In this document: one piece after another, positions 1 to 37,459 of the stretch | Layout of the letters: each line of letters begins with the position of its first letter | How positions within the stretch are numbered: the stretch's first letter is position 1 | Origin: Nitriliruptorales bacterium | Lineage (GTDB): Bacteria > Actinomycetota > Nitriliruptoria > Euzebyales > Egibacteraceae | DNA length: 37,459 nucleotides | Assembly (NCBI GenBank): GCA_007133145.1 | Contig: SLNF01000317.1 | Span: 1 to 37,459, forward strand | Direction of reading: 5' to 3' | Notes under the pieces: model-generated | Seen by the model: the letters and a program-made list of their open reading frames with translations, nothing else | Database searches by the model: none | Told to the model about the DNA's origin: nothing | Position numbers and translations under genes: made by a program

Positions 1-329
1 AGCGCGACGAGCCAGCGCCCGGTGCCGGCGGCGAGGCGCGCGCCCTCGGCGGCGGTCCGCACCGCGCTGCCGGGACGGCCTGGCACCCACTGCCGCAAAA
101 GCCATGGCGGTCGCCCGTCGGGGTCGGCGTCGAGCAGTCGGGGGCTGGGCACGCCGACGTCGCCGAGGACGCCCGGCAGACGGCGGGCGAGCTCGACGCG
201 TCCAGCCGCGAGCGTCACCTCCTCGAGGACCTGCAGGACCGAGGTGGCGCCGTCGGCGGTCTCGAGGCGGTAGGTGGTGTTGCGCAGGCCCCCCGACAAC
301 GGGGTGAGGCGGCGCACCGTGGCCCCCAC
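1..329 (-). CDS. Phosphotransferase (APH/choline-kinase-like) family protein; N-terminal part only, the 3' end lies outside the window
   Basis: Not in the ORF track because no stop codon falls in the window. My manual minus-strand translation gives ...VRRLTPLSGGLRNTTYRLETADGATSVLQVLEEV...PWLLRQWVPGRPG..., with very high third-position GC. The LxGGxxNxxY pattern is typical of the APH N-lobe. The start is uncertain: GTG at 329 or at 317. Confidence 0.45.
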   Translation of the reverse strand, partial: MGATVRRLTPLSGGLRNTTYRLETADGATSVLQVLEEVTLAAGRVELARRLPGVLGDVGVPSPRLLDADPDGRPPWLLRQWVPGRPGSAVRTAAEGARLAAGTGRWLVA

Positions 330-373
330 GAGACGGGAGGCCGCGGCGGCGTCGAGCCTGGTTGGTGCGCCGC

Positions 374-1489
374 TCAGCTCAGCGCGTCGACGACGTAGTC
401 GACGGCGGCGGTCAGCGTCTCCACGTCGGCGAGGTCGACGGCGGGGAAGACCGCGACGCGCAGTTGGTTGCGGCCGAGCTTGCGGTAGGCCTCGGTGTCG
501 AGGATGCCGTTGGCGCGCAGCGTCGCACTGACCTCGCCGGCGTCGACGCGCTCGTCGAGGTCGATGGTGCACACGACGTTGGAGCGCAGCGCCGGGTCGC
601 CGACGAACGGGCTCGCCCACTCGCGGCTCTCGGCCCAGGCGTAGAGGTGGTCGGCCTTGGCCTTGCACTGCCGGGCGGCCCAGGCCAGTCCCCCACTCTC
701 GTTCATCCAGTCGATCTGCTCGCCCATGAGGAACAGCGTCGACACGCTCGGGGTGTTGTAGGTCTGGTCCTTGCGGGAGTTGTCGACGGCGGTGGCGAGA
801 TCGAGCATCGGCGGGATCCATCGCTCGCTCGCGGCGAGTTCCTCGACGCGAGCGAGTGCCGCGGGTGAGAGCAGCGCGACGAAGAGCCCGCCCTCGCTCG
901 CGAAGCACTTCTGGGGGCTGAAGTAGTAGGCGTCGACCTCCTCGATGTCGAAGGCCAGCCCACCGGCGGCGCTCGTCGCGTCGACGGCGACGAGCCCCTC
1001 GGCGCCCTCGGGCCGGCGCAGCGGCATCGCCACGCCCGTGGAGGTCTCGCAGTGGGTGAGCGCGTAGAGGTCGACGCCGTCGACGGCCTCGAGCTCGGGC
1101 GCCGAGCCGTACGGGGCCTCGACGATGATGGGGTCGGCGAGGTGCGGGGCGCCTGCGCAGACCTTCGAGAACTTCTGGCTGAACTCGCCGAGGACCGCGT
1201 GGGCGCTGCGTTCGCGTACGAGCCCGAAGGCCGCAGCGTCCCAGAACAGCGTCGCACCGCCCGCGCCGAGGACGACCTCATAGCCGTCGGGCAGCGCGAA
1301 GAACGTCGTGAGGCCCTCGCGGATCCGCCGGACCTGCCCCTTGACCCCGGCCTTGCGATGACTCGTGCCGAGGAGGCCGTCGGCGACCTCGGCGAGCTGA
1401 TTCACCGCCTCGGAACGTACCTTCGACGGGCCGCAGCCGAAGCGGCCGTCGGCCGGACGCAACTCGGTCGGGATCTCCAGGTCTGCCAT
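374..1489 (-). CDS. serC: Phosphoserine aminotransferase (actinobacterial type)
   Basis: Lies within ORF 374..1573. The internal ATG at 1489 is preceded by AAGGAG (reverse complement of ctcctt at 1497-1502). Full-length match to the class V aminotransferase SerC pattern (ADLEIP...GRFGCGPSKVR...YYFSPQKCF...NTPSVSTLF). Confidence 0.9.
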   Translation of the reverse strand: MADLEIPTELRPADGRFGCGPSKVRSEAVNQLAEVADGLLGTSHRKAGVKGQVRRIREGLTTFFALPDGYEVVLGAGGATLFWDAAAFGLVRERSAHAVLGEFSQKFSKVCAGAPHLADPIIVEAPYGSAPELEAVDGVDLYALTHCETSTGVAMPLRRPEGAEGLVAVDATSAAGGLAFDIEEVDAYYFSPQKCFASEGGLFVALLSPAALARVEELAASERWIPPMLDLATAVDNSRKDQTYNTPSVSTLFLMGEQIDWMNESGGLAWAARQCKAKADHLYAWAESREWASPFVGDPALRSNVVCTIDLDERVDAGEVSATLRANGILDTEAYRKLGRNQLRVAVFPAVDLADVETLTAAVDYVVDALS

Positions 1490-1584
1490 CGCACACTCCT
1501 TGTCCGCGGCAACGGGGCACCGCCGGCGTCTCGAGGGTCCACACTGTGCCGCAGGACGCCCCGCGATCGCCAAACGGAGCCAGC

Positions 1585-2709
1585 ATGCACGACGACACGA
1601 CCCTCACGCCCCTGCCCGACGGTCCGAGCGTCGCCGTAGCCGACTGCGACGCCGCAGCGGTCGCCGGCGCGAGCGCCTTCCGGACCCCGCAAGGCCGTTG
1701 GCTGCTGCCGGCGTTCCGCGGCTACGCCGTCGACGTCGGCGAGGGGCCCCTGCCCGCCGATGACGACGAGGACGCCGTCGCCGAGCTCGCGCTGTCCTGG
1801 GTCGAGACCGTGCGCGCCCGCGACTGGACCGACCTGCGGGGCGCCGAGCTCGACAGCGAGGACTGGATGGACCTGCGCACCGCGATGGTGCGCGTCGGGT
1901 GGGGCCCTGCTGCCGCACACGCCGCCTGGCGCACCTGCCGGGACCGCCCCTACGCACGCGACCTACCGACGGCGGCGGGCTGGGCGGGCGCCGGCTGGGT
2001 CCTGCCGGCCGTGCCCGACGAGCCCGAACCGGCGTTCGCGAGGCCGCTCCTCGAGGCCCGGGGGCTGCTGCGGTGGGCCTACATCACCCGCTGGCGCGAC
2101 CCCGTCGGCCTGCCCGAGGGCGAGCCCCCGGTCGAACCCGATCCCACCGCCCCCGACTGGGCCGACGTGCTCGCGCGGCTGAGGGCCGACCACTACACCG
2201 CCGAGGCCCTCGAGGAGGCCGAAGCGCTCGCCGTCGAGGTCCTCACCACCGTCGGGCTCGGGCCGGCCAGCGCCCTCGAGGCCGAGGACGAGCCGCTGCC
2301 CGACCGCCACGTCGCCGCAGCGGTTGGCCACGCCAGCGAGGTCGTCCGCGCTGCCGCCTGGTTCCTGCTGCACGCCGAGAGCGACACGTGGCTCGCCTGT
2401 GCCTACGGCGAGTGCCAACACCACTGGGCGGTCGAGGCAGAGGAGGACGCCTTCGAGCAGGAGGAGGTCCTCGAGCTCGCCGGGCGCGGGGTGAGCAACC
2501 CCGTCGACGCCGCCTACCAGCGACGCCGGCTGCTCACGATGGCCTTCGGCGACATCAACGACGTGCCGCTGGCCGGCGCGGGGGACCTCGACGACTTCCT
2601 CGCCTTCTACGAGGGCTGGGTCGCCGCGGGCCGCCCCGAGGAGGACTTCGCCGATGCCGCCCGTGAGCTCCGCGGCGACGACGAGCCCGGGGAGGACTAC
2701 CGGGGCTGA
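1585..2709 (+). CDS. Hypothetical protein, acidic and Trp-rich, no recognisable domain
   Basis: Lies within ORF 1546..2709. ATG at 1585 has GGAG at 1575-1578. Coding-like codon bias over 375 codons. I recognise no motifs. Confidence 0.6.
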   Translation: MHDDTTLTPLPDGPSVAVADCDAAAVAGASAFRTPQGRWLLPAFRGYAVDVGEGPLPADDDEDAVAELALSWVETVRARDWTDLRGAELDSEDWMDLRTAMVRVGWGPAAAHAAWRTCRDRPYARDLPTAAGWAGAGWVLPAVPDEPEPAFARPLLEARGLLRWAYITRWRDPVGLPEGEPPVEPDPTAPDWADVLARLRADHYTAEALEEAEALAVEVLTTVGLGPASALEAEDEPLPDRHVAAAVGHASEVVRAAAWFLLHAESDTWLACAYGECQHHWAVEAEEDAFEQEEVLELAGRGVSNPVDAAYQRRRLLTMAFGDINDVPLAGAGDLDDFLAFYEGWVAAGRPEEDFADAARELRGDDEPGEDYRG

Positions 2710-3359
2710 CCCCCGGCGCCCGCGCCGGGCCCGCCGGCGAGCGGTTGCCCGGCGAGCGCGGCGACCTCGGCGCGCAGCTCGGCGGTGAAGCGCCTGCGGT
2801 CCCGCGGGTCGTCGCGTGGTGGCGGGTGCGGAGCGCCGAAGCGCACCGCGACGAGGCCGGGCGCGGGTCGCCGCCAGCGGGGCCCACCCTCGCGGGGCCA
2901 GACCGTCTCGCAGCCACGCAGGCCCACGGGCACGACCGGGGCGGCGGCACGGGCGGCGATGCGGGCCATCCCTGAGCGGAAGCGGCCGAGCTCGCCGGTC
3001 GTCGAGCGGGTGCCCTCGGGGAAGAGCGCGACGATCCGCCCGCGCGCGAGGAGGCAGACGAGGGTGTCGAGCGCCTCGGCGTCGGCGCTGCCGCGGGCGA
3101 CGGGGACCATCCCGAGGGAGGTGATCGCCCTGCCCCACGGCCCCCGGGCGAGCTCGCGCTTGCCGAGGAAGTGCACCGGCCGCGGGGAGGCTGCAGCGAG
3201 GAGGAAGTTGTCGAGGTTCGTGCCGTGATTGGAGACGAGCACCGCCGCCCCGTGCGACGGCACGGCCTCGGCCCCGTCGATCTCGACGTGCAGGCGTCGC
3301 AGGAGCAAGGGGGCGGTGAGGCGGTGCGCCAGGCGCATGCCTGGCGGTTCGCTGCTCAT
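2697..3359 (-). CDS. 1-acyl-sn-glycerol-3-phosphate (lysophospholipid) acyltransferase family protein
   Basis: ORF 2697..3359. Carries the acyltransferase motif I NHGTNLD (NHxxxxD) and motif III FPEGTR. Confidence 0.85.
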   Translation of the reverse strand: MSSEPPGMRLAHRLTAPLLLRRLHVEIDGAEAVPSHGAAVLVSNHGTNLDNFLLAAASPRPVHFLGKRELARGPWGRAITSLGMVPVARGSADAEALDTLVCLLARGRIVALFPEGTRSTTGELGRFRSGMARIAARAAAPVVPVGLRGCETVWPREGGPRWRRPAPGLVAVRFGAPHPPPRDDPRDRRRFTAELRAEVAALAGQPLAGGPGAGAGGQPR

Positions 3360-3406
3360 GCGCAGGTCCTCGTCACGCCGGTCATCGGGGCTGGCGGATG
3401 GCGGCG

Positions 3407-4135
3407 CTAGGCGAAGAGGCCGCCGTCGACCTGCACGACGGTCCCGTTGACGTAGCTCGCGGCGTCGCTCGCGAGGAACGCCACGACGGCGGCGACCTCC
3501 TCAGGGCTGCCGAGCCGCCCGGTGGGGATGCGCTCGGTGATCTCCTCGGCGTCGAGCTCGGCGGTCATCGCCGTGGCGATGAACCCCGGCGCGACCGCGT
3601 TGACGGTGATCCCGCGCTTGCCGACCTCCTTGGCGAGGGTCTTCGTGAGGCCGACGAGCGCGGACTTGCTCGCGGCGTAGTTCGCCTGCCCGGCGTTGCC
3701 GTGCAGGCCCACGACGCTCGTGGTGTTGACGATGCGCCCGTGACGTGCGCGCAGCATCGGCCGCAGCGCCGCCCGGGTGAGCGCGAACGCCGCCGCGACG
3801 TTGACCTGCCAGGTGCGCGCGAAGTCCTCGTCGCTCATGCCCATTGCGAGGCCGTCGGCGGTGACGCCGGCGTTGTTGATGAGGACGTCGACGCCGCCGA
3901 CCTCCTCCATCGCCGCGAGCAGCGGAGCGAGGTCCCCGCCGAGGTCGCAGCCCACCGCCCGGGCCTCGACGCCGTGCGCGGCGACCCGTTCGACGACGGC
4001 GGCGGCACCCTCGGCATCGCCCCCGTAGTGCACGAGTACGTCACGGCCTGCGGCGGCGAGCGCCTCGGCGACCGCGGCGCCGATGCCCTTCGAGGCACCG
4101 GTCACCAGCGCCCAGGTCGACGGTTCACGGCTCAT
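3407..4135 (-). CDS. fabG: 3-oxoacyl-ACP reductase, SDR family
   Basis: C-terminal part of ORF 3407..4612. ATG at 4135 overlaps the fabD stop (ATGA). Carries TGASKGIG, NNAG and YxxxK (YAASK). Confidence 0.85.
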   Translation of the reverse strand: MSREPSTWALVTGASKGIGAAVAEALAAAGRDVLVHYGGDAEGAAAVVERVAAHGVEARAVGCDLGGDLAPLLAAMEEVGGVDVLINNAGVTADGLAMGMSDEDFARTWQVNVAAAFALTRAALRPMLRARHGRIVNTTSVVGLHGNAGQANYAASKSALVGLTKTLAKEVGKRGITVNAVAPGFIATAMTAELDAEEITERIPTGRLGSPEEVAAVVAFLASDAASYVNGTVVQVDGGLFA

Positions 4136-5040
4136 GCCAGTGCCTCCTCGAGCTCGGCGGGCGTGGTGATCGCCCGGCGACCCAGGCCACGGTCGGTGCG
4201 CTTGACGAGGCCGGTGACCACGGGTGAGGCGCCGAGCTCGACGACGTCGGTGATGCCGGCGGCGACGAAGGTGCCGACGGTCTCGCGCCAGCGCACCGGT
4301 GAGACCACCTGGCGACGCAGGAGCGACGGCCAGTCCCCGGCGGCGGTGTGCGCGACCGCGTCGACGTTGGCGACGACCGGTGTCATCGTGTCGGCGAACG
4401 CCGTGGCGTCGAGCGCCGGGCCGAGCTCCTCGACTGCGGGGGCCATGTGGGGACTGTGGTAGGCGGCGCCGACCTCGAGGGCTACGACCTTGCCGCGGCC
4501 CTCCTGCCGGTCGAGGGCCGCGCGCAACGCCTCGAGCGATGCTGGCGCGCCGGCGCACACGACCTGGCCGGGGGCGTTGTCGTTGGCCACGTGGGCGCCG
4601 GTCTCGGCGCACGCGGCCTCGACGACCTCCCGGTCGTAGCCGAGGCAGGCGACCATCCCTCCAGGATGGGCGTGGGCGGCTTGCTCGGTTGCCCGCGCCC
4701 GGACGTCGACGAGGGCGAGCGCGGAGGCGAAGTCGAGCGCGCCTGCGGCGACGAGGGCGTCGTACTCCCCGAGGGAGTGGCCCGCCGTCGCGGTCGGGGC
4801 CGTGCCGCCTGCGGCCTGCCAGGCCTCGAGCAGCACCACCGCGTGCACGAAGAGCGCGACCTGGCAGGCCGCGGGTTCGCGGAGCTCCTCGGCGGTGGCG
4901 CTCGTCCCGAGCCGTTGCACGTCGAAGCCGAGCAGGTCACCGGCCTCCTCCCAGCGCGCGAAGGATGGATGGTCCTGCCATGCCAGGGCCATCCCCTCGC
5001 GTTGGCTGCCCTGGCCGGCGAAGACCAGCGCGGTCGTCAT
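4132..5040 (-). CDS. fabD: Malonyl-CoA:ACP transacylase
   Basis: ORF 4132..5040. Shows FAGQGSQ, the GHSLGE nucleophile elbow and the AYHSPHM region. Confidence 0.9.
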   Translation of the reverse strand: MTTALVFAGQGSQREGMALAWQDHPSFARWEEAGDLLGFDVQRLGTSATAEELREPAACQVALFVHAVVLLEAWQAAGGTAPTATAGHSLGEYDALVAAGALDFASALALVDVRARATEQAAHAHPGGMVACLGYDREVVEAACAETGAHVANDNAPGQVVCAGAPASLEALRAALDRQEGRGKVVALEVGAAYHSPHMAPAVEELGPALDATAFADTMTPVVANVDAVAHTAAGDWPSLLRRQVVSPVRWRETVGTFVAAGITDVVELGASPVVTGLVKRTDRGLGRRAITTPAELEEALA

Positions 5041-5494
5041 GGGCTCGCTCCTCCTGCCTCGCGGGTGCGCGGGAACGCGGGCAGCGAGAGCCTAGCGAAG
5101 GGCGTCACCTCGGGCGTGACCGGTGCCGGCGATCAGGCATCAGAACCTGTGGAGGACCGCCGACTGAGGTCGGAGGGGCCTGGCATCATGCGGGCATCTC
5201 GAACGCACGTTCTCTCGCAGGGCAGGACGCGCCCGGGCGCGTCACCGGCACCGACCACACCGGCGGCCACGCCGCGGGGGATGGCGCCGGCGGTGCGGCG
5301 GGCGATGCCCCTGGCAGCCATGAGTCCGATGCTGGGGTGGGTTCGGCGGGTGCGGCCGCCGGCGGTGCGGGTGCTGCTGACCGACGGCGCCCGAGCGCTC
5401 GCGCTGACCCCGCCGCTGGCACGGCTGGCAGCTGTGGCTGCACCCCGAGAGCGGCCAGGTCACCCTCGCACGTCACGACCGGCAATGGCGCACC

Positions 5495-5539
5495 CTGCCC
5501 CAGGGCACCGGCCTGCCCCAGGGCACCGGCCTGCCCCAG
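5495..5539. repeat. 18-bp tandem repeat, about 2.5 copies (ctgccccagggcaccggc)
   Basis: Two perfect units at 5495-5512 and 5513-5530, plus a partial third unit at 5531-5539. Lies in the 540-bp spacer between fabD and the ABC transporter. Confidence 0.9.
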
Positions 5540-5590
5540 CGCCACTGGAACGGGGGCCGCGTTGACGGCGGCCTCCTATCCTTGCCGGTG

Positions 5591-6520
5591 ATGTCCCCCG
5601 CGATCACGGTCACCGACCTCGTCAAGACCTATGGCGAGCACCGCGCCGTCGACGGCCTGTCGTTCACCGTCGAGCCCGGCGAGATCCTCGCGCTGCTCGG
5701 CCCCAATGGCGCGGGCAAGACGAGCACTGCCGAGTGCATCGCGGGCCTACGCCACCCCGACGCTGGCCACGTCGAGGTGCTCGGCGTCGATCCGCGGGCC
5801 GAGCGTGAGCGCGTGGCCGGTCGCCTCGGGGTCATGCTCCAGGACGGCGGGGTGCACCGCAGCGCGACCCCAGCGGAGCTCATCGGCACCTTCGCGGCCT
5901 ACTACGACGACCCGCTCGACCCTGTGGCCATCATCGCCGAGCTCGGGCTCGACGGGGTCGCCCGGCGGCGCGTGCGTACGCTCTCGGGTGGTGAGGCCCA
6001 ACGCGTGTCGCTGGCGCTCGCGCTCGTGGGGCGACCGCGCGTCGCGCTGCTCGACGAGCCCACCGTCGGCATGGATCCCGCGACGCGGCGCGCGACGTGG
6101 CAGCGCCTCGACGCGCTCCGCGAGGACGGCGTCGCGGTGCTGCTCACAACCCACCTCATGGAGGAGGCCGAGCAACTCGCCGACCGCGTCGCCGTCATCG
6201 ACCGTGGTGGGCTCGTCGCCCTCGACGCCCCGGATGTGCTCACCGCACCGGATCGTGGCCTGCACGTCGAGACACCCGGGCCGTTCGAGCCGGAGCGGCT
6301 CGCGGCCGCGCTCTCCTGCGAGGTCACCCACCTCGAAGGGCAGCGCTGGCACGTCGACCTCCCCGCCGAGCGGCTCTCGGCGGTGGCGGTCTGGTTCGCG
6401 AGTCAGGGCGTCGCGCTCTCGGGGGTGACCGTCGCACGCCAGCGACTCGAGGACGTCTACCTGCGGCTCACCGACAACGACGAGCCCGCCAGCGCCCATG
6501 ACGAGGACGCCGAGCGGTGA
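5591..6520 (+). CDS. ABC transporter ATP-binding protein (DrrA/ABC-2 type)
   Basis: Lies within ORF 5582..6520. Carries Walker A GPNGAGKT, signature LSGGEAQR and Walker B LLDEPT. The start is ambiguous (TTG 5582, GTG 5588, ATG 5591). The stop overlaps the permease start (GTGA at 6517-6520). Confidence 0.88.
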   Translation: MSPAITVTDLVKTYGEHRAVDGLSFTVEPGEILALLGPNGAGKTSTAECIAGLRHPDAGHVEVLGVDPRAERERVAGRLGVMLQDGGVHRSATPAELIGTFAAYYDDPLDPVAIIAELGLDGVARRRVRTLSGGEAQRVSLALALVGRPRVALLDEPTVGMDPATRRATWQRLDALREDGVAVLLTTHLMEEAEQLADRVAVIDRGGLVALDAPDVLTAPDRGLHVETPGPFEPERLAAALSCEVTHLEGQRWHVDLPAERLSAVAVWFASQGVALSGVTVARQRLEDVYLRLTDNDEPASAHDEDAER

Positions 6521-7275
6521 GCGTTCGCCGCCTTCGGGCCCAGGTGCGGCTCGAGCTGACGCTGTTGGCCCGCAACGGGGAGAACCTCCTCATCAGCCTC
6601 GGCATCCCCGTCGGCATGCTCCTGTTCCTCCACGTCGTCCCGGTGCTGCCGGACGGCTCGAGCGCACCCCTCGACGCGCTCGCTCCAGGGGCGCTGACCG
6701 TCGCGCTCATGGGCTCGGGCATGGTCGCGCTCGGCATCTCGACGGCGTTCGAGCGTGAGTACAGCGTGCTGCGGCGCTACGGGGTCACGCCGCTGCGGCG
6801 CGGCGAGCTCGTCGCGGCGAAGGCGACCGCGGTGCTCGCCGTCCAGGCCGTGCAGGTCCTCGTCATCGGTGGTGTCGCCGTGGCGCTCGGATGGCGCCCC
6901 TCCCCCACCGCTGCGGGCCTCGCGGCCGCCGTCGCCGGGCTCGTGCTCGCCAGCGCGGCCTTCGCCGGGATCGGTCTCGCGCTCGCCGGGCGCCTGCCCG
7001 CCCTCCGGGCGCTCGCTGCCCTCAACGCGCTCTTCGTGCTCCTGCTCTTCCTCGGCGGTGTCGCCGTGCCGCTCGCGGTCCTCCCTGGCGCGCTCGCGGC
7101 GATCGGCGGGCTCACCCCGACGGCCTGGACCGTCGCAGTGCTCGTCGGCGCCCTCGACGCCGGCGCGGTGGACGACGGCGGCGCGCTGCCCGGGGTGGCC
7201 ACGGCGCTTGCGGTGCTGGTCCTGTGGGCCGCCGGGGCGCTCGCCGTCGCCTCGCGCCTCTTCCGGTGGTCGTGA
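6517..7275 (+). CDS. ABC-2 type transporter permease
   Basis: ORF 6517..7275. Multi-span hydrophobic protein translationally coupled to the ATPase. Confidence 0.85.
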   Translation: MSVRRLRAQVRLELTLLARNGENLLISLGIPVGMLLFLHVVPVLPDGSSAPLDALAPGALTVALMGSGMVALGISTAFEREYSVLRRYGVTPLRRGELVAAKATAVLAVQAVQVLVIGGVAVALGWRPSPTAAGLAAAVAGLVLASAAFAGIGLALAGRLPALRALAALNALFVLLLFLGGVAVPLAVLPGALAAIGGLTPTAWTVAVLVGALDAGAVDDGGALPGVATALAVLVLWAAGALAVASRLFRWS

Positions 7276-7491
7276 GCCACATCGCGACGCGGGCCGCGAG
7301 TGACCCCTGGGTCGCCTCGGCCGGGACCATCGGCCCTCCCCGCCTCCGGTGCGCGAGGCAAGGCTCGGCGGCCCCGCCACGAAGGCGCTCCCTGCGCGAA
7401 GGACGCCGTCCGCATGTGCGACACGACGCCGATCCCTACCCGCCTGGCTCCGCCGGGTCGGGCGGCCTCGCGATGAGCGAGGGCTGAGGCC

Positions 7492-7995
7492 GTGCCACGC
7501 CACGTGCACTACTACGAGCTCGTCGACGTCGCCTATCCCGACGCCGCCGCGACGCTGGCGTCGGATCCGTCGACATGGCTGCCGCAGCCGGCGAGCCCGG
7601 CCGACGGCGGCTGGGAGGTCGACTTGCGCGCCAACGGCGCGCTCCCGGGCGCGCTCGCGACGCGGCGAGCGATCGTGCGGGTCGGGCCGGTGCCCGACCG
7701 TCCGGTCGTCGGGGACGCCGGGGCCGCGGCCCCCGACGCCACGATCGGCCTGCTGCGGCCACTGCGCTGGGAGGCCGCGACCGCCGAGGACCTCTTCCCG
7801 GTGCTCTCCGCCGACCTCGAGCTCGTGCCGTTGCAGGGTGAGGGCTGCCAGCTCACGCTCATGGGGTCCTACCGTCCCCCGCTCTCGGCGGTTGGCGACG
7901 CGACCGACCGGCTCCTGGGCCACCGCGTCGCCGAGGCCACGGTGCGCCGCTTCGTGCTCGACGTCGCCGCCCGACTCGGTCCGGCGAGGGACTGA
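7492..7995 (+). CDS. Hypothetical protein (possibly an SRPBCC-like fold); paralogous to the N-terminal domain of the 10547..11674 product
   Basis: ORF 7492..7995 with a GTG start. Its C-terminal half aligns with residues of the 10547 product: PLRWEA..FP....LELVP......QLTLMGSY.PP......D.LL.HRVAEA versus PLAWEA..FP....IELEP......QLTLTGSY.VP......D.GALRRVAEA. Confidence 0.6.
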   Translation: MPRHVHYYELVDVAYPDAAATLASDPSTWLPQPASPADGGWEVDLRANGALPGALATRRAIVRVGPVPDRPVVGDAGAAAPDATIGLLRPLRWEAATAEDLFPVLSADLELVPLQGEGCQLTLMGSYRPPLSAVGDATDRLLGHRVAEATVRRFVLDVAARLGPARD

Positions 7996-8052
7996 GGACC
8001 CGCGCGTTCGCCGTTCGCCCCTGGCAGGTTGGGCCGTTAGGCTCTTGCCCTC

Positions 8053-9213
8053 ATGAACGAGCGAACGGAGACGGCACCCGAGCGTCTCGACGCCCTCGCC
8101 GACGCCGCCGCGGCGCTCGCGGGCGAGCTCAGCGTCGAGAGCGTGCTCGAGACGGTGCTGTCGCATGCTCGGGGGCTGACCGGCGCGCGCTACGCCGCCC
8201 TCGGGGTGCTCGGCGAGGACGGGCTCATCGAGCGCTTCCTCACCGAGGGGCTGCCCGAGGAGCACGTCGCGCGGATCGGGCCACCACCGACCGGCAAGGG
8301 CGTGCTTGGTGAGCTCATCCACGACCCGCGGCCCTTGCGGCTCGACGACGTCAGCGCCCATCCCGCGGCGGCGGGCTTCCCCCCGGAGCACCCACCGATG
8401 GCCAGCTTCCTCGGGGCGCCGATCCGCTCCGGCGGCACGGTCTACGGCAACCTCTACCTCACCGACAAGGCCGGTGGCTTCGACGTCGATGACGAGCGCA
8501 CGGTGCTCGTGCTCGCCGCCCAGGCCGGTGCCGCCGTGGAGAACGCGGTGCTGTCGCAGCGGCTGCGCGAACTCGCCGTTCAAGACGAGCGCGACCGCAT
8601 CTCCCGGGAGCTCCACGACGGCGTGATCCAGACGCTCTTCAGCCTCGGCATGGGCCTCGACGCAGCCCGTGAGCTCATCACCGTCGACCCGGCGCGGGCC
8701 GACGCGCGCATCGACGAGGCGGTCGAGGCGATCGACGGGGCGATCCGCGAGCTGCGCAACTTCATCTTCCAGCTGCGGCCCGAGCATGCGGCGTCGATGG
8801 GCTTCGCGCGCGGCCTCACCGAGCTCGCGCGCGAGTACGAGGTCAACGCGCTCGTCCGCCCGCGACTCGAGATCCCCACCGACGTCGACGCCCGGTTGCC
8901 CGCACAGCTCGTGCCCGACCTCCTTGCGATCGTGCGCGAGTCGCTGTCGAACGTCGCCAAGCACGCCCGCGCCTCGGAGGTGACGATCCACGTCGGCCTC
9001 GCCGAGGGCGTCGAGCTCTGCGTGGCCGACGACGGTGTGGGCCTGTCAGGGGATACCCTGCAGGCAGGACGTGGGCTCGAGAACATCCGCGAGCGGGCCC
9101 GCGCCCTCGGTGCCGACCTCGACCTGCGCAGCGCGCCGGGCGAGGGCACCGAGGTCCGCCTGGCGATACCGCGCCATCGCGCCGGGTCTGAGGACGAAGA
9201 GGAGCAGGTGTGA
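8053..9213 (+). CDS. Cytoplasmic GAF-domain sensor histidine kinase (HisKA_3 / NarL class)
   Basis: ORF 8053..9213. N-terminal GAF-like region, H-box ERDRISRELHDGVIQ and an HATPase_c region with N and G boxes (SNVAKHA, DDGVG, GRGLENIRERA). No transmembrane segment is evident. Confidence 0.88.
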   Translation: MNERTETAPERLDALADAAAALAGELSVESVLETVLSHARGLTGARYAALGVLGEDGLIERFLTEGLPEEHVARIGPPPTGKGVLGELIHDPRPLRLDDVSAHPAAAGFPPEHPPMASFLGAPIRSGGTVYGNLYLTDKAGGFDVDDERTVLVLAAQAGAAVENAVLSQRLRELAVQDERDRISRELHDGVIQTLFSLGMGLDAARELITVDPARADARIDEAVEAIDGAIRELRNFIFQLRPEHAASMGFARGLTELAREYEVNALVRPRLEIPTDVDARLPAQLVPDLLAIVRESLSNVAKHARASEVTIHVGLAEGVELCVADDGVGLSGDTLQAGRGLENIRERARALGADLDLRSAPGEGTEVRLAIPRHRAGSEDEEEQV

Positions 9214-9860
9214 TCAAGGTGATGCTCGTCGACGACCACGAGGTGGTCCGTCAGGGCCTGCGGTCGATGCTCGACGCCCAGGAGGACCTCGAGGTCGTCG
9301 CCGAGGCCGGCACGGCCGGTGAGGCCGTCCTGCGTGCGCGGTCCTACAAGCCCGACGTCGTCGTGCTCGACGTACGCCTCCCCGACCGTTCCGGGGTGCT
9401 CGCCTGCCGTGACATCCGCGCCGAGCACCCCGACATGGCCGTGCTCATGCTCACGTCGTTCTCCGACGACCAGGCGCTGTTCGACTCGATCATGGCCGGC
9501 GCCGCCGGCTACGTGCTCAAGCAGATCCGCGGCTCCGAGCTCGTCGACGGGGTCCGGCGGGTCGGCAACGGCGAGTCGTTGCTCGACCCCGCGGTGACCG
9601 CCCGGGTGCTCGAGCGCGTGCGCAACCCCAAGGGGGACGAGGACCCGCGTCTGGCCCGCCTGACGCCCACCGAGGCCCGCATCCTCGAGATGATCGCCGA
9701 GGGGCGGACCAACCGCGAGATCGGCGAGCGCATCCATCTCGCGGAGAAGACCGTGAAGAACTACGTCTCGACGATCCTCACCAAGCTCCAGGTCTCGCGC
9801 CGCGCGGAGGCCGCCGCCTACCTCGCCGAGCGCCGCAACCGCCACGACAACGACGGCTGA
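9210..9860 (+). CDS. NarL/LuxR-family response regulator
   Basis: ORF 9210..9860. The GTG start overlaps the kinase stop (GTGA). Receiver domain shows MLVDDHEVV...VVVLDVRLPD. C-terminal LuxR HTH shows LTPTEARILEMIAEGRTNREIGERIHLAEKTVKNYVSTIL. Confidence 0.9.
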   Translation: MIKVMLVDDHEVVRQGLRSMLDAQEDLEVVAEAGTAGEAVLRARSYKPDVVVLDVRLPDRSGVLACRDIRAEHPDMAVLMLTSFSDDQALFDSIMAGAAGYVLKQIRGSELVDGVRRVGNGESLLDPAVTARVLERVRNPKGDEDPRLARLTPTEARILEMIAEGRTNREIGERIHLAEKTVKNYVSTILTKLQVSRRAEAAAYLAERRNRHDNDG

Positions 9861-9864
9861 GTGG

Positions 9865-10296
9865 CTACGGGGGTGACTCGGCCGCCTCGGGGGACAGCGA
9901 CGCGAGGAGGCAATCGGTCGTCGTGATGACCCCGAGCATGACGCGCTCCTCGTCGACGACCGGCAGGGCGCTCACGCGTCGCGACAGCATTTGGCGGGCT
10001 GCGGCCTCGACGGGCTCGTCGGCGCCGACGGTATGCACCGGCGAGCTCATGACCGCCTCGACGATCTGGCCCTCACCGGTGGCCTCGCCGACGCGCCCCA
10101 TCGCGGCGAGACGGTGGACCTCCCCATCGTCGATCCTCACGTCGCGGTCGGAGACCATCCCGACGACATGGCCCTCGTCGTCGACGACAGGGAGGTGGCG
10201 CACGCCGTAGTAGCGCATGAGCCGCCGGGCCTCGCCGAGCTCGGTCTGCGGCGTCACCGTCACCGGGTCGGGGCTCATCCAGTTGCGGACCAACAT
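9865..10296 (-). CDS. CBS-pair domain protein (Hrp1-like stand-alone CBS protein)
   Basis: ORF 9865..10296 contains two CBS motifs. A strong RBS AGGAGGAGG lies upstream of the ATG at 10296. Confidence 0.85.
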   Translation of the reverse strand: MLVRNWMSPDPVTVTPQTELGEARRLMRYYGVRHLPVVDDEGHVVGMVSDRDVRIDDGEVHRLAAMGRVGEATGEGQIVEAVMSSPVHTVGADEPVEAAARQMLSRRVSALPVVDEERVMLGVITTTDCLLASLSPEAAESPP

Positions 10297-10546
10297 CGCG
10301 CCTCCTCCTGCCGATCCTGTGCGGGACGCTGCGGGTGCGCTTCACCCGGTCGCATCATCCCCGATCCCGCGGGGAGGGAAGCAGGACGAACGACCCCCGG
10401 CGCAAAGGACCAGGCGGGCCGCGCCACACCGCCGCACGGCCCTTCATCCCCGGCGGCCTGCGGGCAAGGTTGCAGGGGCCAGCGGCGACTCGTCCGACGG
10501 CGGGCGGCGCTGCGCGGGAGGGGGCACGGCAGGAGGGAGCGCAACC

Positions 10547-11674
10547 GTGGAGCGGTGGCTGTACGCCTACCGGCAGGTCGCCGGCGACGTCACCGTGCTC
10601 GACGAGCGCCTGCGTGAGGGCCTGCGCGACATGCTCAGCGAGCCGGACGACACCCCAGAGGTCGACGGCTCCTTCCGTACGAGGCTGCGCGGTGAGATCG
10701 CCGGCATCGACACCGAGAAGCTCGTGCGCGTCCGGGTCGGGGTCGCGGGTCGCCGCGGCTCTCGGCTGCGCATCCCCCTGGCCTGGGAGGCCGAGTCGGG
10801 CCGACGGGTGTTCCCGCGCTTCGACGGCACGATCGAGCTCGAGCCGATGAGCGCGGCTCGCGCACAGCTCACCCTCACCGGCAGCTACGAGGTGCCCTTC
10901 GGCCCCCTCGGCGCCCTCGCCGACGCCGGCGCGCTGCGGCGCGTCGCCGAGGCTTCCGCCGAAGAGCTCGTCGAACGCATCGCGACGGGCCTGGGACGCG
11001 ACCCCTCCAGGCCGCCGACCGCGGACCGCTACCCGCGCCTGACCGTGGCCGACGTCATGACCCCCGATCCCGTCGTGCTCGACGAGGAGCTGCCGCTGCG
11101 CACCGCCGCGCTGCTGCTGTTCCATCACCGCATCGGTGGCGCGCCGGTCCTCGCCGACGACGGCTCGCTCATCGGCGTGCTGAGCGAAGCCGACCTCCTC
11201 GACAAGGAGGCCGCCCCGGCTCGCGGTGGGCGCGAGGCTGCGGTGCACGAGTTGCGCGCCGCTGCGCGCACCGTCGGCGAGGCGTGCAGCCGCCCTGCAC
11301 GAGTCACCGTGCCTGACGCCGCGCTGCGCAAGGCCGCCCGTGAGATGCTCGACGCGCGCGTGGCGCGCCTCGTCGTCGTCGACGACACGCGCGTGGTTGG
11401 TATCGTCAGCCGGCACGATGTGCTGCGGGCCCTCGTGCGGACCGACGCCTCCATCGCCGACGCCGTCAGAGCCGTCCTCGTGCGGCTCGACGAGCACGAC
11501 ATCGCCGTCGAAGTCGACTGGGGCGTCGTCACGCTCAGCGGCTCGGTCACGTCGCGGAGCCGCCTCAGCGTCGTGGAGCGGGCCGTCCGGGAGGTCGATG
11601 GTGTCATGGACCTCCAGAGTTCCGTAGGATGGCTCGTCGACGACACCTTGCCGGCGAGCCCGCCGCTGGCCTGA
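10547..11674 (+). CDS. Three-part fusion protein: uncharacterised N-terminal domain (paralog of 7492..7995) + CBS pair + BON domain
   Basis: Lies within ORF 10217..11674. GTG at 10547 is preceded by AGGAGGGAG at 10531-10539. CBS pair shows VADVMTPDPVVL...GVLSEADLL and ...VVVDDTRVVGIVSRHDVLRAL. The C-terminal end is BON-like (IAVEVDWGVVTLSGSVTSRSRLSVVERAVREVDGVMDL). Confidence 0.8.
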   Translation: MERWLYAYRQVAGDVTVLDERLREGLRDMLSEPDDTPEVDGSFRTRLRGEIAGIDTEKLVRVRVGVAGRRGSRLRIPLAWEAESGRRVFPRFDGTIELEPMSAARAQLTLTGSYEVPFGPLGALADAGALRRVAEASAEELVERIATGLGRDPSRPPTADRYPRLTVADVMTPDPVVLDEELPLRTAALLLFHHRIGGAPVLADDGSLIGVLSEADLLDKEAAPARGGREAAVHELRAAARTVGEACSRPARVTVPDAALRKAAREMLDARVARLVVVDDTRVVGIVSRHDVLRALVRTDASIADAVRAVLVRLDEHDIAVEVDWGVVTLSGSVTSRSRLSVVERAVREVDGVMDLQSSVGWLVDDTLPASPPLA

Positions 11675-11711
11675 ACGTCTTGCTGTGTGCCGACCCAGGA
11701 GAGGAACACCT

Positions 11712-14348
<2,637 letters not shown>

Positions 14349-14408
14349 CGACCCTGTCCCGACGGGCACGGGAGCGCGGCTCCCCGCCACCGGGACCTTG
14401 ACCCACCG

Positions 14409-14455
14409 GCCCCCGGGTCGGCCGAGCGGACACCTGCCGCGGCCGACCCGGGGGC
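14409..14455 (+). terminator. Strong stem-loop downstream of ppdK, a probable intrinsic terminator without a clear U-tract
   Basis: The perfect 15-bp arms cccccgggtcggccg (14410-14424) and cggccgacccggggg (14440-14454) extend to 16 bp with g14409/c14455. The loop is 15 nt. It lies about 60 nt after the ppdK stop. Confidence 0.55.
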
Positions 14456-14491
14456 TACCTTGTGGGCTCCCGTTGCTGAGGAGCGAACCCG

Positions 14492-15106
14492 ATGTCCTTC
14501 CTGCGCGTGGTCGGTGGCGCGACCCTCGTCGCGCTTGGCGCCGCCCTGCTGCTCGACGCCATCGGCGTCGTCGCGCTCAGCGAGGTCGCCGCCGGCTGGT
14601 GGCCGGTCATCCTCGTCCCTGCCGGGGTCGCGCTCGTCGTGCAGGCCTCCACCCGTTCACGGGGTCCGCACGCCACGCAGGATGCCGACCCGCCCGAGGG
14701 AGGCCTCGCCGCAGCGACCGCGACGAGCGAGGGGACGACGCCGGCCCGTGCCGCTGGGGGCGCCCGGCCCGCAGCCACCGCGGTCCTCGGTCGACGGCAG
14801 GTCACCCAGGACGCCGGCCCCTACCGCGGCGGCGCGGTCACCGTCCTGCTCGGTGGTCTCGACCTCGACCTCACCCGTACGACGCTGCCGCCGGAAGGCG
14901 CGGTGCTCGACGTCACGGCGATCCTCGGCGACGTGAGCGTCAGGGTCCCCGAGGACTGGCGCGTGCGGCGTGAGGCGGCCGTCCTCGCCGCAGACGTCGA
15001 GCAGCGGCCGATGGCTGGCGGTACCGCGCGCGGGGGGCCCGAGCTCGTGCTCTGCGGCACCGCCGTGCTCGCCGACGTCGACGTTCGCAGCGACCGCCGC
15101 GACTGA
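14492..15106 (+). CDS. Membrane protein with a LiaF/DUF2154-like C-terminal domain
   Basis: ORF 14492..15106. Two N-terminal hydrophobic segments, a Pro/Ala-rich linker, then LLGGLDLDLT...AILGDVSVRVPEDW, which resembles the cell-wall-stress LiaF C-domain. The family assignment is tentative. Confidence 0.55.
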   Translation: MSFLRVVGGATLVALGAALLLDAIGVVALSEVAAGWWPVILVPAGVALVVQASTRSRGPHATQDADPPEGGLAAATATSEGTTPARAAGGARPAATAVLGRRQVTQDAGPYRGGAVTVLLGGLDLDLTRTTLPPEGAVLDVTAILGDVSVRVPEDWRVRREAAVLAADVEQRPMAGGTARGGPELVLCGTAVLADVDVRSDRRD

Positions 15107-15109
15107 CCT

Positions 15110-16072
<963 letters not shown>

Positions 16073-16185
16073 GGTGGCGCCGCCTCAGCCTCAACGGGGA
16101 TCGCATCGCGCAACGAGTGTAGTGCGACTCATGGTTTCCGCTGCACCGGGTCGTGCGGCAGCATGGAGAACTCGAGGAGGTGCTC

Positions 16186-17052
16186 GTGACCCTACCCAGG
16201 CTCGGGGTCGTGCTCGGCGGGACCGGGGTGCGTGGGTTCGCCCAGGCAGGCGTGCTCAGTGCCCTCGAACGCACCGGGCACCCGCCCGACGTCCTCGTCG
16301 GCGTGTCCTCCGCCGCTGTCGTCGCCGCCACCTACGCCGCTCGCACCGACTGGTCGGAGGCCTTGCTGAGCGTCGACCGCACGCGCCTGCCCACGCTGCC
16401 CTCGCCGACCGGTGAGGACACCCTCGCCCGGCTGAGGGGTGCCCTGCGCGGGGCGCGCCAGCTCGCACCCTCGGTGTGGAGCTGGGGCCGTCGCGGGGTG
16501 GAGGGGCTCGGCGCGGAGGTGCTCGATGACCTGCTCGGCCGGGGCCTGCGCTTCCGCTCCACCCGGGTGCCGCTCGCGCTCGTCGCCACCGAGCTCGGTC
16601 GGGCCCGACGGCTCGTGCTCGACGACGGCGACCTCGCCGCGGCGACGCTGGCGGCCAGCGCCCTGCCGGGTATCGCCACCCCGGTGTCCCTCGGCGGCCG
16701 GCAGCTCGTCGACGGGGCCTTCAGCGACCCCGCACCCGTCGACGTCGCACGCGACCTCGGCGCCGACATCGTCCTGGCGTCGGTTCCCTTCGGTCCAGGC
16801 GAGGCCGACGGCGACGCGCTCGAGACCGAGCCAGAGGGTCCGGTAGCGGGCATGCTGCGCGGGCTGGAGATCGGCAGGCGCGCCTTCGTCCGCGAGCGGC
16901 TCGCCGAGGCCGACGTCGCCCTCCGGGCCGACCTCGGCGAGGACGTCCGCCTCCTCGACTTCGCCGGGCTCGACGCCGCGGTGCGCCGCGCGCACGACGA
17001 CATGCTCGACGCGATCGACGAGGTCGAGCGCCTGCGCGGCGTCAGGGCCTGA
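16186..17052 (+). CDS. Patatin-like phospholipase family protein
   Basis: Lies within ORF 16153..17052. I prefer GTG at 16186, which sits 6 nt after GAGGAG (16174-16179). Shows the oxyanion motif GGTGVRG, nucleophile elbow GVSSA (a variant of GxSxG) and catalytic Asp motif LVDGAF. Confidence 0.75.
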   Translation: MTLPRLGVVLGGTGVRGFAQAGVLSALERTGHPPDVLVGVSSAAVVAATYAARTDWSEALLSVDRTRLPTLPSPTGEDTLARLRGALRGARQLAPSVWSWGRRGVEGLGAEVLDDLLGRGLRFRSTRVPLALVATELGRARRLVLDDGDLAAATLAASALPGIATPVSLGGRQLVDGAFSDPAPVDVARDLGADIVLASVPFGPGEADGDALETEPEGPVAGMLRGLEIGRRAFVRERLAEADVALRADLGEDVRLLDFAGLDAAVRRAHDDMLDAIDEVERLRGVRA

Positions 17053-17059
17053 GCCGGCC

Positions 17060-18187
17060 TCAGTCGGCGGCGGCGGCGCGCTGCTCCTCGATGACCGCGA
17101 GCAGGTCCTCGAAGCTCGCTGCGAACTTGCGGACCCCGTCGGCCTCGAGCTCCTCGGCGACCTCCGCCTCGTCGATGCCGAGCTCGGCGAGGTCGGCCCA
17201 GAGCCGCTCGGCGCGCTCGCGGCCCTCGGTGATCGTCTGGCCGCGGACCTCGCCGTGGTCGGCGAACGCCTCGATCGTCGCGAGCGGCATCGTGTTGACC
17301 GTCCCCCGGCCGATGAGCTCCTCGCAGTAGACGACGTCGCGGTAGTCGGGATTCTTCGTCGACGTCGAGGCCCACAGGCAGCGCTGTGGCTGGGCGCCAT
17401 GCGCAGCGAGCGCCTCCCAACGGGGGCCGGCGAAGATGTCCTCACTCGCGGCGTAGGCGAGCTTGGCGTTGTCGATGGCGGCGGTGCCGAGACGCGAGGA
17501 GGCGAGCGAGGCCCCGGCACCGCCGCCCTCAGCGAACTCCGTGAGCTGTGGGTCGAGCAGGGTGTCGACCCGGCTGACGAAGAACGACGCGACGCTCGCG
17601 ATCGAGGCGACGTCGCCACCGTCGGCGAGACGGTCCTCGAGGCCGGCGAGGTAGGCCTCGGTGACCGCCCGGTAGCGCTCGATCGAGAAGATGAGGGTGA
17701 CGTTGACATTGACGCCGGCGGCGATCGACGCGCGGATCGCGGGCAGCCCCTCAGGGGTGGCCGGGATCTTGATCATCGCGTTGGGCCGGTCGATCGCGGC
17801 GAAGAGCCGGATGGCCTCGGCGATCGTCGCGTCGGTGTCGTGGGCGAGGTCGGGGGCGACCTCGTAGGAGACGTAGCCGTCGCGGCGCCCGCTCGCGGCG
17901 TAGACGTCGGCGAGGACCTCGGTGGCCGCCCGGATGTCGTCGAGGGCAAGGCGCTCGAAGACCGTGCGCGCGTCGAGTCCCTCCCGGGCCAGACGCGCGA
18001 GGTCGGTCGCGTAGGCGTCGCCGTCGCGCATCGCCTGCTCGAAGATCGTCGGGTTCGACGTCACCCCGACGACGGCGCGCCCGTCGCGCAGACGGACGAG
18101 CTCGCCGTCCTCGAGCCAGCGGCGGGCGATCGAGTCGACCCAGACCGCGACCCCCTCGTCGCTCAGTGCGGAGAGTCGTGCGTTCAT
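17060..18187 (-). CDS. tal: Transaldolase (long actinobacterial type)
   Basis: ORF 17060..18187. Shows VTSNPTIF and the MIKIPAT Schiff-base lysine region. Confidence 0.92.
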   Translation of the reverse strand: MNARLSALSDEGVAVWVDSIARRWLEDGELVRLRDGRAVVGVTSNPTIFEQAMRDGDAYATDLARLAREGLDARTVFERLALDDIRAATEVLADVYAASGRRDGYVSYEVAPDLAHDTDATIAEAIRLFAAIDRPNAMIKIPATPEGLPAIRASIAAGVNVNVTLIFSIERYRAVTEAYLAGLEDRLADGGDVASIASVASFFVSRVDTLLDPQLTEFAEGGGAGASLASSRLGTAAIDNAKLAYAASEDIFAGPRWEALAAHGAQPQRCLWASTSTKNPDYRDVVYCEELIGRGTVNTMPLATIEAFADHGEVRGQTITEGRERAERLWADLAELGIDEAEVAEELEADGVRKFAASFEDLLAVIEEQRAAAAD

Positions 18188-18247
18188 GGTCCTGCCTTCC
18201 TGCGGTCGTCGCGCATCGGCTGTCTGGCTGCTCGGGCGCTGCCGCCC

Positions 18248-20281
18248 TCACGCCTTCCGTGGCGTGTCGGCGAGGACCTGGCGGGCTTTGTGGGTGAGGT
18301 GGTCGGGGGTGAAGCCGCGTTGGGCGAGCAGGTCGCCGCCTGGTCCGGAGGCGCCGTAGTCGGTGACGGCGTGGATGGCGCCGTGCTCGCCGGTCCATTG
18401 GTGCCAGCCCAGGGGGCTGGCGGCTTCGATGGCCAGCCGGGCGGGCACCGCGGGGGGGATGACCTCGTCGCGGTAGGTGTGGGGTTGGGCGGCGAAGCGC
18501 CGCCAGGACGGCAGGGAGACCACCCGGGTGGGGATGTCGTCGTCGGTTTCGAGCCGTTCGGCGACCTCGACGGCCAGGGCGACCTCTGAGCCTGAGGCCA
18601 GCAGCAGCAGCTGCGGGTCGCCGCCGGCGGCTTCGCGCAGGATGTAGCCGCCGCGGGCCAGCGCCTCGGCTGGCTGACCGTGGGAGCGGTCCAGCGCGGG
18701 CACCCCCTGGCGGGTCAGCACCAGCGCGGTCGGCCCGTCGGTACGCTCGAGCGCGGCCCGCCACGCCTCGATGGTCTCCGCGCCGTCGGCGGGGCGGATG
18801 ACATCAAGGCCGGGGATCGCCCGCAGCGCGGGCAGGTGCTCCACCGGCTGGTGGGTCGGCCCGTCGCCGCCCACCCCGAGGGAGTCGTGGGTCCAGACGT
18901 AGACCACCGGCAGCCCCATCAACGCCGCGAGCCGCACCGCCGGGCGCATGTAGTCGCTGAACACCAGGAACGTCGCCGCGAACGGGTTGAGGCCGCCGTG
19001 CGCGGCGATGCCGTTGACGATCGCGCCCATCGCATGCTCACGCACCCCGAAGGCGATGTTGCGGCCGACCTGCTCCGCTGAGAGCGTCGGCTGCCCCGGC
19101 AACGTCGTCAGGTTCGAGCCGGCCAGGTCCGCCGACCCGCCGACCAGCCCCGGCACCCGCTCAGCCAACGCCGCGATCGCCTTCTGCGAGGACTTGCGGG
19201 TCGCCTCGTCGACCGTCTCGCCGGCCAGGGCGTCCAAGCCTTCGTCCCAGCCCTCGGGCAGCGGCGCCCCCGTCGGGGAGGCCAGTGCTGCCGCCAACGC
19301 CGGGTCACGTCGCTCAAGCTCCTCGAAGCGCTCCTGCCAGGCTTGCCGCGCCGCCCGGTGCTCGCCTACCCGCGCCTGCCAGCGCTCGGTGGCCCCCTCA
19401 GGCACCACGAACGACGACCCAGGATCGAACCCGAACGCCCGCTTGGCGCCCGCCACCGCCTCCGCACCCAGCTTCGCGCCATGCGCCGCCGACGTGCCCT
19501 CCTTGCCCGGCGCCCCGTAGGCGATGACGCTGCGCAGCCGGATCAGCGTCGGCCGCGCCGACTCCGCCTGCGCCTGACGGTACGCCCCAGCGATCGCCTC
19601 CCGATCATTGGCGTCGGCGACCTCGAGCACCTGCCAGCCATACGCCGCATACCGCGCGGCGACATCCTCGGTGAACGTGATCTCCGTCGACCCGTCGATC
19701 GTGATCCGATTGTCGTCATAGACCACCACGAGCTTGCCCAGCCCCAGATGCCCCGCCAAGGACGACGCCTCCCCCGAGACCCCCTCCATGAGATCGCCGT
19801 CGCTGGCAAACACCCACGTCCAATGATCCACCAGCTCGGGCCCGGCGCGCTCCGCCAACAGCCGCTCAGCGACCGCCATGCCGACCGCGTTGCCGACCCC
19901 CTGCCCCAACGGCCCCGTCGTGGTCTCCACCCCCGGGGTATGCCCCCGCTCGGGATGCCCTGGCGTGGCCGATCCCAACTGCCGCTGCGACTTCAGATCC
20001 TCAAGCGAGACGTCATAGCCGGTCAGATGCAACACCCCGTACTGCAACACCGACGCATGGCCCGCCGACAGGACGAACCGATCACGATCCGGCCACCACG
20101 GATCAGCCGGATCGAACCGCAGAAACCCCGACCACAACACGAACGCCGCCGGCGCCAACGCCATCGCCGTGCCCGGATGCCCATCCCCCGCCCGCTCAAT
20201 CGCATCCGCCGCCAACAACCGCAACGCATCAACCGCAAGAGTGTCGGGGTCGCTCACATCGTGGGCGTGGATCTCTGGCAT
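18248..20281 (-). CDS. tkt: Transketolase
   Basis: Lies within ORF 18248..20569. The internal ATG at 20281 has GAGGA upstream. Shows GHPGTAMALAP, SAGHAS and the GDG/ThDP motif DGDLMEGVS. The 96-codon N-terminal extension in the track is Arg/Pro-rich and non-homologous. Confidence 0.93.
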   Translation of the reverse strand: MPEIHAHDVSDPDTLAVDALRLLAADAIERAGDGHPGTAMALAPAAFVLWSGFLRFDPADPWWPDRDRFVLSAGHASVLQYGVLHLTGYDVSLEDLKSQRQLGSATPGHPERGHTPGVETTTGPLGQGVGNAVGMAVAERLLAERAGPELVDHWTWVFASDGDLMEGVSGEASSLAGHLGLGKLVVVYDDNRITIDGSTEITFTEDVAARYAAYGWQVLEVADANDREAIAGAYRQAQAESARPTLIRLRSVIAYGAPGKEGTSAAHGAKLGAEAVAGAKRAFGFDPGSSFVVPEGATERWQARVGEHRAARQAWQERFEELERRDPALAAALASPTGAPLPEGWDEGLDALAGETVDEATRKSSQKAIAALAERVPGLVGGSADLAGSNLTTLPGQPTLSAEQVGRNIAFGVREHAMGAIVNGIAAHGGLNPFAATFLVFSDYMRPAVRLAALMGLPVVYVWTHDSLGVGGDGPTHQPVEHLPALRAIPGLDVIRPADGAETIEAWRAALERTDGPTALVLTRQGVPALDRSHGQPAEALARGGYILREAAGGDPQLLLLASGSEVALAVEVAERLETDDDIPTRVVSLPSWRRFAAQPHTYRDEVIPPAVPARLAIEAASPLGWHQWTGEHGAIHAVTDYGASGPGGDLLAQRGFTPDHLTHKARQVLADTPRKA

Positions 20282-20299
20282 CGTCGTGGTCCTCGCTCG

Positions 20300-20379
20300 T
20301 GTCCTGGCCGACGATGTCGGCGGGTCCCTTGTCCTGGCCGGCGCTGTCGGTGGGTCTCGCATCGCGGTGTCGCATCGCG
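20300..20379. repeat. Two adjacent tandem duplications in the tkt 5' region: 30 nt x2, then 13 nt x2
   Basis: The 30-nt units at 20300-20329 and 20330-20359 share 25/30 positions. The 13-nt units gtctcgcatcgcg (20354-20366) and gtgtcgcatcgcg (20367-20379) share 12/13. Confidence 0.85.
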
Positions 20380-20592
20380 CACGAGACGCGCCGCGCCGCG
20401 CACGCAACGACGCTACCGCTCCGTGGCCTGTGGTCCAAGAGCAGCTCGGTCTCACGAGACCCTTTCGGTATCGTCGACCAAGGGTGTGCGATCCGACAGA
20501 ACCGCTGTGCGAAGCGCCAGGCCTGGTACCGTGCGGGTGCACCGAGGCGCGCAGGGGCGCGAGAGGCACAGGTGTGCGGACTCCGGCGGGTG

Positions 20593-21405
20593 ATGGCGAT
20601 GGCAGGCGAGACGGGCGAAGGGGAGCGCAGCCCCCAGGAACGCCAGGACGACATCCGCGAGCGCATCCTCGCGCAGGGTTTCGTGCGCGTCAGCGAACTC
20701 GCCGCGGCGCACGCGGTGAGCACGATGACGATCCGGCGGGACCTCGACGTCCTCGAGGAGCAGGGCTGGGTCCGCAAGGTCCGCGGCGGCGCGACCGTCG
20801 AGCCGTCCGCCTTCTACCACGGCGACGTCCGCCACCGCATGCAGACGATGACCCGCGAGAAGCGTGCGGTCGCCGCCCGCGCCGTCGAGCTCGTCGAGCG
20901 CGGCCAGACGGTCATGCTCGACGAGAGCACGACGGGTTTCGGGCTTGCCCAGCTGCTGCCGACCCGCCGCCCGGTGACGGTCATCACGAACTTCCTGCCC
21001 TCGCTGCAATTGCTCAGCCGCCAACCCGGGGTCGACCTCATTGCGCTCGGCGGGTCCTACAAGCCTTCCTACGACGCCTTCCTCGGCCCGGGTACCGCCG
21101 ACTCGGTGGGGTCGATGACCGCCGACCTGCTCTTTGCGTCGACGACGGCGATCACCGATGGCGCCTGCTACCACCGCTCGCAGGAGACGATCCTCGTCAA
21201 GCAGGCGCTCATGCGTGCCGCCGCGCGCAAGATCCTGCTCGTCGACAGCGCGAAGTTCGGGCGCCGGGCGGTGCACCACCTCGCCCCGCTCGAGGCCTTC
21301 GACGTCGTCATCGTCGACCGTGGCCTCGACGAGACGCACCTCGCCGACCTCCGCGGACGCGACGTCGAGGTCGTCCTCGTCGACGTCGACGAGGACGAGG
21401 CCTAG
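20593..21405 (+). CDS. DeoR/GlpR-family transcriptional regulator
   Basis: Lies within ORF 20299..21405, with ATG at 20593. Shows the N-terminal HTH (RERILAQGFVRVSELAAAHAVSTMTIRRDLDVLEEQG) and a DeoR C-terminal sugar-phosphate sensor region. Confidence 0.88.
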   Translation: MAMAGETGEGERSPQERQDDIRERILAQGFVRVSELAAAHAVSTMTIRRDLDVLEEQGWVRKVRGGATVEPSAFYHGDVRHRMQTMTREKRAVAARAVELVERGQTVMLDESTTGFGLAQLLPTRRPVTVITNFLPSLQLLSRQPGVDLIALGGSYKPSYDAFLGPGTADSVGSMTADLLFASTTAITDGACYHRSQETILVKQALMRAAARKILLVDSAKFGRRAVHHLAPLEAFDVVIVDRGLDETHLADLRGRDVEVVLVDVDEDEA

Positions 21406-21504
21406 CCGGCAGCGGGCTCCCGCTCCGCCTCGCAGGCGACCCCTTCCGCGCCGCAGTGCCCGCGTGACTGTGCGTTCAAATGTTCGTGGCGACACGAGAA
21501 ATGT

Positions 21505-21533
21505 TTGATATCGCACAGAGGCTGTGCTAACTT
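21505..21533 (+). promoter_or_regulatory. Candidate sigma-70-type promoter: TTGATA, 17-nt spacer, TAACTT
   Basis: TTGATA lies at 21505-21510 and TAACTT at 21528-21533, in a locally low-GC stretch. The spacer holds a perfect inverted repeat GCACAG-AGG-CTGTGC (21512-21526). This is pattern-based only. Confidence 0.4.
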
Positions 21534-21554
21534 GCCGCTCCTCACGAGCGATGT

Positions 21555-21592
21555 CCCGCCATCACGCGCCAGCGATGCCGCGTGGTGGCGGG
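21555..21592 (+). promoter_or_regulatory. 14-bp leader stem-loop abutting the lysR-type gene RBS
   Basis: The arms cccgccatcacgcg (21555-21568) and cgcgtggtggcggg (21579-21592) form 13 Watson-Crick pairs plus one G-U, with a 10-nt loop. The RBS GGAGAGGG starts at 21595. Confidence 0.4.
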
Positions 21593-21609
21593 CATGGAGA
21601 GGGTCGGCG

Positions 21610-22626
21610 ATGGTCGAGCTCCGGCAGCTGCGCTACTTCGTCGCGGTGGCCGAGGAGTTGCACTTCGGTCGCGCGGCGACCCGCCTGCAGATGACCCAGC
21701 CGCCACTGAGCCGGCAGATCCAGGTTCTCGAGCGCGATCTCGGCGTCGAGCTCTTCGTGCGCGGCCGCTCGGTGGCGCTCACCCCCGCCGGACAGGCGCT
21801 GCTGCCGCGCGCCCGACGCGCCATCGATGCCGCCGAGGGTGCAGTCTCCGCCGCACGCGACGCCGTGGACGGCTTGGCGCGGCGACTGCGGGTCGGGTAC
21901 CCCGCGGGTTGGGTGCCGGCCCCGGTGCGCGAGGCCCTGCGACGCGTCGCCGCGAGGGTGCCCGAGGTCGACATCGACCTCCGTCTCGGGCACGCGCGGG
22001 CGCATGCCGACGCGCTGCGGGCCGGCGACCTCGACGCTGCGTTCCTCCACAGCAACGGTGAGGTCGGCAGCACGCTCGCCTCTCGGATCGTCGCCGTCGA
22101 GACCGTCGTCATCGCCCTTCCGGCACAGGCGCCAGGCCCCGCCGATGCGCGGCGTCCGCTCGCCGGGGTCGACGCGCTGCTCCTGCCCGCGGCCGAGGTC
22201 GACCCCTGGCTGCGTGACGTGCTGCTCGAGGTCGCCGTCGCCGCCGGTGGTGACACGAGCGAGGTCGCCGATGTCCCGTCGATGGAGTCCGCGCTGCCCG
22301 CGGTGGCTGCCGGCCTCGGCTGGGCACTCGTCACGCAGTCGCTCGCCGCGAGCGTCGAGGCGCGCGGAGTGCGCTTCGAACCCCTCGCCTGCCCGCCTCC
22401 GTGCAGGGTGGCCTCCCACGTCGTGTGGTCGGCCGGCGCCGTGAGCGGACCGTTGCGGCACTTCCTCGACGCCTGCGGCGAGGCCGAGCGCCAGCGGGTC
22501 ACCGCTGAGCGGGCGCTCTCGGCGGTGTCCGCTCCGTCTGCCGGGGAGGTGGGCTCTCGAGGCCGCCGCGCAGGCCGGGAGCCCGCACCGGCGACGCTGC
22601 CGGCCACCGCGGGCGGGAGGCGGTGA
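21610..22626 (+). CDS. LysR-family transcriptional regulator
   Basis: Lies within ORF 21505..22626, with ATG at 21610. Shows the classic N-terminal LRQLRYFVAVAEELHFGRAATRLQMTQPPLSRQIQVLE. Confidence 0.88.
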   Translation: MVELRQLRYFVAVAEELHFGRAATRLQMTQPPLSRQIQVLERDLGVELFVRGRSVALTPAGQALLPRARRAIDAAEGAVSAARDAVDGLARRLRVGYPAGWVPAPVREALRRVAARVPEVDIDLRLGHARAHADALRAGDLDAAFLHSNGEVGSTLASRIVAVETVVIALPAQAPGPADARRPLAGVDALLLPAAEVDPWLRDVLLEVAVAAGGDTSEVADVPSMESALPAVAAGLGWALVTQSLAASVEARGVRFEPLACPPPCRVASHVVWSAGAVSGPLRHFLDACGEAERQRVTAERALSAVSAPSAGEVGSRGRRAGREPAPATLPATAGGRR

Positions 22627-23519
22627 CGGCGATGCGCAGCGAGGACCCCACCGACCGCGCAGCCCACCTTCGCGAGCCCGACCGTCTGTATCCGGCGTAC
22701 GTGTTCGATCTCGATGGGACGATCTATCTGGGTGAGGGGCTGCTGCCGGGTGCTGAACGGCTGATCACCGAGCTGCGCCGGCGGGGCATCCCGGTGCGGT
22801 TCCTGTCGAACAACCCGACGAAGGACCCTGAGCAGTACGCCGAGAAGCTCACCCGCCTGGGGTTGCCCACCCCGGTGGGCGACATCGTGAACACCGTGGT
22901 GACGATGACCCGCTGGCTGCTCGAGCACGCCCCCGGCCAGGTCGTGTTCCCCCTCGGCGACCCGCCGCTCATCCGGGCGTTCGAGCGGGCGGGCATCCCG
23001 ATGTCGGAGGATCCCGCCGAGATCGACCTCGTCGTCGCGAGCTACGACCACGGCTTCGACTACCGCAAGCTGCAGATCGCCTTCGACGCGTTGTGGTTCC
23101 ACCGGCGGGCGCGGCTCATCGCCACCCACCCGGACCGGTTCTGCCCCTTCCCGGGCGGGCGGGGTGAGCCCGACGTCGCGGCGGTGGTCGCGGCCATCGA
23201 GGCGTGCACCGGGGTGCGCTGTGAGCAGCACGTCGGCAAGCCCGACCCGGCGATGCTGTCGTTGGCCTTGGCCGACCTCGACGTCGACCCTGCTGAGGCG
23301 GTGATGACCGGGGACCGGCTGGCCACCGACGTGCGGTTGGCCCGCAACGCCGGTGCCGCCGGCGCGCTCGTGCTCACCGGCGACTCCGACCTCGACGACC
23401 TCGCCGCCACCGCGCCTGAGCACGCCCCCCACTACGTCCTCGACCGCATCGACCAGCTCATGCCGCGGCGTCTTCGCGAAGAGCTCGGCTGGGACGACGA
23501 CGCCCCCTCCCCGACCTGA
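22623..23519 (+). CDS. HAD-superfamily hydrolase, subfamily IIA (NagD-like sugar phosphatase)
   Basis: ORF 22623..23519. Shows motif I FDLDGTIY, SNNPT, and GKPDP with GDRLATD. The GTG start overlaps the LysR stop (GTGA); an alternative ATG lies at 22632. Confidence 0.82.
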   Translation: MTAMRSEDPTDRAAHLREPDRLYPAYVFDLDGTIYLGEGLLPGAERLITELRRRGIPVRFLSNNPTKDPEQYAEKLTRLGLPTPVGDIVNTVVTMTRWLLEHAPGQVVFPLGDPPLIRAFERAGIPMSEDPAEIDLVVASYDHGFDYRKLQIAFDALWFHRRARLIATHPDRFCPFPGGRGEPDVAAVVAAIEACTGVRCEQHVGKPDPAMLSLALADLDVDPAEAVMTGDRLATDVRLARNAGAAGALVLTGDSDLDDLAATAPEHAPHYVLDRIDQLMPRRLREELGWDDDAPSPT

Positions 23520-23583
23520 CCGCCCGCGCGGCGCCCGCGCGCCTGCGCACCCCGCCGACGACGCACCGACAAAGGAGCCGACG

Positions 23584-25146
23584 ATGACCGAGGCAAGCAA
23601 GACCGGACCGTTCCTCATGGGGATCGACATGGGCACGGAGAGCTGCCGCGTGGGGGTGTTCGACACCGCCGGGCGGCCGCTGGCCTTCGAGGCCACGCCG
23701 TACCAGACCTCCTACCCGCGGCCAGGGTGGGCCGAGCAGGACCCCGACGACTGGTGGGCGAGTCTCGTCGCCTCGGTCAAGGGCGCGCGCGAGCGCGCGG
23801 GGGTGAGCCCCGAGGACATCGCCGGCATCTCCTACGACGCGACGACGCTCACCCTCGTGGCGACCGACCGTCGCGGCCAGCACCTGCGGCCGGCGATCAT
23901 GTGGATGGACGTGCGCGCCTCCGACCAGGCCGAGCGCATCGGCCGCTCCGAGCACCCCGTGCGAGCGGTCAACGGCGGCGGCCCGGTCTCCGCGGAGTGG
24001 TACCCGAGCAAGTCGCTGTGGCTCAAGGAGCAGGAGCCCGAGACCTACGAGCGCGCCGAGCGCCTCGTCGACTGCGCCGACTGGATCACCCACAAGCTCA
24101 CCGGGCGCTGGACCTTCAACGTCAACACCGCGGCGGTGCGCTCCTACTACAACCGCGACCTCGGCGGCTGGCCCACGGACTTCTACGAGGAGATCGGCCT
24201 CGGCGACATCTTCGACAAAGTCCCCGAGGAGGTCTGCGACCTCGGCACGCCGCTCGGGGGGCTCTCGACCGAGGCGGCCGCCGAGCTCGGGCTGCGCAAG
24301 GGCACGCCGGTGGCGCAGGGTCCCGGGGACGCCTGGGCCGCGCAGATCGGCCTCAACGTCGTCAAGCCCGGCAAGATGGCGCTCATCACCGGCTCCTCCC
24401 ACGTCCTCATCGGCCAGCACGACGAGTCCGTCTCCGGCCTCGGCTTCTTCGGCGCCTACCCCGAGGCGGTCATGCCGGGGCAGTACACCGTCGAGGGCGG
24501 GCAGGTCTCTTCGGGGTCGGTGCTCAAGTGGTTCAAGGACCAGTTCATGACCGAGGCCATCGCCGAGGCCGAGACCGCCGGTGTCAACCCCTACCACCTC
24601 CTCAACAAGCGGTCCGCGGAGATCCCCCTCGGCTCGGAGGGCCTCATCGTCAACGAGTACTGGCAGGGCAACCGCACCCCCTACACCGACCCGCTCGCCC
24701 GCGGGATGATGTGGGGCTTCAGCCTCCGCCACACCCCCTTCCACATCTACCGGGCCATCCAGGAGGGCGTGTGCTACGGCACCGCGCACATCCTGCGGGC
24801 GATGGCAGCCGCCGGCACCGACGTCCACGAGTTCGTCGCCGCCGGCGGTGCGACGAACAGCCGCTTCTGGACGCAGATGCACGCTGACGTCACCGGGGTG
24901 CCGGTCACCCTCACCGAGGTCGGCGACGCCGCGGTCCTGGGCTGCGCGATCCTCGCGGCCGCCGGCTCCGGCGTCCACGGTGGGGTCGCCGAGGCCGCCG
25001 AGGCGATGGTCCACGACACCGAGACCCTCCAGCCCGACCCCGAGGCGCACGAGGCCTACCAGTTCTACGTCGACAAGTACGTCGACGCCTATCCGCAGAT
25101 GCGCGGGCTCATCCACGACGTCGTCAAGCGCGTCGGCGAGGCGTAG
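23584..25146 (+). CDS. FGGY-family carbohydrate kinase (pentulose/tetrulose-kinase-like, about 520 aa)
   Basis: Lies within ORF 23353..25146. ATG at 23584 has AAGGAG at 23572-23577. Shows GIDMGTESCRVGVFD, PGWAEQDPDDWW, and FGGY C-domain motifs (GGATNSRFWTQMHADVTG). Confidence 0.88.
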   Translation: MTEASKTGPFLMGIDMGTESCRVGVFDTAGRPLAFEATPYQTSYPRPGWAEQDPDDWWASLVASVKGARERAGVSPEDIAGISYDATTLTLVATDRRGQHLRPAIMWMDVRASDQAERIGRSEHPVRAVNGGGPVSAEWYPSKSLWLKEQEPETYERAERLVDCADWITHKLTGRWTFNVNTAAVRSYYNRDLGGWPTDFYEEIGLGDIFDKVPEEVCDLGTPLGGLSTEAAAELGLRKGTPVAQGPGDAWAAQIGLNVVKPGKMALITGSSHVLIGQHDESVSGLGFFGAYPEAVMPGQYTVEGGQVSSGSVLKWFKDQFMTEAIAEAETAGVNPYHLLNKRSAEIPLGSEGLIVNEYWQGNRTPYTDPLARGMMWGFSLRHTPFHIYRAIQEGVCYGTAHILRAMAAAGTDVHEFVAAGGATNSRFWTQMHADVTGVPVTLTEVGDAAVLGCAILAAAGSGVHGGVAEAAEAMVHDTETLQPDPEAHEAYQFYVDKYVDAYPQMRGLIHDVVKRVGEA

Positions 25147-25168
25147 GAACGACGGAGAGGAGCAGCCG

Positions 25169-25636
25169 ATGACCACGATCGGGATCGGCGCCGACGATGC
25201 TGGCGCCCCGCTGAAGGAGCACCTCGCGGCCTACCTGCGCGAGCTCGGCTACGAGGTCGTCGACTACGGCAACGCCGAAGGGGACGACGAGGACTACCCC
25301 GACGTCGCCGAGCAGGTCGCCGAAGGGGTGGCCTCCGGCGCCCACGAGCGGGCGTTGCTCGTCTGCGGCACCGGCCTGGGCATGGCGATCACCGCCAACA
25401 AGGTGCCCGGTGTGCGGGCGGCCACGGCCCATGACGCCTACTCCGCCGAGCGTGCCCGCAAGTCCAACGACGCGCAGGTGCTGACGATGGGCGCCCGCGT
25501 CATCGCGCCGCAGGCCGCCGAGGTCGTGCTGCAGCACTGGCTCGACTCGGAGTTCGCCGGCGGCGGCTCGGCCCCGAAGGTGGCGAAGATGAACGCCGTC
25601 GAGGCCCGCCAGCGCGGGACCGCCGGCAACGACTGA
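25169..25636 (+). CDS. RpiB/LacA/LacB-family sugar-phosphate isomerase
   Basis: Lies within ORF 24848..25636. ATG at 25169 has GGAGAGGAG upstream. Shows IGADDAG...LLVCGTGLGMAITANKVPGVRAA...NDAQVLTMGARV. Confidence 0.88.
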   Translation: MTTIGIGADDAGAPLKEHLAAYLRELGYEVVDYGNAEGDDEDYPDVAEQVAEGVASGAHERALLVCGTGLGMAITANKVPGVRAATAHDAYSAERARKSNDAQVLTMGARVIAPQAAEVVLQHWLDSEFAGGGSAPKVAKMNAVEARQRGTAGND

Positions 25637-25641
25637 GCCCA

Positions 25642-25681
25642 CGGGTGGTCGGCCGCGGGGACCCCGGTGGCCGACCACCCG
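25642..25681 (+). terminator. Stem-loop immediately after the RpiB-family gene
   Basis: The arms cgggtggtcggcc (25642-25654) and ggccgaccacccg (25669-25681) form 13 perfect base pairs. The loop contains a further GGGG-a-CCCC pairing. Confidence 0.55.
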
Positions 25682-25869
25682 GGCATCGTCGGTCCGGCCG
25701 ATGGCCGCGGCCGAGCACCACGCGAGGCGTCGCCACCGCCCGGGGAGGCCCACGAGGCCTGCCCACTTCCGCCGCCACCGCGAGATCGACGAGCAACTGA
25801 AGCCGCCGATGCACCGGGTCGCCGCGCACCTGCGCGACGGCGAGGGCGAGGCGCGAGGAGGGGTGACCG

Positions 25870-27213
25870 ATGACGAGTGAACGGATCGAGCGGGCTCTTG
25901 CGCACGCGACGCACACGACGGCGGTGCGCTTCGAGTCGGGGGCGCTCGCGGCGGTCGGTGAGACCTTCGCCGCGAGCTTCCCCGGCGCCGGGGCGCAGAT
26001 CGTCGCCGACGGCAACACCGAGGCCGCGGCCGGCCAGGCGGTGAGGGCGAGTCTGCGTGAGGCTGGCGTCGGCCTCGAGGAGGGGCTCGTCTTCCCTGCT
26101 CGCCCGACGCTCTACGCCGGCTATGAGCGCGTGCCGGAGATCGTCGAGGTACTCGAGGGCAGCGAGGCGGTTCCCGTCGCCGTCGGCAGCGGCACGCTCA
26201 ACGACCTCGTCAAGCGTGCGGCCTTCGAGCTCGAGCGACCGTACATGGTCGTGGCGACCGCTGCGTCGATGGACGGCTACGCCGCCTACGGGGCGTCGCT
26301 GGCCAAGGACGGGCACAAGCAGACGCTGTCGTGTCCGGCGCCCCGGGCGGTCGTCGCCGACCTCGACGTGCTCGCCGCCGCGCCGGCGGCGATGACCGCC
26401 TCGGGCTACGGTGACCTCCTCGGCAAGGTCACCGCCGGGGCGGACTGGCTGTTCGCCGACGCCCTCGGCGTCGAGCCGATCGACGACTTGTCCTGGGGGT
26501 TGGTGCAGGAGCCGTTGCGCGCCTCGATCGGCCGGCCCGCGGCTTTGGCCCACGGTGACCTCGGGGCCATGGAGTCGCTCGTCGAGGGGCTCGTGATGTC
26601 GGGGGTGGCGATGCAGGCCTACGCCTCCTCGCGCCCCGCCTCGGGTTCGGAGCACCAGTTCAGCCACCTCTGGGAGATGGAGGGTCTCGGCCGCGACCTC
26701 GACCCTCCCCTGTCCCACGGCTACAAGGTCGGCCTCGGCTCGATCGCCATCGCCGCGCTCTACGAGCGGCTGCTCGAGCGTGACCTGTCGGCCCTCGACA
26801 TCGACGCCTGCCGCCACGCCTGGCCGAGCTTCCCCGATCTCGAGACGCGAGCCCACGCAGCCCACCCGCTGCTCGGCGACGTCGCCGTCGCGCAACTCGC
26901 CGGCAAGTACGTCGACGCCGACGGGCTCGCCGACCGCCTCGAGCGGCTCACCGTGGCCTGGCCCGCCCTGCGCGAGCGGCTCGCCGGCCAGTTGCTGCCG
27001 GCGACCGAGTTGCGCGACATGCTCGCTGCGGCCGGCTGCCCCACCACCCCCGAGGAGGTCGGCCTGACCCGTGAGGAGCTCAAGGCCACCTACGCGCGCT
27101 CGCAGATGATCCGCTCGCGCTACACCGTCCTCGACGTTGCCGTCGAGACCGGCCTGCTCGAGCCCTGCGTCGAGGAGCTCTTCGCCCCCGGCGGCTACTG
27201 GGCGCAACACTAG
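25870..27213 (+). CDS. sn-Glycerol-1-phosphate dehydrogenase-like protein (Fe-ADH_2 / AraM-EgsA family)
   Basis: ORF 25870..27213 with GAGGAGGGG upstream. Shows VAVGSGTLNDLVKRAA, AAPAAMTASGYGDLLGK and GSEHQFSHLWE, which match the family's nucleotide and metal-site patterns. Confidence 0.82.
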   Translation: MTSERIERALAHATHTTAVRFESGALAAVGETFAASFPGAGAQIVADGNTEAAAGQAVRASLREAGVGLEEGLVFPARPTLYAGYERVPEIVEVLEGSEAVPVAVGSGTLNDLVKRAAFELERPYMVVATAASMDGYAAYGASLAKDGHKQTLSCPAPRAVVADLDVLAAAPAAMTASGYGDLLGKVTAGADWLFADALGVEPIDDLSWGLVQEPLRASIGRPAALAHGDLGAMESLVEGLVMSGVAMQAYASSRPASGSEHQFSHLWEMEGLGRDLDPPLSHGYKVGLGSIAIAALYERLLERDLSALDIDACRHAWPSFPDLETRAHAAHPLLGDVAVAQLAGKYVDADGLADRLERLTVAWPALRERLAGQLLPATELRDMLAAAGCPTTPEEVGLTREELKATYARSQMIRSRYTVLDVAVETGLLEPCVEELFAPGGYWAQH

Positions 27214-27284
27214 TGCGGAAGGGGGCCGACCGGCCGGCCTGAGTGCGACTCGGCGTGCTCAGGTCAAGACCGCGACTCCGCAGC

Positions 27285-27608
27285 CTCGGCTGCGGCCGTG
27301 AGGAGCTCGACGGCGCGGTCACGGTCCTCTCGTACATGTCGTTGGTCGACCGCTGCGTCGAGGCGGCCGAGCAGGAGGGCGTCAAGCGCACCAACCGCGT
27401 GCACGTCGTCGAGCAGGGCTCGGCGGGCACGTGCTACGGCGGGTGGCTCGGCGACGAGATCAGCGGGCGCCTCTTCGACTGGCCCGACGCCCCCGTCGGC
27501 CGGGTCCACGGCAGCGAGTCCTCGCCGAGCATCTCCAAGAGGCTCGAGGCCTCGTCGCTCGCCGACGTCGACGAGATCGTCGCGGGTCTGCGCGAGGTCC
27601 AGTACTGA
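27285..27608 (+). pseudogene. Remnant of a 2-oxoacid (pyruvate/acetoin/BCKA) dehydrogenase E1 beta subunit; C-terminal domain only, with an internal deletion
   Basis: ORF 27243..27608 reads ...DGAVTVLSYMSLVDRCVEAAEQEGV/KRTNRVHVVEQGS...FDWPDAPVGRVHGSESSPSISKRLEASSLADVDEIVAGLREV. This matches only the last ~100 residues of E1 beta, and the ...EVIDLR..PLD... segment appears to be missing. No E1 alpha gene is present. Confidence 0.6.
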
Positions 27609-27643
27609 GTCGGGGACCGCCCGAGAACGACGCCAGGAGACTG

Positions 27644-28251
27644 ATGATGGCGAGCATCCTGCGCCTGCCGGGCGTGTGCGCCGACGCCGACGACGCGGTC
27701 ATCGAGGAGTGGGTCGTCGAGTCCGGCGCCAGCGTCAAGGCCGACGACATCCTCGCGATGGTCGAGACCGACAAGGCCGTCGTGGAGATCCCCCACAGCT
27801 CGCTGCGCAAGGCCATCGCGAGGCGCCTGCAGGCCAGCGTGCGCGAGGCCCCGCACTCCTTCATGCGGGCGACCATCGACACAGGCGCGCTCGCGGCCGT
27901 CCGGGCGGAGCTCCACGAGGGCGCCGCGCAGGTTCGCGAGCTCGCGGGCCGCGCCCAGGAGGGCAGGCTGCGTCAGCACGAGCTCGAGGGGGGACGTTCA
28001 CGGTGAGCAACCTCGCCATGTTCGGCGTCGAGGGGTTCAGCGCGATCATCAACCCCCCGCATGCCGGGATCCTCGCGGTCGGCGCGACGCGGCAGGGGCC
28101 GGTCGTCGACGCCGATGGGGCGCTCGCGGTGGGCACCGTCCTCTCGCTGACCCTCTCGGCCGACCACCGGCCCATCGACGGGGTCGTGGCCGCCCGGTGG
28201 CTCACGCGCCTGCGCCACCTCCTTGAGCATCCCCTACAGATCCTTACGTGA
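27644..28251 (+). pseudogene. Remnant of a dihydrolipoamide acyltransferase (E2): partial lipoyl domain joined to catalytic-domain fragments, plus a frameshift
   Basis: The RBS AGGAGA and ATG 27644/27647 are followed by the lipoyl motif VETDKAVVEIP. This runs directly into the catalytic-domain start HSSLRKAIARRL...PHSF. The frame switches inside a G6 run (27988-27993), joining ...RLRQHELEGG to TFTVSNLAMFG...INPPHAGILAVG...SADHRPIDG (ORF 27298..28251). Confidence 0.65.
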
Positions 28252-28393
28252 TCGTGCATGACCGTACCCATGCGGTAGGATCACCGACAGGATGGGACAA
28301 ACCGTTACATCCACATGAAGGGTGAATGGCTCGGGCGGACAGAGGTCGACCACGACGCAACGACGACGGCTCTGCTCAAGGGATGTGGGGTCC

Positions 28394-29128
28394 ATGGCAA
28401 CGCAGCTTGACCGCGACGCGGCGACACCGCTGTACGTGCAACTGACCGACATCCTTCGCGACGAGATCGAGCGTGGGCTCTGGGTGCCCGACCGCAAGAT
28501 CCCCTCCGAGAACGAGTTGCACCGCACCTACGGCATCAGCCGCATGACCGCCCGGCAGGTCATCGGCCAGCTCGTCAACGAGGGCCTGCTCTACCGTGTG
28601 CAGGGCAAGGGCACCTTCGTCGCCCCGAACAAGATCTCCACACGCTCGCCGGCCTACGCGGGCATCCGGGAGCAACTCGAGGAGCTCGGCTACACGACGA
28701 AGACGACGCTGCTGAGCCTCGAGCAGGTCGCGGCCGACCGGGCCGTGGCGAAGAAGCTACGCCTCGATGACCACGCGCCGGTCTTTGCGATCCGTCGCCT
28801 GCGCTCGGCCGATGGCGTCCCGCTGAGCCTCCATGAGTCCTACGTTCCCGTGGCGCTCGCACCGGACCTCGACGAGCACGACGTCACCAACGAGCAGCTC
28901 TGCGTCGTCCTCGCGGAGCACTACGGCCTCACGATGGGGCACGTCAGGGAGACCCTCGAGATCCTCACGGCCCCGCCCGGCACCGCCGAGCAGCTCGAGG
29001 TGCGCGCCGGTGCCCCCCTGCTCATGCTGCAGCACTCGATCGCCACGCCCGAGGGCCGGATCTTCGAGTACGCGCGGATTGCCGTCCGGGGCGACAAGGT
29101 CCGCCTTCACATGGAGTACGACCTCTAG
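28394..29128 (+). CDS. GntR-family transcriptional regulator, HutC subfamily (UTRA effector domain)
   Basis: Lies within ORF 28322..29128, with ATG at 28394. Shows PLYVQLTDILRDEIERG...KIPSENELHRTYGISRMTARQVIGQLVNEGLLYRVQGKGTFV, followed by a UTRA-like C-terminus. Confidence 0.88.
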   Translation: MATQLDRDAATPLYVQLTDILRDEIERGLWVPDRKIPSENELHRTYGISRMTARQVIGQLVNEGLLYRVQGKGTFVAPNKISTRSPAYAGIREQLEELGYTTKTTLLSLEQVAADRAVAKKLRLDDHAPVFAIRRLRSADGVPLSLHESYVPVALAPDLDEHDVTNEQLCVVLAEHYGLTMGHVRETLEILTAPPGTAEQLEVRAGAPLLMLQHSIATPEGRIFEYARIAVRGDKVRLHMEYDL

Positions 29129-29153
29129 ACCCCCGTCGACTTCCGGTGGCGGC

Positions 29154-29924
29154 TCACGCCGCGAGCAGCCGCCGCAGCGAGGCGAGGTCGTGGAACCCCT
29201 CGGTGTTGCGCACGTCGGTCCCGGCGATCACCGTCGCAGGCTGACCCGGGTCGCCGAGGCTGTCGACGACGGTGGCGGCGCTGGGGAAGGCCTCGTCCTT
29301 CGTGAAGTCGTTCACCGTTACGAGGTGGGTCAGGCCTGCGCGCTCGGCCGCGGTGGCGCCGGGCCGTGAGTCCTCGATGACGACCGTGCGGGAGCGGTCG
29401 AGTCCCACCTCGGCGAGCGCGAGCTCGTAGATGTCGGGGTGGGGCTTCTTGCGCTCGACGATGTCGCCGGCGAACACCCCGCCCATGCGCTCGACCGCGT
29501 CGTCGCCGACGACGCTGCGCACGACGGCCTCGACGCTGCGCGGCGAGGACGTCGATGCCACCGCGACCCGCCAGCCCTCGTCGAGCGCGGCGTGGACGAG
29601 GCGACGCACGCCAGGCCGGCCCGGCATGGCGCCGGCGTCGACGAGCTCGACGTAGACCTCGCTCTTGCGGCGGTGCAGCGCGAGGACGTGCTCCTCGAGC
29701 GCCTCACCGCTGCCGAGTCCGAGCTCGGGGTGCTGTGCGAAGTAGGTCCGGAGGCGCTCCTTGCCGCCGGGGACGTCGAGCAGCTCCCGGTACTCCTCGA
29801 CCGACCAGGTGAGGTCGTAACCGAGGTCGGCGAAGGCCCGGTTGAAGGCGACGAGGTGCCCGTCACGCTCGGTGTCGGCGATGGTGCCGTCGCAGTCGAG
29901 TAGGAGCCCGTAGCGGTCACTCAC
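29154..29924 (-). CDS. HAD-superfamily hydrolase, subfamily IA (CbbY/beta-phosphoglucomutase-like phosphatase)
   Basis: C-terminal part of ORF 29154..30515. GTG at 29924 overlaps the aldolase stop (GTGA). Shows LLLDCDGTIADTE, VASTSS, KKPHPDIY and EDSRPG. Confidence 0.82.
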   Translation of the reverse strand: MSDRYGLLLDCDGTIADTERDGHLVAFNRAFADLGYDLTWSVEEYRELLDVPGGKERLRTYFAQHPELGLGSGEALEEHVLALHRRKSEVYVELVDAGAMPGRPGVRRLVHAALDEGWRVAVASTSSPRSVEAVVRSVVGDDAVERMGGVFAGDIVERKKPHPDIYELALAEVGLDRSRTVVIEDSRPGATAAERAGLTHLVTVNDFTKDEAFPSAATVVDSLGDPGQPATVIAGTDVRNTEGFHDLASLRRLLAA

Positions 29925-30805
29925 GCTCCGGCCCTCCCCGCCGCCCGCACGGCCTTGCCCTCGCAACCGAAGAGCACGAGGTGCTCGGCGATGGCCTCGC
30001 GGACCCCGTCGAAGACCGCATCGAGGAGCTTGATCGGCTCGTGCTTGCCGGTGCGCTCGGCCTCCTCGAGGTAGGCGGCGGCCGAGGAGGTGTAGGCGAG
30101 CTTGAGCGCGGTCGAGACGTTGATCTTCGCCACGCCCGCCTCGATGAAGGTCGCGAAGTCCTCGGCGGTGAGTCCCGTGCCGCCGTGGAGCACGAGCGGC
30201 AGATCGGTGAGGGCGCGGAGCTCGCGCGCACGGTCGAAGCGCAGCCTCGGTGCGGTCTTGTACATGCCGTGGGCGGTGCCGAGGGCGGGCGCGAGGAGGT
30301 CGGCACCGGACGCGTGGGCGAAGTGCACGAGGCGCTCGACGTCGTAGGGCTCCATCTCCTCGTCCGAGCCGACGTCGTCCTCGACCCCCGTGATGTTCTC
30401 GATCTCGCACTCCACCGAGGCGCCGAGGGCGTGCGCCTCCCCGACGACCTCGGTGGTCTCGCGCAGCGCGTCGTCGTAGCCGCGGTCGGAGGCGTCGAAG
30501 AGCACCGAGGACCATCCGGCCTCGAGGGTCTCGGTGATGACGGAACGGTCGGGGCAGTGGTCGAGGTGCAGGGTCACCGGGACGCTCGCAGCCTCCGCGA
30601 CGGTGCGGACCGTGCTCTCGAGGAGGGCCGAGCCCATGCTGCGCACGGTCTTCACCGACGTCTGGAGGATCACCGGTGCGCTGACCCGCTCGGCGGCGGC
30701 GACCACCGCGCGCACCGAGACGTCGTCGACGACGTTGACCGCGGCCACGGCGTAGCCGTCGTCCCGGGCGGTCCTCACCACCTCGAGTGTCGTGGCCAGT
30801 GGCAT
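29921..30805 (-). CDS. Class II ketose-bisphosphate aldolase family protein (FbaA/KbaY/GatY-like)
   Basis: C-terminal part of ORF 29921..31513. ATG at 30805 has GGAGAGGAGAGG upstream. Shows ILQTS, HLDH and LVLHGGTG. Confidence 0.88.
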   Translation of the reverse strand: MPLATTLEVVRTARDDGYAVAAVNVVDDVSVRAVVAAAERVSAPVILQTSVKTVRSMGSALLESTVRTVAEAASVPVTLHLDHCPDRSVITETLEAGWSSVLFDASDRGYDDALRETTEVVGEAHALGASVECEIENITGVEDDVGSDEEMEPYDVERLVHFAHASGADLLAPALGTAHGMYKTAPRLRFDRARELRALTDLPLVLHGGTGLTAEDFATFIEAGVAKINVSTALKLAYTSSAAAYLEEAERTGKHEPIKLLDAVFDGVREAIAEHLVLFGCEGKAVRAAGRAGA

Positions 30806-30854
30806 CTGCCTCTCCTCTCCCGGCACGCCGCGGCGTGCGTCCTGCTCGGTCGTG

Positions 30855-31665
30855 TCAGTCCGCCGCGTCACGTGCGCCGGCCCGTGCGCGCTGCACCTCG
30901 GCGGCGGTGGCGAGGAACGTCTCCGGATCGAGGCCCGCGCGCCCGAGGAAGATACCCTGCGGCACCGGCAGCGATGCCGCCACGGCGGCGTCGGCGATGT
31001 CGGAGAAGGTGCCGGGGCGGGCGCTGCCGCCGTAGAGCACGCGCGTCCGCCGCACATGGCGGGTCGCGAGCTCGCGGATGCTCGCCACGGCCTCGACGAC
31101 ATGGCCGCTGGGCGCCGGGTCGGTCTGCCCGATCGCCCACGTCGGCTCGTAGGCGATGACGAGCTCACCGTGGTCGGGCAAGCGCGCGAGGCCGACCTCG
31201 AGTTGCTGGGACCACAACCTCTCGGCACGGGGGCCCGGCTCAGGCTCACCGACGATGAGGATCGGCACGAGGCCCGCGGCGGCGGCCCGCGCGATCTTGT
31301 CGGGCACCGCCGCCGACTCCTTGGGGGCTGCGCCGGACGCGCTCGGGGTGCCCGACCATGACGTAGCGCACCCCGAGCTCGGCGAGGAGCTCGGCGGAGA
31401 CCTCCCCGGTGAAGGCCCCGGGTGGGCTCGCCGAGACGTCCTGCGCCCCGAGGGCGACCCCGGTCGCGACGAGCTCGGCGCCGAGCACCGGGATGAGGGG
31501 AAACGCCGGGCACACGTAGAGGCCCTCGTCGTCGACCTCCCCGGCCTCGGCCGCTCCCGCCACCCGCTGGCCCCAGCGACGGGCGACCGTGAGGTCGAAG
31601 GAGCTCTTGGAGCTACGGCCCACGAGCGTCTGCGGCAGCACGTCCCGCTTCACCCTTCCGCTCAT
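30855..31665 (-). pseudogene. Triosephosphate-isomerase-family gene (TpiA2/EryH/LerI-like) interrupted by one frameshift
   Basis: The N-terminal part is at the end of ORF 31246..32169 ([22 protein letters not shown]...[27 protein letters not shown]). The C-terminal part is ORF 30855..31307 (...LVIAYEPTWAIGQ...VLYGGS...). The frames meet at the G5 run 31323-31327. The total span is 811 nt (3n+1), so removing one base restores ...[22 protein letters not shown]... Confidence 0.7.
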
Positions 31666-31704
31666 CGATTCCCTGCGTCGCCAACATACCCTGTGATGTA
31701 CGTT

Positions 31705-31714
31705 CCTGTACAGG
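31705..31714. promoter_or_regulatory. Perfect 10-bp palindrome CCTGTACAGG, a candidate operator in a divergent promoter region
   Basis: Read directly. It lies in a locally AT-richer stretch (aacataccctgtgatgtacgttcctgtacagg), with a second TGTAC 12 nt upstream, between the TIM-like start (31665) and the GlpD-like start (31816). Confidence 0.3.
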
Positions 31715-31815
31715 CAGTGGAGGACCGCGGGCGTCGCGCTCAGCGCCGCCGGGCTGGTGGCGCGGCGCCGTCGGGTTGCGCCCGTCCACCTCGAGGCGAA
31801 GGAGCGGTGGTTCGG

Positions 31816-31976
31816 ATGACGGGCATCAGCCGGGCACGACCGGCCTACCTCGCAGCCGGACGGCCCCTCGACGTCGCCATCGTCGGGGGCGGGATCAACG
31901 GCGTGGTGATCGCCCGCCACGCGGCGATGCGCGGCTCTTCCTCGGGCTGTTCGAGAGGCACGACTTCTCCTCGTCG
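31816..31976 (+). pseudogene. 5' fragment of an FAD-dependent glycerol-3-phosphate dehydrogenase-like (GlpD/EryB-like) gene
   Basis: AAGGAG at 31799-31804 and ATG at 31816 precede [40 protein letters not shown] (Rossmann GGGxxG). After a frameshift near 31930 it continues as [13 protein letters not shown]. Similarity ends near 31976. Confidence 0.6.
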
Positions 31977-31984
31977 CTCTGCTG

Positions 31985-32277
31985 CGAGGCCCAGACGATC
32001 GCGTGTGGATGGGCTGCCCGGTGTCCTTCCCCAACACGACCGCGGTCTCGCGCTGGTTGGTGGGACCGAGGGAGGCGAGATCGTCGGCCCGGATCGTTGC
32101 CCGGCGCATCGATCCCGGAGGGTCTCGCGCTGGACGCGCACGATCTCCTCGGGGTCGTGCTCGATCCACGCGGGGTGGGGATCGTGCCGTAGGAGCCCGG
32201 CTGCAGCGACGCCGAGGGGCTCACCGTCCTCATTGACGACGAAGGTCCGCGCTCCCGTCGGTACCCGCGACTGACAT
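31985..32277 (-). pseudogene. 5' fragment of a second FGGY kinase (glycerol-kinase-like) with several frameshifts
   Basis: My manual minus-strand translation starts at ATG 32277 and finds these pieces in three frames: MSVAGT / [49 protein letters not shown] / [36 protein letters not shown] / AIVW. NQRET..VW......G.PI..AIVW is the GlpK N-domain signature. Similarity ends near 31990. Confidence 0.6.
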
Positions 32278-32416
32278 CGGCACGGTTCGCCGCCACTCGA
32301 GGTGGACGGCCTGGGCGGGCCCTGAGGTGCCCCCCGGATGCCAGCAGGACCGTCGTGGCACGGTCATGGCCAGGCGACGGGGCAATCGGGGTGCACGGTG
32401 GGCCGAGACCGTTGCC

Positions 32417-33699
32417 ATGATGGAGGTTCGAGGCCTCGTGAGCGACTCGTCGATCACCCGCGCGTCGCGCGCTCGCCGATGGCGCGGGCCTACCCGGGGC
32501 TGCCGCTCGAGCACCTCCACGTCGGCGCCGGGGCCCTCGAGGTGCTCCCCCGAGCTCGTCGCCGGCCTCGACGTCGCGGGCACCGCCGCGTTCGTCCACG
32601 CGGCCAGCCCCGAACGCGACCTCGACCGCCTCGTCGCCGAGGCCAGGGAGCTCCTCGGATCCGACCTCGAGCTGCGCGAGATCTCCCCGCGCAGCGGCCC
32701 CCACGGGGTCGTGCTCGACGAGGCCACCGTCGAGGAGGCGGTCGAGGCTGCCGCCGGGGTCGCCCTCGTCGTCGCCGTCGGCAGCGGCACGGTCTGCGCG
32801 ACCTCGCGAAGGCCGTCGCCGCGCGAGCGGAGGCCCCGCTCGTCGCCGTGCAGTCCGCCGCGTCGGTCAACGGCTACGCCAACGGCCTGTCGGTGCTCAT
32901 GCGCCGGGGTATCAAGCGCACGACGTCGACGGTCTCACCCTTTGCCCTGCTCATCGACCCCGACGTCCTCGCCGCGGCGCCGGAGCGGCTGACACAGGCC
33001 GACGTCGCCGAGCTCGAGGCTGCGGCGGCCGACCGCGGGATGGACCCGCTCATCAACGCGCTCACCGTCGGCGGGCTCGCGATCGCCGCGGCGCACTCGA
33101 CCGCGCCGCTGTCGGGCTCGGAGCACCTCATGAGCCACGTCGTCGACATGGTCGCCGCGCACCGCCACGACGCCCACGACTTCCACGGCGCGCAGGTCGG
33201 GGCCGGCGCGGTGGTCTTCGCCGCGCTGTGGCGCCACCTCCTCGCCGATCCCGCGCACGTCCACCGGCCCGACGGTCCGCCGCGCCCGACGCCCTCCGAT
33301 CTCGAGGAGCGCAGTCGACGGGCCTGGGAGGCGGTCGACCCCGGCGGAGGCCTGGGGCGGGACTGCTGGGCGGTGGCCGGCGGCAAGTGGCAGTCGCTGC
33401 TCGCCGACTCCACCGCCGTCGACGCGCTGCTCGCGACCTGGGGGGAGCATCTCGTCGCGCTCGACGGGGTGATCGACGCCGTCGACCGGCCGCTCGCCAC
33501 ACTCGAGGCCTGGGGGGCGCCGACGGCCTTCGCCGATCTCGATCCCGCACGCGACGACGACGCCGTGCGCTGGGTCCTGCGGGCCCTGCCGTTCGTCCGC
33601 GACCGCTTCACCGTCGTCGACCTCCTCGTCCTCACGGGACGATGGGACGACGAGCTCATCGACCACCTCGTCGCCGCGTCCCACGCCTCGACGCGATAA
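32417..33699 (+). pseudogene. Second G1PDH-like (Fe-ADH_2) gene, disrupted by at least two frameshifts and an apparent internal deletion
   Basis: The pieces lie in ORFs 32338..33699 and 32327..32992. ...HLHVGAGALEVLP joins ELVAGLDV... at a C5 run (32547-32551, one extra C). ...VAVGSGTVC joins DLAKAVA... with one base missing near 32798-32799. GSEHLMSHVVD is retained, but the SGxGD...K segment seen in the intact copy is absent. The start is uncertain (ATG 32417 or 32479). Confidence 0.65.
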
Positions 33700-33703
33700 C
33701 CGC

Positions 33704-34315
33704 TCAGGCGCGGCCGGTCGCGCCGGTCCCGCCCCAGCGCTCACGGTGGACGGCGTCACGGCGTGGTCTGCGCTGCGACGACCCGACGGGTCGCTCGTCG
33801 GCGTGGCGGGTCCCGAGGGTGACGACCCCCAGCGGCACGACCTCCTCGGGGATGCCGAGATGGGTGCGCAGGCCGGCGCGGTCGGCGATGTCGACGAACC
33901 CGGCATCGAGGCCCTCGTCGACCGCGGCGAGCAGGAGGAGCATGAGCATCGCGCCGCCGTCGACCCACCAGAACGGGACGTCCCAGGCACGCGGGAGCCG
34001 TGAGCCGGTCTTGTCGGGCTCGGCGTAGCGCGCGTGGTAGGCCGCCTCGGCGACGCAGGGCACGAGGTGGACCGGGGCGGAGGACAGCCAGGCGGGCCGC
34101 CCTGCGGCGAGGTGCGTGGGCTCGTCGCAGCAGCGCGCGATCGCCTCGCGGCCCCCGTCCGTGGTCACGCAGACGATCGACTGCCCCTGGCTGAAGCCGG
34201 CGCTCGGCGCGCGCGAGGCGGCGTCGAGCACCCGGGCGAGCGCGTCCTCGGGCACCGGTGTGCCGTCGTAGCGGCGCACCATGCGCCGACGCCGGACGAC
34301 CTCAGCGAACTCCAT
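33704..34315 (-). CDS. Nitroreductase-family protein
   Basis: ORF 33704..34315. Shows the N-terminal VVRRRRMVRRYDGTPVPEDALARVLDAASRAPSAGFSQG, typical of the family. Confidence 0.85.
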   Translation of the reverse strand: MEFAEVVRRRRMVRRYDGTPVPEDALARVLDAASRAPSAGFSQGQSIVCVTTDGGREAIARCCDEPTHLAAGRPAWLSSAPVHLVPCVAEAAYHARYAEPDKTGSRLPRAWDVPFWWVDGGAMLMLLLLAAVDEGLDAGFVDIADRAGLRTHLGIPEEVVPLGVVTLGTRHADERPVGSSQRRPRRDAVHRERWGGTGATGRA

Positions 34316-34336
34316 GGTCGTCCCGGGGCGACGGGC

Positions 34337-35242
34337 TCACGTCCCCTGCCCGACCTCGTCGACGGTGACGCGCCACCAGCCGGCGAGGAGCCGGGCGTGG
34401 TTGACCGCCGGGGTGGCGTAGAGACGCCGCCCGACGGCGAGGGCGCGCTCGCGCAGGGGCTCGCGCGCGGCCTCGAGACGCCGGGCGAGCTCGGCGGCCT
34501 CCTCGTCGCCGACCTCGCTGCGACGCCCGGTGAAGCGCGCCTCGAGGACGACGAGATCGTGGTCGGTGCCGAGCGCCTCGCTGATGACGTGGGCCTCGTC
34601 GGCGAGCGCGACGATCGTCGGGCGCCACGCCGCGCGCAGCAGCAGCAGGTGGTACCAGCTGTCCTTGACCCGCTTGCGCCACTCGTGGAGGGCTTCGTCG
34701 TCGCCGGGCGCGGCGAGCGTGGCGGCCAGCGCCTTGCGGCCGGCGCGGTGCGTGCGCGCGACCCCGTCGGTGAGGACCTCGGCGTCGACGTCGAGCCGCC
34801 AGGAAGGGGCGGCCTCGCGTATCGCCGTGAGGCCGGCGAGGGCGGCCTCGACGACCTCGGGGCTGCCGATGTCGGCGCGGGCCCGGTCGAGGTCCTCGAG
34901 CAACTCACTGCGGAAGCCGGCGACGAGGTCGTCGGGGCCGCGGAGCCGGTCGAGGGTGGCGAGGACGACCTCGGCGTCGCGCACCGGCGCGAGCCGCCGT
35001 CCGCTGTCGCGCAGCGCCGTCTGCGCGGCCTTCGCCTCACCCTTGCGCATCCCCCGCCGGGCGAGGCGCAGCACCGCACGGACCTCCTTGAGGCGCTTGC
35101 GGGCCTCGTGCACGGCCTCTCCGAAGGGCTCCCCGCCGCCCTCGAGGCGGGCGCGCGCGTCGTCGACACCGGCGATCGCGAGGCGACGGACCTCCTCGGC
35201 GGGCGGGGCGGCCGGATCGAGCTCGAAACGCACGGCGGACAT
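34337..35242 (-). CDS. CHAD-domain protein
   Basis: Lies within ORF 34337..35416, with ATG at 35242. Shows a helical Arg/Lys/His-rich pattern (VHEARKRLKEVRAVLRL...LHEWRKRVKDSWYHLLLL...) characteristic of CHAD. Confidence 0.8.
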   Translation of the reverse strand: MSAVRFELDPAAPPAEEVRRLAIAGVDDARARLEGGGEPFGEAVHEARKRLKEVRAVLRLARRGMRKGEAKAAQTALRDSGRRLAPVRDAEVVLATLDRLRGPDDLVAGFRSELLEDLDRARADIGSPEVVEAALAGLTAIREAAPSWRLDVDAEVLTDGVARTHRAGRKALAATLAAPGDDEALHEWRKRVKDSWYHLLLLRAAWRPTIVALADEAHVISEALGTDHDLVVLEARFTGRRSEVGDEEAAELARRLEAAREPLRERALAVGRRLYATPAVNHARLLAGWWRVTVDEVGQGT

Positions 35243-35253
35243 CCCTCTTCGGC

Positions 35254-37459
35254 TCAGACGTCGGGGCGGGCCCCGGACTCGGCGACGATCGCGTCGGTCG
35301 GCGTCGGCAGGGTCATCGTAGCCCGTCCGGCCCGGCGCCCGAGGTCGACCTCGCTGGGCCGCAGGACGCGGACCTCCGCGCCGAGGGGGACGTGGAGGTC
35401 GACGGCGGGACCGCACCAGGCGAGGTCGGTCACACCGGTCTGCACGCCCTTGCCCCCGCGGCGCTGGCGCGGGTACTCCTCGAGCGGGACGCGCTTGGTC
35501 TGCCCCTGCGCGCCGACGGTGAGGACGTCGGCGCGCACGCCGTCGGCGGGGAGGACGCCGAGGGTCACGAGGTGCGCGCCGTCGGGCACCGCCTGTCCGG
35601 CGACGCCGCTCGCGCTGCGCCCCATCGCCCGGACGTCGGCGACCCCGCAGCGCAGGACGAGGCCGCCGGAGTGCGCCAGCAGGAGCTCGTCGTCGGGGCC
35701 GCAGCCGGCGACGGCGACGAGGCGGTCACCCTCGCGCACCCCCGCGGCGACCATCGTGCGCGCCCTACCCTCGTAGGCCTCCCGCGTGGTGCGCTTGAGC
35801 AGCCCCGAGGCCGAGGCGGTGAGGACGTCGGTGGTGCCCGGCCCCAGGACGACCGCGCCGACGAGCGGGGCGGCGGGGGCCTCGCCGAGCAGCTGGGCGA
35901 GGGTGACCCCACGGTGGCGGGCGGTGACGACGGGGACGTCGCGCAGCGCGAGACGGTAGCCGCCGCCGGCGGCGTCGATCGCGAGGACGGTGTCGTCGGT
36001 CGTCGCGCGCAGGACTGCGGCGAGGGGGTCCTTGGGGTGGGCGTGGGGCGCGGTCGTCCGCCGGGCCCCGACGCTCTTGACGTAGCCGCTGCGCGTGAGC
36101 GAGACGGTGACCTCCTGCGCGGCGAGCTCGGGCAGGCTGTCGTCACCGTCGGCGGCCTCCACCGTCGGCGCCGCCGCGAGCCGGCTGCGGCGTGGGCCGG
36201 CGTGGCGCGCCTTGAGGTCGGCGAGCTCGGAGGTGAGCAGCGCGTCGAGCTCGCCGGGGTCGGCGAGGATCGCGTCGAGGCGGGCGATGCGCTCGAGGAG
36301 CTCGGCGTGCTCCTCGGCGAGCTTCGTGGCCTCGAGCCGGGCGAGGCGCCGCAGCTGCATGTCGAGGATCGCGCTCGCCTGGATCTCGGTGAGGTCGTAG
36401 CGCTCCATGAGCTGCCCGCGCGCGACGTCGGCGGAGTCGGCGGCGCGGATGAGGGCGATGACCTCGTCGAGGTGGTCGAGCGCGACGAGCAGCCCCTCGA
36501 GGACGTGGGCGCGGGCCGCGGCCTTCTCGCGGCGGTGCCGGGTGCGACGGGTCAGGACGTCGCGTTGATGGGCGACGTAGTCGCCGAGCAGCTCGCGCAG
36601 GCCGAGGGTGCGGGGCTCGGGCTGCTCACCGCGCGCCGGCGTCGTGAGGGCGACGAGGTTGGCGTGGAAGGTCTGGCGCAGGTCGGTGGCGTCGTAGAGG
36701 GCCGCGAGCGCCCGCTGGGGGTCCTCGCCGCGCTTGAGCTCGACGACGATGCGCATGCCGTCGCGGCTCGACTCGTCGCGCAGGTCGCGAACCGCCTCGA
36801 GCTTGCGGCGCGTCACGAGGTCGGCGATGCGCTCGAGCAGCGTCGCCTTGTTGACCTGGTAGGGGATCTCGGTGATGACGATGCGCGGCAGCCCGCCCGA
36901 GCGGGTCTCGGTCGTGGCGACCGCCTCGGTGGTGATCGCGCCCTTGCCGGTGAGGTAGGCGTCGCGGATCCCGTCGCCCTCGAGGATGCGGCCACCGGTT
37001 GGGAAGTCGGGGCCGGGCATGATCGCCATGAGGTCCCCGACGGTGGCGTCGGGGTTGGCGATGAGGTGGATCGTCGCGTCGATGGCCTCGCCGAGATGGT
37101 GGGGTGGGATGTTCGTCGCCATGCCGACGGCGATGCCCGACGAGCCGTTGACGAGGAGGTTGGGGAAGCGCGCGGGCAGGACGACCGGCTCGGTCTCGTG
37201 GCCGTCGTAGTTGGCGACCTCGTCGACGGTGTCCTCGTCGAGGCCGTCGAGCAGCTCCATCGCGAGCGGCGAGAGGCGGGCCTCGGTGTAGCGCATCGCC
37301 GCAGCGCTGTCGCCGTCGATCGAGCCGAAGTTGCCGTGGCCGTTCACAAGCGGGTAGCGGTAGCTGAAGGGTTGGGCCATGCGGACCATCGCGTCATAGA
37401 TGGCGCTGTCGCCGTGGGGGTGGTATTTCCCCATGACGTCACCGACGATGCGGGCCGAT
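35254..37459 (-). CDS. Type IIA DNA topoisomerase subunit A (ParC/GyrA family, probably topo IV ParC); the 5' end lies outside the window
   Basis: ORF 35254..37434 continues in frame to the window edge (...[45 protein letters not shown]...). The beta-pinwheel C-terminal domain is present. The genomic context is not the dnaA-gyrB-gyrA locus. Confidence 0.9.

Follow-up and report, generated by a model that had tools for sequence, protein, structure and literature searches.

Two genes whose products belong, as assigned from predicted structures, to a divergent branch of the SRPBCC (Bet v 1/START/polyketide-cyclase-like) helix-grip fold hitherto without annotation bracket a two-component system in a Nitriliruptorales genome, one encoding a free-standing protein (here called X) and the other a protein in which the same domain is followed by a CBS pair and a BON domain. 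Sequence comparison identifies the signalling pair as a homologue of the DevS/DosT-DevR (DosR) system, carried by an Egibacter-like bacterium of the Nitriliruptoria. The reading that we favour, with a probability of roughly 0.55, is that the SRPBCC genes are predicted outputs of a DevR regulon, with X leading the kinase operon, as opposed to a demonstrated sensor input.

Organization of the window

The window, meaning the whole stretch of DNA analysed, is 37,459 nucleotides long, and the features that bear on this argument are the following.

7323..7336, unstranded: DevR/OsdR-type palindromic box GGGACCATCGGCCC, perfect GGGMC-N4-GKCCC match, 156 bp 5' of the start codon at 7492
7492..7995, plus strand: X, free-standing SRPBCC-fold protein of 167 aa (AF2 model, Foldseek); predicted leader cistron of an X-kinase-regulator operon
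8053..9213, plus strand: DevS/DosT-like histidine kinase, predicted haem sensor, one GAF-A domain (Pfam: GAF-HisKA_3-HATPase_c)
9210..9860, plus strand: DevR/DosR-like response regulator of the NarL family (Response_reg and GerE; full-length match to DevR, 3C3W)
9865..10296, minus strand: stand-alone CBS-pair protein, 143 aa (two CBS domains, Pfam E=1.2e-32), divergent from the fused gene
10383..10396, unstranded: degenerate DevR-like box AGGACGAACGACCC, two mismatches to the pattern, in the divergent intergenic region between the CBS-pair and fused genes
10547..10996, plus strand: N-terminal SRPBCC-fold domain of the fused protein, residues 1-150 (homology to 7492-7995; AF2 model)
11039..11434, plus strand: CBS pair of the fused protein, residues about 165-296 (Pfam CBS E=2.4e-23)
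11441..11674, plus strand: BON domain of the fused protein (residues about 299-364) and C-terminal tail (Pfam BON E=3.4e-8, above the cut-off)
11685..14348, plus strand: pyruvate phosphate dikinase (PPDK), a conserved neighbour

The open reading frame of X has a GTG start and is present as earlier described. That of the fused protein (10547-11674, plus strand, 375 aa) also begins with GTG, within a longer mechanical open reading frame at 10217-11674, and the start at 10547 agrees with the lengths of fused homologues (376-379 aa). The regulator start and the kinase stop overlap by 4 nt. The Pfam domains of the kinase, of the regulator and of the fused protein (two CBS and one BON) agree with the original prediction. 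The only neighbours relevant to polyketide synthesis in the window or the annotated related loci are opposite-strand genes for FabD-like proteins and short-chain dehydrogenases.

One domain in two settings

The original prediction held that X and the N-terminal part of the fused protein are copies of one domain, and the similarity is indeed significant: in a single BLASTP comparison 133 positions of the two products align, with 33% identity (E=2e-12), and profile-profile alignment of 15 free-standing with 33 fused homologues gives a probability of 99.3% (E=3.5e-20, 155 columns), spanning X from end to end (167 aa) and the fused protein over residues 1-157. Every motif of the series proposed earlier recurs in the same order in both products (PLRWEA/PLAWEA, FP, LELVP/IELEP, QLTLMGSYRPP/QLTLTGSYEVP, D..L..RVAEA, VAARLG/IATGLG).

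The domain had been described as unassignable, and both window copies are without a match among Pfam or NCBIfam models even at E<=1; a PDB sequence search with X was likewise negative. The accompanying guess of an SRPBCC/START-like protein proved right at the level of fold, because every significant Foldseek match is an SRPBCC protein: all 34 PDB matches of the X model with E<=1e-3 have the SRPBCC/Bet v 1 fold, at a probability of 1.0 and with moderate TM-scores (0.4-0.58), and they include the CoxG-family protein 2ns9 (the best match), PR-10, norcoclaurine synthase, ZhuI and PYL. The AF2 model of X (pLDDT 88.8, pTM 0.86) has the topology beta-alpha-beta6-long C-terminal helix, and residues 3-150 of the fused protein (pLDDT 88.5) are modelled in the same way. 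As in the superfamily at large, the long C-terminal helix is predicted to pack on a seven-stranded antiparallel sheet, whereas at the N terminus, where two helices are usual, the prediction clearly shows just one. At the sequence level the guess holds for relatives, 13 of 38 aligned family members matching PF10604 (Polyketide_cyc2; best E=2.1e-7). The family is large (3559 representative clusters at 50% identity, E<=1e-3), and the branch represented here differs from the rest of the superfamily by a conserved signature of its own, W..(L)FP..D(L/I)EL...GSY.PP.G..G..D...RVAE.

The only fusion partner found for the domain is CBS-BON, never a kinase, and the SRPBCC-CBS-CBS-BON proteins form one clade, encountered in the Nitriliruptoria only. 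Foldseek matches of their CBS pair include hypoxic response protein 1 of M. tuberculosis (Hrp1, Rv2626c), a likeness that extends to sequence (E about 5e-7), and the BON region is modelled as a beta-beta-alpha-beta unit (residues 319-364). Shorter CBS-CBS-BON proteins (217-240 aa) occur in other Actinomycetota; the fused protein differs from these and from Hrp1 in its additional N-terminal SRPBCC domain.

A signalling pair of the DevS/DosT-DevR type

The regulator matches M. tuberculosis DevR (3C3W) over its full length (residues 1-216, E=5.2e-60), with a nearly identical recognition helix (LAEKTVKNYVS) and the LDVRLPD phospho-acceptor motif retained. The GAF domain of the 386-aa kinase matches the DevS GAF-A crystal constructs (E=1.4e-39), and its His113 and Tyr135 fall at the positions of DevS His149 and Tyr171, respectively the proximal His and the distal Tyr (PMC4082495). 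The domain is predicted to be a haem-type GAF-A, suited to sensing O2, NO, CO or redox state. The kinase core comprises the dimerisation/phosphoacceptor domain HisKA_3 (PF07730, E=5.7e-19) and HATPase_c (PF02518, E=3.8e-11), and its ATPase domain matches the kinase cores of both DosT and DevS. The single GAF (residues 26-163) is followed directly by HisKA_3, and because the tandem GAF-A and GAF-B arrangement is not found the kinase is best described as DevS-like and not as a strict orthologue.

The resemblance to the known systems of this type extends to the surroundings. Shared features are a small accessory gene that travels with the system, a box of the GGGMC-N4-GKCCC type 5' of the operon, and CBS-pair and PPDK genes as neighbours or targets. 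The present locus differs in gene order, which here is accessory-kinase-regulator, and in the nature of the accessory gene, which encodes an SRPBCC-fold protein, whereas its counterpart in M. tuberculosis, Rv3134c, belongs to the universal stress proteins. The transcript of devR-devS includes Rv3134c, which is described simply as conserved and of unassigned function (PMC4082495), and the PPDK orthologue of S. coelicolor, SCO0208, is an OsdR target for which binding was shown experimentally (PMC5069765). The identity of the signalling pair, which the original prediction did not recognize, would explain the neighbouring CBS-pair and PPDK genes as parts of a dormancy-regulon island. The literature searched yielded no SRPBCC member of a DosR or OsdR regulon.

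Conserved gene order and DevR-type boxes

The association of the domain with the kinase and regulator, as originally proposed, is real and conserved. X lies directly 5' of the kinase and regulator genes in 15 of about 20 independent close-family loci of the Nitriliruptoria, with variable flanks and frequent 4-nt stop/start overlaps, and the paralogue pair bracketing the system recurs in related genomes (L001/L011, L009, L010, L013 and L029). In L006 and L027 more distant relatives adjoin DevS-like kinases that carry two GAF domains, together with regulators of the DevR type; family members in L008, L023, L025 and L037 have no DevS/DevR genes nearby. The X paralogues without an adjoining kinase are recent duplicates of linked copies. 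The stand-alone CBS-pair gene keeps its position in L001, L002, L009, L010 and L018 and is an operon leader in L014, L031, L033 and L035, and the PPDK gene is syntenic in L001, L009-L011, L013 and L018.

Boxes were sought with the pattern GGGMC-N4-GKCCC, the consensus for which comes from OsdR (PMC5069765). The pattern is short and GC-rich. The box at 7323-7336, with its flanks CGGGACCATCGGCCCT as compared with the OsdR consensus AGGGCCGATCGGCCCT (PMC5069765), is the sole perfect match in the 37.5-kb window; it is kept in L009, L010 and L029, and homologues in other loci have equivalents on their 5' side. For the fused gene of the window there is a two-mismatch box only, AGGACGAACGACCC at 10383-10396, which aligns with GGGGCAATCGTCCC (L001) and GTGCCGAACGTCCC (L018) inside a conserved block, and a perfect or one-mismatch box precedes the fused gene in L001, L013, L018 and L021. 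Boxes are also found at unlinked paralogues (L015, L016, L018, L019) and at distant relatives (L007, L026-L028). Across 20 non-redundant loci, 5 of the 21 perfect boxes fall within 200 bp 5' of X or fused genes (0.43 expected, P=6e-5), as do 21 of the 137 boxes with at most one mismatch (2.8 expected, P=1e-12). When database gene calls and intergenic-only zones are used, a box is present at 8/10 X or fused genes as against 13/57 others (Fisher P=9e-4), and the 13 include several operon leaders or genes of the DevR/DevS kind. In the window overall boxes are not over-represented (1 perfect box against 1.05 expected; 15 with one mismatch against 26 expected). Judging by the position of the motifs, X and the fused gene appear to be controlled by DevR.

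A proposed role and its alternatives

SRPBCC helix-grip domains are cytoplasmic and typically surround a hydrophobic small molecule. In the mechanism that we propose, X would lead an SRPBCC-devS-devR operon behind a DevR/OsdR-type palindrome, so that its induction would go along with that of the system, in the way that Rv3134c shares a transcript with devR-devS in M. tuberculosis. The fused SRPBCC-CBS-CBS-BON gene and the small CBS-pair gene would belong to the same predicted regulon island, and the dikinase gene probably does so as well. This would make the SRPBCC proteins outputs of a hypoxia/NO response, and they may bind a hydrophobic metabolite, perhaps a lipid, a quinone or a tetrapyrrole-like compound. 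In the fused form, ligand binding could be coupled both to the CBS pair, as a sensor of adenine nucleotides, and to the BON domain, which may associate with membranes. A feedback on the kinase would be conjectural.

The domain had earlier been pictured as a ligand- or partner-binding module of the kinase/regulator pair and, in the fused protein, as an input domain. The association has stood, but comparative evidence favours co-regulation first; a role as kinase input is not supported in the form proposed, since copies of every kind, free-standing, unlinked or fused, have boxes 5' of them and since the fusion partner is CBS-BON. X may nevertheless be a dedicated partner or co-sensor that binds the single-GAF kinase and gates its activity by a second hydrophobic signal (menaquinone/menaquinol or a lipid), a possibility that we entertain with the odds against it. 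A stoichiometric partner, too, would be expected to show the tight X-to-kinase order found in 75% of close-family loci, and the short gaps and 4-nt overlaps suggest translational coupling; DevS-like kinases adjoin X in distant lineages in other arrangements; and mycobacterial DosS signalling has been linked with the menaquinone pool (PMC4082495). The kinases here lack GAF-B, which X might functionally replace, but in L006 and L027 X is found near kinases with two GAF domains and is therefore no simple substitute. Ligand-gated SRPBCC regulators of signalling enzymes are known, and PYR/PYL START-fold abscisic-acid receptors gate PP2C phosphatases. PYL structures are among the Foldseek matches of X, which shares their fold class, and they provide a conceptual precedent for control of a signalling enzyme by an SRPBCC protein; X, however, has no sequence similarity to them, its partner would be a histidine kinase and not a PP2C, and the analogy serves this alternative alone, the observed link of X with the kinase being conserved adjacency. 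The unlinked, kinase-less paralogues keep the upstream box and are recent duplicates of linked copies, so a regulon effector fits better than a dedicated partner. It is rather doubtful that X is a ligand-gated kinase partner adding a second, hydrophobic input (for example the redox state of menaquinone, or a membrane lipid) to a DosR-type dormancy switch, with the fused paralogue linking that ligand, at the membrane, with energy charge.

Two further explanations carry far less weight. On its own or together with the CBS pair, the SRPBCC domain might act on ribosomes or client proteins during dormancy as a translation/ribosome-silencing or general stress-chaperone factor, for which the SRPBCC protein RatA/PasT or CBS-domain ribosome dormancy factors would be precedents. 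The dormancy-regulon context is compatible with such a role, an HSP20 gene is among the neighbours in the family locus L004, and the fused model weakly matches the CBS-domain inhibitor Dri on the archaeal 70S ribosome (Foldseek rank 31). The Dri match, however, involves only the generic CBS pair, RatA/Coq10-type structures are absent from the top 50 fold matches of X, and the conserved neighbourhood contains no ribosomal or translation genes. This role is very unlikely. That X is instead a polyketide cyclase/aromatase or a CoxG-type CO-dehydrogenase subunit, placed near the two-component system by chance, is scarcely credible. A CoxG-family protein is the best fold match, the aromatase/cyclase ZhuI is also matched, relatives match Polyketide_cyc2, and one source gives a cluster member the name 'carbon monoxide dehydrogenase subunit G'; but PKS genes, including any type II cluster (KS/CLF/ACP), are absent from the window and the annotated related loci, and coxMSL genes from every locus examined. 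Linkage to DevS/DevR-like genes and DevR-type boxes are both kept while the flanks change, and the conserved synteny and motif data argue against chance adjacency.

Significance

In mycobacteria, systems of the DosR/DevR type govern dormancy under hypoxia, and in Streptomyces they control related programmes of the stress response. To this well-known dormancy circuit the SRPBCC gene adds a modestly new accessory, and because both the fold and the two-component system are well known and the function is only predicted, the advance is incremental unless X does prove to be a partner of the kinase. A question in this field is how the haem kinases take account of signals other than O2, NO and CO, for instance the condition of the electron-transport chain. 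The family provides an annotation handle for proteins now labelled 'hypothetical' or 'CBS domain-containing', and, as a ligand-binding fold encountered repeatedly before DevS-like kinases and behind DevR-type boxes in environmental Actinomycetota, it is a candidate conserved effector or co-sensor of these systems.

Gene organization and the two-component pair

The free-standing SRPBCC-fold protein considered here, X, is encoded directly ahead of a two-component system, in a region with a GC content of 72-76% that is organized as follows:

5582-7275, + strand: ABC ATPase and permease
7492-7995, + strand: X, 167 aa
8053-9213, + strand: kinase, GAF-HisKA_3-HATPase_c
9210-9860, + strand: regulator, Response_reg-GerE, its start overlapping the kinase stop
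9865-10296, - strand: CBS-pair gene, 143 aa
10547-11674, + strand: fused protein, 375 aa, with an N-terminal domain of 150 residues unassigned by domain annotation, then two CBS and a BON
11685-14348, + strand: pyruvate phosphate dikinase (PPDK)

The long opposite-strand ORFs of the mechanical ORF list are the usual high-GC artefacts, and promoter/terminator and Rfam scans gave no match in the region or the window. The closest genome matches, at 90% identity, are L009 and L010 from Egibacter/Egibacteraceae MAGs of the class Nitriliruptoria.

The regulator aligns over its full length with DevR/DosR of M. tuberculosis (3C3W; E=5.2e-60), with an identical recognition helix (LAEKTVKNYVS) and a conserved acceptor motif. 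The kinase GAF domain matches the haem-binding GAF-A of DevS (E=1.4e-39). By position counts in this alignment, kinase His113 and Tyr135 are the counterparts of DevS His149, the proximal ligand, and of the distal Tyr171 (residue roles from PMC4082495). DevS and DosT also possess a GAF-B domain, whereas the window kinase has a single GAF and lacks GAF-B. Gly51 of the kinase occupies the position of DevS Glu87, where the best PDB match, 2y8h, also has Gly and the next, 2y79, has Ala. Glycine at this position is a DosT-like trait and has been connected with how O2 reaches the haem.

One domain in two contexts

The original prediction held that a single domain occurs twice around this system, once alone and once fused to CBS-BON, and both pairwise and profile comparisons bear this out. 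X and the 375-aa protein share 33% identity over 133 positions, a significant similarity (BLASTP, E=2e-12), and profile-profile alignment of 15 free-standing with 33 fused homologues gave 99.3% probability (E=3.5e-20) over 155 columns, the whole domain. Every motif of the series that had been proposed as shared is present and collinear in both copies.

The X family is large: a word-index search returned 788 homologues, and an exhaustive profile search 3559 representative clusters at E<=1e-3, 2125 of them at E<=1e-10 or better. Nearly all members are single-domain proteins of 150-190 aa, and the named ones are labelled 'hypothetical'; those of 220-330 aa carry no extra Pfam domains, and tblastn against plasmids found no homologue. 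The word-indexed search with the fused N-domain alone gave one weak match and missed obvious orthologues, and the full-length query was used instead. For the SRPBCC-CBS-CBS-BON protein, over 100 relatives of nearly full length were found (40-65% identity, 376-392 aa); those with a named source belong without exception to Egibacteraceae, Euzebyales or unclassified Actinomycetota.

Searches of Pfam, NCBIfam and PDB sequences with either copy or with a 38-sequence profile yielded nothing meaningful, including the best PDB profile match of the latter, Ku (E=0.76). Thirteen of the 38 aligned family members match PF10604 (Polyketide_cyc2; best E=2.1e-7). The AlphaFold2 model of X, built on the family alignment (pLDDT 88.8, pTM 0.86), has the topology beta1-alpha1-beta2 to beta7 followed by a 27-residue C-terminal helix, and all 34 of its Foldseek PDB matches at E<=1e-3 have the SRPBCC/Bet v 1 fold (TM 0.4-0.58), among them the CoxG-like APE2225, PR-10, norcoclaurine synthase, ZhuI, PYL receptors and a START domain. 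In the model of the fused protein (pLDDT 88.5) the SRPBCC fold spans residues 3-150 and is followed by a disordered linker, the CBS pair and a BON unit; the CBS pair dominates the Foldseek matches of this model, which say little about the N-domain. Models, structural matches and PF10604-matching relatives together show that the earlier, hedged guess of an SRPBCC/START-like domain was right. A ligand cavity within the domain is assumed from the fold. Conservation in the X family is centred on beta5-beta7, the PP-loop that follows and the C-terminal helix, with W93, P103, L121, Y127, P130, G135, D139 and A147 invariant. An Ala/Gly/Pro-rich insertion between two strands of X (residues ~66-84, window 7690-7745) is lineage-specific, being confined to L001 and the window group, and is modelled with low confidence (pLDDT about 64).

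Conservation of the linkage

The association of X with the kinase/regulator system is conserved. Related loci from other genomes carry L numbers here, and nearly all of their sequences come from MAGs and metagenome contigs. In the close family, whose members share 47% identity or more with X, 15 independent loci with different surroundings link the three genes in the order X-kinase-regulator: the window group (L009, L010, L029), L001/L011, L002, L004, L013, L014, L017, L021, L030, L031, L032, L033, L035 and L036, plus L022 in divergent orientation. Little sequence separates X from the kinase, with a 4-nt stop/start overlap in L002, L014 and L021, and the gene preceding X differs, being Pyridox_ox_2, a CBS pair or a cupredoxin/multicopper oxidase. 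Five close-family paralogues have no adjacent kinase (L012, L015, L016, L018, L019). As for more distant members, the one in L006 has a DevR-like regulator on one side and a 2xGAF-HisKA_3 kinase on the other, and the one in L027 adjoins a regulator, Pyridox_ox_2 and a 2xGAF kinase; two-component genes were not found near the X relatives of L008, L023, L025 and L037. The fused gene maps no more than a few kb from the system in L001, L004, L009-L011, L013, L021 and L029.

Several neighbourhoods invite comment in their own right. In L004 (4534-5862) and L017 (7480-8000) a multicopper oxidase/cupredoxin gene lies between the DevR-type box or boxes and SRPBCC-kinase-regulator; the enzyme is possibly copper nitrite reductase-like, and the operon may therefore be tied to nitrogen-oxide metabolism. 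The unlinked paralogue of L019 (6338-10843) sits between a flavin amine-oxidase/protoporphyrinogen-oxidase-like gene and CtaA (haem A synthase), neighbours that hint at a haem or respiratory connection. L033 holds a third, more divergent SRPBCC paralogue (2608-3018, - strand; 37% identity), transcribed divergently from a CBS-X-kinase-regulator operon, with tandem boxes in the common intergenic region. A distant SRPBCC subfamily in L007, L026, L027 and L028 (~5000-8500 in each) is always convergent with a STAS-PAS gene, sometimes overlapping its 3' end; the next gene is Cytochrom_B_N_2 in L007, L026 and L028 and a glycosyl hydrolase in L027. The proximity of PPDK to the system is conserved in the window, L001, L009-L011, L013 and L018, and in L018 the fused gene adjoins PPDK. 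In S. coelicolor the PPDK gene, SCO0208, has been verified as a target of OsdR, with binding shown at its promoter (PMC5069765), and this, together with the PPDK neighbourhood, suggests that the link between PPDK and the regulon is ancient.

DevR/OsdR-type boxes

The OsdR box of S. coelicolor, AGGGCCGATCGGCCCT, conforms to the mycobacterial DevR box (PMC5069765). The strict mycobacterial form, GGGAC-N4-GTCCC, is not enriched in the window (2 sites with one mismatch vs 5.3 expected), and the box is informative only with OsdR-type degeneracy and position-aware comparative counts. The window's only perfect match to GGGMC-N4-GKCCC, CGGGACCATCGGCCCT at 7322-7337, falls in the 216-bp intergenic region before X; since about one such match is expected anywhere in 37 kb, the chance of one in this gap is below 1%. 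Across 20 non-redundant loci (~244 kb, some from the same MAG), with genes positioned by tblastn landmarks, 5 of 21 perfect boxes lie in the 200 bp preceding X-family or fused genes, vs 0.43 expected (P=6e-5), as do 21 of 137 boxes with at most one mismatch, vs 2.8 expected (P=1e-12). When database gene calls are used and the comparison is confined to genes preceded by an intergenic region of their own, a box stands before 8 of 10 X/fused genes vs 13 of 57 others (Fisher P=9e-4), and several of those 13 are an operon leader before X, a divergent CBS gene or DevR/DevS-like genes. The motif is short and GC-rich, and all of these P values depend on how the zones were defined.

Boxes also stand upstream of unlinked paralogues (L015, L016, L018, L019) and, in near-perfect form, of the STAS-PAS-associated SRPBCC genes (L007, L026-L028) and of the cytochrome-b-like genes where these are present. 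The window's fused gene is preceded only by a two-mismatch site (10383-10396); L001 and L018 share the surrounding conserved block and have a better match at this position. Pairs of boxes with starts exactly 23 bp apart are frequent (L013 10266/10289; L017 7402/7425; L018 1143/1166; L019 7822/7845; L022 1846/1869; L033 3114/3137 and 6730/6753) and resemble the tandem sites to which DevR binds cooperatively in mycobacterial promoters. A near-box, GGGACTGAGGACCC at 7988-8001, departs from the strict DosR palindrome at a single position and overlaps the X stop codon, 52 bp ahead of the kinase start; as it is not conserved in the 90%-identical L009 and L010, it is probably due to chance.

Regulon member or kinase partner

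The tight gene order X-kinase-regulator is the main support for a role of X as a PYL-like, ligand-gated partner of the kinase, the main rival reading, which we consider possible but rather unlikely. The box enrichment, the boxed unlinked and distant copies and the phylogeny together favour another reading, in which the SRPBCC genes are predicted members of a DevR-like regulon and X is the leader cistron of an autoregulated operon; X may in addition act directly on the kinase. A simple neighbour-joining distance tree places the unlinked paralogues of a MAG as sisters to its linked ones and groups the fused N-domains in one separate clade; the unlinked copies are therefore recent duplicates with the box retained, and the fusion arose once. 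A point of comparison is Rv3134c of M. tuberculosis, presumably a universal stress protein. Co-transcribed in the devR-devS operon, it holds a place comparable to that of X (PMC4082495).

Under the regulon reading, the regulator would bind the boxes and induce the SRPBCC genes under hypoxia or NO, and their products would bind a hydrophobic small molecule. The fused form may couple ligand binding to a CBS pair that senses adenine nucleotides and a BON domain that associates with membranes. DosS signalling is reported to be linked to the menaquinone pool (PMC4082495), and this, with the fold and the haem or respiratory neighbours in some loci, prompts the speculation that the ligand class is lipid, quinone or tetrapyrrole-like.

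Significance

The SRPBCC fold and DevS/DevR-type signalling are each well known. In the literature searched, no earlier description was found of an SRPBCC protein as a co-transcribed accessory of a DevS-like kinase, of a DevR-box-associated SRPBCC family spanning several actinobacterial lineages, or of the SRPBCC-CBS-CBS-BON architecture. A full-text search found no report treating SRPBCC and DosR together, the one match for polyketide cyclase and the DosR regulon being about the ArsR-like regulator Rv2034, and neither SRPBCC nor cyclase is named in the DosR/OsdR regulon literature covered. The finding is useful for annotation, and the association of SRPBCC proteins with DevS/DevR offers a lead, open to testing, on how DosR-type systems may integrate signals.

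Follow-up and report, generated by a model that had tools for sequence, protein, structure and literature searches.

The 37,459-nucleotide stretch of Nitriliruptorales DNA analysed here (the window) carries a conserved gene module at 20593-27213, followed at 27214-33699 by a separate, later, lineage-specific insertion that is mostly decayed. We tentatively propose, giving it slightly under an even chance, that the former is one copy of a conserved, DeoR-controlled catabolic module that would phosphorylate a small polyol first and oxidise it second, with the functions of its products predicted from sequence. Its uncharacterised set of four enzymes, a kinase, an AraM-like dehydrogenase, RpiB and a phosphatase, probably serves to bring a small sugar alcohol, for example erythritol or ribitol, into the pentose-phosphate pathway.

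The conserved module and the insertion

The original prediction treated 20593-33699 as one sugar/polyol-phosphate island. The DeoR, LysR, HAD-IIA, FGGY, RpiB, G1PDH-like, GntR, HAD-IA, aldolase and TIM families that it listed are all present (Pfam, NCBIfam, GC3 frame plot), but they fall into two units, the latter part being missing at the syntenic loci of relatives. The module comprises genes for a DeoR regulator, a HAD-IIA phosphatase, an FGGY kinase, RpiB and a 447-aa AraM-like Fe-ADH_2 dehydrogenase, divergent from tkt-tal; this order, the LysR gene excepted, is kept in two relatives with 67-83% protein identity. The conserved arrangement runs tal-tkt / DeoR-HADIIA-FGGY-RpiB-dehydrogenase / nitroreductase-CHAD-ParC, and in the relatives the last three genes come straight after the module without any insertion gene. 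The aldolase, HAD-IA phosphatase, GntR regulator, TIM-like gene, stubs and second Fe-ADH_2 gene occur at none of these syntenic loci and are missing in nearly all of 87 related loci; as several are, in addition, pseudogenes, we place them outside the module. The notion of three regulators, two phosphatases and a class II aldolase as extras of a single pathway thus falls away, the count having arisen from lumping separate units together.

Contig SKJS01000127.1 of the independent assembly GCA_007121875.1 (L088) is 99.53% identical over 13.1 kb with a single indel, at 32329, so that all lesions are common to both assemblies and the frameshifts are real. Between the two, the kinase, RpiB and dehydrogenase genes show only synonymous differences (4 versus 0 nonsynonymous; 2 versus 0 in the kinase and likewise in the dehydrogenase), which suggests selection on the module. 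The module is nevertheless being eroded in this clade: the window has lost one kinase, and L092 has lost DeoR and the kinase.

The insertion opens with debris of 2-oxoacid dehydrogenase E1-beta/E2 genes in three frames (27243-28251, forward strand; Pfam Transketolase_C, Biotin_lipoyl and 2-oxoacid_dh), overlooked in the original gene list and consisting of the C-terminal part of E1-beta, a lipoyl domain and two E2 catalytic pieces (2-oxoacid_dh profile positions 5-53 and 150-231). It shows frame changes in the GC3 frame plot and 5.8 differences per kb against L088, and has no counterpart in L091 or L092. Only the GntR/HutC-type regulator (28394-29128, forward; Pfam GntR and UTRA), likewise absent in L091 and L092, and an aldolase-phosphatase pair on the reverse strand look intact. 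The pair, found also in L089 and L090, consists of a class II ketose-bisphosphate aldolase (29921-30805; Pfam F_bP_aldolase, 259.8 bits) and, as second gene, a HAD-IA phosphatase (29154-29924; Pfam Hydrolase and HAD_2; called at 256 aa in L088) whose N-terminal motif DCDGTIADTERDGH we take to be CbbY-like. The aldolase lies below every NCBIfam equivalog cut-off (cbbA subfamily, 214.9 versus 215.6), its best solved structure is KbaY (8q57, 171 bits), and it is rarely found beside the module, with weak matches only, in L007 and L059.

Beyond these genes lies the TIM-family pseudogene (30855-31668, reverse), correctly predicted to be frameshifted: the Pfam TIM match lies in one frame for positions 22-94 and in another for 107-241, the reading being shifted once, by 1 nt, at a C5 run near 31345, and L088 has the same lesion. 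Once joined, the protein matches Thermus thermophilus TIM with 120 bits versus 86.5 bits for L-erythrulose-1-phosphate isomerase (11ef), and is thus not closest to the latter; it has three non-canonical motif changes in common with a LerI-like paralog. Two scraps detected by tblastn, a 26-residue GlpD-like N-terminal stub (31858-31935, forward) and a 38-residue GlpK-like N-terminal stub of the FGGY family (32145-32258, reverse), lie in a region (31858-32258) where the frame plot gives no clear coding signal. A single FGGY stub had been listed before; there are two in all, the other within the module. Finally, the second Fe-ADH_2 gene (~32400-33699, forward), which matches Pfam Fe-ADH_2 over part of its length (51.5 bits) and is annotated in L088 with no more than 283 aa, had been counted as a member of the set; its frame change near 32750 and its identity of ~28% with the family of the module dehydrogenase indicate a divergent pseudogene rather than a paralogous copy.

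Genes of the module and their recurrence

Both pentose-phosphate genes, on the reverse strand, exceed curated equivalog cut-offs: transaldolase (tal, 17060-18187; Pfam TAL_FSA 262 bits; NCBIfam tal_mycobact, 338 over 233.75), syntenic in L091 at 75% identity and a likely downstream partner of the module, and transketolase (tkt, 18248-20281; TIGR00232, 806 over 682), which is divergent from the DeoR gene. All genes of the module, and the LysR gene within it, lie on the forward strand. The DeoR-family regulator (20593-21405; Pfam HTH_DeoR and DeoRC) reaches no NCBIfam equivalog cut-off; it is syntenic and 77% identical in L091, and DeoR homologs also lie beside the module in Propionibacteriaceae. 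The LysR-family gene (21610-22626; Pfam HTH_1 and LysR_substrate), whose 3' end shares 4 nt with the start of the HAD-IIA gene, is without a homolog at L091 and L092, the syntenic loci, and has one beside the module only in L008 (42%); on this comparison it is an insertion into the module. The AraL/NagD/PGP-like HAD-IIA phosphatase (22623-23519; Pfam Hydrolase_6 and Hydrolase_like; TIGR01460, 109.5 over 100.15), a core member, is 64% identical to its Egibacteraceae ortholog.

The core FGGY kinase (23584-25146; Pfam FGGY_N and FGGY_C), our candidate polyol kinase, belongs to a distinct subfamily, and its orthologs in Propionibacteriaceae, Solirubrobacterales and L091, 60-72% identical, occupy the equivalent place. 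Its best NCBIfam matches all fall under the cut-off (ribulokinase, 288 versus 428; XylB, 272 versus 380; pentulose kinase, 260 versus 409), and its best solved structure is the ribulokinase 3qdk (222 bits). The core RpiB-family sugar-phosphate isomerase (25169-25636; Pfam LacAB_rpiB 167.5 bits; NCBIfam RpiB subfamily, 172 over 135) has the Cys-type active-site motif CGTG and lies below the DerI (161 versus 240) and RPI_actino (142 versus 168) cut-offs; a hairpin with 19-nt arms (25642-25681) follows at its 3' side. Directly upstream of the dehydrogenase, tblastn detects the C-terminal stub, ~30 residues, of a deleted second FGGY kinase (~25764-25838), within a coding-type GC3 signal over 25650-25840; its translation FRRHREIDEQLKPPMHRVAAHLRDGEGE matches, at 60% identity, residues 491-515 at the C-terminus of the FGGY protein whose gene lies ahead of the dehydrogenase gene in L001.

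The module's signature gene encodes the AraM-like dehydrogenase (25870-27213; Pfam Fe-ADH_2, 112.9 bits), a candidate polyol-phosphate dehydrogenase. It is homologous to sn-glycerol-1-phosphate dehydrogenase (G1PDH) but falls under the G1PDH equivalog cut-off (164 versus 413) and is ~55 aa longer; more than 5000 homologs of ~450 aa exist. All invariant family residues are retained, and the predicted structure (pLDDT 92.9) has Bacillus subtilis AraM (9h4x, TM 0.74/0.83; 38% identity over 260 aa) as its top fold match, so that both fold and motifs match AraM/G1PDH, enzymes acting on a polyol phosphate.

Kinase, phosphatase, RpiB and dehydrogenase recur in Rubrobacteria, Solirubrobacterales, Egibacteraceae, Propionibacteriaceae, Actinomycetaceae and Chloroflexota, often with transketolase. 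Of the related loci, 36 are complete, extending 8 kb or more to either side. In these, a kinase of this subfamily occurs no further than 8 kb away in 64%, HAD-IIA does so in 58%, RpiB in 50% and tkt in 17%, and roughly a third have the dehydrogenase on its own; the clustering of the core genes exceeds chance by far. Transketolase adjoins the module in L007, L008, L009, L012 (tal-tkt-RpiB-FGGY-HADIIA, all on one strand), L044, L070-L074, L083, L086 and L091. Several loci carry two to three kinase and two dehydrogenase paralogs as adjacent kinase-dehydrogenase pairs, and the kinase stub upstream of the window's dehydrogenase is what is left of one such paired kinase. Propionibacteriaceae modules include a DUF7973 membrane protein that is missing in the window. 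The recurrence of the linkage in distant lineages supports the view that the DeoR, HAD-IIA, FGGY, RpiB and G1PDH-like genes form a functional unit tied to transketolase and transaldolase. To this extent the previously suggested tie of a polyol-phosphate gene set to the pentose-phosphate enzymes holds up, though the genes of the insertion are not members of it.

Candidate pathway and substrate

We posit that the FGGY kinase would phosphorylate a terminal hydroxyl of the polyol, most likely a tetritol such as erythritol, which would yield D-erythritol-4-phosphate, or alternatively a pentitol such as ribitol. D-erythritol-4-phosphate and L-erythritol-1-phosphate are the same compound, of which sn-glycerol-1-phosphate is a stereochemical analogue. 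The AraM-like dehydrogenase, predicted to depend on a metal and NAD(P), would then oxidise this ester, yielding a ketose phosphate, which RpiB may isomerise to an aldose phosphate (erythrose-4-phosphate or ribose-5-phosphate); were the dehydrogenase product L-erythrulose-1-phosphate, a LerI/EryH-type isomerase would also be needed before RpiB. The neighbouring transketolase and transaldolase would carry the product into central metabolism, and the HAD-IIA phosphatase could, as a guess, serve as a safety valve or proofreading enzyme against a toxic or wrong-isomer phosphate ester.

Although no sequence feature of the module fixes the substrate, and the window contains no transporter genes, we consider a tetritol most likely, with a pentitol as the main alternative. 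The tetritol-to-erythrose-4-phosphate reading gains indirect support from pairs of a Zn-ADH and a 570-aa Dak kinase beside the module in several relatives, from a TIM paralog beside the module in Propionibacterium freudenreichii that resembles L-erythrulose-1-phosphate isomerase (216.7 bits versus 157 for the best true TIM), and from the kinase, which, contrary to an assignment to the ribulokinases or xylulokinases that would have counted against the original prediction, scores below both curated cut-offs. A role in pentitol or pentose metabolism is a live rival: the A. jensenii version of the module includes a bona fide ribulokinase and an L-ribulose-5-phosphate epimerase, and its RpiB passes the ribose-5-phosphate isomerase equivalog. 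It also speaks against the tetritol proposal that the gene resembling L-erythrulose-1-phosphate isomerase occurs in only 1 of 87 loci, and not in the window. The tagatose/galactitol route, earlier entertained as an alternative, finds no support: the scores fall far short of the LacA and LacB cut-offs, and tagatose-6-phosphate kinase, PTS and GatD are lacking.

The classical erythritol biochemistry of 1968 was reportedly worked out in A. acidipropionici, which is missing from the named close homologs, making the link to that pathway weak. A further hint of a tetritol comes from P. freudenreichii, where the same module has been published as araB-araM-araL, with the locus in every strain, and erythritol and adonitol were fermented by all 21 of 21 strains tested, the genes being unassigned (PMC4437456). 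Compared with the described erythritol route, EryB is represented here only by the 26-residue stub and EryC is absent, bearing out the expectation of a distinct gene set without EryC; relative to the described tetritol routes, the window also lacks a polyol dehydrogenase, a Dak-type kinase and a transporter. The module would represent a variant on an already familiar type of pathway, but it matches neither of the described tetritol routes.

Organization of the locus and its insertions

The genes of the window were mapped by a third-position GC frame plot and each was then checked with Pfam and NCBIfam; since G+C stands at 73%, raw ORF lists are crowded with spurious frames. The reverse-strand genes tal (17060-18187) and tkt (18248-20281) are followed by a forward-strand series coding for a DeoR regulator (20593-21405), a LysR regulator (21610-22626), a HAD-IIA phosphatase (22623-23519), an FGGY kinase (23584-25146), RpiB (25169-25636), an FGGY C-terminal stub (about 25764-25838) and a 447-aa Fe-ADH_2 dehydrogenase (25870-27213). 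Beyond these lies 2-oxoacid dehydrogenase debris (27243-28251, forward), comprising the C-terminus of an E1-beta subunit, a lipoyl domain cut short and pieces of the E2 catalytic domain (profile positions 5-53 and 150-231) in three frames, and then a forward-strand GntR/UTRA gene (28394-29128), reverse-strand genes for a HAD-IA phosphatase (29154-29924) and a class II aldolase (29921-30805), a frameshifted TIM-like gene (30855-31668, reverse), a GlpD-like stub on the forward strand, a GlpK-like stub (32145-32258, reverse) and a divergent Fe-ADH_2 pseudogene (about 32400-33699, forward). The series closes on the reverse strand with nitroreductase (33704-34315), CHAD (34337-35242) and ParC/GyrA-like (35254-37434) genes. 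The gene families listed in the original prediction were thereby recovered, although that map had overlooked the E1-beta/E2 debris and the first FGGY stub, and what it called a second G1PDH-like gene shares just about 28% identity with the first Fe-ADH_2 gene.

Positions 1-17052 present a context unrelated to sugar uptake, with genes for an acyltransferase, a FabG-like SDR, a FabD-like acyltransferase, an ABC-2 exporter pair, a GAF-HisKA_3 kinase with a LuxR-type response regulator, CBS/BON proteins, pyruvate phosphate dikinase, a LiaF-like protein, heme O synthase and a patatin-like lipase. The tkt-tal pair adjoins the heme O synthase gene, which is the usual housekeeping arrangement in actinobacteria. 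Apart from the exporter pair, Pfam scans found no transporter anywhere in the window, and scans of it for promoter and terminator consensus sequences, Rfam families and tRNAs gave no matches. A search of the intergenic regions for a common DeoR operator motif recovered none, yielding only local tandem repeats and a hairpin after the RpiB gene. The repeats, at 20300-20378 in the divergent tkt-deoR intergenic region, are tandem direct copies (27 nt twice, 89% identity; 13 nt twice, 92%) that may be operator sites; no motif matching them was found upstream of other module genes. The hairpin (25642-25681; 19-nt arms, 89% complementary, 2-nt loop) begins 6 nt past the RpiB stop and may end the HAD-IIA/FGGY/RpiB transcript, in which case the dehydrogenase would be on a transcript of its own.

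Comparison with two syntenic relatives, L091 and L092 (67-83% protein identity), separates two components of the locus. Both show tal-tkt, the series DeoR-HADIIA-FGGY-RpiB-dehydrogenase and nitroreductase-(SNF)-CHAD-ParC, except that L092 is without the DeoR and kinase genes. Homologs of the LysR, GntR, HAD-IA, aldolase and TIM-like genes and of the E2 debris are absent from both, from which it follows that 27214-33699 and the LysR gene are lineage-specific insertions between conserved neighbors. The single 13-kb island of the original prediction is thus an ancestral five-gene module joined to a junk insertion, and the window is a case of a scan taking the two for one unit. Erosion of the module has gone further in L092 (1-4951), where HAD-IIA, RpiB and the dehydrogenase come after tkt. 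The aldolase and HAD-IA genes recur as a two-gene unit in two other loci (L089 and L090) without a TIM gene; a conserved trio of aldolase, TIM and HAD-IA was accordingly dropped, as only the pair recurs.

An independent assembly (L088; contig SKJS01000127.1, GCA_007121875.1) covers positions 24332-37446 at 99.53% identity, with 61 substitutions and one indel (at 32329). Both assemblies carry the frameshift of the TIM-like gene, where a C5 run near 31345 is altered by 1 nt, as well as the E2 debris in its three frames and the second Fe-ADH_2 gene in its broken form; this rules out sequencing errors as the source of the frameshifts. The kinase, RpiB and dehydrogenase genes together differ from their L088 counterparts by four synonymous and no nonsynonymous changes, and the E2 debris by 5.8 differences per kb. 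The ParC/GyrA-like gene shows 28 differences (12.8 per kb), of which 19 are nonsynonymous, a density several-fold above the remainder of the aligned 13 kb; recombination, or relaxed or diversifying selection, may account for it.

Directly upstream of the window dehydrogenase, a kinase C-terminus survives as a stub of about 30 residues that matches the kinase preceding a 76%-identical dehydrogenase in the locus L001. The window formerly had an adjacent kinase-dehydrogenase pair of this kind. The window copy is a trimmed, partly eroded example of a large, conserved family. L001 itself (FTMS01000013.1, 2293-11350, labelled Alkalispirochaeta americana) holds the closest named homolog of the dehydrogenase in a cluster with SorC, HAD-IIA, RpiB, a split transketolase and two FGGY kinases, with transposase genes on its flanks; either horizontal transfer from a soda-lake actinobacterium or contamination seems to be its source.

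The dehydrogenase family and its partners

The top Foldseek match of the dehydrogenase model (pLDDT 92.9) is B. subtilis AraM, a Ni-dependent glycerol-1-phosphate dehydrogenase (9h4x; TM 0.74/0.83), with which it shares 38% identity over 260 residues. It belongs to Pfam PF13685 (Fe-ADH_2; 112.9 bits against a threshold of 28), and the stretches GSGTLND, GDLLGK, SEHQFSH and SHGYK, which include the NAD-binding GSG motif and the Asp/His/His site, are conserved between it and AraM. Residues D182, H262, H266 and H283 are invariant in the family, and the metal ligands are predicted to be among them. Against the G1PDH equivalog NF002022, however, the protein reaches 164 bits where the cut-off is 413, with a match spanning residues 24-299 only, and it is about 55 aa longer than G1PDH/AraM by virtue of a family-specific extension. 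The dehydrogenase family is probably mis-annotated.

The kinase is an FGGY protein at the family level (Pfam) and falls below every FGGY equivalog cut-off, namely those for ribulokinase (288 against 428, and 236 against 583 with a second model), xylulokinase (272 against 380), pentulose kinase (260 against 409) and glycerol kinase (165 against 590). Its best solved relative is a ribulokinase (222 bits), in a comparison that drew on NCBIfam cut-offs and a sequence search of solved structures. RpiB passes the generic RpiB subfamily model only (NF004051, 172 against 135), scoring 161 against a cut-off of 240 with the D-erythrulose-4-P isomerase (EryI/DerI) model NF051858 and 142 against 168 with the actinobacterial ribose-5-P isomerase model RPI_actino. 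The HAD-IIA phosphatase is of the generic NagD/PGP type, and our guess is that it serves as a proofreading or overflow enzyme.

Proteins of the dehydrogenase family, at about 450 aa, give more than 5000 matches and at least 593 loci in species-representative genomes. They span the Rubrobacteraceae, Solirubrobacterales, Egibacteraceae, Propionibacteriaceae (Cutibacterium, Acidipropionibacterium, Propionibacterium and Luteococcus), Actinomycetaceae, Chloroflexota and others. We mapped reference proteins on 85 loci, also clustering the neighboring ORFs de novo, and counted partners within 8 kb in the 36 loci that extend for 8 kb or more to either side. One FGGY subfamily occurs in 64% of these 36 loci, HAD-IIA in 58%, RpiB in 50%, a GpsA-like dehydrogenase in 36%, DeoR in 25%, transketolase in 17%, Zn-ADH in 14% and a Dak-type kinase in 11%. 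Transketolase, at times with transaldolase and PGI, is found in or beside the module in at least 12 loci from different classes; one locus (L012) has tal-tkt-RpiB-FGGY-HADIIA all on one strand. Rich versions, as in Rubrobacter indicoceani (L003) and Egibacteraceae (L004), carry two to three kinase and up to two dehydrogenase paralogs arranged as adjacent kinase-dehydrogenase pairs, and in Propionibacteriaceae and several Solirubrobacterales the standard form is a minimal one with a single kinase, the phosphatase, RpiB and the dehydrogenase. No functional account of the module was found in the literature searched (G1PDH together with FGGY, RpiB or erythritol).

Between RpiB and HAD-IIA, the modules of Propionibacteriaceae and Actinomycetaceae encode a membrane protein of about 360 aa with multiple passes (precomputed Pfam DUF7973; 6371-7450 in the P. 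freudenreichii locus L086, 6187-7266 in L074, 6483-7445 in L087 and 4846-5976 in L090); in L090 its neighbor is an unrelated FGGY kinase. This candidate polyol transporter is missing from the window.

A proposed polyol route and its rivals

The most economical reading of the module is a four-step scheme in which the kinase would phosphorylate a small polyol, the AraM-like enzyme would oxidize the polyol phosphate, RpiB would yield an aldose phosphate, and transketolase and transaldolase would carry this onward. As regards stereochemistry, sn-glycerol-3-P is D-glycerol-1-P, and in Brucella the intermediate D-erythritol-1-P is the substrate of the GlpD-like EryB; sn-glycerol-1-P is L-glycerol-1-P, and L-erythritol-1-P is the same compound as D-erythritol-4-P. 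A G1PDH homolog is hence expected to take L-erythritol-1-P and, by this analogy of our own, would act on the opposite enantiomer to EryB. Its product would be L-erythrulose-1-P, which would make EryC unnecessary and require a LerI/EryH-type isomerase ahead of RpiB. We tentatively posit that the FGGY kinase, AraM-like dehydrogenase and RpiB, with HAD-IIA, might constitute a third, undescribed bacterial route for erythritol, possibly for other tetritols or ribitol, a proposal that we regard as possible rather than probable. Such a route would proceed by phosphorylation to D-erythritol-4-P (an orphan reaction of the EC 2.7.1.27 type), NAD(P)-dependent oxidation of this by a homolog of archaeal-type G1PDH, and a final isomerization that yields erythrose-4-P. 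As of November 2025 only two bacterial tetritol routes were recognized (PMC12780249).

Among characterized systems, the Brucella route comes closest to the module in its workings and araB-L-M in its appearance. With the Brucella pathway (PMC10733421, PMC12542623) it has in common the proposed sequence of phosphorylating a polyol, oxidizing it, isomerizing the product to erythrose-4-P and handing this to the pentose-phosphate pathway, along with an FGGY kinase, an RpiB-family isomerase and a DeoR-type regulator. However, the two dehydrogenases are not homologous: that of the module belongs to the G1PDH family of soluble NAD(P)/metal enzymes, whereas EryB is a GlpD-like flavoenzyme. Of the latter type the window has only a 26-residue GlpD-like N-terminal stub (31858-31935), and Pfam scans of it gave no DAO-family gene. 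Further differences are the want of an intact EryH-type gene in the window, the HAD-IIA phosphatase as a constant extra member of the module, and the score of the window RpiB below the DerI equivalog. The original prediction was right that no EryC-like gene is present: the Pfam-scanned genes of the window offer no candidate for this D-erythrulose-1-P 3-epimerase.

The M. smegmatis routes (EltD/DthD, LerK, DerK, LerI and DerI) resemble the module in their end product and RpiB-type last step; pairs of a DthD/DerK-like Zn-ADH and a Dak-type kinase lie beside it in some relatives, as does a LerI-like gene in P. freudenreichii. M. smegmatis, however, oxidizes and then phosphorylates, whereas the module most likely works in the reverse order, and the G1PDH-like and HAD-IIA proteins are without counterpart there. 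The window itself shows no Zn-ADH or SDR polyol dehydrogenase next to the module, and no Dak gene or ABC transporter. The B. subtilis araB-araD-araL-araM genes likewise bring the FGGY, HAD-IIA and Fe-ADH_2 families into one sugar operon, and AraM is the closest characterized relative of the module dehydrogenase. Nevertheless, the curated cut-off does not class the module kinase as a ribulokinase, the dehydrogenase is longer than AraM, RpiB and transketolase are linked to the module but not to the B. subtilis operon, and the window has neither araA nor araD (no Aldolase_II gene). To our knowledge, the roles of AraL and AraM within the ara operon are without explanation (see also PMC5059525). 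The window lacks defining features of the Brucella, M. smegmatis, ara and tagatose systems alike.

An older precedent comes from Propionibacterium pentosaceum, in which Wawszkiewicz and Barker in 1968 reportedly described the use of erythritol via a kinase, L-erythrulose-1-P and an aldolase. Phosphorylation there precedes oxidation, as in our proposal, and L-erythrulose-1-P is the expected product of a G1PDH-type enzyme acting on L-erythritol-1-P; the pathway, though, was never given genes, and the module partners RpiB and transketolase suggest isomerization to erythrose-4-P and not aldol cleavage. A link to this work (cited in PMC4437456 and PMC10733421) is weaker than it might seem, as A. 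acidipropionici, the modern name of the 1968 organism, does not occur among the close homologs of the dehydrogenase that carry a species name.

A further case is that of P. freudenreichii, in which all 21 strains tested ferment erythritol and adonitol; the authors of that 2015 study found genes for neither substrate, and they listed ‘araB, araM, araL’ as a second locus for arabinose that is not essential and that every strain carries (PMC4437456). This published araB-araM-araL locus is the module, and its dehydrogenase is found on more than 200 P. freudenreichii contigs. In L086 (CP120878) the neighbors of the module include a Dak kinase and a TIM paralog (2357-3109) that scores 216.7 bits with a solved ‘L-erythrulose-1-phosphate isomerase’ (11ef) versus 157 with the best true TIM; LerI-like neighbors, sought in 87 loci, were found at P. 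freudenreichii only (1/87). The TIM-like pseudogene of the window, once stitched across its frameshift, gives a protein with 86.5 bits to 11ef (LerI) and 120 bits to a true TIM. In an alignment with an E. coli reference sequence, the stitched and the LerI-like proteins share three non-canonical changes, namely a Ser for the Asn before the catalytic Lys, a loop 6 without GTG and Gly-Arg in loop 8.

Propionibacterial loci also supply the case for a pentose or pentitol accessory module of the ara type, in which the kinase would act on a pentulose or pentitol with no tetrose involved, the dehydrogenase and phosphatase would be counterparts of AraM and AraL, RpiB would be a ribose-5-P isomerase, and tkt would take xylulose-5-P and ribose-5-P. 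The dehydrogenase of A. jensenii is followed by a bona fide ribulokinase (718 against 428) and the L-ribulose-5-P epimerase AraD (342 against 251), and that of P. freudenreichii directly by a true ribulokinase too, so that a ribulokinase with or without AraD is seen across both species; the A. jensenii RpiB, moreover, passes RPI_actino (169.7 against 168.2). These genes make a pentitol or pentose role a serious rival, which is further consistent with the union of the same three families in the B. subtilis operon, with AraM as the top match in both sequence and fold, with ribulokinase and xylulokinase as the best profile and structure matches of the window kinase, with the published araBML annotation, and with adonitol (ribitol) use in P. 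freudenreichii being likewise without assigned genes. We nonetheless find it rather doubtful, given that the window kinase fails every pentulose-kinase cut-off, that AraA, AraD and ribulokinase are all absent from the window, that the Dak and Zn-ADH pairs and the LerI-like neighbor point toward tetruloses, and that the window RpiB is nearer the D-erythrulose-4-P isomerase model than RPI_actino, both scores being below cut-off.

The frequency of GpsA-like (36% of complete loci), GlpD-like and Dak genes nearby keeps alive an explanation by glycerol-phosphate handling, whereby the dehydrogenase would be a genuine sn-glycerol-1-phosphate dehydrogenase and HAD-IIA a glycerol-phosphate phosphatase, converting DHAP via G1P to glycerol or salvaging G1P from lipoteichoic acid or archaeal lipids, with the kinase, RpiB and tkt loosely linked. 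All sources do call the protein sn-glycerol-1-phosphate dehydrogenase, G1PDHs are its closest solved relatives, GlpD and GlpK stubs lie in the window, and relatives of the HAD-IIA protein include the glycerol-3-P phosphatases 7po7 (86 bits) and 4i9f (64 bits). This explanation appears unlikely in view of the widely missed G1PDH equivalog and the family-specific extension; it also leaves without explanation the tight, recurring pairing with a non-GlpK FGGY subfamily, RpiB and transketolase, and the kinase-dehydrogenase paralog pairs suggest several related substrates and not one triose. No GGGPS/PcrB-type gene was seen in the window, and its sole UbiA-family gene (15110-16072) is heme O synthase (421 against 246), which rules out an ether-lipid idea joining G1PDH to a UbiA prenyltransferase 10 kb away. 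That the locus is no longer a working pathway here, being the remnant of a larger polyol island in the course of loss, accords with the kinase stub, the pseudogenes and debris across 27.2-33.7 kb fixed in two assemblies, the absence of a transporter from the window and the loss of DeoR and kinase genes in L092; we deem it quite unlikely, as the four core genes are intact, with all invariant residues kept and synonymous differences only, and are the very minimal set that is standard in Propionibacteriaceae and several Solirubrobacterales. The tagatose/galactitol route that the original prediction had offered as its alternative, with a LacAB-type isomerase and a GatY/KbaY-type aldolase, is highly improbable. 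Although the best solved relative of the aldolase is KbaY (8q57, 171 bits) and RpiB and LacAB fall in one Pfam family, the isomerase misses the LacA (88.7 against 164) and LacB (92.3 against 234) cut-offs while passing that of the RpiB subfamily, the aldolase misses those of GatY (206 against 383) and KbaY (143 against 542), the window is without tagatose-6-P kinase (PfkB/LacC), PTS and GatD, and the aldolase belongs to the lineage-specific insertion and is not linked to the isomerase in relatives.

Implications for bacterial polyol metabolism

The family behind more than 5000 annotations as ‘sn-glycerol-1-phosphate dehydrogenase’, spread over Actinomycetota and Chloroflexota, lies in a conserved sugar-phosphate context for which no explanation appears to have been offered. 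Were the proposed erythritol route confirmed, thousands of bacterial G1PDH annotations would need revisiting, which bears on the question of archaeal-type lipids in bacteria, and new enzymes would become available for the engineering of erythrulose and erythrose-4-P. If true, the proposal would also provide a first rationale for the AraL/AraM-like genes of bacterial sugar operons and would fill in the genes that are missing from the account of how P. freudenreichii and its relatives ferment erythritol and adonitol, the module family being a direct experimental handle on an old question in propionibacterial metabolism.

Follow-up and report, generated by a model that had tools for sequence, protein, structure and literature searches.

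What does a dehydrogenase of the glycerol-1-phosphate dehydrogenase (G1PDH) type do beside an FGGY carbohydrate kinase? The question arises in a soda-lake actinobacterium that carries an uncharacterised, putative four-gene sugar-alcohol operon beside a wrecked glycerol-gene cluster, both within the 37,459-nt stretch of contig analysed here, which we call the window. GC3 frame analysis and Pfam/NCBIfam matches give the operon as a HAD-IIA phosphatase, an FGGY kinase, an RpiB isomerase and an AraM/G1PDH-type dehydrogenase. An earlier note had described the last three as an intact plus-strand set, and their frames agree; absent from it was the phosphatase gene, the first of the set, directly 5' of the FGGY gene. 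The operon and the genes upstream of it are:

17060-18247, minus strand: tal, a pentose-phosphate enzyme gene (Pfam TAL_FSA, 261.8 bits)
18248-20569, minus strand: tkt (TIGR00232, 805 bits against a cutoff of 682), true start probably near 20270
20629-21405, plus strand: DeoR-family regulator (Pfam HTH_DeoR and DeoRC)
21505-22626, plus strand: LysR-family regulator (Pfam HTH_1 and LysR_substrate)
22623-23519, plus strand: HAD-IIA phosphatase, NagD/AraL-type (Pfam Hydrolase_6 and Hydrolase_like; TIGR01460, 109.5 bits against a cutoff of 100.15)
23584-25146, plus strand: FGGY carbohydrate kinase, 520 aa (Pfam FGGY_N and FGGY_C)
25169-25636, plus strand: RpiB-family sugar-phosphate isomerase, 155 aa (Pfam LacAB_rpiB, 167.5 bits; NF004051, 172 bits, above the cutoff of 135)
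25635-25685, plus strand: strong hairpin directly 3' of the RpiB stop (MFE -47.5 kcal/mol)
25870-27213, plus strand: AraM/G1PDH-type Fe-ADH_2 dehydrogenase, copy 1, 447 aa (PF13685, 112.9 bits)

The tal and tkt genes are divergent from the regulator and operon. The ORF of the DeoR-family regulator opens at 20299, with the HTH from ORF residue 115. The LysR gene, also present in locus L003, has a stop that overlaps the HAD-IIA start by 4 nt. The window has no transporter gene. The hairpin is exceptional for its composition (z = -3.56; none of 200 shuffles folds equally well) and is followed by a spacer of ~185 nt and an AGGAGG ribosome-binding site before the dehydrogenase gene; it lacks a U-tract, and searches for a consensus terminator or promoter found neither.

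The kinase fell short of every curated family. Its best NCBIfam scores were 288 for ribulokinase (cutoff 428), 272 for XylB (380) and 260 for pentulose kinase (409). It is neither a GlpK nor an AraB. The RpiB protein scored 161 bits on the D-erythrulose-4-P isomerase model NF051858, below its cutoff of 240, and 142 bits on the actinobacterial housekeeping RPI model, below 168. Population variants were 24 synonymous to 3 conservative in the FGGY gene and 3 synonymous to 0 non-synonymous in copy 1; with synonymous variants dominating, both genes are under purifying selection.

Copy 1 is of the AraM/G1PDH type in fold and catalytic residues. Bacillus subtilis AraM is its best match by profile (E 3.7e-63) and the top PDB fold match (9h4x, TMt 0.82) of its AlphaFold model (pLDDT 92.7), while glycerol dehydrogenase GldA aligned over the N-terminal domain only. 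The metal ligands D182/H262/H283 are kept, as in AraM, together with a loop, S254-R255-P-A-S-G-x-E-H, that is common to both proven G1P dehydrogenases, AraM and the M. jannaschii enzyme. Identity to AraM and to archaeal G1PDH is nevertheless ~31%, and the score on the NCBIfam G1PDH equivalog NF002022 was 164 bits, far under the cutoff of 413.

The earlier note had seen the kinase–dehydrogenase couple twice in 10 kb, the second time as a decayed set. Downstream of copy 1 we mapped:

27243-27608, plus strand: 2-oxoacid dehydrogenase E1-beta remnant (by translation)
27755-28248 (remnant region to 28251), plus strand: 2-oxoacid dehydrogenase E2 remnant in two frames (tblastn of the E2 from related locus L085, three fragments)
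28394-29128, plus strand: GntR/UTRA regulator, intact (Pfam GntR and UTRA; 87% identity to the L085 orthologue, 244 aa)
29154-29924, minus strand: HAD-IA hydrolase, intact (Pfam Hydrolase/HAD_2; 86% identity to the L085 orthologue)
29921-30805, minus strand: class II ketose-bisphosphate aldolase, intact (F_bP_aldolase, 252 bits; 94% identity to the L085 orthologue)
30852-31653, minus strand: divergent TIM-family pseudogene, full length, one frameshift near 31321 (tblastn)
31816-31941, plus strand: first 42 codons of a GlpD-family FAD dehydrogenase (tblastn, aa 1-42 of the 547-aa L085 protein)
32005-32277, minus strand: glycerol kinase (GlpK) stub of ~105 codons with at least 3 frameshifts, then a deletion; ancestral ATG at 32277
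32479-33699, plus strand: Fe-ADH_2 copy 2, a pseudogene of another clade, with frameshifts at ~32548 and ~32792 and a 36-aa deletion

The minus-strand FGGY remnant starting at 32277 and the Fe-ADH_2 frame ending at 33699 are thus as the note had them, but the dehydrogenase is dead too. Its orthologue's residues 1-23, 24-105 and 107-440 fall in separate segments (32479-32547, 32549-32794 and 32800-33693), and the in-frame deletion takes the AGVGD metal-Asp and the ADW segment. Of the motifs GSGTxxDLxK and GSEHxxSH said to be shared, copy 1 has both (GSGTLNDLVK from 26185, GSEHQFSH from 26644); copy 2 has GSEHLMSH at 33115, but its GSGT (32780) and DLAK (32800) lie in different frames with a frameshift between. 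Intact orthologues of copy 2 (P0122 and P0123) are 441-442 aa long and 73-74% identical, and their clade lacks the loop Arg of copy 1.

By tblastn the TIM-family pseudogene is split between two frames, with aa 1-111 of the orthologue lying in frame -2 (31653-31321) and aa 111-254 in frame -3 (31322-30891); the intact orthologue itself reaches just 115 bits on the TpiA model (cutoff 293). Compared with L085, 2,639 bp have been lost at the junction 31970|31971, and with them the rest of the kinase stub and all but 42 codons of the convergent GlpD-family gene. The 2-oxoacid dehydrogenase remnants are called in L088 as pieces of 90, 119 and 77 aa. DNA contigs from three metagenomes span the TIM-family frameshift without gaps, metagenome contigs span both copy 2 frameshifts with 0 gaps, and the truncated 283-aa ORF of copy 2 recurs in 4 contigs. 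The decay is real, because identical frameshifts and the same deletion junction recur gap-free in independent soda-lake and salt-lake metagenome contigs from 2012 and 2019.

The second set is therefore no recurrence of one couple: its kinase is a glycerol kinase, the intact orthologue passing NCBIfam GlpK NF000756 at 647.5 bits (cutoff 498), and its dehydrogenase belongs to a different clade. We rejected the idea that the two sets are duplicates (dehydrogenases 28-32% identical; GlpK and the intact FGGY ~25%). The second set is the wreck of a glpK/glpD-TIM-aldolase cluster with a different Fe-ADH_2 clade. Intact relatives carry a copy-2-clade Fe-ADH_2 directly 5' of the same HAD-IIA-FGGY-RpiB-Fe-ADH_2 genes, with an EryB-type (GlpD-family) dehydrogenase in the same cluster. 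The window's HAD-IIA is 90% identical to the one 3' of the clade-2 Fe-ADH_2 in L085.

The intact set is the core of a catabolic-looking operon kept across Actinomycetota, probably under DeoR/LysR control and beside tkt-tal. Across 80 species that have the FGGY orthologue, the genes lying no more than 8 kb from it included the dehydrogenase in 67, HAD-IIA in 68, RpiB in 63, a multi-TM protein in 46, DeoR in 42, an AraB-type kinase in 40 and a TKT homologue in 19. The FGGY/dehydrogenase pairing, in 67 of 80 species-level genomes, is above chance. Taking the dehydrogenase as the starting point, an FGGY at least 45% identical lay within 5 kb in 23 of 32 actinobacterial-type loci (group A), adjacent and on the same strand in 14. 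None of the 45 non-actinobacterial loci (group B) has an FGGY. The kinase–dehydrogenase couple of the earlier note stands as a conserved actinobacterial pairing, although the most general partner across phyla is the HAD-IIA phosphatase (21 of 32 loci in group A, 25 of 45 in group B), the AraL-AraM pattern of B. subtilis. Cutibacterium, Propionibacterium and Acidipropionibacterium have orthologous operons, and Alkalispirochaeta acquired the whole module by horizontal transfer, with transposases on its flanks. Rubrobacter loci of the dehydrogenase family also have Zn-ADH and Dak-type kinase genes.

In the canonical operon Fe-ADH_2 is the sole oxidoreductase and there is no aldose isomerase, so the enzyme is probably a pathway step. 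Because copy 1 keeps the metal ligands and the G1PDH-shared loop, a polyol phosphate made by the FGGY kinase is a reasonable substrate. A phosphorylated substrate is also suggested by the loop together with the organophosphate:Pi antiporter that replaces the kinase in other phyla. We tentatively favour a kinase followed by an L-polyol-1-phosphate dehydrogenase of G1PDH fold, possibly converting erythritol to L-erythrulose-1-P. The FGGY kinase would phosphorylate a terminal hydroxyl of a small acyclic polyol. By homology, the metal- and NAD(P)-dependent Fe-ADH_2 would then oxidise the L-polyol-1-phosphate at C2, beside the phosphate-bearing carbon, to a ketose-1-phosphate, as G1P dehydrogenase does with sn-glycerol-1-phosphate. 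Erythritol would be the best single substrate guess; L-erythritol-1-P would give L-erythrulose-1-P, to be isomerised to erythrose-4-P (by a TIM/LerI-type, then an RpiB/DerI-type enzyme) or cleaved by an aldolase to DHAP. The phosphatase may drain or recycle surplus phospho-intermediate, as proposed for B. subtilis AraL. We infer the substrates and the reaction order throughout. The expected stereochemistry, L-polyol-1-P to L-ketose-1-P, matches the L-erythrulose-1-phosphate reported as an erythritol intermediate in Propionibacterium pentosaceum (Wawszkiewicz 1968, as cited in PMC10733421).

Several observations pull against this kinase-to-dehydrogenase order. Before RpiB can act, L-erythrulose-1-P needs a step of the LerI/EryH type; none is encoded in the canonical operon, and the sole TIM-like gene near the window's operon is the frameshifted one. 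The absence of a transporter gene from the window counts against it too, and no sign of transcription was seen. The scheme also offers no explanation for HAD-IIA as the universal partner or for AraB as a frequent neighbour, and the copy-1 clade is as distant from AraM and archaeal G1PDH as given above. The actinobacterial, FGGY-linked group and the non-actinobacterial, glycerol-phosphate-linked group agree in 87 of 88 highly conserved columns, which argues for one substrate, with sn-G1P the obvious candidate. Outside Actinomycetota the context is glycerol-phosphate metabolism without a kinase: in Bacteroidota, Verrucomicrobiota and Planctomycetota the neighbours are a GlpT/PgtP-like antiporter (29 loci), a GlpA-like dehydrogenase (18), a GDPD phosphodiesterase (9) and DeoR.

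In the main rival reading, which we consider rather unlikely, the locus is a plain AraM/AraL module. The dehydrogenase would be an sn-glycerol-1-phosphate:NAD(P)+ oxidoreductase (G1P <-> DHAP) and HAD-IIA a glycerol-phosphate phosphatase, serving either the catabolism of G1P derived from lipoteichoic acid, phosphatidylglycerol head groups or archaeal lipids, or the venting of surplus DHAP as glycerol; FGGY, RpiB and AraB would be co-regulated triose- or pentose-yielding functions, not substrate suppliers. The conserved columns, the kinase-free contexts and the ubiquity of HAD-IIA fit this, as does the fact that the closest characterised and solved homologue, AraM, with the same catalytic residues and SRPASG loop as the M. 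jannaschii enzyme, is a G1P dehydrogenase. GpsA-, GlpD- and GlpK-type genes lie near the dehydrogenase in actinobacterial loci, and an AraB, AraL and AraM trio recurs, as in the B. subtilis ara operon. Bacteria are now known to import G1P, whose fate inside the cell is undescribed (PMC12718374). Yet a G1P module leaves unexplained why 84% of genomes have a non-GlpK FGGY beside the gene, and leaves the canonical operon's two kinases without an entry oxidoreductase or isomerase. The equivalog shortfall and the low identity to proven G1PDHs weigh on the same side. G1PDH annotation is moreover unreliable across clades, because an annotated Halobacterium protein has no G1PDH activity (PMC9700705).

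That protein is the precedent for a further reading, in which copy 1 is a small-aldehyde reductase detoxifying glycolaldehyde or similar products of neighbouring aldolase and transketolase reactions. Many related loci do have aldolase and transketolase genes, but the phosphatase partner and antiporter context would go unexplained and the phosphate-type loop is conserved; we regard it as very improbable.

The closest curated families of the kinase are ketose kinases, which also counts against our favoured order and would suit its reverse. Fe-ADH_2 would act on a free polyol (ribitol, arabitol, erythritol or threitol), oxidising it to a ketose in the way its cousin glycerol dehydrogenase oxidises glycerol; FGGY, with AraB, would phosphorylate the ketose, and RpiB and tkt/tal would pass the product on to the pentose-phosphate pathway. 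The AraB-type neighbour scores above the equivalog cutoffs for L-ribulokinase, RpiB could use a ketose-5-P or ketose-4-P as it is, without the help of a further isomerase, the structural relatives include glycerol dehydrogenases, and Mycolicibacterium smegmatis tetritol pathways run in this order (PMC10733421; PMC12780249). We nonetheless think it improbable: the enzyme groups with G1P dehydrogenases, not with GldA, and keeps the loop common to enzymes that use phosphate esters; other phyla pair it with an organophosphate antiporter and phosphatase and no kinase; and HAD-IIA would have no role.

Among known systems, B. subtilis AraM also shares with copy 1 its HAD-IIA adjacency and, in 40 of 80 related operons, adjacency to an AraB-type ribulokinase. 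Copy 1 differs in being ~55 residues longer (an insertion in the C-terminal helical domain), in falling below the G1PDH equivalog cutoff, and in its coupling to RpiB, a membrane protein and an extra non-AraB FGGY kinase; ties to PcrB-type ether-lipid genes were not seen. Archaeal EgsA (for example M. jannaschii 4rgq and 4rfl) has the same fold and catalytic residues, but its ~31% identity covers a core of ~200 residues only. The archaeal enzyme, of ~335-350 aa, serves the biosynthesis of the lipid backbone, whereas the copy 1 gene sits in a catabolic-looking operon. Halobacterium salinarum VNG_6270G, a member of the wider family whose G1PDH annotation proved wrong, is a glycolaldehyde reductase acting on an unphosphorylated C2 aldehyde, and is likened to copy 1 by its annotation.

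The Brucella pathway comprises EryA (FGGY kinase), EryB (GlpD-family D-erythritol-1-P dehydrogenase), EryC, EryH (TIM family) and EryI (RpiB family). The logic we propose is the same, from kinase to polyol-phosphate dehydrogenase to isomerases and erythrose-4-P, and the window likewise has an FGGY kinase and an RpiB-family isomerase, with a frameshifted TIM-family gene near. The window's NAD(P)- and metal-dependent Fe-ADH_2 differs in fold and cofactor from the FAD enzyme EryB and would be expected to act on the opposite enantiomer (L-erythritol-1-P to L-erythrulose-1-P). EryC would then be unnecessary, and the window has no EryC-like domain. The actinobacterial M. smegmatis pathways (EltD/DthD dehydrogenases, LerK/DerK kinases, LerI and DerI) also end in an RpiB-type isomerase and the pentose-phosphate pathway, but in them oxidation of the free polyol comes first and phosphorylation of the ketose second, and Zn-ADH and Dak genes are absent from the window.

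As of 2025, the known tetritol pathways numbered only two (PMC12780249), and erythritol and adonitol pathways could not be reconstructed from P. freudenreichii genomes (PMC4437456). The erythritol pathway of P. pentosaceum (Wawszkiewicz and Barker 1968) is known from biochemistry. The window comes from a soda-lake actinobacterium and not a propionibacterium, yet L-erythrulose-1-phosphate is the product expected from G1PDH-type oxidation of L-erythritol-1-P, and orthologous operons are present in Propionibacteriaceae, making this operon a candidate for the erythritol-pathway genes that have long been missing in propionibacteria and their relatives.

Genes in the window, whose G+C content is 73%, were told from shadow ORFs by third-position GC and then identified with Pfam and NCBIfam. 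The FGGY kinase, RpiB and G1PDH-like dehydrogenase genes that an earlier note had described as one intact plus-strand set were found as claimed, but that note had overlooked a fourth member, the gene for a HAD-IIA phosphatase. The operon and its surroundings are as follows.

17060-18247, divergent from the operon and upstream of it: tal
18248-20569, divergent from the operon and upstream of it: tkt
21505-22626: LysR gene, preceded by a DeoR gene; its stop is overlapped by the HAD-IIA start
22623-23519, plus strand: HAD-IIA (NagD/AraL-type) phosphatase, 64 nt 5' of FGGY
23584-25146, plus strand: FGGY kinase
25169-25636, plus strand: RpiB
25635-25685: hairpin immediately 3' of the RpiB stop (-47.5 kcal/mol, z = -3.6), without a U-tract
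25870-27213, plus strand: Fe-ADH_2 protein of 447 aa, with GSGTLNDLVK at 26185 and GSEHQFSH at 26644

Lying between RpiB and the dehydrogenase gene, the hairpin might act as an attenuator, stabilise the mRNA or terminate transcription; the dehydrogenase gene has a ribosome-binding site of good quality after a spacer 3' of the hairpin. A scan of 20200-28400 for consensus promoters and terminators gave no sites, and the only matches in a metatranscriptome from the same sample were spurious, 25-30 nt long and on unrelated contigs. Synonymous to non-synonymous population variants numbered 24:3 in FGGY and 3:0 in the dehydrogenase gene. With these variants almost all synonymous and the lesions in the adjoining cluster shared, the intact operon is under selection and its neighbor truly decaying. 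The source organism is an uncultured soda-lake actinobacterium near Egibacteraceae MAGs, a placement that rests on operon proteins 76-93% identical in one MAG (L169) and on two loci with intact relatives of the cluster (L085 and L086). An exact 32-mer from the window had no hit among GTDB representatives.

Elsewhere in the window, 35254-37434 encodes a GyrA/ParC-type topoisomerase subunit, a divergent paralogue with ~46% identity to its best GTDB-representative matches and hence uninformative about taxonomy. Two ORFs, 1345-2709 and 7477-7995, have coding-type GC3 without matching any Pfam family. Since 1345-2709 shares ~260 nt with an aminotransferase-like ORF on the minus strand (374-1603), the limits of one or the other may be wrong.

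The dehydrogenase of the intact operon (copy 1, in clade 1) belongs to Pfam Fe-ADH_2 and to the AraM/EgsA structural family, outside the curated sn-glycerol-1-phosphate dehydrogenase (G1PDH) equivalog. It scored 112.9 bits on PF13685 (cutoff 28), a profile also matched by orthologues of the window's second dehydrogenase gene (copy 2, in clade 2). On NF002022, the equivalog model for NAD(P)-dependent G1PDH, copy 1 reached 164.1 and an intact copy 2 orthologue 108.6, against a cutoff of 413. Clade 1, clade 2, Bacillus subtilis AraM and archaeal G1PDH are roughly equidistant, at ~30% identity all round. A profile from 20 clade 1 proteins matched PDB 9h4x, the Ni2+-dependent AraM of B. subtilis, with E = 3.7e-63 and archaeal G1PDHs with ~1e-27; glycerol dehydrogenases matched it over the N-terminal domain only. 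The AlphaFold model of copy 1 (pLDDT 92.7) has a two-domain dehydroquinate-synthase-like fold, matched best by 9h4x (TMt 0.82) and next by 3ce9 and the M. jannaschii G1PDH structures 4rfl/4rgq (TMt ~0.8).

Residues D182, H262, H283, S254, R255, A257, S258 and G259 show conservation of 95% or more across 81 family members, and the metal-ligand residues together with S254-R255-P-A257-S258-G259-x-E-H262 are identical in AraM and the M. jannaschii enzyme. From general knowledge of the family we take D182, H262 and H283 to be the metal ligands; the SRPASG loop presumably binds phosphate. In clade 2 (proteins P0122-P0143; 33090-33140 in the window) S-T-A-P-L-S-G replaces S-R-P-A-S-G, leaving no Arg, and the metal ligands are kept. 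Clade 2 genes have HAD-IIA next to them and glpK/glpD adjoining. Clade 2 may use a different substrate.

The family is large: over 5,000 proteins of ~450 aa in the database, most labelled 'glycerol-1-phosphate dehydrogenase', and at least 596 species-level genomes of many phyla. It matches a deep-branching bacterial G1PDH clan noted previously (PMC6431249), a large one in which function has been studied for B. subtilis AraM only. Our literature search found no characterised clade 1 member and no report of PF13685/FGGY co-occurrence. One Halobacterium protein annotated as G1PDH is without G1PDH activity (PMC9700705); that the window's enzyme is likewise a misannotated small-aldehyde reductase seems to us very improbable.

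The earlier note also held that the kinase/dehydrogenase pairing occurs twice in 10 kb and that both dehydrogenase copies share the GSGT and GSEH motifs. Copy 1 carries both motifs, but the second pair proved to be a different and dead one, a glycerol kinase stub beside a clade 2 pseudogene. We located its lesions by mapping proteins and DNA of relatives onto the window. On contigs of Egibacteraceae-type MAGs (L085, L086) intact orthologues of copy 2 (441-442 aa, 73-74% identical) stand in the order E2, GntR, HAD-IA(-), class II aldolase(-), TIM-family(-), GlpD-family(+), FGGY(-), Fe-ADH_2(+), HAD-IIA(+). In the window's cluster GntR, HAD-IA and aldolase genes are intact, and the TIM-family gene, ~4 kb downstream of the intact set, is full length with a single frameshift near 31321. 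GlpD is reduced to 42 codons (31816-31941), and what is left of GlpK is its ancestral ATG at 32277 with ~105 codons, disrupted by three or more frameshifts; one 2,639-bp deletion, with its junction between 31970 and 31971, took the 3' parts of these two convergent genes. Copy 2 is dead: a 36-residue deletion takes out AGVGD, with the metal Asp, and the ADW segment, and one of two frameshifts falls between GSGT and LRDLAK, so that its GSGT/DLAK motif is not intact.

Judged by its sequence, the FGGY stub is a glycerol kinase, orthologous to the L085 kinase, which scored 647.5 bits on the GlpK model NF000756 (cutoff 498); identity is 59-73% to residues 13-97 of that kinase, and an NQRET motif can be read in the remnant. 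The intact GlpD-family orthologue fell just under the G3P dehydrogenase cutoff (337 against 360), and that of the TIM-family gene, scored on TpiA models only, fell far below the TpiA cutoff (115 against 293).

Assembly error was ruled out as the cause of the frameshifts, since the indels and the deletion junction recur in independent metagenome contigs and in four variants of the ORF. Soda-lake, alkali-sediment and salt-lake contigs (2012, 2019) cross every lesion without gaps, a 13-kb contig 99.6% identical to the window (L088) has identical lesions, and the shortened copy 2 ORF of 283 aa was seen in four contigs. Duplication of one set was also ruled out: identity is 28-32% between the Fe-ADH_2 copies and 25% between the kinases (GlpK versus the intact FGGY).

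Relatives have the order clade 2 Fe-ADH_2, HAD-IIA, FGGY, RpiB, clade 1 Fe-ADH_2, nitroreductase, in which two dehydrogenases flank one phosphatase-kinase-isomerase unit. Compared with L085, L086 and L169, the window has a block swap: the block from HAD-IIA to clade 1 is upstream of that from E1b'/E2' to clade 2, and the clade 2 pseudogene borders the nitroreductase gene. One possible origin is a tandem duplication with reciprocal loss after it, the redundant copy being the one that decays. All that 27243-28251 retains of a 2-oxoacid dehydrogenase (acetoin/pyruvate-type) is a C-terminal fragment of E1-beta and pieces of E2 spread over two frames. The E1/E2 genes are intact in relatives (E2 in L085, a fused E1 in L087), and 2-oxoacid dehydrogenase genes are conserved beside the cluster of GntR, HAD-IA, aldolase, TIM and GlpD genes, Cellulosimicrobium included.

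Neighborhoods were counted from both anchors. The 80 best dehydrogenase loci fell into two context groups: group A (32 eligible loci), from Actinomycetota and a few Chloroflexota/Bacillota, and group B (45), from Bacteroidota, Verrucomicrobiota, Planctomycetota, Acidobacteriota and others. An FGGY kinase at least 45% identical to the window's lay within 5 kb in 23 of the 32 group A loci (14 adjacent and on the same strand) and in none of the 45 in group B. RpiB was within 5 kb of the dehydrogenase gene in 19/32 and 1/45, and HAD-IIA in 21/32 and 25/45. From the kinase side, 80 species with FGGY orthologues 56-76% identical were surveyed for neighbors within 8 kb, with these counts: dehydrogenase 67, HAD-IIA 68, RpiB 63, a ~376-aa multi-TM protein 46, DeoR 42, AraB-type ribulokinase (passing NF003154 and TIGR01234) 40, and TKT 19. 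By a rough estimate, only a few in a hundred random 16-kb stretches would hold an FGGY gene, and the pairing is far beyond chance. The co-occurrence of Fe-ADH_2 and FGGY suggested earlier was borne out in group A (23/32) and from the kinase side (67/80) and is absent from group B. As an operon feature, the pairing of kinase and dehydrogenase is real and conserved, and it is uncharacterised.

The canonical order in Propionibacteriaceae/Actinomycetaceae is DeoR, RpiB, membrane protein, HAD-IIA, FGGY, Fe-ADH_2, AraB (then TKT), and culturable species of Cutibacterium, Propionibacterium, Acidipropionibacterium and Actinomyces have the operon. The membrane protein between RpiB and HAD-IIA is the multi-TM protein (L022:6443-7570 and 45 further loci); it is absent from the window, has no Pfam, NCBIfam or PDB match, and may be a transporter from a family not yet described. 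In Alkalispirochaeta americana (FTMS01000013.1, locus L081) an eight-gene module of SorC, HAD-IIA, RpiB, split TKT, two FGGY and Fe-ADH_2 is flanked by rve and DDE transposase genes, and its dehydrogenase shares 76% identity with that of the window. The module seems to have passed horizontally from soda-lake actinobacteria to a spirochaete, and the flanking transposase genes indicate that the module moves as a unit. Rubrobacter plasmids or contigs (L083, L084, L001) carry large polyol/triose islands with PGI, several FGGY, DeoC aldolase, Zn-ADH, Dak kinase, HAD-IIA, RpiB, GpsA and GlpD genes and one or two clade 1 Fe-ADH_2 genes; here two same-clade copies, each adjoining FGGY, do occur within 10 kb.

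Group B typically has a unit of Fe-ADH_2, an OPA-family antiporter (GlpT/PgtP/UhpC-like) and HAD-IIA, often close to a GlpA-like dehydrogenase, a GDPD phosphodiesterase and DeoR. Examples are loci L034-L079 from Bacteroidota, Verrucomicrobiota and Planctomycetota, such as L037:9896-13724. This unit is a candidate for taking up and catabolising sn-glycerol-1-phosphate (G1P). Clan members are nearly always found with HAD-IIA plus either a kinase or an organophosphate antiporter, which suggests that they break down or turn over G1P-type phosphoesters. Among 88 alignment columns at least 90% conserved in both groups, 87 have the identical residue and one a conservative Leu/Phe exception, so no specificity-determining positions separate kinase-linked from antiporter-linked enzymes. 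Both therefore probably carry out one chemistry, on identical or closely similar substrates, and the lack of a difference favors G1P as the common one.

The enzyme could belong to a plain AraM/AraL module, interconverting G1P and DHAP beside a glycerol-phosphate phosphatase. AraM is the only characterised homologue, the phosphatase is a universal partner, group B has a glycerol-phosphate setting, GpsA, GlpD and GlpK genes lie close by, and the AraB/AraL/AraM trio recurs; yet the 84% linkage to a non-GlpK kinase would be left unexplained, and we rate this reading a credible minority one. The window would then hold a well-conserved but unremarkable AraL/AraM-type module. It is a timely reading, since G1P import by bacteria is now established without a described intracellular fate (PMC12718374), and the clan bears on how bacteria handle this 'archaeal' glycerol-phosphate enantiomer.

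We propose instead that a kinase acts first, an L-polyol-1-phosphate dehydrogenase second and an isomerase/aldolase third. The dehydrogenase would be a step of the kinase's pathway, because the genes are tightly and frequently adjacent, because it is the sole oxidoreductase in the canonical operon, and because that operon is without an aldose isomerase to feed ketoses to two kinases. Its substrate would be a phosphate ester, given the homology to G1P dehydrogenases, SRPASG loop included, and the organophosphate antiporter that stands in the kinase's place in group B. G1P dehydrogenases oxidize C2 of sn- (that is, L-) glycerol-1-phosphate. By nomenclature, L-erythritol-1-phosphate would be the C4 homologue, and its oxidation at C2 would give L-erythrulose-1-phosphate. 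That compound is named in the title of a 1968 paper by Wawszkiewicz on erythritol metabolism of Propionibacterium pentosaceum (cited in PMC10733421). All strains of P. freudenreichii use erythritol and adonitol, by pathways that Loux et al. could not reconstruct (PMC4437456), and a 2025 paper gives Brucella-type and M. smegmatis-type tetritol routes only (PMC12780249). On these grounds we tentatively adopt the kinase-first scheme, with erythritol as the best single guess at a substrate, though the chances are somewhat against the scheme. Propionibacteria ferment erythritol and adonitol, and the operon in culturable species is a concrete candidate for the unfound genes of the L-erythrulose-1-phosphate pathway that was worked out biochemically in 1968. 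The scheme requires a LerI/EryH-type step ahead of RpiB, and the sole nearby TIM-family gene is frameshifted in the window; HAD-IIA and AraB are left unexplained. The curated families nearest to the kinase are ketose kinases. An order in which a free-polyol dehydrogenase comes first and a ketose kinase second, as in M. smegmatis, is an improbable alternative.

Taken further, the kinase-first scheme would make the canonical operon a third tetritol/pentitol catabolic route, so far without genes, equal to the 1968 Propionibacterium pathway and with the clan as a catabolic one; in this extended form we think it unlikely. The kinase would form L-erythritol-1-phosphate, and perhaps the corresponding ribitol phosphate too, and the G1PDH-fold enzyme would yield L-erythrulose-1-phosphate directly, replacing the flavoprotein EryB and the epimerase EryC. 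The bacterial 'G1PDH' clan would thereby gain a catabolic role on L-polyol-1-phosphates, G1P included.

Two known systems invite comparison. The AraL-AraM gene pair of B. subtilis has its like in the window, where HAD-IIA (22623-23519) is likewise in the dehydrogenase's operon, and clade 2 too has HAD-IIA next to it; Pfam and NCBIfam detected no AraB-type L-ribulokinase in the window. The Brucella route runs from D-erythritol-1-P through D-erythrulose-1-P (EryB), L-erythrulose-1-P (EryC) and D-erythrulose-4-P (EryH) to E4P (EryI) (PMC12542623, PMC10733421), and so starts from the opposite enantiomer to the proposed L-erythritol-1-P. A G1PDH-type enzyme acting in an erythritol route would replace EryB and make EryC needless. 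EryB, a GlpD-family FAD dehydrogenase, is absent from the intact set, with only the GlpD remnant in the decayed one, and the window has no EryC domain. The window's FGGY is a member of the kinase family by Pfam, and no curated model assigns its specificity. Its RpiB scored 161 bits on the EryI/DerI model NF051858 (cutoff 240); it passed the generic RpiB subfamily model (172 against 135) and not the housekeeping actinobacterial one (142 against 168). A possible counterpart of EryH/LerI is the divergent, frameshifted TIM-family gene downstream. For want of EryB and EryC, the intact set falls outside the Brucella Ery system, though it may work like one.
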